Shown here in pieces: positions 1 through 64,000 of a stretch of 64,000 bases of DNA. Under the pieces are notes generated by a model that worked only from the letters and a program-made list of their open reading frames with translations, was not told the origin of the DNA and made no database searches. Positions within the stretch are counted from its first letter, which is position 1; each line of letters begins with the position of its first letter. Source of the stretch: Botryllus schlosseri (taxonomy: Eukaryota); NCBI GenBank assembly GCA_051294905.1, contig CM119374.1, positions 21,700,001 through 21,764,000 on the forward strand, read 5' to 3'. Both the position numbers and the translations under genes were made by a program.

Positions 1-99
1 ATACATGAAGAGGTCAGATTACAGAATTGCAGTAGATGAATAATTGGCAAGGTTGCCGCGGTAAAGATGATTGAAAATTAAGAATCGAAATTGCAGAAA

Positions 100-600
100 T
101 TATGCTGTGAGTTTCGAGTACAAATGCAATTTAGTCCAGTGGTGTATTCTAGGTGTTCCAAAGAATATGCACAGTGCCCAACAAAGTAAATCTTCTTGAT
201 CATGTCGAATCAAACGTTTCCCGGATATTTTCGGATATGTCCCATGAGGTTTTTTCTTACAACCGCTGCCAATGACGATCGGTACAATGTTTTTTTTGCA
301 TCGCCACATTTTCTCACATTCCATTTTGAAATCTGCGTATTTTGATTGCTTTTCGGATTCCGTTTGTAGTACGTTGTGATCAGCAGGGACTGCCAGTTCA
401 ATGAATAAGCATTCTCCTTTCTTTTTTTAGATTTATTATCATATCCGAGCGGTTGCTCCTGATTTCGCGGTCAGTTATAACTGGTACATCCCACAGAATT
501 TTTACTTGGTCGTTTTCTGTCACTGGTGCTGGACTGCAATCATACCATTTTTGTCGAAGTGATGGTGTTAAAGTGGTTGCATAATTCAAGATGAATGTAG
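100..600 (-). mobile_element. 3' fragment of an RLE-type non-LTR retrotransposon ORF (R4/Dong/NeSL-like), frameshifted
   Basis: Minus-strand peptides KWYDCSPAPVTENDQVKILWDVPVITDREIRSNRSDMII (398-589) and ECEKMWRCKKNIVPIVIG (100-324) match the KILWD...TD...NRPD...PIVIG pattern of restriction-like endonuclease domains. Confidence 0.75.
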
Positions 601-789
601 TGACCGTTCCTGTTGTGTCTCCACAATGCCGTTTACTGCGTAGGCCGACTACCGGAAGTTAAAACGTCTCAGGTTTGTTGTAAATGGGGTTCTGATATTA
701 AACGATATATGATCGCATTCTTCATATCTTCTTGTCATCTACGTTATCATTTGTATAGTATCTATCATCAGGTAACTTTAAACTGTGAA

Positions 790-1410
790 CATAACCTATG
801 TTCCACGCGCTATAGGAACTTGATCTTAGCGGAAGTCAATATACTACTTATGAATACGCAATGACGTGAGGTAAAACGATTGTGTTTCCCAATTAAATTT
901 TACCACTCCGTTTCTATTGCGTAGGTATGATGAAGACGGATTGCTCGAATATTAAACGATAAAACCGGTGCTGTTGTCGTAAAATATTTGTTGTTTAAGC
1001 CGAGTTGCAACTGCTGCATTGTCCATCTCCGCACGCGCCACTGATCGGTCGTCAAACCTGTGATTTGTCGGAAGGCAACCGGCATAATAAATACAATTGT
1101 ATGGTATATTCTAACATCACGATGTAGAACACACAAATAGTTACATGACTGTTCAGGTTGTCTGCGCATACTGCGAGTCGTTTCCAATACGGATGGATAG
1201 CAATCATAAAAGTCGCTAGCTCGTTTTGGCTGAGCTGTAACATCAATGAAAGAAAGTTCTCTGCAAATAGCTCTAACTGGTAGCAATAACCGTTAATTCG
1301 ATATCAGTCATAGAAACCCATTTTGAGATCCGCATTCTACATTAATCATGATCATAATCAGCGGTTCTCTCATTATTTCATATATTAAAAGATGCACAAT
1401 GTACAATACG
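790..1410 (+). pseudogene. Highly eroded paralogue of the array gene family
   Basis: One frame with stops gives FYHSVSI, RRIARILNDKTGAVVV (from 934) and VKPVI (1051-1065), against family FRHTCI, RRIPDKTSLAVAV and VKPVI in the same order. A hydrophobic stretch lies near 1330-1400. Confidence 0.35.
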
Positions 1411-1519
1411 ATATAATGAACCGATAGGAGAATGTCGAAACGACCAAAGACGGTAGGCTATATCAATTTACCATACAACTCCGCCTGCTGTTGTTACTAG
1501 TAGGTTTCGCTATGAATGC

Positions 1520-2292
1520 CCGATGTAACAGTGTTCTATTTGTTGATCTTTTGGCTGTCTTTCTTTTGGCCCATCCTTAGCTCTTTCTATTCTCTTCCTT
1601 GTATTCGCAATTCGCATTTCATCAGGTCGCACAGTACGTTAAATTTTTGTTGAAATCACACCTTCTCTAGCAGATTTCTCGGGTTTAGCTATATTCCACG
1701 CAATTTTGAACGATGCGCCTCTAACGGCGTCGGCAATTTTAAAAAGGCCTCGAAATATAGATTGCCGGGCTTGGCATCTAGCTATAGTAACGTTTTCTGA
1801 GATCAGGCGATATGTATGACCCCAGAAGAAACTGTTGTGGTATCATTTTAATCTTCTACGCTTTGTTACAACTGTTCTTCGATAAATATGACACATCGGA
1901 TATCCATTTAGATCGGAGAAAGCAAATTATTGTTCCATGCAGAATTACAAACCCAGTTTTCGCTGTTTAATTTCCCGTTTCTTGTTCTTCTTTCTGTTCA
2001 AACTATTCACGGTTACTGAACACTCTTTAAAAGTTTACTACGCAGCGAGATACTCTTGAACCAGAGTACAGTCGGATACCGATTCAAAACGATAACAATA
2101 ACTCGAGCATATATCAAGAAACCCGAACACATCAAAGAATGAGTAATCAAACGAAACAGAGACGGTGCGATAAGAGAGTTAAGTAGCTGAATTAATATGT
2201 AACAATACGGGGCCAGTAGTAATTGGTTTTATGATGAAAGATGTCGCGGGCCGCAAAATGTACGTCTGCGGGCCGCGGGTTGAGAACCCCTG
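1520..2292 (-). mobile_element. 5' part of a hAT element (SPIN/GTF2IRD2-like transposase remnant)
   Basis: TIR GGTTGAGAACCCCTG ends at 2292. Minus-strand reading gives FSDLNGYPMCH and GASFKIAWNIAKPEKSAREGVI, resembling the ASFxIAxxIAKxxKPFxEGE motif. The other end was not found. Confidence 0.7.
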
Positions 2293-2689
2293 TTCTATGG
2301 GTTTACATTTGGTAATGATGCCTTACGAACAGTGGTGCAGGGGAGGAGGGACGCATTCAAATTGGTACCTCTAAGTACATAATTTCCCTCTGCACGTTGC
2401 AGACCCCTGACTTACTGTACGGGCGGCAAATTAAAGGTACCGTTTGACATTTATGAACTGTCAATTCCGAAACAGTCATATTTGTTGCACAGAAGTAGGA
2501 TTTACTACCATCTTCTCCACTAGAGATAGTAGGCCTATAGGGTATGTAAGTCGTAAAATCTTGTACGGGACGGTTTTCCAGTCATTCTTGTTACGGTCTT
2601 AATATGTAAATGAGCTCGGTAGCTCATCAAAAAGAACCAAACGCAAAATGTCTTTCTGAGAGTCACTCATTTTTTCAGTTTCTCCACGA

Positions 2690-3138
2690 GAAAATGTGCG
2701 AGTACTATATAAGACGTACAGGGAAGCGTGACCAACACTATAATACACGCCATGGCGGAAAACGAACGGAGATATATTTCCAAAGGCGAATTTACAGACT
2801 TTGTTGAGAGAATACGAGACGAGGACCGCATACGCGTTGCCGTGTTGGCAATGTCGTACGCTGTGTTCGTGTGCAGCATATCCGTCGCAAAGCTGCGAAC
2901 CAGTATTGGTGTATTGATTTATAATTTCATGTTCCTGAAATGCTCGAAAGACATTATAAAGTCTTTGATAAGTTCGCTGTCGTTTTTTTTTATATCGGAG
3001 TCTCTCTATTTACAAAATGACATTGTGCCGAAATGTCGATATATTTTGTTTAACTTCTTATTTAAGATTTTAACAGCTGTATTCAATTCCTCCATTGTGC
3101 TATGCCTTTTATCGCAAATCACTGTGAATATGTTTTAA
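2690..3138 (+). pseudogene. C-terminal half of an array paralogue; the NC motif is missing
   Basis: VTNTIIHAM..RRYISKGEFTDFVERIRDEDRIRVAV aligns to VTTMVLKAM..WEYTSKSDFLNFVEKVREEDRQRVAA and is followed by a hydrophobic tail. Upstream ENVRVLYKT (2690, other frame) resembles ENCRTIFKT. Confidence 0.7.
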
Positions 3139-3164
3139 CAGAAGATATACACCTTTTCAAAATA

Positions 3165-4429
3165 GAGTTGCATTTAAAGCAAAAATCAATTTAAAACAAG
3201 CATGTTTAAAACAAGGCCATTGTTTAAAACATGTTTTTTTTTCAATCCATGACGTCATGAATATTGAATTGTGACGTCATAGTTAATTGACATTGACAAT
3301 TGAAAATATAGGGTGAACATAGCTCCTTTGACGAAACATCTGTACTAGTAATGGTGAACATACTATTTTCAGGGTTCCGGCCATTCCATATCGATCTACG
3401 TCGGGTATAGTAATTGTCCGTAGGCTCATACAACATGTTTTGTGGAAAGTATTTACTCAATTATACCATAATTTTATAACTTAAAAAAAATGTGTTCTGG
3501 TTTAAAACGCTGTTTAAAACATGTTTTAAACCAGTGGTTCCCAACCTTTTTATCCTAATTCCCCACTTCCGATATATTCCGAGCCTTCATTCCCCACCTA
3601 AAATCTCTATATCCATATCAACCCATTAAAGTGCGGCTACCTCCAATAAAATTCTTGCAAGACTTTGCTTAGTAATTAGTACGTGCTATTGGGGATTGTT
3701 AAGATCCCCGGAATTGGTCAGTACACAATAGAATTAACGCAGCGGTGAACTGGTAACCGTAAACGCACCTCAGTAAATCTATGTATCTACCCTGACGCGC
3801 AGCCAACAGAAAAATAGGAGGGGTTTGAAAATTTTCCAATTGTTGGGGGGGTAGCACCAATTTACATGCGTAAATGCCGAATATTATCAGATAAACTTCC
3901 TGATGTTGACGAACTCATGCGTGCGGTATGTATATAAGCCGCAGTAAACTACACTTTCTCACAGTACTAAAATAACTGGAAATAACATAAATACGTAATT
4001 TCATTTGTAACGAGTCCGCATGTGCTCTCAATTAGCGAGTCCACGATCTCCCTTGAATACTTGTTTAGCAATATGAGCTCTTATTACAACGAATAGGAAT
4101 TTTTCTATCACTACGTTTCGTGACCGATGATGGTGTACAAATGAATGAAAACATTTCTAGAGATCGCGTGTCGCTATCCAGGCGATTTTTGCTTAATTGG
4201 AGGCAATGATAATATGAATCGCTGAATTGCAAATGAGCTATGAAATATTGGGTCGGCATTTCAACACGATATTTAATAAAGGAGAATGCTACTGTAAATA
4301 TTTTTTCAAACGTGAGTCTATTCTCCACCAGAAATCCCGAAATTCCCACCAGTGGGGAATTCTCCACCGTTTGGGAACCACTGTTTTAAAAAAAGTGTTT
4401 TGAAACACCGTTTGTTTCAAATGCAACCC
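3165..4429. mobile_element. MITE with G(G/A)GTTGCATTT termini and TA flanks, interrupted by a nested hAT element
   Basis: Starts ta-GAGTTGCATTT and ends AAATGCAACCC-ta. The body aligns with the uninterrupted copy at 36911-37271. Confidence 0.8.
3532..4383. mobile_element. Non-autonomous hAT element
   Basis: TIRs CAGTGGTTCCCAA / TTGGGAACCACTG, with flanks TTTTAAAC / TTTTAAAA (7 of 8 match). Confidence 0.85.
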
Positions 4430-4649
4430 TACTTCAAAAGCAAAATTTGAATTTTGTTCGAGTAAATAGAGGATTAGTATCGAATTTCCATATCAATACT
4501 CTCATTTTTATCCATTGATGCGGTCGAATGCCTATGCTGTCGAAAATTGGATACCTCCTGGTATGCATCAATATGATTCAAGCTCTGCACCTTTCGAATA
4601 CCTGAATTTGCAGCTTTTGACAATCCATGCGAACGAATTACGATCGTTT

Positions 4650-4828
4650 TCACAACTAGCCTATACTTACTCACTTGAGTAGATTTAAAGCCAGTCAATT
4701 CTACTTCTACGTCAAGTAGTTTTAAGTGGCTTGTGAAAGAAGTACTTCTACTCGTACTTGAGTAGATTTTTTCGTCGCTACTTTTACTTCTACTTGAGTA
4801 GCTTTCTTGACTACTTTGACCACCTCTG
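4650..4828. mobile_element. Fragment of the GTAGAAGTA/ACTTGAGTA-rich MITE family
   Basis: Ends CTACTTTGACCACCTCTG, the reverse complement of the termini at 5646 and 15561, and shares their internal motifs. Confidence 0.5.
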
Positions 4829-5645
4829 ATTGTATATGGTCTCGTACATTGCAATTTTTTAGATACACGATTTACACCAAGTGAAATTCCATGGCGCACT
4901 TCTGCATTAAATCGCAATTCGAATTCTATACCTGCGTTACGATTATGTGTCTATAATAAAACATTTACTTACAATGTATATGTCAATTGCACATGGAGGA
5001 TTTAAAATTGTAACATGCTGTTGATGCGCTCCGTAAGCGCAAGAGCGGTGACTTACCACTGAAACGTATAGTCGGAAAAGGTGTGGCCAATAGAAAATTT
5101 GAGGTATTCTGTCTATGTGAATGTGATAACTCTGCAATATGCTACAGATGAATCACGTTTACGCAAACATCGGACTCTCCAGGCACATTCAATAAATATT
5201 TTACACTTTCATATTTTAGATCGCTGATCATGATCGCCTGAGATAGAAATACAGGCATGGAATTTAGCTAAGCGGTATTACATCAAATGATAACGGATTG
5301 GTTGCATTGTCATGTTATACATTTTGCTTACATCCAATGAATGGAGTGCGCAATTTTGCTTTTTAACCCATTCAATGCTCGTTTTGCAACGGTTCTGGGT
5401 ACAGTACAACTATGCCGAACCACTGTATATTATTTTGTAGGTAGCAGACTACGCGTAACTCCACCGCGTGTGTGACAAAGAAGCCGGTTGTTATCGAATA
5501 TATCTAAGACATAATATGTTATGGATTAATCGTCTGTGCGACTCAACGTATTTCATATAATTTCATGGAACGTGTATGCATTTCTTTGCGCAAACAATAT
5601 TTCCATTTTAAGCATAAACTAGTTTTTCAGTTGTTTGATTTTCAA

Positions 5646-5778
5646 CAGACGTGGTCAAAGTAGTAGGTGTCACTATTTTTAAGTAACTTGATTACCAGCA
5701 CCAATAGCGGCAGTCGAGTAAACAAACTTACTTGAGTACCCAGAAAAAGTAGAAGTGCTACGTTAACGGCCACCTCTA
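5646..5778. mobile_element. Short hAT-like MITE
   Basis: CAGACGTGG...CCACCTCTA termini, with flanks ATTTTCAA / ATTTTCCA (7 of 8). Confidence 0.7.
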
Positions 5779-5813
5779 ATTTTCCATACATCATGTCGAA
5801 ACACATTATATAC

Positions 5814-5930
5814 TAGGGATGGTGCGAACCCCTTAAAGGTCCAAGTTCGTGTGAACGCGAACCTTTTTGAAAGGTTCTATGTGAACGCGAACGCGAACGT
5901 GAACCTTATGACGTCATTTGACGTCATATA
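5814..5930. mobile_element. TAGGGATG-type transposon end with GTGAACGCGAAC subterminal repeats
   Basis: TAGGGATGGTGCGAACC...GTTCGTGTGAA also occurs at 11013. No partner end was seen. Confidence 0.5.
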
Positions 5931-6291
5931 GCTAATTCTAACTCTACATGTCAGTGAAGTGATATGTAAATGTACAGTACTGTACAGTGTACAGTCCACG
6001 ATACCTAACGACTATACTCAGGTCACATTATGCTATAATGCTGAAGCACTTGCTGACTTTTTGAAATTCACCAAATGTATCAACTGAAGCAATCAAATGC
6101 TATAATAATCCCATAAAATCAATATATTCCGTCGCTTTGCCATTCGACGTGGACTTGTAAGGGAAAATAAGCTTACGCCTCAACGATCGAGGTCAGACCG
6201 GACAATGTATTCGGCTATCTTCTGAATATTGCTACATTGATATTGCGCAGAGTGTGAAACGGGTTTCTAAACTTGCTACCGATATAACACC

Positions 6292-7200
6292 ATGAACAAG
6301 GTATACAGTAGCCAACACTCCAATCGCATAGATTTGGTTTTTATAATACAGTATTGTAATTGATTTGCGAATGGTATGCGGAACGGTTTCATTTTCAAGT
6401 TTCGCAAGTAAAATTCCCCCGTGTCGACCATGGATCTGTGAAGGATTAACAATACCGGCATGTACTTGAAAATTAAACTACCCGTGGTACCGACACTGCA
6501 AAAACACACGCCTCGGTTGATTCCAAGAAATAGTGCATGGTTATCTACCAACCACATTGTTTTAGGTCTTAAAACGAATTCTTTAACCTTGCGAATGAAA
6601 AAAGCTAAGAGAAAGGCACTCGGCGTAGGCAAGTGAGCAATGCACCTTCGGGGTTGCTGTTGCTGTTTGTTTTTCATGATGTTTTTCGACTACAATGATC
6701 ATTTTACACCAGGCCAATATATTTATTATGATTCCACATTTGCCGACTATTAGCTCTGCCCCTTTCTAGGCTTTTTATAAGACACCGCTTGCGCGGATCA
6801 CGTGGCGAGGAGGAGCCTAGATAAACCTCCAACACTGAGGTAGGAGTTCTGGAGTCTACCTCGTAGTGTTCATCGTTGATGCATTGCCAAATAACTCGAA
6901 TCGTACCATGCCGCGGCATAAATGAAACCTTTTCTTTGATTATTAAAAATCGATCGCGGTATGTATGGACGAGAGATTTTTCGTTACAGGAAACAAAATA
7001 ATAGGTATTGTCGGATTCCTGTCATTCCAAGACATCAAAACCGCGGTAATTGTGATGACGATAATAAAAATCATGTTTTGCAGACAATTTACCGTAATTT
7101 CGTCAAAGAAAACTTCGCACCAACAGTGTAGGGGGAAATATAGCGGAGAAACATGCGGGTCCAATTGATCTGCGACTTGCCTACGATTAGGACCGTGCGA
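6292..7200 (+). pseudogene. Eroded divergent paralogue split by a SINE
   Basis: NGFIFKFRK*NSP (from 6382) resembles TFAFTIRKENGEP. HIVLGLKTNSLTL resembles VVLGMECNSKTRSLTI of the 48.6 kb copy. A hydrophobic segment IIGIVGFLSFQDIKTAVIVMTIIKIMF follows the SINE. Confidence 0.45.
6653..6863 (-). mobile_element. tRNA-derived SINE family A, 5'-truncated
   Basis: Aligns with 26726-27001 (GGCGAGGAGGAGCCTAGATAAACCTCCAACACT) and carries a (CAGCAA)-like tail. Confidence 0.8.
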
Positions 7201-8039
7201 CACCTAGATATTACCGACTTTTGTCGGTTTCACGCTGTCGCGTCCGTTACGTGCGAACAATTACCTATATTCCGTTTCATAGAAATATTCTGGTAACTGG
7301 CAGGTATATTAGCTGAGTTTCGCACTTGGCAGTGTACGCTCGGCTAAATGATATGTAAATTGAAGGAATTAATTCCAATATGGGGTTTGTAGTAGGGAGA
7401 AGTATACAAAACTCTGTTGTAAATTTAGTGATTTTTCTCGTGTAAAGTCGTGCGAATTGGTTCGCTGTATATATGCCAGCGCTTTAAGCGGTACGCGGTA
7501 CATGCGAATAATGAGTCACGTATTGTCTGCAAATGCGTAGTAAAATCGCTACCAGTCGGCTATATTTAAAATAAAATGGACGTAGGGTTAGGATAGACTT
7601 TCATTCGAAACACACTAGTTAAAATTTATTTCACTGAGCGGTACTATTTGGTATATACTGGTAATGATGTCCGGTATGCTGGATAATCAAAAAGCCCATG
7701 CATATACACAATTACAATCTTAATAAAAGCTACAATATGAAATCTTAATGTCACTGCATGAAGTAATTTATTTATCATTGCGGTCACATGCAAAGTTATT
7801 CTACAGCCAACCCACATAAGATATCACGCAAGGAGGTTGAGGGAGACAAATCTTTCTTGTCGTACGACCTGCCAAATAGACTTGGATTAGGAAGCGTCTT
7901 CTTGGGAACTTGACAAACGAGTAAGCGTCTATTTTAATGCTTCTAAACGTATATTAGTCATGGTATAACAAGGAATTAGTTGGTTTCCGGCGACGTCCTA
8001 ACAAATGAAATGACTGATGTGGCCGTTCTAGTGTCCGTG

Positions 8040-8424
8040 AATGCTCTCAGAATCGAGAAGTAAAGTCGAAAATGAACCGAGCCCTTTCCCCACGTGATAA
8101 AGTTGACGTTGAAATTAAGCTCCATGTTTGGTAACTCACTTATTTCTAAATGCGTTTCGGGTACGACGCGTAGGAGAGGCGATACAGAGAACAGAATATC
8201 CAAAAACGAAAGGCGGGATTGTTCTTACGCCAGTCAAAAACCAACATTTAATAAGACATTTTCTCAATAACGGACAGAAAAAGCACCATTTCTTGTACTG
8301 CGAGGGTTGCTATACGCCTATATCATTGGTTCCTAATATTTACATACCCGCCGAGCCCTTGTATGCAAATCTGCAAGCCTTCGCCGAACCCCAGATTTTT
8401 GTTGAGTCCCAAAAACACAAATGA
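8040..8424 (+). pseudogene. Eroded paralogue of the array gene family
   Basis: RK*TEPFPHVIKL (GAG at 8079) against RKEQREPFRHTCIEL. After a frameshift, GGIVL...IRHFLNNG against CGIVF...IDKLLGGDG. Confidence 0.4.
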
Positions 8425-8993
8425 ACCACATTAAACATTGAATACATTAGTATAGAATACTGGTGCACAAAATGAACTGTGAATCAGCAAGTGTTAAACG
8501 TACAAAACCATTAAATATGATTTTGACACAGCGCAGAAAGTAAACCTGGAATATTTATTTCAAATCAGTGTAACTTCAGCTGTAGGAGTCTAGTGTATGT
8601 TTTGACCTCAGCCGGACCTCGGGATTGGCTAACCTAAATCCTGAGGCTCCATTGAACCCGACTGAAGCACTGACCTCATATGTTTCTAAGTTTCTGTAGC
8701 CTAAAAAAGTGCTTAGCATAAATAGTTGGGTTATACTAGAGTTTATCATTTCGCACGCCCCTAATATCCGTATAAATCAATGCGAACCTCGATGCTCACA
8801 GTCTTGGACACCCCGATATATATTCATCGCTGTTGGTATGGGTTCATTTTGTATGTACGCCCAGCGCATGGATATGGCACCCATATGAATGTAGGTCCCT
8901 CCAGTAAAATAATTTCATTAGTTCACAAGACGACAAGGTTGGAATTTCCCAGTCAAAAATCAAAACCGAATATAGTCTACTTCAGTCACGACC

Positions 8994-9188
8994 CAATGAT
9001 CCCTCTAATTTTTGACGAGTCTGCGCACACTCACCAACTCACTCCGCAGACGCTTGAAAAACAGTGCGAAACGACTAAAAAAAATGGCATTACAACAAAT
9101 TTTTTTCTGCGCAACTTTGATTTTCTGTGCGCAGAGACCGACTCAGCTCTGCGCATTTGCGCACGTGCGCAGCTTAGAGAGAACATTG
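8994..9188. mobile_element. MITE with CAATG(A/T)TC...GAACATTG termini and TGCGCA repeats
   Basis: A second copy lies at 39986-40170. GTCACG occurs in both flanks. Confidence 0.75.
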
Positions 9189-9399
9189 GTCACGGGTATT
9201 GCAGTTCCAGTTGTTTGATCGCATCAAATGCCATTTTCTGTCTGCGTTCTCACGCAACACTGATGTAATACAGATACTTGAAAAGTAAGACAGCCTGACG
9301 AATGATCGTGGGACATCAGATATAACTTTTGGCCGGATTTATGAAACCAATAGTAATATTTCTAACCCAAATTTACCATACCGACACAAGTTGGAGTGG

Positions 9400-9580
9400 C
9401 AATAAGCCCCTATCAACTGGAGCGCCGACGGTTTCGGTTTCAAATTTCTCGTAACGAACTTGCCATCATATACCAGTCACTGGCTTATAAAATAAACCCC
9501 GCATGGGGTTACACTCATGGCGGCTTTAGGATCTATTTTCGTATGAGCAGGTGTGGAGAATTGAAATCGGATACTTGGTG
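9400..9580 (+). pseudogene. N-terminal fragment related to the 6.3 kb paralogue
   Basis: DNA gacggtttcggtttcaaatttc (9427) against aacggtttcattttcaagtttc (6382), encoding DGFGFKF against NGFIFKF. Confidence 0.3.
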
Positions 9581-10639
9581 AATTTCGGCTCTGAGGTAAT
9601 GTTGTAATCTAGATGATGGCCATTGGCCAATCACCAATCGTAATAAAATATGCAGCTTTAACGTGGGATGACTGCGCGTGTGTGTCTGTAGGTACATGTG
9701 TTTTGATTTTTACGTTTGACGATTGTTAACAGTTACGAGTTTAGGGTTACGTTAAGTGTTTGATGTTTTCAATGCTATGTATATTGTATAGTAACTTAAT
9801 TGTAATATGGAGATATATAATCCTGTTTGCAATGCTTGAAAAGTATGATGCATACTATTATTAACTATAACTCACTTTGTTACGATGCAGGAGACTAGAA
9901 ATCTACATCAGAATTGGTCGTACAGATTCCAATAAGTAACCATATAACCTCTCCGGCGAGAAGTCGATCCCAACCGGAGTTCATAGATTGCATCGGTTGC
10001 GTGATAACGTCGAACAGCTGAGATACTTCAAGATAAGTACTACTATATATGTAGTACGCAGTTTGAACGTGAAACTGTACTACCATTATACTATTTTCGC
10101 GAGACTTACGCCGCTATAGGCAGCAACGAGGTCATTTAGAATGGAATGTAGCCTACTATTAGAATTCCTTCCCACGTGATTTGTTACTTAATCGTGTGCA
10201 TGCTTTGATACGTTAGAAAAAGGTATGGTACGGCATGACTGCACCAATATAGGTATGTCCTAAAGATCAATCAATTTCACATAAAAATTGGATATATTAT
10301 GGTTTCGAAGTGTGTTCATATAGTTCCGTTATGCAACGTAGCGTCCCGGTATAGTTGAAGTGATATAATGCGACCTTATTACCGGAAACGTCATATTGTT
10401 TCAATTTAACCAGAGTATTGCATTGATTCCACCGTGTTTTGCAATGCACCACACCTCTACGGCATTTCGATATTTTTTCCAGACGTAGTGAAACAAAATA
10501 TGATGCTTGACGTTACGACGCCATAATTAAACGTAAATAGTGCGTTTGTCGAATCCATATTTCGAATATAGCGTTCGAAACAACGTAAGCGATTTTTAGA
10601 TTCACCTATATAGCTGGCCAGTGGTGTGTTTGCTCACTG

Positions 10640-10960
10640 ATACATAGATGGAATACAATATAAAAACGTGAAATGTGAAGACGAAGTTTTATTGTTTGAA
10701 TTCCAAGCATTGGGACAAAAATTAGGTTGAGGTATAGATATGCTTACACGATTTACCATTGTCAGCCGTCTGTTGGATACAATATTAATGTGGTCACGTA
10801 CTACGTCACCCGCGACTGTGCTACTCGATTTGATACTGTGAAATTCTATAACAGACAACTGCTTTTTACAAAAGTTTCCGGAACCATCAGAAAATTGTTA
10901 TCATACTGCGCATAGAGTGTACGAATGTCCGATAGAGCGGTCACTTAACTGCTAAATCAA
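10640..10960 (+). pseudogene. Eroded paralogue of the array gene family
   Basis: IHRWN at 10640 (atacatagatggaat against attcatagatggaac in the 54586 gene). In a second frame, EDEVLLFEF, RFTIVSRLLD, PATVL and SENC appear in family order. Confidence 0.55.
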
Positions 10961-11012
10961 TGCAGTAATCGGCGATTAATTTAACGTGTTACATTTCAGT
11001 GCGCCTTGAAAG

Positions 11013-11080
11013 TAGGGATGGTGCAAACCTCTGAAAGGCCCTAGTTCGTGTGAAAGCGATCCTTTTTGAAGCGGATCTTT
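11013..11080. mobile_element. Second TAGGGATG-type transposon end
   Basis: Aligns with 5814-5880. Confidence 0.5.
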
Positions 11081-11089
11081 TCCCAAATC

Positions 11090-11380
11090 AAGGGCATTTA
11101 GATCAGCATGGGCCTCTTTGATGGTGTATGTACAATTTTCCTTTTTTGAGAGTATTTAGTTTGAAATATTACTATAGTGGAGGCAAATTGACTGACTCTA
11201 GTCAACTTTGGATCATTGACTGAATTTTTGACGCTCTTCACAATAACTCCTTCACCTTCCTATGCGTTGACTATTACTTTCACTTGTGGCAGTCTCTCGG
11301 CATAATATTGACAAGCATTCAACCAGCCACCCAAACGAGTAACTACCATAGTTTCTTACTGCTTAATTGGTTCACTTCTT
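11090..11380 (-). mobile_element. hAT transposase fragment
   Basis: VVTRLGGWLNACQYYAERLPQVKVIVN resembles the PVxTRWGxWLxAxxYY motif of hAT transposases. Confidence 0.55.
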
Positions 11381-11914
11381 GAATTGGTACTTTTCATTTA
11401 AAGGATACAACGATATGACTTTATACCTAAAAAATATGACTATATAACTTAAAAAGCTGATTTATAACCTAACCAGGAAAATATGACTTTATATGACTTC
11501 ATAACTTTCCTAATATACCTCATAGGAACGCGGTTTTTGCGTTAAAATTGATTTCACGATTTACAGATGCATAGAAAAAATATTACTTCAATGATTTTAA
11601 TGGCTCTAGCTATGACTGTTGATGAGAGAATTCTCCAATATGAAATTCGAACTATACAAAGAGCAATAACTATAAAATAGAGGCAAATCGCGCCAAGCGA
11701 TGAAAATTATTTTCAGTTTACCAGAGCTCAGATGCTTTCACGCCTCCCAAGGGAGGCACGCCCCCAGTTTGAGAACCACAGGTTTAGCCTATATTGTAAT
11801 TCACCAAGTTTTCTGTTGCGACTGGGAACAGTTTAGCATGGCTGAATTATCTAGTTAGCGATGCACGCATAGGACACCGATGTAAATAGGCTGATTATTT
11901 TATGTTGTGATTGT

Positions 11915-12088
11915 CAGGTTGCAATAACAATGTAATTGACATTGTAATTAGGCAAAATTTTTATCAAATTACAATTACAATTACAATTACACAAAACAGA
12001 AATGCTCCAATTATAATCAGAATTACAATTATATGAAAAACTGTTATTACATTCAGCTCAGTTACAAATCACAATTGATCCAACTCTG
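11915..12088. repeat. MITE-like element with ATTACA repeats
   Basis: CAGGTTG...CAACTCTG ends and an internal (ATTACA)n run. No TSD was seen. Confidence 0.5.
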
Positions 12089-12689
12089 ATGTAAATGATT
12101 GATGGGTTGACCAAGCACAATACGCTGACTACTTAGGCCTACATGTGGTGTGTTTCGTTCTTGCTATTGTGTGATTGTGGGCAAAGCTCAGATCAGAGTG
12201 GTCGGAAGTAGAGATGTAAATAATTGTAACCAGAGATGTTGTAATTTCAGAGGTTCGCGCACAGGACGCGAACGTGTACCTCACGTACCCACCCGGTTGA
12301 AATATTGCTGCGTAGAAGTATACAGGAGGCACCGTACTTTTAGCGCGAGTGGTATATATGAGTTCACATACATGATCTGCTGGTCCTAAATATATAGGTG
12401 AAGTATCACAAACTATTTTCGGATATCTATGCATCACTGGCAGAGATGCAGTTTCCTTAATTTAATGTGGTCACGTACTTTTGACCGTACCGAATAAGAC
12501 GGTACGCGAATACTTTCAAAGCTCAATGAAATATATTTTCAATACTCTCTCATTTTCATTTTTAAAGCACTTCCCATCTTTTACACCACAAACATGGTTT
12601 GTGTAATATATAGCGTTTAAGAATGTATTTTAAACTATTCGGAAGTCCAAATCATATTTATCACGATCTGACTTGTTTACCGCGAAGCG

Positions 12690-13138
12690 ACACGTTTTAC
12701 GAACTGGAGAATGCTAGCTTTGATTCAAAAACACGAAATAATCCATCGTGTAACATGTAACACGCGCTACTTTGTTTCCCACTGCATTCCGTGTACTGTC
12801 AGAGTACCGCAATTCCAATAGCAATCTCCGAGTGCTAAATCTTGTGTTGGGCATTCCGTGGGCAATTTCAGCGGTGCGAAACAACAAGTCTGAACGCGGC
12901 ATGCGCAGACAGTCCGCAAAACGTGATACGCATACATGACAGATTGCTGAACATGAACACGACAACCCGAAACAATGCATTTCTCTTTAGGGAGGCGGTA
13001 TGCACCTGGCCAACATTGCAGAGATGGCAATTATGCATCGATTATGATTCTAAACTTTTGGTCCGACTCGTATCATTGTATGCGGACTTGGATATGGCAT
13101 TTTCAACTTTAAAGTGTCAGTTGAATGTATGCCAGTGA
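12690..13138 (+). pseudogene. Possible eroded paralogue
   Basis: ELENASF, VLGIPWA, RNNKSE, IHDRLL and HLANIAEMAIM occur in family order across frames. Confidence 0.3.
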
Positions 13139-13990
13139 CATGCGTATTTCGACCAGAAGTGAGACATTATTAAAACTTTTTGTTAAAAACGTTACCTCCG
13201 CTCATTTGGGTTACCATGTCCCATCGTGTCCAAATCAGTGATATTTTCGCAATGGTCGCATAAAATATATAAATATTTAAAAATTCCAGATCATAGTTCA
13301 AATTCGAATCTAGTCTTGAGACATTTTAAATCTGAACCCGATCCAAAACCGACCAAAATCATCAAATCCGTCGTTCGGAAAGTTGAATCCAAATCGTCCT
13401 TATCTCTGGTTAGAATTTCGAAGAAAACTCGGTAAAGGTATGTGGCCGTACTTTCTGTGACTTATTCATATCTCGCAAAAATCCTAAACGCGTAATTACT
13501 GGTTGCCCGTGCCAATGAACTGCGCTGTCTCGTCACTTGAACAGTGTCAACCGCAACAAACCGCCACATTATGAATTTACAACTATGTGCAAGATTATTT
13601 GGTCACACGGTGTCATGCCACATCACTGCAGCGCTATTTACGATATTTTCAGTCCAACGACTGGGGAGCTTAAATAATATACGTTGCACTACACTAGAGA
13701 ATTAGATACCTGGATTTCCTTTCCATTGCTACATCCTTACGGGCGATTCCTTGAAATGTGATATGACACAGATTTCTAAATAGACCCAAGCATCCTGGCT
13801 GCTGACATTTCGTGCGCAGCGCTTTTCAATGACGCGACATGCGAATTCATTCATAGAATTGCCGCCACACATAGTGCGCGATCGGCAATTACTATACCGC
13901 GATCAGCAGAAATCAATTACGCAGGAGTGTGGCGTCATCATATCAAGAACAGGTAAGTTGAGGATTGGGAAGATGGCGTCACCATTGGAA

Positions 13991-15421
13991 GGGTGTCTTA
14001 ATTTTGTACATTGAAGCTAATGAAAAGCTGCTATAGCTAATTAAACAAGAAAGCATATGAAACGCTAATGAAGCTAATGAAAAGCTAATGAAACGATTGA
14101 AACAAGCTAATGAAAAAAGGAAACTAATGAAAAGCTAATGAAAAAGGAAGCTAATGAAAAGCTAATTAGGCTAATGAAACAAGTTAATGAAACAAGCTAA
14201 TGAAATGCTAATGAAGCTAATGAAGGAAGGAACATAATGAAACAAGCTAACGAAACTTCAGATATTGTGCACAATTTCCAACTTTGACTATGATCAATTA
14301 TATTTGGAACCACAACATATCGATAAACTTCGCTGATTGCGATTGCGACGCGTTTGTTGATTGGCGCTGAATTGGTATCTTTGAAATAAGAGCCGACGTC
14401 AATGCCATTCAAGTTTATGGATGAACTATGCTTCCAGCAACTTTCAGCCATCCTTTTCGGTTGGCCATATTATTGAAAATACTCGTGATACTCGAAATAA
14501 TTGTATCTAAAGGAAACGATCAATAATCTAAATTATAATCCGTCGGTCTTGATGTGAAGTTTATTTGTAAAATCATAATTACTGTCATGCCCGCAACCAA
14601 TATCCACGCGAATTCGGTTTACTAGACATATCACGTGCCGAGAAGGGTTGATCCAGTTTTGTAAGATGCGTTGATGAATTTGCACACATAACCATCCACA
14701 TTTTTAGGCGTGCTTTCACTTTTGCTGAAATTTCGGCTTGTAGCATAGCATTATGTTACTGGCGAAGAATCCAAAACTACATTCTCCACTCTCCAAAATT
14801 CGAATTGAGGAAAGTAAGCAGTTCTCTGTTTAGAAGTTACCGCATAGTACAAGAAGGCAAAGCATACTTGAGTGCACCGAATAGGTAGGAGAGCTTCGTC
14901 AGAGATCACTTCTGTATGTCTGTCGGTGCCGCCAAATCTTCCGGTAGTTTGCAGGATGCAGTTAGCGAAAAAAGGTCGCAAACCGCTGTGATAGGGTGTC
15001 GCGGACTATGTTTCATTTACAGAGGGTGCCGCGAGGTTGACAATTTTGACAACCACTGGTCTATCCGGATATGAATTGGCACCATTGCAATCATGATTCA
15101 AAAATCCCTATTTGAAATCGAATATCCAGATAATGGACTTACAATAAAACTCAAATCTGAATAATAAAACATATTATAAATCTAAATTTGATAACATTCT
15201 GAACGTGGATGTAACATTTTGGATTTAATAAATTCAGAATTATATGAGCAAAATCCCAATCTGGACTTATCTAATCCAATACCACATAAGCTCCCTTGTT
15301 TCATTAGCTTGTTTAATTAGCTATAAATTTTCATTGGCTTCATTTTTGCATTAGCTGGTTTCATTAGATTTTCATTAGCTTACTTGTTTTATTAGCTTCA
15401 ATGTACAAAATAAGGACACCC
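13991..15421. mobile_element. Non-autonomous MULE/foldback-type element
   Basis: Perfect 9-bp TSD CCATTGGAA (13982-13990, 15422-15430). Termini GGGTGTC / GACACCC, with long inverted ends made of GCTAATGAAA tandem units. Confidence 0.85.
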
Positions 15422-15560
15422 CCATTGGAATGGGGCTGGGTCGTGTTGCTCCCTGCCGTGTTATTTGGTGTAGATGAACCTAGTATTATTTGTCTATGTA
15501 TGTTACATCTGGTAGAAGTATGTTTCTAGGGTCAAACACAATAGATAGATCACGTACTGC

Positions 15561-15819
15561 TAGAGCTGGTCAAAGTAGTCATCGTTGCCACTCAAGTGGT
15601 AGTAAAACTAACAACGTAAATTCATACTCAAGTACGCGGAGACGTCGCGATTTTCAAGTAAGTATTCTAGCTCTATAGCTCTAGTTGTGGTTTTGGCTTT
15701 AAAAAGAACTCTGTGAAGTAGTAGTACTAGTCTGAAATGATCACCGCTTAGAGTGGAAGTATGCAAAACCAGTTGATTACTTAGACAAAGTAGAAGTACT
15801 TCTTTACTGACCATCTCTG
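15561..15819. mobile_element. hAT-like MITE (GTAGAAGTA family)
   Basis: TAGAGCTGGTCA / TGACCATCTCTG termini, with flanks CGTACTGC / CCTACTGC. Confidence 0.75.
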
Positions 15820-16979
15820 CCTACTGCAGATGACTTTATAGCCGTGGTTCCCAAATTCTTTTTGGCTCGTGGTACACTAGAAAAATTATAAAAAGATCAT
15901 CACGCCATATCAACTTATTTCTTTTATTCAATTGTTTCTGATTCACAATGAGCAAACAATGGGTCATCTACAACCGTAAGACTATAAAGTAGTCTACAAG
16001 GTGTAAAATGTCAAGTGGTAAGTTTACCGATAGTACAACAATACCAACGAAATGTAGTTTGCCACAAATATTTGATTTAGAAATCAATTTGAACAATTTT
16101 CGACCTAACACTACAATTTTGACAAAATTTTGACTTTTTTTGCAATGTCAAAAATAATTGCCCTACTGATGAGTTGTCCTATTTTTCTATCGCGGGTTTC
16201 TGTTGTTACTATTGCTCTATCGGTGGTCACGGGTCAATTTGGTCATCTTTGTCGCAGTTGCACCTTGCGCTACCCAATTCACAAGCATATAGTTCAGTTC
16301 AATGGTCAAATCGAACAATTTCGACGAGATTCTGTGGTGTTCGAAGGAAATGGTATTCGATATGTATTGAAAATGTCACAAGGCAGCTATTTCCGATATG
16401 TCACGTGGAAAATTTAATTCCCACTATGACGTGTAGACATATTATAGCATCTATTGCTGTACGATTGTAAGGCTGACGTATACGAGGAAAATTAGAAATA
16501 TTGGGACAGTGAGAATAATATTTCACAATGCATTTGAATCCAAATGTATTGCGCATGGATCGCGTTATCATTACGTTATATACTGTAGATATGTTTATTT
16601 TAGATAATTTATTTCGGAATGGGTTTAGCTAATAGTATCGTCTTTGGTGGTTCGGCTTATAGTCATCACTAGATATTGCTCTCTCGTTAATTCGCGACGC
16701 CACAGAGCAACTTCGAATGGAGAAACATCACATGAGTAATTTCGCAGTCTCACACCGTACGTTATTTTTGAAACGTACCGACCTGCATGCCCTAACGCGT
16801 GACTACTATGTATCATACATAGCCTACGTAGATTTGTTGATTGCTGCTAGGAATAAAATTTCAGGAAATACATGTGCATGTATTATATATGTAGGCATGG
16901 ACACTAGGGATGTCAGTTTACTGAACAGAAAACATAGGTAGAATATACAAAATGGAAAATAGTTCTTTTACTACATATA

Positions 16980-17639
16980 TTGGTAACGGTCAACAACCTA
17001 CTTTTATGGTCATCCCCACAATCTGATACCTACGACGATATCGTGAAACACTTGATGAAATCGACAACGTTCAGTTTCACAGTTCGCAAAGAAGCACTCG
17101 AGCCTTTCCGACACACCAGCGTCGAGCTACAATTCGATGGAGAGCCACGCTTTAAGGTAAACCGGTGGATTCCCGACAAAACGCCGTTTGTATCCGCAGT
17201 GTTCGGAGCACCCGCGGTCACGTACGCCGAATAAATCAAAGCAGCTCCGGCTTCCAATTGCGGACAAACATTCTGAAGGGCTAACAAAGACAAATCGAAG
17301 AGAGTGACTAAGAACTTGCTCGATGACCTAGAAGTGGAATATAAGCAGTGGGACACGAATTGCCGCGACCACGTCACAAAGGCTGTGTTGAAAGCCATGC
17401 AAGGATGGCAATATACCTCAAAACAAGAATGTCTAGACTTCATCAGGAGGGCGCGTACGGATGACGGCAGAATCGTGTCTTCTATGGCCATAATTTATGC
17501 ACTGATCATTTTTAATTTATCGACAAGCGCCATTTTTCTCAATATTAGCGTTTTGACATTTAGTCTGATATTCAGCCGCACCTGTCGCGCCATGGCCGCC
17601 AAATTAGTCACCTTGTCACCAAACACGCAAATATTTTGA
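16980..17639 (+). pseudogene. Full-length array paralogue with two in-frame stops
   Basis: ORFs 16980-17234 and 17304-17639 are in one frame, broken by TAA at 17232 and TGA at 17274. It retains FRHTSVEL and YKQWDTNCRDHVT but has no ATG at the expected start. Confidence 0.9.
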
Positions 17640-20600
17640 ACTGATATATTTTCAATAATGAGAGTGTTCTCCAGCGAATCAAATCAGCATTTGAGTGTAC
17701 TCATTTACCCGAACAAAATCCAGACTTGTAGATCACGTATACTGTGCATTGAGCGCCTTGTGTGGACGCAACCAGTAACGCCAATGATTGATTGAAACAA
17801 ACCTTCACACATCCCTATAATTATCTCAGAATTTTGCTAAAGAAAATGTTGTTTAGGCCAATGAACCAGTTCCTCATAAAACATCAACTACAAACTCAGA
17901 GACGAATTGATTTCTCTGGAGTATATTTTCCTATTACGAAGAGCAACGCCTCACCAAAGCTATTATACATACACAATACAATTTTATGAGTTTGAAGTAC
18001 AATTCAGGTTTAGATGAAGTTTGAACACATTCTGGGACACACTGACCATACATTTTGCGCAATGCATTCACGCCAAATTACCATATATGGCAAGCCATAA
18101 TTAACATTACAGATCAATTCCAATTATGATTGCCAATGTAGCCCACACATCACCTATAAGCATTGCTTATCCGAATGTCACAGTTGCCATAATGTTTATC
18201 GCGTTGCAGCATCGAGGCATGCGACAAAAATAACTTAGCTCACACGAGCTATGCCCGTCAGAAAACAACACCATGGAAGCGTTGATTAGGAATTCCCACC
18301 AGAAATATGGACATTACATCAGAACATATGAACTGAATTGACTGCTTTATATGGTATCAGTAAAGTTTTTACAATGTACTAGTGTGAGTGTTGTTCCAAT
18401 CATGTGCTATCAATAAAACGTGCGAGTTTCAAAGGTAATCATTCGCAGTAATATGAATCTATAGAATAATTATAGATTATAATGGAGTCATTGATACGAA
18501 ACCATCGAACGCGATTATAAGGGAATTTATCGGAAATGATTGTTAGCGGACGCAGGTATACTTGATTTATGCTTACTCTCAGTTACGCATACGGTCTACA
18601 TTTAACGGTCATTTTCATCCCATTTGTTACTCTACCACTGGTCCCAGAGGGTTTGTATTCGGGACCATGTATATTTTATAGTCATTATTGCTGTCTAAAA
18701 AGTTTCCACCGAATCAATATTGGACAATATTATATTAGTAGCTGGTTATTTGCTTGTTACTAGCTCTTAACATAGTGTCTGATATTTGATCATAAATCCC
18801 ATAAAGTGCTTTATAGAAGATTGCCAATTGTTATTGGTGAAATGGCGACCGATCACGGGTCACGCCCATGCCCGTTACACCGACAAAGGCACGGCAAGGG
18901 ATTTCTGAAACTGGAATTAGACAGGGTCACCTAATTCAGATACCTATGTTTAAAAGCCATTTGCTATTTCGGTACTGCGTCTCCAACTTCTTATTGTCCC
19001 TTTTGAGTTCCCATCTCTGAGCTTCATTCGCTGCATGTGCTTCCAATAACTAGCCTACCTAATCACATTGTAAATACTATCGTCCACAGTTACAACATCT
19101 ACGATATACATCATGAAGCCTTTGCGAATAATTTTCCTATCGCGACCTTTGCTTCATAATTATCGTTCAGTAACGGAGCACTGTTATCTCAAAAGCATTT
19201 CTTATGTATATAGAACGAATTTCACGCCCTCTATCATTACGTGTTGGTAATACGATCAGATAAGGCTTGGGGTACAATTAGACTGCATTGACACAATATC
19301 GCCTGTTAAAGTTGACCTATGTGTCCACTGTCCAGTCTCCTGCTGTAGTGTCGATTAGATTTCTGTCAATGTAAAAGTAGAAGCAAAATCGATACCGCAT
19401 ATAAAAATATAATGATGGTAGACCTTGTTATGATTGTAGGCAAACGATCAATTATAAAATGATGCATGACTTAACCGGTCGCTAGCAGCCTACCATCGTA
19501 GTACAGAAGTTTCCCGGGATAATCGCTCACTTCATCTCTCGCACATCATGAGTGACGAAAGTACATTATATAACAACTTCATTTTATTTATTGCATTTTC
19601 ATAGAGAATTAATTTGTTTATATGCAAATAAAACGTGTTCAATGCACAGATGCGAAATGTTAATCGGATCACAGCCGTTTATCCACAACATATCACATTC
19701 TTTGCATTTTATCTATCGCTATCTTCGCCTATGTGGTGGACCAATCGCGTATTTAGACAATTTTGACGCCATTTTTTAACGTTGTGTAGATTACAAATCC
19801 AGCTATCATCGATGAATATGTGGGTCCTCGGGCACGGGCTGTCTTCAGGCTCAACAGACACGGCTCTGTGACCATTTAAATAGACAAAATATATCGCGAT
19901 TGGTTTTGCTCTGCTTTGGATTTAATGTGGGAACCATCGAAAAAACTGATCCTTGAACCAAGAAGTCGAAACACAATCGTCGTTAGCAAAGAAATGCGAT
20001 GCATACAGAATACAAATCTCTGTCGACTGAGTAAAGCATATAACAGATATAATAAGTTCGCAGGATAAAGTAAAGGCCTGGACGACGTCCGTACTCTATT
20101 GATGTTGGTATTTCGACCTGACCACGTGTTCGCAATAATATCATAAATATCATATGGTATGATACATATGAATTTTTTATTATGATGAATATTCTCAAAA
20201 GCCTATGCCACTGCTCTTTTTTGCTGTAACCGTTTTCTACTGAAGATATCTCGGTAGGTCTATATGTATTACTTCGTGGATATTCAGCTGGGTTTTTGTT
20301 TACATAAACCATCAATTATACTGCAAAGCCATCAAGTCTTGCTTGGATTTTTCTCAACATTCGTCATGATCATTTGTGATATCACGCCGCTGCCGTTTAG
20401 CAGTCTGGACAGCATACCACGATGGTCGTGTATTAGTAACCTTAGACGTTTCTGAACTGAACTGAACCGATGCATGTTATTGCTCATCAATCGCGGCGAC
20501 AGGAATCTGGCTTGATGTTTACGGCGCCTTCCGATATGCGGATCAAGATATCTTTGTTTCATCCTCTGACAACCAAAGAGATATGATTGCGAAATAAGTA

Positions 20601-22773
20601 ATTATGTTACAATATCCCAGCATCGATAATAACGGACCCGGGCCACGTATATGATGTGAAAACTACTATCACTTCAGTGGACATGTGAAAGTGAAATGCT
20701 ACTGCTGCTAAAGCCTATTGAGGTGTCTTCAGTACCCTTCTCGCGATGAATGCTTCCGTTAGGTCACTTCTACACGCAAAATAATCGATTTTGCTTGATT
20801 GCACAGTGCACACCTACATTGGTCATGATGCAAAAATCTCAAACCTAATGATAAATAGATATGCAATTGAGACAGATTCCGACTCGTATGGTCAATTTTG
20901 CAAGTTGCGTTCATTTATCTATTGATGGGGGTGGCTATCTACCTATGCCCACAACAGTTGATAGTATAACATAAAATTATAAGAACCGGGTGACGATAGA
21001 GTCTAGAATATGTCATAGGAGAGTCGTGAAGTTCATTTTAATCTTCAATGTAACCGCGAGAGTGCTAAGTCTTGTTGTTTACATTGCGGGGAAGACGATT
21101 GTGATGATACAGCTCGAAAATGGTTTAAACAGTCTGATAACAACTAAAACAATAACATTCTCCTCTCTCGCTATACTCACGATGTACGATTCCAGACTCT
21201 TATGCGCACTTATGAGACACTGATGTATAATATTTATGCGATGAAGCCACATGCTCACGACAATTCCGTTGCCGCGCACCAAATGGGATGCTGCTACTTC
21301 GCATCTTTTCCGCCCCCCAATATTGCGGACTCACGTATATCCGATTTCACAAACGTAAATGTCGGTGTATGTAATTATTGTAATTATAATCACAAACATT
21401 TACCATTGATGTGTGAACTCGGTCTTTCTACACATGCCTGATATTATTACCATGGCTAAACGTGGTGATTTGCGGCGATGGATTGCGGGTCTGGATTTAA
21501 TCTCGATTGCTACACCAAATGTTCCGCGCACGAATTCACACTCTGCGTTCAAACTCAATATCAGTGTTATTCGTTTCAGAACATTCATAAAGTGACGGGG
21601 CAGGATGACGAATATTCAAAAATGATTATTAATTATGATTCGCACTAAAGCAGTGGATCGTAGTCTTTCTCTGACGCGACCCAAATCTTATCATATGAGA
21701 GGTGACCAGCAAATTACCACCATAAAGATACGCAAATTTCCAAACTACCACGACTAAAGCTGGCCCTGTTGTTTGTCCGGCTTGGTAAAATATTACCAAT
21801 ATCGCATCTAAAGCTACAGAAAAATGTCCTCAATTTCAATTGCTGGTATATTCCTGATGTACACCACGATGCCACCGTTTCGCTCGAATCATGGTTTGTT
21901 GGTTCGTTGTTGATAATTGCGAAATTGGACTCAAATATGCATTTGTCTGTCGTGTATAAATGTCTCATTACAAGAAGATGGCATTATACGAAAACCAACG
22001 AAATTATTTATTACAACAGTTGGGTACTGACAGTGAGGAGACAGCAAACTGTGACAACCGACAGCTGCGTTCCAGTTAAAATGACGTTCGGAATTTACTT
22101 TCAACTATTTTCTGCAAAATTTTATCAAAGGTTCTGTTATTAACGTATTTCCTCCTCGCTACACGTGCAGAGTCGTACACTCGTGTATCCATTTAATCAG
22201 CCGCGTGGAGAAACGGTACCAATACAAATTGCATGCGAGGTATGTCTCGATTCCGTTATTAGGTATACAATACTGTAAGAGAAATATTTGTAAATTTACC
22301 CGAGTTATACTGGTGAATTCGTCCCTTCGTTTATGTTCACAGTAAACGCCTGCTAATAAGAATAAGGGCAGGTGGAAACAGATTGGACTTACTGTATTGT
22401 TGGTACAAGAATTCCAGATTAAATTTGCACAAACAATTTACTGGATTTACAATATTTACGCCATTGCATTTTAAAGTTCGATAATTTTACATGTCTGCGG
22501 CCTTATTGCATATGTGATTTTCGCGGTTCTAAAAATTAAACAAACTAGGATATCGAAGGCCGAGCTGATATTTGAACACAGTGAACAGTGAACACTGGTA
22601 TTCGATAAATTATAATCGTGTACGTATTTTCATATGAGCAATTGAGAATTGAGCGTTGAGCAATATGCATACGGGAATGTGTGGTTTAGTTTATAGAGAA
22701 CAACTCTTGGAAATCCTTTTCTGCCTTCGTTCTGCGACATATGCCCATCGTCGATCTCTTCTGATTTGAGGCA

Positions 22774-23040
22774 ATGCTATCTTATCAACGGAATATTTTC
22801 ATTACGAGAAACACACGGGCTATGAATTCTGAAATTATAATAGCCAAATTTATGCTCAATCATGAAAAGGCACTATACATCCTTCGGGTTTACGACTACA
22901 TACCTTCGCGAATGATCTTTCTTACCAATTTGCATATCAGAACAACACTGTGCAACGGGGAATCCGAATTGCACCGTACTATTTCATCACGCGATACCGC
23001 AGATCGCAATAGAATCCAACGTGACGTCAAGTCGCTGTGA
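22774..23040 (+). pseudogene. Possible eroded paralogue (middle part)
   Basis: RNIFITRNTRAMNSEIIIAKFMLNHEKALY against RTIFKTQNKSESEAVIKELL and SKAVIDKLLGGDGEMLY. ADRNRI against EDRQRV. Confidence 0.3.
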
Positions 23041-23799
23041 CGTAAACTCACACCTATAGTGTATAGTAGCTACCACTGACTGCATACATCAGTGACTGAT
23101 TAAACGCCACTGCAATGATGCAATCGAATTATGCTGCAATTTCGTACTGTAACTTGGCATGATATTCATCATAAGTTTCCAGCGGCTACATAGCAGTGTA
23201 GCTACTATCTACGTGCTTTGCTCTACGTTTGCTACACGTGTGTTGTTTGTATTGAATTGGTAACTTGATTCTATCGCATCAAAAAGGGTCTGCTTCATCG
23301 TTTCCAGGGTGGGTAAGATAAACCTTTCTAAAAAATTTTTACCGATTGTATTATGTGTGTTGAGATGGTTCAATTGAGCATTTACGCAACGATGGCATGC
23401 ATCACACTTGCGATTTGCGCTAATTGACTGTACCTTTGTAACTATGCCGTAATCCACGTAATACCGAAAGTTTGTGACACAATGAGATATTTGCATGGCC
23501 TATGCGGTATGGAAATCTATTATTAAACTATCTGAGTTTCAAATCCGCAGTCGAACCATTATTGGGAAGAACTTAATTAATTGAGTCGCCGTGGCTATAC
23601 TCGTCATAACCGAGATTACTGGTGCCAACGGATGTTACCGTGATGCATGGCGGGGATACGGCGACACGTCAGCTGATTTGCGCACGCCTCCGAAACAGTA
23701 TGCTGCCGTTCGAGTGACTATGTACTTTATGAAACAAAAATCAGCAGTAGTAGTAAAAGGAAAATCGTGTTAATGGCGGATGTCACGTGGACAGCGTGA

Positions 23800-24039
23800 G
23801 TGGGAATGACATTTGAAATGTACTGTCGACAAAACTACTTTTTTAAAATAGCAGTTTCAATAATTTTGATGAAAATGGAGTTATATACGATTTTTGTGAA
23901 ATATCTGTTGATGATCGATTTGATTCCAGAATTATTGCCTTTCGCGTCTTCAATAACGGATGTCATAAACCGTGAGGCTACCTTTCTCGTTCACGGAACA
24001 TTTAATGTTGTCACCACTTCCATAGACACGTATGTATAG
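23800..24039 (+). pseudogene. Possible eroded paralogue (N-terminal part)
   Basis: GMTFEMYCRQN against SMTFAFTIRKEN, and LIPELLPFASSI against WIPDKTPFVSAV. Confidence 0.25.
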
Positions 24040-26551
24040 TTTTGAATTGATAGTAGTCATAAAATAGGATGAGTGTATAGTCAATATTTTGTATTCATGA
24101 CTTATACACTCCTAAGCCTATATGTCCGTGGGACATTTAAATAAAAATGAAAATACCACAGACAACAACAACGTGAGTATACACGCAACCACGTCTGTTC
24201 AGTACTCAAGCACTAACGCAGTTGAGATAAGTGGTCAAGTGGGTGCGTCTTTCCTTTATTTGGTGTGTCTCTACCTTGAGGTTTCATCATCATATCAGCT
24301 GCTATTTCTCGAACAAGGGAAAGTTTACAAGGGGAACTATTTTCATCATAGGTGATGTCATGCATTCCTGGAATTTCAAACTTACGACTAATGAGGTTTT
24401 GAGATATCGGAAACTGGATAATAGTTTGTAGCAAGATAAAATACTCATTTACCAGTGGAGATAAGTGAAATTCTCAGTAATACTTTTGATGAAGTGATTT
24501 TACCAAGATACATGGCTAGACTACCACACGCAGATGTATAGGTTTGTTTGTGGTCCAGAAAAGGTTCGACGTTGCGACTGGAAAGCACTCAAGATACGTG
24601 ACTTAACAGGCGCGCATGCGAAATTAAATTACGCACGAGCATTAGCATGGATCTCTGAGCCCAGCCTAGTGAATAAACTCTCAATATCATCTCAGAATGT
24701 GAAAGATTTTTCTAAGCACACCAGCTTGAACCCTTCGATTTCCAATACCCCGTGAAACTTACGCTCACCACCTTGAACTTGAAACAGAAAGTGTCAGCGA
24801 TTACGTTGTATAGTGATACCTGTTAGCCTACCTACCCATAAATGTATGAGAATATGGCATGCCGGTGTGTGTTGTCATGTTCCGGATATCCCATCAGTAT
24901 TTCAAGCATGTATCTCAATGCGACTCAGTAAATTACCTTGGTATGTGTAGCAAGTATACCATGTGTAAAATATACTGCGTCCTCACTAGAATTCTTTCGT
25001 GGATTATCGCAGTGTTATAAGTTATTGTACGGCCCTGCATACTGATGATGATATGCATTACTCAACGGCGATAAAAAACTTGCCTGTTGTGAATTGAATA
25101 TTTTTCAGGAAAATCATTTCCGAGAGAAAATTCTTGAAACTGTCGTCACGTAGGGACTGTGGAATTCGCCTGTTACGCGCGTTACTTCGATAATTTGTAA
25201 TCATTCCCGTGTTATTTACACGGAAATCAGTTATAGCGCGGCTTGAACCTGGCCTCAATTTCGTTACATACAACCGAAATCCACATTAAATGATTAAAGA
25301 ATCTACGGTTAAGTGCAAGTCCTATGTGGCCAGGACATGTACAATGTACATGTACATGTGCAACGAAAGGGTTCAAAAAATGTACAAAACATATTCAAAA
25401 AATGTGCAACGAAAGGGTTCAACAGCGCATGTGGTTCCCAAACTGTTTCAAACGCGACCCAAGTTCGAGCGTATACACGTTTTACAACCAAACCTCAATC
25501 CCCGAAAAACACATTTTTCATGTTATCATGCATCGTTTTTTCAGGCGTGTGTGAATAAAAAGGTGCAATTGAAAGCAGTTGTAGCAAGCCAGATGATGTT
25601 GATCAAACTAAAATACCTTCTATTTGCAACAAGTGGATCCGTTTTATTGAGCACAATTCTCACCTATATATACATAAGTGGTTACCATGCTTTGTATAGT
25701 CACATGCTCATTACAAGAAGATTTCAAGCTCAAGGACCTACATATGCTTAAAATTGACGCCAACCAATTATTATGCGAGACAATATATTGAACAGATTTA
25801 CCCGTGCCCCTTTGGACCATGTGAAATATTTCGATGGTTATTCTGCGTGATGTTTGGTGATTTCTACTAACCCATGATAGAGCGTTCTATTATAGTTCAA
25901 ATGCCAGGCAAATCTTAGTGTTACTTCAAACCTAATTTTGTAATGCAAGGGTCGGCATACGTCTTATAATCGGGGCGTATTGTCCAAACTGTATGTACTT
26001 GTCTACGCGGTCCGATTATTGGCGGCAAGGACCCAACGCAGCTGCAGCAGAGTTCGCGCGAATAATATTTGAAGAATGGCTTAACCCAGGGGCGGGCAAC
26101 TTCTCCAGTCAGCGGGCCGGATATAGGAAGATGAAGTACTTGGCGGGCCGGATTGCTGAATCGATACATTATTCGCCCGTTTATTCACATATACAAGGAA
26201 TAAATCGTATATATCAATGTATTGTAACGACAGCAACGTCACTTTAATGCCATTTCTCGCCGATAATGACGAAGACAATGTGGATTTGAGAATAGCATTG
26301 TCAAACAGGCGCCGCCATGTCTGCTTCTATCTGATCAATCAATCAACAATCCTTAATTAGGATTTCAAGGCGTTCAATAAGCCCGGTACCCGAAATTTAC
26401 CAATATATCAATTCATTAAGGTTGAGTAGGTGACGACATAGCGTCGTTGTTCAACTGTGTGGCCTAATTAATCTCGATATTGAATGCATGCCCGCGTCCT
26501 CTACGAAATTTGAAAGTGGCCCGCGACCCGTTCTGTGTTGGCGACCCATGG

Positions 26552-26690
26552 CATAAGCGGTGTCTTACAAAAGCCTATAGAAAAGTGTCGTGCTACAAGT
26601 CGGCGGTTACTGAATCAAAGATAAGAAATATCAGCTTGGTGTAAATGACCGTTGTATAGTCGACAAACACCATGATTACCACACACGACA
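26552..26690 (+). mobile_element. SINE family A, 3' fragment
   Basis: AAGCGGTGTCTTACAAAAGCCTA...TAGTCGACAAACACCATGA aligns with 41885-42010. Confidence 0.75.
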
Positions 26691-26725
26691 TTAGAGTTGA
26701 GTATATCGTAATACCGATAATGCAA

Positions 26726-27001
26726 GTTGTTGTTGCTTGTGGTATTCATAGTGTTTGTCGACTACTATGGTCATTTACACCAGGCCGATATTCCTTGTTT
26801 TTGATTCCGTATCTGCCGACTTGTAGCACGGTCCACTTCTAGGCTTTTTGTAAGACACCGCTTACGCGGATGAGATGGCGAGGAGGAGCCTAGATAAACC
26901 TCCAACACTCAAGTAGGAATTCTGGAGTCGACCTTGGTCGAACTCGAACCCACAACCCATTGGTGTTGTAGCAGTGGATTATACCACTACGCTATCTCGC
27001 C
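26726..27001 (-). mobile_element. SINE family A, full length
   Basis: The minus strand has A-box TAGCGTAGTGG, B-box GGTTCGAGTTC, the family body and a (CAA)n tail. Confidence 0.9.
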
Positions 27002-29670
27002 ACAGATAATATAAGTCTTCTCGGTTCGACGAGCTTATACGCGTAAGCTCTACTCTCGCACACTGCGCAATGCACATACACGTATATAATAACATACAGT
27101 CAGTAAAATTTGACGTACTAAGCAAGTAGTGAGGAATCTAGGCAGACTGGGGTCGCGGGTCACATTATCATGTAAGACGGAAAACTGTCCGCGGGCCGGA
27201 CAAAATCCCTTCGCGGGCTGGATCCGGCCCTCGGGCCGTATGTTGCCTGCCCTTGGCTTAACCGGAAAAAATTCGACAGAATTTATGTAAATTTAGAACT
27301 TTTTGTATTCGGATTCTGAGATACTTCGAATTAGCGCTGCGATGACCGAAATTTATATTGTTCAGGACCCGTCTTTGGATCGCAAGCCATACATCGGGGA
27401 AATGATGTAGCATATTGAAGAAAATGGCTCAGGAGTGACTGTGTTTTAATTGAAATCGTTCATTCCGAATGGTTGTCCAACAATGACTTCGTTACTCGAA
27501 TACGAATGGCGAATTGGTAATCGTTACATAGGTGTCTTTTCTACTCTCACAGGAAACTAAATTATGCGTTCATGGGGCAGCGTTGACAACAACAAATCTG
27601 TATGGGTTTACATAATTAAACATTACAAACCAGTATATTCTTGTTAAATTCAATAGCAATTACCAGAATGTGCGTCATGCAGTAGACGTTTGTATTTCAA
27701 AACAGAACATGATGCATGCATTTGTAGCAATCCTAGAAAGTAAAATATTTCCATCAACTATATTGGTTCATTTTCATTTACAAAAAAGTCAGCTGTTGCA
27801 TAGATGGTGGTGATAATAATTGGTTAAATTCTGACAAACATGTTCCGTATTCAAACCTCCGTGAAGTTGTAGTCTATTTTGAGACGGCTTTGTGCTAATC
27901 TGAGGAACCGTGACTCTATCTTTAGAACGCTTCAGTACTATATTTACACAAATGTATGCTAGTTGCATTGCTTCGATTTAATCCCCGGTCAACTATTGTC
28001 GTCGCACGGCTGCGTAGTGGTTGCAACGGTATATGAAGGGTTATACAAGAGACAGCTGGTTGCAAATGTGCAGATTTCCCTTCTCAAAATTGATTGCAAT
28101 ACCTATTTCCAGTTATCTCGTCTGTGGTTTTGTTGATGTTTGTTAGTGTTGAGCGGTTTCAAATTGTGACTAGTTGATTCGATTTATAGTATTGCCATAT
28201 AATTACAAATCTCCACTACTAGATGTTTTGGCTATACGCAAAGTCCAATTCACATATATTCCGCTGTAGGTATTGTTGATTCAGTTTATACGACATTCAT
28301 TCTTCAGTTGTGATTCAATTAATAAAAATGTTTAGCAAAAGCTAACTCAACGCCAAAATACAATATATTAACGTCAGCACCACTACCACTCAATTTAAAA
28401 TAAACAAATCGCCCCAATTTTTAATATGAAATAGTATATATGTAAGATCATACGATTTTCGTATGTGATCCTGACTCGGTACTAGAAATCACCAATATCA
28501 AATAATTAATTCCATGTCCTAATCATCAGCTATTTCACATTATGAGGGTGGGTGCTCGAATATACATCATATACTACTTAAGTACTGCCGCGTCGATGTG
28601 TAACGCTAGATGCTGCGTGGTATATATGACGATGTTGATTCCGATAAAAAAATTACTATGATCGTAAGCAACTTCGCTGTTCTAGTTACATTTTTTTATT
28701 ATTAACTAAACAATGTGTTGATCGAAATTAGAAATTAGGATTTAGCAAAGCTAGTGCTGAGGTTAAGAGAGTTTGATTCATATATCGCATCCGAGTGACC
28801 AATTTAATAAAATATTTATTATCGATTCAAAGTAAATGCGCTTTCATGCTTGCCTTGTTACTTACGATATTTCTAGTGTACAGAAATACACTTATTATGC
28901 AATGTAAGTTATGGTACAACAATACTTTCAAAAATATATCCGTGAAACGTGACTGACCTGGCATATGTACTGGCTGCGTGTAACATTTAAGCAGGCTGTT
29001 TGCGGATGTGAGATATCAGAAATCACGATGCAAACTGATATTCTGTCACGTAGCAAAACAGCATCACCGGAATTTATACAAAAAAGTTCCAATTAGTGCA
29101 AGCTTATTTTCCCCCATTTCATGAAGCGGTGTCGTCACGTTTCCACGTTTAATAGTTTTCAAGTTAGTGTGAGAAATCGATAGGGTGTTCAATATGCGTA
29201 CTCTTTTTTTACCTGTAGTTGGGTAAGTATTCGGGCCTGAGTAATGGACTATAAGTTGAAGAGATCTCGTAAACGATAACGATGGAGAAATTGTGAAGCA
29301 TTCCAAATCACGATACGACCACCAAAGTTACAAGTTGGCACGGCGCCTCTAGTGACAAGGTGTCATCACGTAATCTGTAGTTTGAGTTCGTTACACGAAC
29401 CAGAAACGTATAAATCGTGTGTTACCCAATCACAATCGTGGATTGCAGTGCTTCCCCGCTGCAAAGTCTTCGGCACACAGAAAGTATGCCCTTCGTTTGG
29501 CGTCACAATTCTATTTCAAGACACCACTCTATGAATAGCCCACAACATCGCAGTACAAACAAGGTACACAATAGGTGGGCACACAAGAATATCCTTCTGT
29601 AGTCCCCGTGACGTATTACGTTGTTGTAGTGCCTCTGGTTGCGAACGAAACTACGTACTATATCAGACAA

Positions 29671-29718
29671 AACGAGAGTTTCCGAGTATATATCCGACGA
29701 AACGAGAGTTTCCGAGTA
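29671..29718 (+). promoter_or_regulatory. 18-bp direct repeat AACGAGAGTTTCCGAGTA, two copies at 30-bp spacing, upstream of the TATA box
   Basis: Exact copies at 29671-29688 and 29701-29718. Confidence 0.6.
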
Positions 29719-29744
29719 GCACGCGAGAAAAAGGGACAGCAAGT

Positions 29745-29753
29745 ATATAAAGC
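29745..29753 (+). promoter_or_regulatory. TATA box
   Basis: TATATAAAG 76 bp before the ATG, with similar spacing in three other copies. Confidence 0.7.
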
Positions 29754-29820
29754 AGGCTGAGCGCGGAGCGTGTCTAATACAGAATCAGCTACAACTGTCG
29801 CTCCTACAAGAATATAGAAA

Positions 29821-30537
29821 ATGTTTGATAAACTTCACAGATGGAATGCTCCGGCTTCTCAAACCTACTCGGATGTCATCAATTCGTTAGAAGATGCAAC
29901 TACGTTTAGCTTCACTGTCCGTAAAGAGCAGCGAGAGCCTTTCAGGCATACTTGCATCGAACTGCAATTCGACAATGAAGCCTGCTACACCGTAAATCGA
30001 CGGATACCCGACAAAACCTCATTGGCAGTGGCGGTGCTCGGAGCCCGTGCCGTTACTTACATCGAAAGGGCAAAGAGTGTTACGTCTGAAAACTGTAGGA
30101 CAATATTCAAAACTCAAAATAAATCAGAATCAGAAGCGGTCATAAAAGAATTACTGCAAGACGCAGAAGAAGTATACAACTTGTGGGATAAAAATTGCCG
30201 AGACCACGTCACAACCATGGTGCTAAAAGCAATGAAAGACAGAACATGGGAATATACGTCGAAATCTGACTTTTTAAATTTCGTTGAAAAAGTTCGAGAA
30301 GAAGACCGCCAGCGAGTCGCGGCTATTTTTATTTTCTACGCTTTTTCTATTTTACAAATATCATCAGCAATTTTTATTTTCAACGCCGCCATGGCCTTAA
30401 TATTATTTAAATACGATAAATATTCGAGAAGCATAATGACGTTGTTGGTGCTTTCGATAACGCCGGTAAATGCGTTTAATGCCGGTGCTAAAATGGGTTA
30501 CTTTCGCCAACTGCGAGCTGTCTCTTCTATATTTTGA
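29821..30537 (+). CDS. Intronless 238-aa permuted papain-like (LRAT/PPPDE/DUF778-like) protein with a C-terminal membrane segment
   Basis: Intact ORF with H43 in FRHTCIE and C126 in YNLWDKNCRDHV. Hydrophobic residues at about 166-196 and 205-221. It has a TATA box, an AATAAA and several paralogues. Confidence 0.9.
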   Translation: MFDKLHRWNAPASQTYSDVINSLEDATTFSFTVRKEQREPFRHTCIELQFDNEACYTVNRRIPDKTSLAVAVLGARAVTYIERAKSVTSENCRTIFKTQNKSESEAVIKELLQDAEEVYNLWDKNCRDHVTTMVLKAMKDRTWEYTSKSDFLNFVEKVREEDRQRVAAIFIFYAFSILQISSAIFIFNAAMALILFKYDKYSRSIMTLLVLSITPVNAFNAGAKMGYFRQLRAVSSIF

Positions 30538-30637
30538 ATGCTTATGACTGTTATTCATTTCACCGACCAAGTGCAATATTTTACCAATCAATTGTCCAGC
30601 TACTGTGTTATCCTATCACTGTGATATTTATTACCTA

Positions 30638-30643
30638 AATAAA
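30638..30643 (+). terminator. Polyadenylation signal
   Basis: AATAAA about 100 bp after the stop. Equivalent signals occur at 43912 and 55378. Confidence 0.55.
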
Positions 30644-33600
30644 TAATATCTTATACAAGAGACGCTACGGTGAAGTATACTTATTGGAAACTTGAGCGTT
30701 ATTCAGCAAATGCCAGGATGAAACATGGTTTCTGTCAGTAGCAGTGTGTAGACTGCATGAGGAGGAAGGAATACAGCATAGATAGAACAAATCGTGTGCC
30801 ATTCGCGACTGAAACGTCTCATACCCAGAGCTTAGCGAAACATAAGTGGCTCCAAACCTCTGTGTGGTTGTGGCACAGGTTACGTATTGACAATATTCCG
30901 TCGCCCACCAGCTGAAAATATAGGAGGATTGTTGTATTTGAAACATAGTAATCACAAGTAAGCGGACAGTGATGATTGCCAATAAAGTTAGATGCGAGGT
31001 TCTTACGTCGTTGACGGTAAATTTGAGTTTGTTTCAGTTGATATACAAATTTGGAAATGTGATTCAGTGATTGCTGGAATAAAAATACGAAGGAAGCTGA
31101 ATACGAAACTTTTACGGACTTCATCATTTTACATAGATTTCTTTGACAAATCGTTGAATTATTCCGCGGCCCACAGGTTAAAGATCATGTTTGTTAAGAC
31201 AGACGCAGACAGACGCTTAGCCTCGTGTGGATAGGAATTAGTATTGGACTTTATAAACCAGCACAACGCATCGGCCTTTTTTTGGTGCGAGTCCATATGT
31301 CGGATATACTTAATTATATGACCAAGGGGGAAGTGTGACCAAATTTGCCAAATGATATGCATAGATAGAAATTAATACCATTCGAGTAATCAAACTGGCA
31401 TGCAGTGTCAGCTTTTAAGGCGAATTTACTGTGAAGCTTGAATTTCTGCCGACAGATCTCTACCCCTCGAGAGTTCGGACGATTCTACTGGTGATAGACC
31501 GGCATTGTGAGCCATTTGTTATGACAAAGACTTCATCAGACTCGATTTCAATAATGATTGCAATTTGAATGGGTATCATATTCAGCATAAATACACAATA
31601 TCCATGCACATATTTATTCAAGGAATCCATCAGTATTGTTTAATTCCCGATTTGGAATCATCAGTCGCAATAATTACGACGGCTAGAGATTTTTTAGCGA
31701 ATATGACTGGCTTAGTTTGAATTTCAGTAAGATTGATTAGTAGATGCGAAACCAATAATTTTCGACTGATCACACATTTAGAGGGGTAGTTATACAAAAA
31801 TGGTATTTATTAATTCGATTCCCCCTAAAGAGTAAATCCTCGTCTGATAACTCTTTTCGAACCCACGTATTCTCCAGGTAATAAGTAAATAGAATGAGTA
31901 CAGAATGACGAGTGTATTCTGCTCATGCCAAATCCAAGCGCAGTGAAATCAATAGAACACAGATGTGTTAAACATGCCATATATTTTTTCTTCACTGACG
32001 CTGATATTCTTTCGTGTCACGCAAGAGGTTAAGCTATATTTACACCAATCCTCAAATGATGCCGATGTATAACCGATGCATAACGCGTTGCCTGCGCATT
32101 ACTAAGCTAAATATTGCTACGTTAGGCACAGGCACGGAAACCGTCTCTACGGGAGGATGTGCTCTGACTCTCTTACTTGAAAATGATGTCGGCGAATTTA
32201 TTCAATAGTTTCATGCGAGTGCCAAGGCCAAATCCAATCTTGCACGCCCCTGGTGTACATACCGCTTATGTGCAGCAGACATGGGGTGATTACTTCATGA
32301 ATGTAATCGATTGCGATTACGATTACTTCTGAATCACGCGATTACGATTACGATTACGATTACAGCAAAATCAGGAAGTAGTCGATTACGATTACGATTA
32401 CATTGTAAAAGTAATCACGATTACTGACGATTTCATTTATTTTGCTTCTTAGAACTAAACTCAGAACATATATTGGAAGACAATTTAAGGATTGCGATGA
32501 AAAGGCCTAATGAGAAAACAACTTTCTTTTAATTGATGCGTCATTTGTTTGTTACGTCATAACGTACCCATTGCCCTACTTCACAGGGGACGGCATATCG
32601 CACCCTACGATTTGCCTTCTTGCCAGGTCCGTAACTGCCGCACCCCAAACTCCCCATTGGGGTAGGGAGCGACCTCAAAGGGTACTCAAATATATTTCGT
32701 AAACCAACATAAATTATAGAGTATTTTCGAGATACGGTATTTAATTAATTTTAAAATATTCTTCGAGCTTCGCGATTTAAATGTCTCTAGATAGCTTGTA
32801 GTGAATTGAAATGCATACTTATCTCCCTCAAGAAAAAGGCATGCATAATTTATAGGAATGGGGATTTCGTTGCCGGTCATTACCGCGCCACGACACACCA
32901 AAAGTCATGCTCTTTCGGTCAACATGCGACATGCTATATTAAAGAAAGAAATTGGCCGAAACTTTGGGTATGTGTCCATTGTCAATAGCCACGCTGGTTG
33001 GGTGTGACTAATAGTCCTGTCCTTCCGATCCGAGCCCACAATACAATTGCCACCTGGGGCATCCACAGAGGAATAAAGACATGAGAATTTGTGTGTGCGT
33101 CTCACGTGCTACGTTTTGGCGACAACAATCTTTTGAACAGACCTGTGGTCACGAGTCAACAACATACAATCAAGTCATATCATAACAACGTACCAGATGC
33201 TATAATAATGAATTACGCGTCCCCCGCTCTAACTGTAAACCTGGCCCTCGGGGGCTGAGAGAGAATCAAAAATGAATAGTAATTTAATGCAATTACTAAT
33301 ATTATTGACGAAATCCAGTCTTCAACTTGAAAATTAACCGTCCTATGGGGGCCCCAAGACCAACGTTTAAAGTGGGGGAGGAATTGCTGTTTTAGTCCTG
33401 ATTCTAGCTACCACCGACGCAGGCGGCAGGTCCAAATGTTGAGTAAAGAATTACGAAATAACGATTGGCCCCTATTCAAGGATAGTAATATAAGAATAAG
33501 ATTAAGAATAAGAACATAAAATTCTGCCATCCACATAATACTGATACTGCAAGCTGCCATTACGAGAAACAACAAAGAGCGTCTTGGTTATGATATATAT

Positions 33601-33906
33601 CAGCAGCTGCTGATTTTTAATGCTTCGTTGTCGAAATCGTAATATTATTTGACGAGTACAAATTTTCAAATCTTTGTCCAGTCAGTGTACGTTTGTACCT
33701 ACTACATAGGCCTGCTGCTCGCCAAGCAGCCAAGGTCAAACTGCATTTAACTAAGCATAACCAAACATACAATACATAAGTTACTATTTGAAACTATAGG
33801 CAGAGTTGTGATCATTATCCTGTGGCGAGGTAATGGCGACTCAAGTGTTTTGATAACCTGATATACAGCACGGCGGGTGCTCTTACAATCACACTACCAT
33901 CTACAT

Positions 33907-34515
33907 CAGGGGTGTCAAACATCCGGCCCGTCAGACGATTTCATCCGAAGCCATTCAGAGTAGTTTGAAAATGCTTCTAATATCCAGCACATTTCTAACG
34001 ACTGTTGAATTTTTTAGTAAGGATTACTTCCATCAAACAATCCCGCAAGACAGCAAATGTCGAGCATGGTCAGGCCACATTAAAGCCATCTGAGAGTGGT
34101 ATTGTATTTTAACTCTATACATCATTAGAAACAAAATCGGCGATATTAGCATCCAATTCCAACACTGGATTTCGAGCTCTATGCCAAAAATTACCGAGAG
34201 ATAGTTATTCACAGAAACGAAATCGCCAGTGCGAAACTGTTATGTTCAAGTCACGAAAATAGACTTCAAATATCCATGATCGCAGATTCGCAGTACTGTT
34301 TCCCTTCGGACTCAAAAGTTCCCGGCTCCCAGAGAAAACCGTATCAAGATTTCATATTAGCCTAATGAGCTAAATTTCAACGTCCGAGTTTACGGTTATA
34401 CATACAAGTCAATGGATTTTGAGCTAACACTATGGAATCATTTCAATAGTGCGGCCCGCGAGCGACTTGGAGGTTGGTATCCGGCCCGCCATGCAAGTTG
34501 AGTTTGACAACCCTG
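33907..34515. mobile_element. Nested non-autonomous hAT element
   Basis: CAGGGGTGTCAAAC / GTTTGACAACCCTG, with flanks ATCTACAT / ACCTATAT (6 of 8). Confidence 0.8.
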
Positions 34516-34630
34516 ACCTATATCGAATATGTATTTATATGTGCGGAGACTTCTTACGCAATGACGAGCAAAGCTAATACTTCTGACGTAATAATGAGCA
34601 GTCGCTCACTTGGTATAATCATGGAAAACT

Positions 34631-34672
34631 GGTATAATATGGTATAATATGGTATGGTATAATATGGTATAA
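34631..34672. repeat. GGTATAATAT tandem repeat
   Basis: About four units read directly from the sequence. Confidence 0.8.
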
Positions 34673-35973
34673 TCTATATTCCTTGTTCACAAATGTTCAG
34701 TTGATGTCATAGTCCTTATACAAATAAAAAGGAATCGTACTTTCGCAAAGAAATCGATTAGATATGGGAAGTAGTCGATTACGATTACGATTACTTCGGA
34801 TTTTTTTCGAATGTAGTCGATTGCGATTACGATTACTTGAAAATGCTGTAATCGTCGTAATCGATTACGATTACTAATCGCGATTACCCCATGTCTGAAT
34901 TGTGTAGTACGGGATATTGCCTGTTATCGTTGGCATATATCCCCCAGATGCTGAATTTTACACTAGCACATCGGTTGGTATGTATAGCGTATCTGGGGTG
35001 AGACGATGTACTATGCTTTATGCCGGAAGGCCTGACAAGGACGACTTATTCGTGGTATTGCTGCAAAGACACTGTTTGTGCGCTAGGAATGTGCCGTACG
35101 TGAAAAAGGTTATGTCCGCTTCAAAAAGTTATAATAAATCTGTTGCGTTGGAGGCGGAGCTTCGGAAATACTACTACAACTAAACCGGTTTATGATCTAG
35201 CAACTAACACAAATAGAATATAAACAAAAACCCTAATTACTTATCGTTATCACCGGCGTCGAGCGTACGAAATACGAGACTTGTTTCGCGCGAAATACGA
35301 TACTGAAGGACGACCCATCTGTAGGAATAAGCAAACGTAGGAATAAGCAAACGTAGAGTAAGGTAACGAAAGTATGACGTGTCTCAGCTACATTTATCAC
35401 TTTAGCGCCTGGCATCTGTGGAATGCGCAGGGGTTAACTGCGTAATCGCGACGATAAATGAACTCTCTTAATCTTCGGGTATAGGTCTACTAGTGAAATT
35501 TGTGTATTGCATAATAGCAACATGTGCGAATCCCTTAAACGCTAATTTTGTTAGACATATATCGTGGTTATACTTTTATAAACTCTGCGTACATAACGTG
35601 CCCTAATTTAGAACTTTTTGCAACATCCTAATATTCCGGGAAAACTAAACGACGTTTTCTTTACCCCATCTGTGCGCAGAGTGCATGGGCGCTCTATTAT
35701 GACATAATTCTATGGATTTGCAGTTACGGAAAGGCACCTACATATCATATCGAGAAATCCTGTACAAAACGTCATTGCCATATGTATCATTTCTTTGTGA
35801 TATCGACTCATATTGTTGTTGTTGTCTATTAAAAGACAAATTAGGCGCTTAATCACCAGTTGGATCGATTCATATAAGCGGATGTAAGGGTTTGCGTCGA
35901 TATGTGTTGCATTGAAGATATATAGTACTGGAAATACACAAAATCAGCATTACATATGTGAGAAAGTGCAGGA

Positions 35974-36241
35974 TATATAAGGACGAGGTTAATTCCATCA
36001 TATATTGTTATTTGTAATCGAAACTTAACATCGCTACTGCGATGTATTTCCGATGAACAGTTCTGCATTAAGACGAATACGATTAAGGTCACCAAAGCAA
36101 TTGGTGTCATTGAAGGCGACAGTGGGACAATCCAGGGTGTGTTCTTGTCAAGTGAATCGAGGGGTGTTGACGTATGATGGGTATTTATACACTATGTATC
36201 GTGTACATGATGTGATAGGTTACGTTTGTACCATAGCGTAG
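35974..36241 (+). pseudogene. Possible eroded paralogue with a family-like promoter
   Basis: GAGAAAGTGCAGGATATATAAGG with an ATG 79 bp after the TATA. LTYDGYLYTMYRVHD against MQFDGKARYTVDLRI. Confidence 0.25.
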
Positions 36242-36910
36242 TGGACAAAATACATTCACTTGTTTCTCGTGGGTATAATTGAGATATACAATATAGTTTT
36301 TCCATACAAGGCATATCTTAAGCAGGAGTGTTAATATGCGTGATAGCTTTGTAGACTAAGCAATATATCCGTCCATGTGTCTGCCATGGCCACAACCAAG
36401 ATCTTAATAGCTCGGAGTCAATTCTGATATTATGACGGGATTCCAGTCGGATACGTCAACGCTTTAACTTAACAACAACAACAGTATATGTGAGAGACTG
36501 AATCTTTCGTTCACAACTTATAACCTTTTAGTTACCCGCTTCCGGCCGTCACGAAATTCGGAAATTCATGTATTTCTGCTGATCTGACCCTTGTTCACAA
36601 CAAACCTTGCATGATGTGCACCAGACCGTCTGGGGTGACAAGCGTCACGTCAATTCGCAGTATCTATATTAATATAACAATTATTAATTGGTGTTTAGAG
36701 TTGTGGTTAGAGCATTAAGCTATCTGATTGTATTCGCTATTCAACTATCCCGCCCAATGCAGTATTTAGGTTTTCTTGTTATAAAATGCAAACACACAGA
36801 AGTCCTTCATCGATCAAAGTGATATAGCGTACATATATAGCTTTATCATAAATTACGTCTGCGCTAAATCAACTTTCGAAGTATTTTGTAACAAATAGTA
36901 ATTGCATATA

Positions 36911-37271
36911 GGGTTGCATTTGAAACAAAAATCTATTTAAAACAAATATGTTTTTTTCATTTTTAAGCCATAGTCACAGTGGATTGACATTGACAATTGA
37001 AAATAAAGGGCGAATATACCTCCTTTGACGAAATATCTACGTACTATGGCTGTTAAACCGACTATTTTGAGAGTTCCAACCATCCCATATCGTATACGCC
37101 GGCTATATCGGGGGTAATCGTCCGTAGGCTCATACAACATGTTTTTGGAACGTATTTACACAACTATGACATAATTATACAAATTGCTGAAAAAGGCCTT
37201 TGTTTAAGACACTGTTCAAAACATGTGTTAAACAAAGTGTTTTAAACAATCATTTGTTTTAAATGCAACCC
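36911..37271. mobile_element. MITE with GGGTTGCATTT TIRs and TA TSD
   Basis: ta-GGGTTGCATTTGAAACAAA...TTTGTTTTAAATGCAACCC-ta. Homologous to 3165-4429. Confidence 0.85.
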
Positions 37272-37925
37272 TAATTGTACAACGTAGAACGCGTGCAATA
37301 TAATTCTAATGCAATATGACGCTTGAAGTTTGCTAATATTTATCTACATAAGCGTGAATTTACAAAACTACCGGTTTGTCGCATTGGCGTCAAGCGGTTG
37401 TGGCAATCTAGAGATCCGTGCGTGGTAGGTTTGATAATTTTTTGAATGTGCTCTTTGACTATGCAAAAGGTTGCGAAGCGTATCAAAATAAATAACAGCA
37501 TCAAAATAACTAAGATGTAATTGCTATCCGCAACGTTATGAAATGCTGAGCAAAACTAAATACCACGCGTGTTCAACGCAGAGTAACTACTACACTGCTA
37601 TAGTTACGACTCTATTGATAGAACAATTAAACAAATAGAACATAAACAAAATGCACAAACCGCTACCCGTTTGAAGTATATGAAACATGAGACAAGGTCC
37701 GCATAATATACAATACAAATGGCCGATATACATTGATTCTATGACGTACCCAAGGATCTCTGGAACTAGATATCCCTGTGACGTATACCGCAACCGTCTC
37801 CAAATTACTTTTTCTTTATACGCCGCGGTGGTTGCGGTATCTCCGGAATGTGCCGAAAATAAGTGCATACAAAACCGCGCGACGGTATTCTCTCGGATTG
37901 ACCGGTATCGCCTGAATTCCGAGGG

Positions 37926-37933
37926 TATAAAAG
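37926..37933 (+). promoter_or_regulatory. TATA box
   Basis: TATAAAAG 82 bp before ATG 38008. Confidence 0.6.
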
Positions 37934-38007
37934 GAGTACGAAATCGAAATCCGTCGTCATTGGTTCACACACGGTCGCACCACCGACCGACAGGTAACTT
38001 CGTCAGT

Positions 38008-38587
38008 ATGTTTCGCGAACTTCATCGACGGAACTCTGCCAAGTCGCGAAGTTATTTCGATATTATATCAACGTTAGATGAGTCGATGACCTTTGCGTTC
38101 ACAATCCGCAAAGAAAATGGCGAACCAATTCGACACACGTCAATAGAAATGCAATTCGACGGTAAAGCGCGATACACGGTAGATCTACGCATTGCATCCC
38201 GCACCGTCACTTACATCGAAAACGCTAACGAAGTGAGGTCGGAGAACTGCGGAATTGTGTTCCAGAGCACTAACAAAGTCGAATCGAAAGCAGTAATCGA
38301 CAAACTGCTTGGGGGGGACGGAGAAATGTTATACAATTCGTCTGGCAATATCAGCAAAGACCGCGTCGCCACGACAGTGGCAATCGCGATGGAAGGCAGA
38401 CCCTGGAAATGGACTTCTAAGCAAAAGGTTTTGGAATTTATTGAGAGTGCCCACACGGAAAATAGTAGAAGAGCGGGACTGGTTGTAATAGCTTGCATTG
38501 CATAGCGCGCATTTCGTAATTCTTTTCATCGATATTGCATTTGTTTTGGGTGCTTTCTCAGGTGTACTCATGACGGATTGCGTATAA
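38008..38587 (+). pseudogene. Divergent paralogue lacking the NC cysteine, with a frameshift before the membrane tail
   Basis: MFRELHRRNSAKS...EPIRHTSIEMQFD. The PDKTSLAVAVLG block is deleted and LYNSSGNISKDRV replaces YNLWDKNCRDHV. There is a stop at 38503-38505, and the hydrophobic tail ALHSAHFVILFIDIAFVLGAF lies in a shifted frame. Confidence 0.8.
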
Positions 38588-39417
38588 TTGCGAGTTGTTC
38601 ACTGTGAACGGATATCGTGTATTTTGTCAATTTCCAACAACCGCTCAACGACGCTTTCTATTTCCACAATTGCTCTTCCTTTACTTCCTTTTGTACTACA
38701 CCGTAAATGACGGGTGTCAAGCCTTGGTAACCTATATTCTGATTTTGCTGATGCCCTGATGGATTCAGTGACGTGACCGGGCGAAATGCACCTTTGCAGA
38801 CTACGATGCTGCGATATTTCTTGCGCGAATGCTGACGGATATGTTTTTTGCCCTTGAAAAGCTTTTGGTTCTCCGAATTTTCTAATATACGCAACATTTG
38901 TCAAATACGATGGGCATTGTACAGCTATTAAACGCTGAATTGAATACTTTGGTAGAAATCAGTAGAATTCTCCTATTTATATGTCAACTTAAAAGAGTAT
39001 TGGAAAATTTACGTAATGTCGTTGTCCAGCGTTTGTTAAGAAGGAATGAAGAGTATCCGCTTCATTCCGATTATGATACAGAGGGAAAATCCTATCGTAT
39101 ATATCCAGTGATAAATATAGTTGACAGACGTTTTTTATTTGCAACAAAAGATTATATCGGAGGAATAAGAAATTATTCCTCTACCCTCACAGAAATACCT
39201 TGACGAAGGAATGGAGGAAGGAAAAGGAAATTTTTTACGTAATCAAAAGCCAATCACAAGAGGTACAAGAACTAAGCCAGAAAGAAATGTGCCAGATCCT
39301 TGTTAAAAAGAAGACGCAACAAGGAGGAAACCGAATGTCGGACTGGAAACAGATATGGCTATACCAACCCAATATCAAAGATCACATTGACAACAAGCAA
39401 CGCGAGATCTCGTATAG

Positions 39418-40956
39418 CAGTGGTTCTTAACCTTGCCCACAGCGCCCCCCAGGGGGCGCTGGCGACTTTGAAGGGGGGCGGAAGCGCTCAGGGGGCGATA
39501 TGGGGGGCGCTGGGCTCAGGGGGGCGGTATGGGGGGCGCTGGAGAAAAATGGCTTCGCAGTAGATGATGTGGTGATAGGACTTATCCTTAATGAGTATTC
39601 AGGGCAAATTAACACCGAAAACTTCGCTACATATAGCCTTCAAAATACATATAGGTTTGATTGTACATGGGCGCCTAAATGACTGACACCGAATGTTCCT
39701 GTCTTAGCAATCTGAACCCCAGAAGACGAATTCCATCGGGCAGGGAAAAATTATATGTCAGCGAGGAAATACCAATCTGAAATTGGTGCGTCTTTTAGTT
39801 TAGTACGATTGGGCGACAGGGATATTCCTGTTGGGCGATATCCCCGTTGAGCGATTCTATATTTTTTGATATTGCAGACAGGGGGTAACGAAATAACATC
39901 ATGCAACGAAGTCATACCAACGAGCTCGCCCGCCCGAACATGTTTAATTATTAGTAACGGGCCCTACAGTTTTCTAGAAACCTCACAATGTTCGCTTCAA
40001 GTTTTGATGAGTCTGCGCAAACTCAACAACTCACTGCGCTGACCCTTGGATAACAGTGCGTAACGACTAAAAAAAGGTAATAACTTCGGATTTGTTGTGC
40101 GCAACGTAGATTTCCTGTGCGCAGAGACCGTGTCAGCACTGCGCACGTGCGCAGCTTAGTGGGAACATTGCACGTCACTCAGCTCTACCGGTAGATGTGT
40201 TTACATGAGCAGAGAGAGGATAAAAATTGATCTCAATTTACATGCAATTCCCGATGATATTGACCACTTTAATCATTAATTAGTGAAATTTTTCGCGCTT
40301 CGCGCGACTAGGCGAGCATAGCTGCCTCAGTAAATGGACACCCAATGTAGATACCTAATAGGCTATCAGCCAATAGCGGACAGCCTAATGGAGGTCTGGG
40401 AGTGAAGTCTCCCGGAAGTTTGGTTTATCACCCGATGGGGGCCCTGGACCAACGTTTTTTGTTTGGAGGGGGGCTGACGAAGTGCTGTTACGGCCCTGGT
40501 AACGAATAATTGTACCTGCGGGCACGCCCGAATATATTTAATTATTAATTAGGTGCCCTTTATTTTCCTATACAACAGCTCACTCAGTGCTACTGGTAAA
40601 TCTGATTACGTGGGCTGAGAGGATAAAAAGTTTATAGCGAGTTATATATGTAATTACCACCTTTCCATTCATGCATTATGGAAAATTTTGGTACCTAGTG
40701 CGACCAGGCCACACAAACTTTGCTGACCATCAAAATCACGATATGGGGCTCGTGGGGGCGAAGCCCTCAGAGGTTCAGTTTATCACGCTATGGGTGCGCA
40801 AGGCAATCGTTTTTAGGGGGGTTGACGAAGTGCTATTACGGCCCTCCCTCTTACTCATTGTCTTTATTACATTCCTTACAATATGAAGTTGGGGGGCGCT
40901 GGAGCACTATAATTTTTGAAAGGGGGCGCTGGAAGAAAAAAGGTTAAGAACCACTG
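39418..40956. mobile_element. Non-autonomous hAT element with nested MITEs
   Basis: Perfect TSD TCGTATAG. TIRs CAGTGGTTCTTAACC / GGTTAAGAACCACTG, with GGGGCGCTGG subterminal repeats. Confidence 0.92.
39986..40170. mobile_element. MITE, second copy of the 8994-9188 family
   Basis: CAATGTTC...GAACATTG termini and an aligned body. Confidence 0.75.
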
Positions 40957-41799
40957 TCGTATAGGATCAATACTGAGAGCTACTTTACAGGCTCCAGAAA
41001 AACCAACGCTGGATGGATACGAAGAAAAGACGCCTACCTGAAAAACAAATGCAAATTCTGCCAACATGCAGAAGATACTCTGCGCCACACCTTCGCCGAA
41101 TGTGCAACTTACAAAAAACTGTTCTCTCTTGTAATACAGGATCTCGAGAACGACCTGCAAACGACTATCGACGCTACACCCGACGAGATAATGCGCAACG
41201 TATACGACGGACCGCAGGCTGCGACCATAATAAAAGCCTTTATGAACGTGAAAACCCTTGTGTGGGAATGGAAAAATGCACTCGACATCCAAAATGAATA
41301 CGCCCAAAATATTGACCAACGCATCAATGATATAAGAAGTAAAATATACCGAAAAATTTAAGCGAGCCCACTGAACGCACCGATAAAACGAGATAAATCG
41401 TATCATATTTATCGACCCACAAAACCCAACCAATCCACCCACAACATATCCCAACCACTCTAACCTCCCATCCTATCCCACTCCACCCCACCCCCTAAAC
41501 CCTTCCCTAACCCATCTAACCCCCACCTCCCAAACCCCACCACCACTCCGCACCGAATACCCAGCACCCAACCCAATCCACAAACGCAAACGAGCGCCAG
41601 ATACCGGCGGCTCCTACTACGACCACGACTACAAATTTACATCTACTACAGCGAGATGAGATGAACCGAGCGGCTACGACCTCGACTACAAATCCAAATT
41701 CGGCGACGGCTGAGACGAGATGACCCGATGAAGGGGAAAGATTTTCTTTATGAAATTATTGATATTTTATGTACATACTTGAATAAAAATCACTCAAAA

Positions 41800-42023
41800 G
41801 GTTCGAGTCCGACCGAGGTCGACTTCCGAATTCCGATACCTAAGTGTTGGACGTTTACCTAGGCTCCTCCTCGCCACATCATCCGCGTCAGCGGTGTCTT
41901 ACAAAAGCCTAGAGGTGGGCCGTGCTATAAGTCGGCAGTTACGGAAAATAAAAAGAATATCGGCCTGGTGTAAATGACCATAGTAGTCGACAAACACCAT
42001 GAATACCACAAACCAACCAACCA
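41800..42023 (+). mobile_element. SINE family A starting at its B-box
   Basis: GGTTCGAGTCC at 41800, the family body and a (CCAA)n tail. Confidence 0.85.
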
Positions 42024-42374
42024 ATATTGCAGGGATTATATTTTGATATCATGCAGTAAGAGCCCTCTCAAACACAAGCTCGTCTCCGACCCTCTTCCGA
42101 ACGTTACCAAAACTACAGCTTTGGGTTTGGGCGAAATCGTTTAAATCTTATCAAGATATACTTCGGCCCCATACAAAGGTTCCACACTCGTATATTGACT
42201 CTACGTAGGCTATGTGTTCGTGCGGTTTACGAAGGTCAGATCATCGGATCCATGGGTTTTGCACCGGTTGTTTTAGCACTTGCGATTGTGAACGCGAGTC
42301 ACAGCTCGTTATAGGAAAGCAGACCCGAAAGTGAAATGTGCATGTTTCATTTTATAACAGAGATCGATAACTCA

Positions 42375-42566
42375 AAACGGGCCGCGGGCCACTTTTAAAA
42401 TCTTGTCGAGGCCGCAGGCCGCACGGGTTCAATATCGGAATAAAATAGGCCGCACAGTCCAACAACCACTATTTTATAAACTTTACATCGGTACACGCTG
42501 TGATCTCTAACTTGGGCGACTGGCATGGTTGTCACAAAAGAAATAGACGCATGTTGGTAACCCCTG
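42375..42566. mobile_element. hAT MITE fragment
   Basis: AACGGGCCGCGGGCCACTTT... is the reverse complement of about 26455-26530. It ends TTGGTAACCCCTG. Confidence 0.5.
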
Positions 42567-43035
42567 TTTTAAAGGCAGCTCCTTCAAATAGCGCGGGCAG
42601 GTCAGGGTGGATGCTTCAATTAAATTCCTCTTGAAATAGTTTCGAATCCTATTATATTATTGCATCACAATCTTGATAAAATGACAGGTGACAGTGTTTA
42701 CCTAACAATTATCGTTGCCACAGAATCAGATCATAACAGCTGTTGATGCTATCAATACTGCGAATGCGGAGTTGTAGAGTGTATTGGTGAGCTAATGTGT
42801 GTCCTGTGAAGGTATCTATGTTTGGTGTCTCAGTATACGCATACGTAAAGTTGTACACTTCGTGTGAATGATGTAATGCAGTACGTTTGGAGCTGGCCTA
42901 CGCCAGACAATACTTACTAGTAATTGATACCCTAGCGGTATCTAGATATAATTAGGTCTCCTCTACGGCATATGCCACACGCGATGAGAGAGTGAAATTC
43001 TTGTTCTCCAAAGAGAAAGTTCAGCTTTATCTACA

Positions 43036-43044
43036 TATATAAAG
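43036..43044 (+). promoter_or_regulatory. TATA box
   Basis: TATATAAAG 72 bp before ATG 43108. Confidence 0.65.
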
Positions 43045-43107
43045 CGCTACTAAACCCCGTGTCACATACATTCTGGTTGATAACAGTGAATTGGACTCTC
43101 ATCGGGT

Positions 43108-43843
43108 ATGCTCATTAATATTCACAGATGGAACGCTCCTAAATCAGAAACTCAGGCAGACATCCTGAAGAACCTTGAGGAGTCCGCTGTGTTCAGTTTC
43201 ACAGTTACGGGAGCCTTTTCGGCACACCTGCATCGAACTTCAGTTTGATCACAGAGCGCATTTCACCATCAGCAGGAGAATTCCCGATAAAACCTTCCTG
43301 CCTATCGCCATCTTGGGAACACGTGCAGTCACTTATATCGAGAGAGTGATGGATGTCAAGTCCGAAAATTGCGGAACCATATTTCAGAGCCAAGACAAGC
43401 AAGAGTCCAGAGCGATGCTCGAAAAATTGCTTCGCGATTTCGAGGCAACCTACAATTTATGGAATAAAAATCGCAGAGAGCACGTGACAACCACGGTGCT
43501 GAACGCAATGGAGGGAAAGGTGTGGGAGTTTACCTCCAAAAGACAGTTTCTCGACTTTGTTGAGTACGTACGTGTCGAAGATCGCAGAAGAGTAACGGCA
43601 ATCTTGATATTATATTTCAGCGTGGTCAACCACCTGGCCTCAAGTATTTCATTAATTTTCCTATTTGCAATAAGTCTTTTATTAACTTTTCATAAGGCCA
43701 GTAGACACATAGTGACGTTGCTAGCCTCGTCAGTTATCTCGTTTGCTACTATCAAAACTTGCGCAAAAATTTGCGTCCTACTGAAATTCCGCGATTTCGT
43801 ATTTAATTTTAATATGTTTCATTCACTGTTAATTTATATGTAG
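43108..43843 (+). pseudogene. Array paralogue with an 11-nt frameshifting deletion and Cys to Arg in the NC motif
   Basis: MLINIHRWNAPKSET...FSFTV, then cgcaaagagca is missing relative to the 54586 gene. YNLWNKNRREHV replaces NCRDHV. Confidence 0.9.
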
Positions 43844-44970
43844 GTCCTTAATTTAATTATGCGCGACGAATGTACTGTTGTTTTTATAATATTTCAGCAC
43901 TGCGAATTTGAAATAAACGGGTAGATATTTAGTAAACGAAATTATTGGTTCAAACGACTAACCGAGCTGGATATCAATTTGCAGCATGCAAGTTCTCGGT
44001 TAATAAAGTTCTAGGGCAAAGGAGGGTTTCCTTTCTCAAGATGACAGAAATAGATTTTTACTTTTGGAGTTAGTTATTATTATTATAAAAATCAGTATTT
44101 GTGCTTTAAAAGGTAATAGTCATATAGCGGCACCTATACCATATCCAGTGTTCCACAGTCTTCAATTTGATACGTCACCTATACATCTTGGAAACTATAG
44201 TTACAGCATAGGTAATTGTTACAGGGCACTATATAGCATGAAATTGCAAACTCGGCAACCGGCGTTAGTATTTCAGTCAAAACTAAGACATTGTATGTGA
44301 TGAATTCAACTATAACATTAGGACACAATTCTATCAAGAAAGAACTTGAAAAATCATATTATGAACAATCAGCGGAGAATTGTGAGAATAAGGCAGAGCA
44401 GGTTATCTTGTTTCTATAACCACCTCAAAAAGTGGAACATGTAAACGGAAGCAACCTCTCCAAATATGAACAATTTGAACATGCACATGAGCATTTTTTA
44501 TGGGTGACTCGTTTATATCAACTGGCATGGGTGTGAAAGTCAAACTACGTATATCAAAACTTGTGATACTGCTTTGATACATGCAGCACATATAGCATGG
44601 TGAAAATCTGGAAAATCCAAATTGTTCCGAGAAAAGAATATCACTCTGAGTTAAGCCCCTAACTGGGAATATTCTGGACAATCTAGACATTTCTGACATC
44701 GCGAATCATCGTGATGACTAGGTGCATTCGAATCTGCGTGCATTAATATTTCTTTATTTAATTTATAGAACATTCGTCATTTCCGATACTAAGATCGTGA
44801 CAACTAAACCATAATATTGGTACATCTCCATTACATATATCGTCAGTCCCTCAACGGTGAAATAATCCGAGCATGGGTTGACTGGAAGATAACCCTGTCT
44901 ATTTCAGAACCACACGACTAAGTCGAGGCTTGGGAGCAAGTAAGAAAAATGTATCACTAGTGATGGTCAC

Positions 44971-46557
44971 TAGGGTTGTCCATAATTTGGAAAATCTCAA
45001 AATTTATGCGTATCCATGTCTCATTCTATAGATTATAGTTAAGAATCGTCAATGAACCTGCAATAAGCTCACAGGATAGTCGTTAACATTTGTCTAAATG
45101 CGTTTGAAAGTAGCTGCCGTAGAGTGGGCGTGTCAGCGACCATAGAACGGCAAGTAGACTAGTAATCACGAAATCACGGCGTTTGATTGGCTAATCTGCT
45201 ATGCTTCAATGATCACGACGTTGGCGGCTTGATGATCAGCTGGTCAAGGAGTCGGCTGACGGCGGTGATTCTGTAAGCGCATTATAGGTTGGTCCGCAAC
45301 TAATGATTTGGGATTAATTCAGAACATATTGAGTTACGAAATAAATGATGAACTAAGAACAGCTGCTTCACAATATCTTTAAATGCATGACTGGATGGCT
45401 TATTGTGAAGGTAGCCGTTGCAGCCTGTATGCCTAGCACAAAATCATGCGGAAAAATAGTGCAAAGGCGCTTATGCAAGTGGTAAACGAATTTCTAGTTT
45501 CAGAGGGGATGTACCATCATAGAATACAAATATAAAGCTTGTCATTGAAAGTACTTTGTCTGATCTTATTAGGCTGTTGTCGTGGTACGTAATTGAAGTC
45601 TTGAATGCTGTAAGGGCAGGATGAATCAGTCATTTATGCTTGGCACTTGTCAGATTCTTGCAGCATAATGAATCATACCAGCAAAGTCATCAATGATGCC
45701 AGGCAAAGAGGTCTAAAGATAAGCACAGACTATGCTGGTAGGACCAGTAAAAAGACAGTTTGCTTACATTGCTTAGCATGTCCTTAATGAATGTTAGGTC
45801 ATTACCGGCTGCATAACGACTAATGCTTGGATCAAACCAGACATGGACATAAAAAGGATGGATTGAAGCGGTGTGGTGGTTACACTCTTCTTCAGAAATC
45901 CAATTTAAGCTACCTGGTCGGCCCACATATCTTCTGAGCATACAGGATTGTGTCCAGCATCCATCTCACATGTTATATATGCTGCACCAGTTTGGTGATG
46001 TCTAATATGCCATACCTGCACCCAGAAAAGCAGGACCACTTGGCGTAATCTCAAGCATATCATATATAGGTATTTCTTGGATCTATACTTAGTTCTCTAA
46101 GTTCACAATCAGTCGCTGTTTCACCTCTGTCATGCCTGTAAGAGGCTATTGTTGCTCTAAACCTATCGTTCCTAGTTTTAACACTAAAACATTCAATGAC
46201 CAGATGTCTCATTTTAATAATAAATCACCTGTGTACGATGCGCTTGCAGAATCATTGCCGTTAGCGATCTCCTTGGACTAATAGAAGCACATAATCAGCA
46301 AGCCGCTGTGGTCGTGATCATTCAAGCATAGCTGGAAAACCAATCAAGAGACGTGATTTCGATTACTAGTCATCTCGCCGTTCTATGGTCGCTAACACGC
46401 CCACTCTACGGCAGCTACTTTCAAACGCATTTAGACAAATGTTAACGACTTTCCTATGAGCTTATTGCAGGTTCATTGACGTTTTTTACCAATAATCTAC
46501 AGAATGAGACATGGATACGCATATTTTTTGAGATTTTCCAAATTATGGACAACCCTA
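44971..46557. mobile_element. Non-autonomous element with approximately 270-bp TIRs and an 8-bp TSD (hAT-like termini)
   Basis: Perfect TSD ATGGTCAC and TAGGGTTGTCC / GGACAACCCTA termini. 44971-45240 is the reverse complement of about 46310-46557. Confidence 0.9.
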
Positions 46558-46898
46558 ATGGTCACGGTCTGCTTACTCATTTACGTCTCCCTTAAACTTC
46601 GCAGTAAAACGTAACATTGTAACAGCGAACAAGGGCTGTGAGTCAAAAACGTGAATACGTATGATACTTGACTGTTTACAGGTCGTTTGTGTAATTGCTA
46701 CGTTACAAATCTCACGGTGCTGTGATTTCATAAAACCACTGCGGGGTGTTTCTCATATCTGCCGGTCTGTGGTCTGTCACGAAGTTGAGATTTGAGGCAA
46801 TTAGATTAACACATCGAAGACATGTCAAAGCTTCTACAAGTGGAGATAGAAATATTAGATCTCACAAGTCCTCAAGTAAGTAGTGAGTAAGTATGTTT

Positions 46899-47788
46899 GG
46901 TCGATATCAAACAGGTGCTCCCAATGAGACCAATATATGTTTTCCAGGAACATGTCATAATTTATCAACTTCAAAAGAAATTGTGTTGTTTTGTGCGTGC
47001 GAGATATTAGGGGTACGAGTGAGGGATATTTAGGTTGAGGGCTAACAGATATTAGGGTTGGGGAATGACGGATATTAGTGTTGGGGCGATGACGCACCAT
47101 TTTCGTTTGGGACTAGCGACATTAGGGTTCGGCGTGAGGGATATTAGGGTTGCGGTGATATCATCCCCATTCTAACGCAAACCTCGACCACCCCAACCTT
47201 ACTGTCTGTCATCCCATGCACGACCATAATATTGGGATACCCCGAAGCCTAGGGGATACCGACCGACAAGGTAGCGTAATGGTGAAGCGTCCGGCTTTTT
47301 GATCGGTAGGTCGTTGGTTCGATCCCCGGCCGGGTCAGACCAAAGACCTGATTGGTAACACTGGTATCCGTGCCTCCATGTTTGGCGCTCATGCATTGAT
47401 GGGATAGCATGGAGGGGTGTTGTAAGACTTAGAAAGCCGTAAAAGGCTATATCTGTACCTTCCTTATCCAGCGGCATATGCACATCAGACACTCATGATA
47501 TGCATATGCGCAGATCGTGTGTATGTGTATCACGAGTCGGTGTATATGCCGCAAAAACATCGAGGACAAAAATGAACTAGGCCTACGTCCTTTCCTTTCC
47601 ATCACCCGAACCATTCACCTAACTCACATCCAGCCCTAATATCCCTAATCCTCAACCCCAATATCCCCCACCCGGAACCACAACTCCAATCCCAACACGA
47701 AAAACAATTTATTTTGACGTTTATAAATTTTGACAGGTTCATGGGAAACTTTTGTTGGTGTCATTGCGAACACTTATTTGATATCGGG
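46899..47788. mobile_element. Old foldback-like element with GATATTAGGGTT subterminal repeats
   Basis: 46900-46990 is the reverse complement of about 47700-47788. TTAGGG-containing units lie on the left and CCCTAA-containing units on the right. No TSD was seen. Confidence 0.65.
47264..47495 (+). mobile_element. tRNA-derived SINE family B
   Basis: A-box TAGCGTAATGG and B-box GGTTCGATCCC (47316), followed by a non-tRNA body GGGTCAGACCAAAGAC...TTGGCGCTCA. Confidence 0.75.
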
Positions 47789-48588
47789 GGTATATCGAAG
47801 AAGCGCCGAAATCTTGAATAGGCCCTACTCGTGTCACGCTTTACAGTCTTTAGTCTAGGGGTTCGCAAGCGAAGGTACTCGTACCCTTTGGGGTTACGAA
47901 ATAAACATCGGGTGGTAAAAATATCCCTGGGCCACAAAACAGCTTTTCAAACAGATTTCACCGTACAGTTCTATTTTGAAATAGTAAAAGATATTATGCG
48001 AAAGCCAAATTGTCTCATAATAATTCGGATTACAACGTACGTACTACGTAGCCGCCCAAATCAAATGAAACGGGTTTCAATTTATTTTCTAATTTACAAA
48101 GATAACATCAATTCATTCGACTTCAGTGCAAGCGTAAATGTCGATAATACATGTAATATACAAGTTGCCACGTGCTGGCGAAATAACGCGTATAACACAT
48201 AAATACGCTACACTATACTGCACGCTATGACAAGATTACAGCGAGTCCGGCTATACAAAGCATGCATGTTAATAATTCACATCTCAACAGCTTATCAAAA
48301 TAAATGTGGCTTTTCGACCATGACATATATCAAGAAATGAAATCGCCTGTTTTCATGAGTAGAATCGAGTCATCGTTTGATCCAATTTTAGTGGGAACAA
48401 ATATCTCACTGAGAAGGGACAAACAGAATGACTGACATTTATTTGTTTTGCATTTTTGTGTGAAGTATCGGCTTATCGTTTAATTCAGCTGTAGAAGCAT
48501 TTAATTTAGCAATATCTAGCCGAAAAATTCAATTTTTGGGAAGTAACAAGAATGCCCTGACCTGACGAAAGGGTTCGAGCAGCAAAAG

Positions 48589-49290
48589 ATGTTGGGAAAC
48601 CTTGCTATAGTCTGAAAATTGAGCAGAGAACCTGTAGTGATTAAGAAGTTGGACGGTATGCGATTTTTCAATATCGACGTTATATCGCACGATGACAGCG
48701 TAAAGAAAACAGCGACAAACGAGCAGATTATTAGGCAATACTTGTTTCTTTTTATAGCTCTGATTGTCACGCCATTTTTCATACCGCGCCATCAATCCGG
48801 ATCGACACAATGCATTTCGAAGTCCGTCTGGGATTTTGCTGCGACCCTCTTGCGTATCACGTTTCCGTAATTTTCTCCTATACCCCGCCGGTTGTTTTGG
48901 GTATGGAGTGTAATTCAAAGACACGCTCATTGACGATTTACGATTCTCTCCTTTCTGATGGGAAAACGTACTGCAGCGTTTTAGCATTTGCGACTGAATG
49001 CTATTGCTCAGGATACCATGAACGTCAGACAGTAGGGTCACACGTAATAATTCCATTATCGTTACGCACAGTTTTTTTTCTTAGTCCAGTATTGATGCGA
49101 CCACACGCCAAGTAGACACGTCTAAAGTTCGAAATCCCCGTTTCTGCCGAATTTCTCCCGTGAAAAGTTACTTCATTTACATAAGTGCTCTGTTATCGTT
49201 CAAGGACACTTAGCGACGTATTGCGATTGTGGAGGCTAGACATCACGTGTTCAGGCTTGCGATAATCACCCGAGATATCCAATTCCATTA
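48589..49290 (+). pseudogene. Divergent-subfamily paralogue, disabled
   Basis: Starts MLGN like the 54586 gene. MECNSKTRSLTIYDSLLSDG aligns without gaps to FQSTNKVESKAVIDKLLGGD. LLSFKDT*RRIAIV against LLTLHKTARDIAIL. It has DNA homology to 56.4-57.0 kb. Confidence 0.6.
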
Positions 49291-49549
49291 TATCTGTGCA
49301 AGGTGACGAGTAGGTAATTAAACGGAAGACAAAAAGTAACACTATGTTTGTGCATTTTCCAGAGCAGTAGCTTGGATAACTTGTGGAAACATGTTATCAT
49401 TATTATTGATATTATTGGTGAAAATTGATAGTGGTTCAGATCAAATCAAACGTCTGGTACACCAGGTCTATGCAGTTTATTAACGGGTATTCGTGTCATA
49501 TTTATTGGTCCCTCTGTGCAAAATTCCATGAACTAATGATAATGATAAT

Positions 49550-50389
49550 TAGGGCGAATTTTTTCTGACCCAGAAAAATTAAAATTTTGACCTATAAAAT
49601 TAAAATTTTGACTTTTTTGACCTAAAAAAAAACTAAACTTTGATTAAATTTTGACCTCACGTATGCAAATTAGGGGTTTCACACATAATGTTGAAATTGT
49701 ACTACTTATCGTTTCTGGTAGGAACTGGCTGTCTTAACGAACAAGTTTGGTCTGAAAAACGCTTCGGCCTAAAAACTGACAAATGTTTAGCCTACATGAA
49801 ATACTAGTAATTTAACGAAATCTGGCCATATGAAGAATCCCAGTAGTTACAATACGCATTATGGTAGAAATCAATTAAATTTGTTGTAGTACAACGAAAG
49901 ATACTGTCTTACATTCTTGGGTAGAAAGTGTATGTCCGTACTAAGAAGCTTGCCAGGAATGGTGAACGAACGTTCAACAGCAGCAGTTGTTGGCTGACAA
50001 CACTGAAGTTGTGCGTACACTCCTGGTGACACACCTTGTTTCTTCATTCTGACAATGTTGTATACATCAAAATTTTTCATCATGCGCTTCTTGATTTAAG
50101 AACCATGCAATGCCCCCGCAGTCTTGCTTCAGTTAGGACATTGCAGTACGGTGACCATAACACCATGACAACCTATTTGTTTCATTTGACCGTTTATGAT
50201 TCGCAATGAGCGGACAACTGGCCGTTTACAACGGCAGGCCTAGAAAGTAGAGGCTACAAGCTGTAAAATATCAAATGATAAGGTCACCGCCAGTGCAAAA
50301 TCTACGATACATACAACATGCAGAGGTCATTTTTTTTTGAATTTTTATACAATTTTGAAAAATTTTGACATGTCAAAAAAATCGCCCTA
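49550..50389 (-). mobile_element. hAT deletion derivative retaining the C-terminal dimerisation motif
   Basis: Perfect TSD ATGATAAT and TAGGGCGA / TCGCCCTA termini. ORF 49871-50083 contains CCQPTTAAVERSF...YLSLYYN. Confidence 0.9.
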
Positions 50390-50745
50390 ATGATAATATA
50401 CAAAACAGAAGGTAAATTGAAATATAACCGTGGCAATTAAAAAGCTCAGCTGTATCATATAAATTTCCATCTAAATAAATTTACGTCGACATATCTAATT
50501 GTACATATTATTTATAACGATAGGCCAAAATAAAATCATGTACGACTATCACCAAAACACGGATTGTTCATAGGCCTGCTGGTAATCCAATTTGATGCAT
50601 GTACTGCAATGCCACCAAACTTCCAGCATATGTTTTCCTTGGAACGTAACTTGGAAAGAAGTTACGTAAATATACCTTTTCCATCATTTTCAAAGAACTG
50701 AGTTTAGCTTTCAATACAACATCCATTGTAAAAGAATATTTATTG

Positions 50746-50782
50746 AGCTCGAAGACTTTTCGGGTGCCTCTTTGCAAGAGTT
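50746..50782 (-). ncRNA. Minimal hammerhead ribozyme motif, degenerate copy
   Basis: The minus strand reads AACTC-TTGCAAA-GAGGCACCC-GAAA-AGTCTTC-GAGCT, with A6 changed to C relative to the plus-strand copy. Confidence 0.45.
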
Positions 50783-52026
50783 AACGGCACACTAAAGGGA
50801 TTTAAACAGATCTAAAAGCAAAAACCAAAAAAGCAAAGTATGACGCAACAATCAAAATCACAGACCATCACTAGGGTATTGAAAAAAATCGGATATAGCT
50901 CCCAAATATGGCCCAGAAAAACGCCCGGCATTCTTACACCTACCTTGGCTAGGTAACGTGTCTAACCGTTTTGAAAAACTTATTAAATCGGCTGCTCACC
51001 GTTGTTATTTCAGCGTTAACACGCATGTGGTGTACACGACGAAACCCTTGTTGCCTAACTCTCGAAAAGATGTACTTCCTGCTTTTAATGCAAGTAATGT
51101 TGTCTACCAATACAAGTGCCACTGTGATAGTAGGTATGTAGGACGTACATCTCAAAGATTGTTTGAGCGTATTAAGCAGCACATCCCCCAAATTGATTCG
51201 GTCAAAAACTTGCGCAAATGATCGCACGGAGCTCGCACGTCAGCGCAAATTGGCTGCTAAAACAGACTGCTATGACGATTACCAAGCATATGTTTCGTCA
51301 ATTGGTCAGGACCTGAGTGAAAACTCCGCCGGTGCACAGCACTATAATGACAATATGTTCACTGCCATTGCGCGTGGCAGATCTTTGTTTCATTTAAAAG
51401 TGCTGGAGACTACTTTTATTCAGTTGAACAAACTTATTTTATGTAGACAAAAAGATTTCCTCTATAACATACAAATTTCTCAATAGTGCGTGTTGTTTCG
51501 TGCGTGTAACTGTTTATTTACAAATTGCGTCGCTACTATAGTACCGTATGTCCGTCTAATTTCAGTGTGTTATTGTTGCCATTGATACAATGCAAATTTC
51601 ATGGTCTGTGATTTTGATTGTTGGGACATACTTTGCCTTTTTGGTTTTTGCTTTTAGATCTGTTTCAATCCCTTTAGTGCAGTGGTCGGGAACCTTTTTT
51701 TGGCCGAAGAGCCATATTGGCCCTATTTTTTTTCATCTCAACTCCCAAAGAGCCATACATGCAAATCAACTGTTACGTCACAATTGAAAATTCGTGACGT
51801 AATGGTAGCACTAATTCGAACTCACTACATGGGATTCCTCGTGTGCGCCACATTTCCTCTGTAAAAACTGGTATTTATTGTTCGAATATAAAGCTTGAAA
51901 CGAGAGGTAAGACGCAGACGGGCCAAGGCTCCACCAAGGATAACGCAATTCCCTGTATAAGTAGTTTAGAATTTATTATAACTGATATTAAGCGAATGTG
52001 ACTGTCACACTGATTCCAAAAATCCA

Positions 52027-52695
52027 AGGGCGGAGATAATAAAGTCAGCTGATTTGGGAGAATGCTAATCATGTGATTAAAAACTGCTAATCGGGACGCA
52101 TCTCAGGCGGAGATAATAAAGTTAGCTGATCCGGAATATTGCTAATCGTGTGATTAAACACTGCTAATTGCGACTCATCAAGTTGGAAAGGTTACCCCCG
52201 ATGGTTAGTCGAGGTGTCCCGAGTTTTAAATCAAGTGGCGTTATCTGTTGCATCATAATGCGAAAACGCGTTAAAGGCCATCAGTTGTCAATTTGTTGAA
52301 TGAAACAGCAGCCTGTTGATAGCGAAACTGCCACAGTAATATGTCGAAATATCATCATCGCAAAATGAAGGTCGTGTCCAATGCGTTCGGTACAACTAAG
52401 AAATGGATTATAGAATATTAGGTATAGCTCTGCAATGGCGGGTACATAATTAGTGAAGCTATTACCTAGGAGACCATCGGCACGGTCATTATTAGAAATA
52501 TTCGTGCCTAGGAATGGTACCCAGTTTTTATAGATAACAAGTTATCTATAGTTTGTTCTGGTTTGATAAATCAAGAGATCTACACTAACTTTATGCGCTG
52601 CGATCAACCGGTTTCCTTAATCCTGGTTTGATAAATCCTGACGAACGCGATAATCGACTTTTATGGCTAATCCAACTTTTTTTTATCTCCGCCCT
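52027..52695. mobile_element. Nested TIR element with an internal tandem duplication of about 77-bp period
   Basis: AGGGCGGAGATAA / TTATCTCCGCCCT termini. Units start at 52029 and 52106. Confidence 0.6.
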
Positions 52696-53010
52696 ATATA
52701 CATACCGACTTCCCCATTCTCAAAGTATTCGGCGGTAACATAATGTTGCGCTACACGCATAAATTTCATGCTACACAGAACGTGGAGAAAACGGATCGTG
52801 GATAGCTATGGCGTTGTTTGTAATTCGAGTTTGTAATTGGGAGTGTCACATCCACAACAGTTCGTTTCGTGCCGTAGATCAGGAAGACAATGTGTATTTG
52901 AAAACTGCGTTTTGAAATGGGCGGCGCCATATCTGCTGTGCTCTTCGAGTCAACGTATCGCACAATTCATGATTTCGATTCGGATACACCGCCAGGAGGT
53001 TTGAGTCAGT

Positions 53011-53050
53011 AGTCATTTCGATGCCGTGGGTTCGAATCCCATCGATGCCA
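53011..53050 (+). pseudogene. 3' half of a tRNA-Leu-like sequence
   Basis: AGTCATTTCGATGCCGTGGGTTCGAATCCCATCGATGCCA resembles the variable arm, T arm and acceptor 3' strand of metazoan tRNA-Leu. No D arm or A-box lies upstream. Confidence 0.6.
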
Positions 53051-53565
53051 CCACGCCACGATACAGAGCCTGTACTCCCTGTTGCATCACGAAACGATGT
53101 CGCCACACGATAAACGTTTAATACATAAGAGAAATCTTAACATTACAAGTAATGGTTATGTCAGTCAACTAAATAAACGGCACAATCAGAGAACTAATCC
53201 TTAGCGTGCCAATTAACAGGTGCCGAAATTCGGCTCCATTCTATTACAAACAAAACTGGCGCATGGAATTTGCGAGTGATATTTTGGCCGCTGGCGTGAC
53301 AGTAACCTAAAATTGATGATTTTGAAGAGAGGGGGTCCAAGCCCCTAAACCCGAAGACGGCATTGTCTTTACCTCTCGAAGACATGCTTATACTGCCACG
53401 AGAATAGTTATTTTAGCCGTGATGAAAATATGCCAACAAGTCGCTGCGATATTGATCAATTCAGTACAAAAATAAATATTTGGCAAAGAGCCATATCTTA
53501 TACCCAAAAGAGCCATATATGGCTCGCGGGCCATAGGTTCCCGACCACTGCTTTGGTCTGACGTT

Positions 53566-53602
53566 AACTCTTGAAAAGAGGCACCTGAAAAGTCTTCGAG
53601 TT
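53566..53602 (+). ncRNA. Minimal hammerhead ribozyme motif (U3-A8 core variant)
   Basis: Helix I AACTC/GAGTT, core TTGAAAA...GAAA, near-palindromic helix III AAGTCTT, and predicted cleavage after C53597. Helix II is weak. Confidence 0.6.
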
Positions 53603-54507
53603 CAATAAATATATACTTTTACAATAGATGTTGTATTGAAAGCTATATGCAAGTTCTGTACCACGAACCAGCTATTTAAGAACAGAGTTTGCAATACTCG
53701 GTAAATCTCTAAACATAACGAATATTGTTTTCCAACCACATATCTCAAGAAACTACGCTTCAGGATATATTTCCAGAAAGATTTGTGATTTTACGCTTTC
53801 GCGGCAGTAGCGGTATTATGAACTCCCAATTTGGATATTTGATCGTGAAATTAATACCGTGTCCTGGCAATGACATCTTACTATCTGTTAATAAATGTTT
53901 CAGTGATGAGTATTGGTGATAACTTGGCTCCAAATCATTGCGGCATCCTACTACCGTTATTTTAAGTTACGATATAGCCCTCATTTTAAGCAAATGTATA
54001 TAGATAGAGTGTGAACGATACGTCCCATTTGCGATCGATGGGAAAGCTTCGAAAAATAAATATTATACTGGAGTAACCGTGCGATTTCGGAGGGTGTGAT
54101 GTGGATAATGGCTACCATGCTAAGATATAGATTAGCATCTTGTCACATCGCCACAGCAACAATCTTATGTAAAAGAGCATCACACGGAATTGATGTCAAT
54201 ACGAGATAAGGTCGTACGGGAGTGTAGCGGAGCTATGTTAGTTGCGGGGCATTTGTATGATAATCGCGCGACTTGTGAACATGATGTAGTATGATACGTT
54301 TGTAGCGGACTTACACATGGGACAATACAATTGTCGGTTTCTAACGGGTCATTGATACTGTTCGATTGATAGCGTAAACAGACACGCTAAATATAGGATA
54401 TATATATTACGAGAAATACCTCAAAGAACACGCTACCAGATCAGCCGAGTTACAATCTCCTCGAACGAGAGTGTGAAACATGATATCAAAAAGAAAAAGT
54501 CTGCAGA

Positions 54508-54515
54508 TATATAAG
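54508..54515 (+). promoter_or_regulatory. TATA box
   Basis: TATATAAG 78 bp before ATG 54586. Confidence 0.65.
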
Positions 54516-54585
54516 CAATGCGAATGCAGCATGATTGGAGCACTGACGCTAATATCACCGGATTGATTGAACTGAACTAAAGAAC

Positions 54586-55302
54586 ATGTTGGGTAATATT
54601 CATAGATGGAACGCGCCACAATCGCAAACGTATGCCGACATCTTAAAATCCCTCGAAGAATCGGCTATCTTCAGTTTTACAGTTCGCAAAGAGCAACGCG
54701 AGCCATTTCGGCACACCTGCATCGAGCTTCGTTTCGACCATAGAGCACGATTCACCATTAACCGACGAATTCCAGACAAAACCTCTCTGCCCGCCGCAGT
54801 GTTAGGGGCTCGCGCTGTCACGTATATCGAAAATGTGAAGCCGGTCATATCTGAAAATTGCGGCACCCTGTTCCAGAGCAGAAACAATGACGAGTCCAAA
54901 GCAATCATTGGGAAATTGCTTTGCGACACCGAAGATACCTATAACTTATGGGATAAAAATTGCAGAGATCACGTTACTACAATCGTTTTGAAAGCGATGG
55001 AAGGGGAAGTCTGGGAATTCATTTCCAAGCAACAATTTCTGAGCTTCGTTGAAGGTGTGCGTGTAGAAGACCGCAAAAGAGTGACGGCCATATTCGTATT
55101 CTATTTTAGTGCACTTTTGCACCTGTCAATCAGTGTTTCCGTAGTCTTCCTGTTTGCAATAACTATTTTATTGACTCTTCATAAGACTGCTAGAGACATC
55201 GCAATACTACTGGTGTCGTCAGTAGTCTCGCTTAGCATGATCAAATCTTGCGTGGAAATTTGCGTGCCTGTGAAAATTCGTCATCTCATCTTAAAGTATT
55301 GA
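54586..55302 (+). CDS. Second intact intronless 238-aa permuted papain-like protein with a membrane tail
   Basis: Intact ORF collinear with 29821-30537 (H43, C126), with AATAAA at 55378. Confidence 0.9.
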   Translation: MLGNIHRWNAPQSQTYADILKSLEESAIFSFTVRKEQREPFRHTCIELRFDHRARFTINRRIPDKTSLPAAVLGARAVTYIENVKPVISENCGTLFQSRNNDESKAIIGKLLCDTEDTYNLWDKNCRDHVTTIVLKAMEGEVWEFISKQQFLSFVEGVRVEDRKRVTAIFVFYFSALLHLSISVSVVFLFAITILLTLHKTARDIAILLVSSVVSLSMIKSCVEICVPVKIRHLILKY

Positions 55303-56351
55303 TTTATTGAATTCATTCATGTGCAATAATTTAAACAATCATTCGTTTTTATTCATATTCTATCACTGTCTTTTTGAAATAAACCGGAAATTATTTATTG
55401 AAACCATCTTTGTTCAATGTGCGGAGGAGAAGAATGCTATATTGAGTCGAAGTATGAGATGGAATGGTCACTCGGGGCATGCTATCGTGGTCTCCGGGAT
55501 CCTATTATCTGCCGAGAAAGAGAATTTTTCACTTGATTGGTGATAATCGATAGATTCTGGCCTTTACAATGCTTCGATTCTTGTGTGCACAACGTGGTCA
55601 AGGAGATAATGTTTTAAATTCATACGTAGATCATTCAGACATCTTTCATGCAGGCATGGTATATCGAGTGAAAGTGGTGATTGTTCCTCACGTGAATGCT
55701 CTCCACCGCGGTTATCAAGTATGTCAATATAATGCAGAGTATAATGTAGTGTACAAAGTACATATCTACAGGCTGTCAATGAGGACATTATTTGTACACA
55801 GATTCAGAATATATACATAGTATTTAGATTAATTCCATCGCAACTTTAACAGGATTACCTATTATGCCCATACTTATTTGGAGCATTCTTACAACTCATT
55901 CACAATGAGATTTGCCATTCAACGGTTTGGGCCATCCAGTCAAGTACATTATCAAGACCGGCCGTACTTTCTGTAGCATTCACGTAAGTTCCTATGAAAT
56001 GGTCATCCATCATATATAGGCCTACTTTCAATTGAGATAGACAGGAAATGTTTGCGGAATTACGGCGGATAAGATGCGTATCCAACTGCATTGTTTCGGG
56101 AATTTGGAAGCGATTGAGTTGTGAAGGAATCGCAAGGTTATTGTTTCAGTACTACCAAATGTTTTTGTTATGACTGACTGTGTCGGATCAACAATAGTGG
56201 GAAAGTCACGGACACCATAGTTTCACCTTGAGCCGCCGTCAGAGTGACTCGGACGAGGATTGTATGCAGGACCTGGCGATCTAGCGATTGACGATCTAAC
56301 ACTATGCAATCCTGTCGTTTTCACACGATTGCACGTGGCAAATTAGCGACA

Positions 56352-57000
56352 ATGTTTCTCACAAAGGATTCTTATAAACTCTAACTATACCTCGATTTCT
56401 TGTGATAAATACGCCCCTAAAGTGTTCGGTTTCGCGTCTGATCCTGTGTTATTCAATAGTTGTTTATTTATTGTTGGTCTTCATAGCTCCGATTGCCATG
56501 CTAATTTATCACACAACCCCCCCTTCAATTTGGATCACTTGAAGTTGTCGATTCTGTGTTCCGTTTATGGGATATTTCCCCACCTCATCGCAGATCATGT
56601 TTCCAAAATTTTCTCTTCTCTACCGGTTTGGGTATTGATGCTAATCCACCGACACGCGTCCTTACGACACAGGATTCTCTCCTTTATGACTGGAGAAACG
56701 TATTCCGACGTTTCTAAATTAAGTAATAATGTTATTACAATAAACATCATGATGGGAGTCCGCAAAGCGACACTTCACAATTTCAAAACCGAAACTCGGG
56801 ATGTTTCTTCTTGCGTCAGTATTAAACCGGGCACATTCCGCGGCTAACGTTCAAAATCCCCGTTACCGCCGGATTTCCAGATTGACAAACGATATTTCAT
56901 TTACGTTAGATATGTCTCTGCTTGTTTTTGTGTATTAAGGACATGCAAAGACGCATTTCAATTACTGTTGTTACATGACTCGTGTAGGGGTTAGTAAAAT
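56352..57000 (+). pseudogene. Divergent-subfamily paralogue, disabled
   Basis: SSDCHA is shared with the 48.6 kb copy through synonymous codon changes. ETYSDVSKLSNNVITINIMMG against DTYNLWDKNCRDHVTTIVLKAMEG, and FCVLRTCKDAF against FMFLKCSKDII. Confidence 0.6.
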
Positions 57001-58881
57001 CTTCTATCACATCAAAGGTTTTGTGTGTCACGTCTTCGCAGATTATAATAGGGTGTTTTTTTTTTCATTTGTATTTCTCGTTCATAATAGGGTACATTGG
57101 GACAGGACATAAACCAATCCATATGTACGTTAAATGTATAGGATTAAAATGTATAATTACAGTATTCGAAAAGTTCCAATATAATATAAATTCCCACCTA
57201 AATAATGAACGATTGTATCACGGTACATACTAACAGCATATATTAATAATAATGAACAACCAGAACTAAAACATTGTTCTTATGTCGAGATTACGCATCT
57301 TTTTTGATATTTTCAACGTCCGCTTACTTTGACGCACTTACAATCACTGGGACTGCAATTATTGTTTCCAGTTCCACCAAAACCGCTGGAATATCCTTTA
57401 CTGACCTGGAAATATTTTGCGACTTTTGTAAAAATTCCAGTTCCTTGATATTTCTTGCCGTCATGTCATTTTGCGTATTTCCAATCTTCAGTAAGTCTAC
57501 CCATGACATGCAGTTTGTTTATGGCATGTAAACATATAGTAAACGCTCGCATGCGAAAGCTCGTAGGCAAACAAAATAAAGTATATGAGAATACGTATTC
57601 AAAAATTGAATATGCCAACGTCATATGCGTCTTAAGTTTATAATCCCATTGAAAATATGCTCGCTGCAAAAATGAGATTGGAGTGAGGGGCTATTTTTGT
57701 GTATGTAAGTTATTTTACGCCCATGCGCGGTAATAACAGTGGTCGGTGTTTGACGTAAAATTACTGCAACCTAGCCATGACATCTTTCCATCTGTTATGT
57801 ATGTTTTACATATACGTTTTGTTGATATTTCGATTTCTGAATTTGCTAATTCTCCGTCATTTTGTTGTTTGTGGTATTTTGTCGACCCCTACACTGTAAA
57901 AAATAAAGGTGGATTTTAGGGTGGAATTAGGGAGGAAATATTGTTTCCACTCATGATCAAGGGAGGGTGACTATAATACACCTCCTGAAAGGTGATATCC
58001 TCCTTTCCACCCCTGTTTGACAGTGGATGATGAATCCGCCTATACGCGTGAGGTGCGCATACGGGGTTGTTGTCGCGAAATTTAATGCGTGCGCCCAAGG
58101 TGGCTGGTTAAACACACATATGAAGGCCGGAAGGACATTGGTATGTAATATGTGACCCTCATATCGGTACACACACAGAGACAGCGAGATAATAGTTATA
58201 AGCCAACCGCGCAACCGTGCACATAATCATTGAATGAAAATCTCTATCTTCATTGCGGGGAGCAGATATTTGTTCAATGTTCAGTTTGAAAGTGTTGGAA
58301 TCAACAATTATTCAATCGTCCGTTGGTCGTCCGCTGTACTAGTAGTTCGACCGTTACTATATAGGTTACTACGTATGTTAGTTATATGCCGTTACCGTAT
58401 ATAGTTAGAAGTTTGTTGTTGCCATTGTTACGGTGCGAGTTACTAGGTCTGTGATTTTTACTGTGACGTCAGAATGATACAGACGGTGAATGAAATCGTC
58501 AGACTGATGCCTGCTTCTGATTGGTTGTTGTATCACTAAAAAGTTCGGGTGGTAAAAAGATGGCGCCGACAACACAGTTGTCTTCGACAAATTTTGTAGT
58601 AAGAGAAGCGAGTTTTTGTGAGTCCATGGAGTATACGAGAGGGAGATAGTTGGCTTTGGATTATGGATTGGCGTTGTGATGCTTGTATTAGAAATGCGTT
58701 ATCGTGTTGGACATACTTGCCCAGCCTGTCAAGTCTTCGGCTGTGAAATTGGATCGTCCAATCACATTGCCACGGCATGCAACAGCTACAGATGCCATTT
58801 AGATTCTCATCACATGACGGTGCAGGCCAGATACCAGCTATTCATGAGCATTTGCTAATCAATCTGTCTCTTTAGGTAGCC

Positions 58882-59100
58882 ATGAAATTGTTAGTTAAGC
58901 TATCAAATTATTGTACGCTGATTACTGTCGACGACGCTTCTGAGATAAGAAGAGAGGTTTCGGAAATACACAAAGGTGAACTCCATGATCGTGACTTCAA
59001 AATCCAGTGTTATGACAGAAGATTAGGCCAGTATCTAGATCTGGAGTATGCGTATGTCGGAGATGATGACGTCTTCAAAGAGGACATTGCAATATGTCAA
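58882..59100 (+). CDS. Probable N-terminal exon of the element's accessory ORF
   Basis: Acceptor ctctttag before the ATG and GT donors at 59101 and 59107. MKLLVKLSNYCTLITVDD...FKIQCYDRRLGQYLDL looks like a small beta-grasp-type domain (inference). Confidence 0.45.
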
Positions 59101-59325
59101 GTAATTGTAAGTAAGCACACACTGAATTCACATCATTTACTTGCTGCTAGCTGAACATTTTTTAGTAGTCCAATTCTAGTGCGATAGTCGTTACATTTCT
59201 ATTGTCGAATTTATCCAGCGTATAATCCACTGGTAGCCGTGGCCCGTCGGTATACATGTTTTGTAGGACCGAATTCTGCAGTACGCTTCTTGTTTTGTAA
59301 TGCCACCCCTGGTCTGCTCATATAC

Positions 59326-59698
59326 TAGGCTTACCATACGTCCTCTTTTGAGAGGATTTGTCCTCTTTTTTGACTTTTTTGAAAATGTCCTCGGAGGACG
59401 CCCTTTTGTCCTCTTTTTTGAGATTTTGTCCTCTTTTTTGAAAATTTAGGTCAGATTTAGAGCAAATTGCGAGTGATATGCCGCAAATTAGCACAGAAGT
59501 GAAGCTCCGGGGGGTATTTCGGAGTGAAAAACGGTGATTTGAGCTCTGAGCGAAAAGGTGATTTTTTTTTTTTTTTTAGTCATCCACCTGGAAATGTGGA
59601 GAGAAAAACGGTATTTTGAGAATTCTACTCCGGTTTTGCAAGTTTTAAATTTCTGAAAAAGTGTCCTCTTTTTAGATTTCCAAAATATGTTAAGCCTA
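59326..59698. mobile_element. Nested hAT-like MITE with GTCCTCTTTT repeats
   Basis: TAGGCTTACCATA / TATGTTAAGCCTA, with flanks TCATATAC / CCATATAC. Confidence 0.8.
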
Positions 59699-60329
59699 CC
59701 ATATACCTGCTTTTGATTGCGTTTGCGTAATATTGATAGTATATTGACTCTTGCTGGTGCGAGACAACATTGTTGTGTTTAAGAACTACGATTGGTTGTG
59801 TGTCGCACGTCCAACAGCTTTCAAAAATGCTTCATGAAGACTAAGTTTCGGTGTCACTGTACTGAATGTCCTATCAAGTTAATTTGAATTATTCCACGCC
59901 CGCAAAAGTAAAGTATATGCATATTGCATATTGTATATCCACACAAGTGCATGCCATCTCACAGTTTGAAAAGCAATGCTGCAAAGCCAATTTTGGTTCC
60001 GTCAGTATTCCTTGCTCCCATAAGTACACATCTCTTTACCCAGGTAAATATTGCATTGCCGAGAAAATGAGTGATCCATTGGATGTGCTGTCGGAAATCG
60101 CCCTCAATTCGACGCCAGGTACTCATGACAGAAACGACAGTTCTGGTGAGTTATACTAAATTTTGAACTGAGCTGTTGGTTTTAACAGAACTTACGATCT
60201 CGTCAATTATGCAATCAAGTAATTAATTGTGATCCATTATTTGCCATATGTGCTCATTAGTCATGTTCAATTGTACAGCAATCAACATCCGGACTTGCCA
60301 TGAGTTTTTGTGCCGTTTTTGATCTATGC

Positions 60330-60532
60330 CAGGGGGATCAACCTGTAGCCTTAGAAGCCGATATGAATAAATAGGTGAGCTCGGAGTATAAAATAAATGG
60401 ACATAATCGACAATTTAATGCGGATATTTGGCTTCAAGTTGGTGCATTACGACTGTGCGCTGGAATGCGGCCGCATGCTGTTTTAATATTAGGAAATCAG
60501 GCCGTGAATAGCAAAAAGGTTGGTCAACCCTG
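60330..60532. mobile_element. Nested hAT MITE
   Basis: CAGGGGGATCAACC / GGTTGGTCAACCCTG, with flanks ATCTATGC / ATCTACAC. Confidence 0.7.
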
Positions 60533-61733
60533 ATCTACACCAATGCCTCCATAGCAAACAACACACTTATGCTCTGTAAGTTAGTTGTATTTTGTATTAC
60601 AGAATCTGACGATCTGGACTGGATGGTTACATTGGTTAGTCTACCTGCCATTTTCCTCAAAAATAAACTTCTTCCTGTCTGATCAGGTACGAATATTTAT
60701 CGATATTATCAAGCAGTTGTTTGATTTGAAGTATACATAATTCGGGACTGTCAGAACGATTCGACAGTCCTAGTCGAACTTTGCATTTTATAGCAACTAT
60801 GTAATTGTAGTTTAAACACATTTTTTCAACGGTATACATCCCATTGCTATTAAATCGTTTTTAGTCTGGCAGCCTTTCATAACTAATCATTTGGCTGGGA
60901 ATTCGACAGCAGAGCAGTCATATTTTTTATAGCTGCAACCGATGAAATAAGATCAGATAAGGGCATTTGAATATTTACTCCTTCTCAAACGCCCTGCTGT
61001 TGACAAGCCCGTGCACCCTTTTCATCGCAGTCGCAGTGAAGCAGTGGTGTACAAATGGCGTTTCGCAAAGCAATTTCTGGGTGTCCACACACTCAATTGG
61101 CAACATGAATGATAACCTAATTTTTAGGCCCAGATTCAGATCATCACGCCGTATATTTAGGCGATTACAAGTATATAAGTGGTGATCTGCAAGCTATGTT
61201 AGTGTTATATACTTCAAGTGGACATCTTGAGTAGTACAGCTTTTTCAAAAAGTAGAACTAAACGCATAATTTTAGCTGTATTTCGAAGGTGGCCACTTTT
61301 CAACTCGATAGATGCATATTCGCAACTTACTCAATATGAGTAATAACATGACAGTTGCAGTAAAACAGAGTTACAAATTTAAAAACTTTTGAGGGTGTCC
61401 AGCCCGCAGGACTGGACGGTCAAAAAGAGGTCGGCATGGTGACGATAAAAAGTTGGTGTCAGCGTGAGCTGCTGACTAACACCTGGTTGTCAAGTCCATC
61501 TAATGTTCATATACCCGAGCCAGAGGCGTTAAACGCAGTTAACAAGGCTATACTGAAGTAGAAGTAGAAAGACATAATTTTACTCGGTACGAGTTATGTT
61601 GTAAACCAGCTACAAGTAGAAGTAGTTTGACAGTCTTTTGATACTACTCAAGTGAGCATGTATTTTTGAATAGTTATAATACACTGCCAATATGTATGTT
61701 TGACCTGTTTCACAATACCAAACCTTTCTTCAG

Positions 61734-61990
61734 ATGCCCAGATCAGCCTACCTTACAATTTGTTCTGCTGTGGAAAAGAAGAAGTGGGCCATCTACTTTG
61801 ATGGGGAGACAGTCCGAGATATCAACAGCTTCCATGAGGAATTTGCAGTGATGCTTTCAGTCTACTGGATATTCGACATACAGTTTTCGACAAACATCAG
61901 AAATTCCCTCACTTTCATGTCAGTTCTAGCACACTGTGGAAAGAGATGAGTTCTGCTGTTCGCACCAAACTTGGTAAAATCTGGGACTAA
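61734..61990 (+). pseudogene. Terminal exon of the CACTA accessory (SAMD3-like C-terminus) ORF, frameshifted near the end
   Basis: Acceptor ctttcttcag. SFHEEFAVMLSVYWIFDIQFSTNIRNSLTF resembles the F..A...LF..Y.VFN..YP motif. KEMSSAVRTKLGKIWD* lies in a shifted frame. Confidence 0.5.
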
Positions 61991-62282
61991 TTTGAAAATA
62001 AAGTTTTGGAATAAAGGCGATGTTGTGATTTATGTCAACGTGGATTATGAAGATTTAATTTAGATGTTATGCGCATCGAAGTCGTTTGACGAAGATATCC
62101 GGATAGGATGAGGTGGTATCTGGATAGGCTGATGAGGTGGTTTACCGATAGCATAGGGGAGGAAAATTTTCCACCTAAAATAGGTGGGGGAGCCCACCAC
62201 CCTTTACGGGTGGAGAAAATACCACCTCCTTTGGGTGATTTTTGAAACACCTCTGTAAGGTGGCCACAGTTTTTACAGTGTA

Positions 62283-64000
62283 CACTGTAAAAACTGTGGC
62301 CACCTTACAGAGGTGTTTCAAAAATCACCCAAAGGAGGTGGTATTTTACCCACCCGAAGAGGGTGGTGGGCTTCCCCACCTATTTTAGGTGGAGAAATTT
62401 CCTCCCCTATCCTATCGGTTAACCACCCCATCATCCTATCCAGACACCACCTCATCCTATCCGGGTATCTTCGTCAAACGACATAGATGCGGACAACATC
62501 CAAATTAAATCTTCATAATTCACGTTGACATAAATCACAGCATCGCCTTTATTCCAAAACTTTATTTTCAAATTAGTCACAGGTTTTACCAAGTTTGGTG
62601 CGAACAGCAGAACTCATCTCTTTCACTGGCAGTGTGCTAGAACTGACATGAAAGTGAGGGAATTTCTGATGTTTGTCGAAAACTGTATGTCGAATATCCC
62701 GTGGACTGAAAGCATCACTGCAAATCCCTCATAAAAGCTGTTGATATCTCCCAGTTTCTCCCCATCAAAGTAGATGGCCCACTCCTTCTTTTGCCCAGCA
62801 GAAGAAATTGTAAGGTAGGCTGATTTGGGCATCTAAAGAAAGATTTGGTATTGTGAAACAGGTCAAACATACATATTGGTAGCGTATTATAACTACTCAG
62901 AAATACTTGCTCACTTGAGTAGTATCAAAAGACAGTCAATCTACTTCTACTTGTAGCTGGTTTAAAATTCTGTCTTCCTACTTTTACTTCAGTATAGCCT
63001 TGTAACTACTTTCTCCGCCTCTAGCTCGGGCATATGAACATTAGGTGGACTTGACAACCAGGCGTTAGTCATAATTCACGTTGACAACAACTTTTTGTCG
63101 TCACCGCTGACCTCTTCTTGACCGTCCAGTCAAGAAGTCAAAAGTTTTTAAATTTGTTACTCTGTTTTACTGCAACTGTCATGTCATTACTTATATTGGG
63201 TAAGTTGCGAATATTCATCTATCGAGTTGAAAAGTGGCCACCTTCGAATTACAGCTGAAATTAAGCGATCAGTTCTACTTTTTGAAAAAGCTGTACTTCT
63301 CAAGACTTCACTTGAAGTATACAGCACTAACATGGATTGGAGATCACTACTTATATACTTGTAATCGCCGAAATGTACGGCGTGATGATCTATATTTGGG
63401 CTTAAAAATTAGGTTATCATTCATGTTGCCACGGAGTTTGTGGACACCCTGAAATTGCTTTGCGAAACGCCATTTGTACACCACTGCTTCACTGCGACTG
63501 CTATGAAAAGGGTACATGGGCTTGTCAACAGCAGGGCGTTTGAGCAGGAGTAAATATTCAAATGCTCTTATCTGATTTTATTTCATCGGTTGCAGCTATA
63601 GAGAATATGACTGCTTTGCTGTCGAATTCCCAGCAACGTGATTAGTTATGAAAGTATGCCAGACTAAAAACGATTTAATAGCAATGGGATACATACCGTT
63701 GAAAAGAATGTGTTTAAACTACAATTACATAGTTGCTATAAAATGCAAAGTTGGGTAATTTTCACAGTGGGGAAAAACGTTTCGACCAGGACTATCGAAT
63801 CGTTCATCGTTCTGACAGTCCTGAATTATGTATACTTGAAATCAAATAACTGCTTGATAATATCGATAAATATTCGTACCTGATCAACCAGGAAGAAGTT
63901 GGAATATTTTTCGCGGAAAATGGTAGGTAGACTAATCATCCAATCTAGATCGTCAGATTCTGTAATACAAAATACAACTAACTTACAGAGCATAAGTGTG
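62283..64000 (-). mobile_element. Second copy of the CACTA-like element, inverted and running off the window
   Basis: Reverse complement of 60562-62280, including the matching exon 62623-62832. Confidence 0.9.

What the first reader, a model, noticed from the sequence alone, without database searches (positions are those of the whole stretch)
790..57000. Window-wide tandem array of an unnamed intronless, membrane-anchored permuted papain-like enzyme family
Seen: six clear same-strand copies (2.7, 17.0, 29.8, 38.0, 43.1, 54.6 kb), two of them intact, plus many eroded ones. Known: His in an HxxI strand followed about 80 aa later by Y-x4-NC is the catalytic order of permuted NlpC/P60 folds (LRAT/PLAAT acyltransferases and phospholipases, PPPDE/DeSI isopeptidases, DUF778/TMEM222). 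NCRDHV is closest to the NCHSHV of DUF778. Inference: this is a lineage-specific birth-and-death expansion of a kind typical for immune, defence or recognition genes. I do not recognise the family.
Basis: partly seen in the sequence, partly recalled or inferred. Interest (0 to 1): 0.85.

Follow-up and report, generated by a model that had tools for sequence, protein, structure and literature searches.

The report
Sea-squirt array of membrane-anchored Cys-His enzymes
This sea-squirt DNA carries six tandem copies (two intact) of an unnamed, intron-free gene family whose protein is predicted to be a membrane-anchored enzyme related to known lipid- and protein-trimming cysteine enzymes; it is a new branch of a known enzyme superfamily, not a new kind of system.

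Summary
The observation largely holds. Six plus-strand copies lie at 2.7, 17.0, 29.8, 38.0, 43.1 and 54.6 kb.
- c30 and c55 are intact 238-aa ORFs.
- c38 is an open 165-aa frame lacking the NC motif and the hydrophobic tail.
- c17 has two stops and no ATG.
- c43 has one frameshift and Cys->Arg.
- c2.7 is a C-terminal fragment.
- No further eroded copies were detected.

Copies share no flanks or termini, so they are not transposon cargo. Each full-length copy has a TATA box 72-93 nt upstream. Duplications are old: dS is saturated, omega is about 0.1-0.2, and two copies have orthologs in another species. This is slow birth-and-death, and nothing tested supports an immune role.

The most likely function is acyl (lipid or thioester) hydrolysis or transfer at the cytosolic membrane face; this is inferred, not shown. 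An earlier scan note reports six more copies just upstream.

The parts
2728..3138 (+). Copy c2.7: 5'-truncated fragment covering only the region after the NC motif plus the hydrophobic tail
   Evidence: HMM positions 137-241, E 6.3e-15. tblastn 2713-2982. No N-terminal half in any frame upstream.
16989..17639 (+). Copy c17: pseudogene. No ATG; in-frame stops at 17232-17234 (TAA) and 17274-17276 (TGA). The RH and NCR codons are still present.
29821..30537 (+). Copy c30: intact 238-aa gene. His43 codon 29947-29949, Cys126 codon 30196-30198. Hydrophobic tail from residue 166.
   Evidence: (E 3e-102)
38008..38505 (+). Copy c38: open 165-aa frame. His is retained (38134-38136), the NC motif is replaced (NISKD, 38347-38361), there is an internal loop deletion, and there is no hydrophobic tail. 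Candidate catalytically dead soluble paralogue.
   Evidence: (E 4e-52). Pairs with the Cys-less P0008 from another species (100/100) at 70% identity with only in-frame gaps. Under a neutral substitutions-only model both frames stay open about 6% of the time.
43108..43843 (+). Copy c43: recent pseudogene. One frameshift near 43206-43208 and Cys126->Arg (CGC at 43472-43474); otherwise full length.
   Evidence: omega 0.14 against c55. Its partner P0001 in another species keeps the NC motif.
54586..55302 (+). Copy c55: intact 238-aa gene. His43 codon 54712-54714, Asn125-Cys126 codons 54958-54963. Two hydrophobic segments at about 166-198 and 204-226.
   Evidence: (E 2e-104). Structure models.
16884..16889 (+). 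TATA box 93 nt (measured to the profile-match start, 16977) upstream of c17
29744..29751 (+). TATA box 77 nt upstream of the c30 ATG, in a CAGCAAGTATATAAAGCA context shared with c43 and c55
37926..37931 (+). TATA box 82 nt upstream of the c38 ATG
43036..43043 (+). TATA box 72 nt upstream of the c43 ATG
54508..54513 (+). TATA box 78 nt upstream of the c55 ATG. A poly(A) signal lies 76 nt after the stop.

Best explanation
The window holds part of a tandem array of a tunicate-restricted, previously unnamed gene family. Each gene is a single-exon coding unit with its own TATA-box promoter. It encodes a protein of about 238 aa with two parts. The first is an N-terminal domain of about 165 aa with the circularly permuted papain-like (NlpC/P60, 'H-box/NC') fold. 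The second is a C-terminal hydrophobic hairpin that anchors it to a membrane, with the catalytic domain facing the cytosol.

By analogy with PLAAT/LRAT, PPPDE and CLN5, His43 would deprotonate Cys126, which sits at the N-terminus of a helix. Cys126 would attack an acyl ester, thioester or amide to form a covalent acyl-enzyme, which is then resolved by water or an acceptor. The most likely substrates are membrane lipid acyl chains or S-acylated proteins.

The array arose by old tandem duplications followed by slow birth-and-death. Two canonical genes survive here, three copies are dead, and one lineage (c38) lost the nucleophile and the anchor but has kept an open frame in two species.

Shown here: copy number and state, fold, conserved dyad, hydrophobic tail, absence of shared flanks, age and constraint. 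Inferred: catalysis, substrate class, topology, expression.
For: Copies and their state.

Fold:
- The domain model has pLDDT 87.3 and pTM 0.84.
- AFDB cluster hits at probability 1.0 are named LRAT, PPPDE, YaeF/YiiX and DUF4105.
- Atlas shape hits are DUF4105/Lnb_N and TseH-like.

Dyad:
- P40, R42, H43 and E82 are invariant in all 20 sequences.
- N125, C126, R127 and D162 are also invariant once the Cys-less P0008 is left out.
- The Cys lies at the start of helix 126-137 and the His at the start of a strand.
- All PLAAT rows begin at model 22 = chain 9, which puts H43 on His23. The row ends put C126 within 0-2 residues of Cys113 (PLAAT3 triad from PMC4624172 and PMC8316810).
- Sub-threshold Pfam hits of distant members to Peptidase_C97, RTE1, LRAT and TseH fall on the YNLxxNNCRxHV segment.

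Anchor: Kyte-Doolittle 2.0-2.6 over residues 166-209, a basic EDRRRV cluster before it, and no N-terminal hydrophobic segment.

Own promoters: TATAWA lies 72-93 nt upstream in 5 of 5 full-length copies (chance about 0.028 per copy) and at -82 in the related species' gene.

Age and constraint:
- dS is saturated and omega is 0.11-0.23.
- c43 pairs with P0001 and c38 with P0008, both partners from the same foreign sample.
- A related ascidian contig carries two same-strand members 8 kb apart.

Lipid or thioester chemistry is typical of the characterised permuted members (PMC3142127, PMC9012467, PMC4624172, PMC10318531).
Against: - No biochemical or expression data exist. The short homolog contigs are genomic (adapter-led, no poly(A)) and give no evidence of transcription.
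- Model coordinates could not be read, so the His43-Cys126 distance and the identity of the third triad residue were not measured.
- No named family is matched above its Pfam threshold, and Foldseek E-values against the PDB are all above 0.2.
- The LRAT-type second His (His+12) is absent.
- The Tyr before the NC motif is Phe in subfamily B.
- Some fold relatives (picornavirus 2A H-box/NC proteins) have no demonstrated catalysis (PMC8316810).
- Only two of the six copies here could be active.
Confidence: 0.8

Rival explanations
1. The proteins are isopeptidases (deSUMOylase or deubiquitinase type, like DeSI/PPPDE) tethered to a membrane, acting on protein conjugates rather than on lipid acyl groups.
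Against: All C97 hits are far below threshold (18.7 bits or less, against 29.2) and cover only the Cys motif. PPPDE1 and PPPDE2 themselves show strong S-depalmitoylase activity and only weak isopeptidase activity (PMC9012467). The membrane anchor and the hydrophobic S1 pockets typical of permuted members favour lipidic substrates (PMC3142127).
Confidence: 0.12
2. The family is non-catalytic. It would be a membrane-remodelling or scaffolding protein that merely keeps the H-box/NC fold, like the picornavirus 2A H/NC proteins. Alternatively the whole array is decaying and non-functional.
Against: His43, Asn125, Cys126 and Arg127 are invariant in all 20 catalytic-type sequences across three subfamilies with only about 25% overall identity. 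omega is about 0.1-0.2 in the N-terminal domain. Intact genes are kept in several species.
Confidence: 0.08
3. The copies are cargo of a transposon, a retrogene burst or an endogenous viral element rather than host genes duplicated in place.
For: The coding sequences are intronless. The window is rich in mobile elements: a Penelope-like element at 50.7-53.7 kb, dispersed 200-bp repeats and inverted repeats. Viral H-box/NC and giant-virus LRAT/PPPDE proteins share the fold.
Against: DNA similarity between copies ends within about 10 nt of the start and stop codons. No shared flanks, terminal repeats or poly(A) tracts were found, and no inverted-repeat pair brackets a copy. All copies are on the same strand and keep a promoter TATA box at a fixed distance. 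Some copies are orthologous across species. No relative is encoded in 2.9 million viral contigs, and no viral structure matches at E<=0.001.
Confidence: 0.03
4. One reading: the array is an immune, defence or recognition gene family diversifying by rapid birth-and-death.
For: The family is lineage-restricted, and a tandem array with pseudogenes is present. Some fold relatives are antibacterial effectors, such as TseH and RHS tips.
Against: Paralogues are ancient (dS saturated) and under purifying selection, with no sign of omega above 1. Two copies have one-to-one partners in another species. There is no signal peptide, so the catalytic domain would face the cytosol rather than outside targets. 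There are no expression or induction data.
Confidence: 0.12

Closest known systems
PLAAT/HRASLS and LRAT (Pfam PF04970; H-box/NC phospholipase-acyltransferases)
   Different: No Pfam match for the window proteins; the best distant member scores 19.8 bits against a cutoff of 24.3. The motif is NCR[DH]HV rather than NCEHF. There is no second His or Asn about 12 residues after the first. Family-specific invariant residues are R42, E82, R127 and D162. The tail is longer, with two hydrophobic segments. The domain is about 40 residues larger.
CLN5 (PF15014; lysosomal Cys-based S-depalmitoylase / BMP synthase)
   Different: 12% identity and no sequence-level hit. CLN5 is a secreted/lumenal glycoprotein with extra domains and a Tyr 22 residues before the Cys. 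This family has no signal peptide, its Tyr is 7 residues before the Cys, and it has a C-terminal anchor.
PPPDE/DeSI (PF05903, MEROPS C97)
   Different: All hits are below threshold (18.7 bits or less, against 29.2). PPPDE proteins are soluble. Identity is only 8%.
DUF778 / RTE1 / TMEM222 (PF05608)
   Same: A membrane protein with a permuted papain-like domain. Three members give sub-threshold hits on the NC motif, best E 0.002. TMEM222 appears among language-model and AFDB neighbours.
   Different: Below threshold (18.7 bits against 29.4). The AFDB match is weak (rank 10, probability 0.15).
Picornavirus 2A H-box/NC and calicivirus NS1-2 proteins
   Different: They are parts of viral polyproteins. 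No relative of this family occurs in viral contigs. Identity is 11-13%.

Membership tests
Permuted papain-like NlpC/P60 superfamily (PPNE; cluster II permuted group) | Papain-like alpha+beta core in which the His-bearing strands precede the Cys-bearing helix | tested here: met
Permuted papain-like NlpC/P60 superfamily (PPNE; cluster II permuted group) | Invariant His...Cys dyad, with the Cys at the N-terminus of a helix | tested here: met
   H43 is invariant in 20 of 20 sequences. N125-C126 is invariant in all catalytic-type members. Helix 126-137 starts at the Cys.
Permuted papain-like NlpC/P60 superfamily (PPNE; cluster II permuted group) | Conserved Tyr shortly before the Cys (oxyanion / P1 carbonyl contact) | tested here: met
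   Y119 is present in the window copies and in subfamilies A and C. It is replaced by Phe in subfamily B. The feature is taken from PMC3142127 and PMC9012467.
Permuted papain-like NlpC/P60 superfamily (PPNE; cluster II permuted group) | His and Cys side chains adjacent in space, and a third polar residue orienting the His | tested here: inconclusive
   Coordinates are not readable with these tools. The evidence is indirect: the alignment register with PLAAT His23/Cys113. Invariant E82, or the near-invariant D51, are candidates for the third residue, but neither is placed.
LRAT/PLAAT (PF04970) | Pfam model matched above its gathering score | tested here: not met
   No hit for the window proteins. 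The best family member is P0015 at 19.8 bits against 24.3.
LRAT/PLAAT (PF04970) | NCEHF(V) motif and a second His/Asn about 12 residues after the catalytic His | tested here: not met
   The motif is NCR[DH]HV. Position 55 is variable. The feature is taken from PMC4624172.
LRAT/PLAAT (PF04970) | C-terminal hydrophobic membrane anchor after the catalytic domain | tested here: met
   Kyte-Doolittle 2.0-2.6 over residues 166-209.
PPPDE/DeSI (PF05903, C97) | Pfam model matched above its gathering score | tested here: not met
   Best 18.7 bits against 29.2, in 5 of 20 members, covering only the Cys segment.
DUF778/RTE1/TMEM222 (PF05608) | Pfam model matched above its gathering score | tested here: not met
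   Best 18.7 bits against 29.4, in 3 of 20 members.
CLN5 (PF15014) | Pfam match, and secretory/lumenal architecture with a signal sequence | tested here: not met
Transposon or viral cargo | Copies bounded by shared termini or flanks, or linked to mobile-element or viral genes | tested here: not met
   Similarity is confined to the CDS plus or minus about 10 nt. No bracketing repeats. No relatives in viral contigs.

The most novel reading that the evidence does not exclude
The family could be a tunicate invention: a cytosol-facing, tail-anchored Cys-His acyl-transferase/lipase system with a conserved, nucleophile-less, anchor-less paralogue (the c38 lineage) acting as a soluble regulator or decoy. 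It might be deployed in membrane or organelle remodelling, or in defence against intracellular parasites. It might descend from a horizontally acquired bacterial or viral NlpC/P60 effector, as with the tick dae genes.
Probability: 0.1. Interest if true: 0.7.

Novelty: new variant of a known kind. Interest (0 to 1): 0.42.

Why it matters
Permuted NlpC/P60 enzymes (PLAAT, LRAT, PPPDE, CLN5, TMEM222) are few, medically relevant and still poorly understood biochemically. A further family-level branch has its own invariant residues (RH...E...NCR...D), a two-segment membrane anchor and a naturally occurring Cys-less paralogue. That adds comparative material for working out what sets substrate choice in this fold. 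It also gives tunicate genome annotators a family that current domain libraries miss. The array itself is a clean example of slow birth-and-death with datable pseudogenisation. It does not open a new class of system, and the suggested immune role is unsupported.

Tried and rejected
1. Pfam on the window proteins, and phmmer or a profile against PDB sequences, gave nothing meaningful.
2. Foldseek on the full-length model was diluted by the long tail helices, so I re-folded the domain alone.
3. A permissive profile search meant to pull in true PPPDE/LRAT sequences for a profile-profile alignment returned only family members. No hhalign test against known families could therefore be run.
4. A search for extra eroded copies found none.
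5. A search for shared flanks or terminal repeats around copies found none.
6. Short homolog contigs were checked for poly(A) tails or a spliced leader as evidence of transcription. They start with a Nextera adapter remnant and are genomic, so they are uninformative.
7. DNA for the foreign partners P0001, P0008 and P0021 could not be fetched because the sample file is too large. No nucleotide-level dN/dS could be computed for c38.
8. The viral-origin idea found no viral contig relative and only weak fold-level viral hits.
9. Other long ORFs between the copies have no domain hits.
10. A literature search found no description of such a family in tunicates.
Full report
**Observation**

The window is AT-rich (about 39-40% G+C) eukaryotic DNA with few long ORFs. 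Earlier scan notes identify the genome as a sea squirt. The only named relatives of the family are 'uncharacterized' proteins of the ascidian Styela clava.

tblastn with the two intact ORFs, and a six-frame scan with a family HMM at maximum sensitivity, find exactly six copies, all on the plus strand:

| Copy | Coordinates | State |
|---|---|---|
| c2.7 | 2728-3138 | C-terminal fragment only; no N-terminal half upstream |
| c17 | 16989-17639 | No ATG; stops at 17232 and 17274 |
| c30 | 29821-30537 | Intact, 238 aa |
| c38 | 38008-38505 | Open 165-aa frame; keeps the His but reads NISKD where the others have NCRDH; has a loop deletion; ends before the hydrophobic tail |
| c43 | 43108-43843 | One frameshift near 43206; catalytic Cys codon is CGC (Arg) |
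| c55 | 54586-55302 | Intact, 238 aa |

- c30 and c55 are 63% identical. Three-frame reading gave the defects listed.
- Everything else in the HMM scan has E>0.7, lies on both strands and matches only the hydrophobic part of the profile.

**Are they mobile-element cargo?**

- blastn of each copy with 3 kb of flank on either side shows that similarity between copies stops within about 10 nt of the start and stop codons (for example 54578-55315 against 43116-43825 and 29813-30338).
- None of the 17 inverted-repeat pairs in the window brackets a copy.
- No relative exists in 2.9 million viral contigs.

**Promoters**

- All five full-length copies have a TATAWA box 72-93 nt upstream of the start. 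The plus-strand density is 1 per 780 nt, so the chance is about 0.028 per copy.
- c30, c43 and c55 share a GAGAGTKT...CAGCA-ATATATAAGC context.
- A subfamily-A gene on a contig from another ascidian has its TATA box at -82.
- Poly(A) signals follow c30, c43 and c55 within 69-101 nt.
- Each copy thus looks like an independent transcription unit. Transcription itself is untested.

**Family range**

- A word-indexed search of 5.8 billion proteins gave 7 hits.
- An exhaustive phmmer of 1.84 billion representatives gave 12 hits.
- Profile searches added three more.
- All hits are unnamed or 'uncharacterized', and none carries a Pfam domain.
- They fall into three subfamilies: A (window type, YNLWDKNCRDHV), B (F-x-IW-x2-NCRHHV, some starting MGxxxS) and C (Styela type, YNLFxNNCRxHV, single hydrophobic segment).
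- Contig L001 from another ascidian carries an A gene and a B gene on the same strand about 8 kb apart.
- Language-model neighbours include unnamed echinoderm and cnidarian clusters that I could not retrieve. 'Tunicate-restricted' is therefore what the sequence searches show, not a proven limit.

**Fold**

- Pfam and PDB sequence searches are negative for the window proteins.
- Distant members give sub-threshold hits to Peptidase_C97 (5 members), RTE1/DUF778 (3), TseH (2) and LRAT (1). These hits fall on the Y-N-L-x3-N-C-R-x-H-V segment.
- The full-length AlphaFold model (pLDDT 79.8) gave weak but thematically consistent Foldseek hits: CLN5, Cln5-like, PLAAT1/5, TMEM222, MKROS and 2A H/NC.
- The domain-only model built from a 20-sequence alignment is confident (pLDDT 87.3, pTM 0.84).
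- AFDB fold clusters (probability 1.0) named LRAT, PPPDE, YaeF/YiiX and DUF4105 agree, as do ESM Atlas shape hits and named language-model neighbours.

**Catalytic residues**

- P40, R42, H43 and E82 are invariant in all 20 sequences.
- N125, C126, R127 and D162 are invariant once the Cys-less P0008 is set aside.
- In the model the Cys opens helix 126-137 and the His opens a beta strand, as in papain-like enzymes.
- Every PLAAT alignment begins at model 22 = chain 9, which places H43 (model residue 36) on residue 23. The C-terminal ends place C126 on residue 111-113.
- PLAAT3's triad is Cys113-His23-His35 (PMC4624172, PMC8316810). That PLAAT4 shares this numbering rests on my own knowledge.
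The third triad residue is unassigned, and the LRAT-type second His is absent.

**Membrane anchor and topology**

- Residues 166-209 have 19-residue hydropathy of 2.0-2.6 and are preceded by the basic EDRRRV cluster. The N-terminus is not hydrophobic.
- This predicts a cytosolic catalytic domain held by a C-terminal hairpin or tail anchor, as in the PLAAT proteins (PMC4624172).

**Evolution**

- Synonymous sites are saturated between paralogues (dS>1.4 or not computable).
- dN in the N-terminal domain is 0.2-0.4, giving omega of 0.11-0.23. The tail evolves faster, with dN about 0.8.
- In an ML tree c43 pairs with P0001 (100/97) and c38 with P0008 (100/100). Both partners come from the same foreign sample, and c55 is sister to the c43 pair (97/98).
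- The duplications therefore predate that speciation. c43 died recently: its partner keeps the NC motif.
- The c38 lineage lost the nucleophile and the anchor before the split, yet stayed open in both species. The two are 70% identical with only in-frame gaps. A substitutions-only neutral simulation keeps both frames open about 6% of the time. This suggests a retained pseudoenzyme but does not prove it.
- The overall pattern is slow birth-and-death under purifying selection. It gives no support to an immune or recognition role.

**Mechanism proposed (inferred)**

Cys126 is activated by His43 and forms an acyl-enzyme with an ester, thioester or amide substrate at the cytosolic membrane surface. 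Lipid acyl chains or S-acylated proteins are the most likely substrates, because characterised permuted members are phospholipases or acyltransferases (PLAAT/LRAT), S-depalmitoylases or transacylases (CLN5, PPPDE) and lipid amidases (C92), and have hydrophobic S1 pockets (PMC3142127, PMC9012467, PMC10318531).

**Comparison with known families**

- The family passes the superfamily tests but fails the family tests for LRAT, C97, DUF778 and CLN5. None is matched above its Pfam threshold, and the motif, accessory residues and architecture differ.
- It is best described as a new family-level branch of a known superfamily.

**Array extent**

An unverified first-reader note (s1-258690) describes six further 'PPPDE/LRAT-like His-Cys' copies in the 51 kb ending 3.7 kb before this window. 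Another note (s1-258715) mentions a hAT insertion between the TATA-like box and the ATG of one of them. The array may therefore hold 12 or more copies over more than 110 kb. I could not read that DNA.

Noticed in passing
window 60562-64000: Near-perfect palindrome of 3.4 kb or more, centred at 62281/62282. The arms are 93-96% complementary with 0 nt between the innermost arms, and the outer arm runs into the window end. It could be a foldback element, an inverted duplication or an assembly artefact.
   Followed up: no
window 6652-6863, 26737-26950, 41800-42022: Dispersed repeat of about 200 bp (79-88% identity; the 41.8-kb copy is inverted). Possibly a SINE or MITE.
   Followed up: no
window 44968-45282 and 46238-46560: Inverted repeat of 315-325 nt (85-93% identity) enclosing about 1 kb, just downstream of c43. 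It looks like a non-autonomous element with long terminal inverted repeats.
   Followed up: no
window 3162-3531 and 36908-37276; 8994-9188 and 39986-40170: Two further dispersed repeat families (78-88% identity). One lies just after c2.7 and about 0.7 kb before c38, but the other copies do not share it.
   Followed up: partly
window 14013-14256 and 15285-15421: Minisatellite of AAGCTAATGAAA-like units, with an inverted partial copy 1.1 kb downstream.
   Followed up: no
window 50705-50868, 51601-51679, 53551-53645: Inverted terminal-type repeats (89-95% identity). They match the Penelope-like element that another reader noted at 50690-53657.
   Followed up: no
L001 4561-5262 and 12425-13240 (proteins P0006, P0010): The database proteins P0006 (298 aa) and P0010 (307 aa) are too long, because the gene caller read through in-frame stop codons (TGA at least in P0006). 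The standard-code frames end at 5262 and 13240, giving about 234 and 272 aa.
   Followed up: yes
proteins P0010, P0011 (subfamily B): The N-termini read MGQVLSG and MGLVLSG, which fits the MGxxxS N-myristoylation consensus. This would give a second membrane attachment on the cytosolic side.
   Followed up: no
L002 1-22, L003 1-20: Both Logan contigs begin with a Nextera/Tn5 mosaic-end adapter remnant (AGATGTGTATAAGAGACAG), so untrimmed adapter is present in these public assemblies.
   Followed up: no
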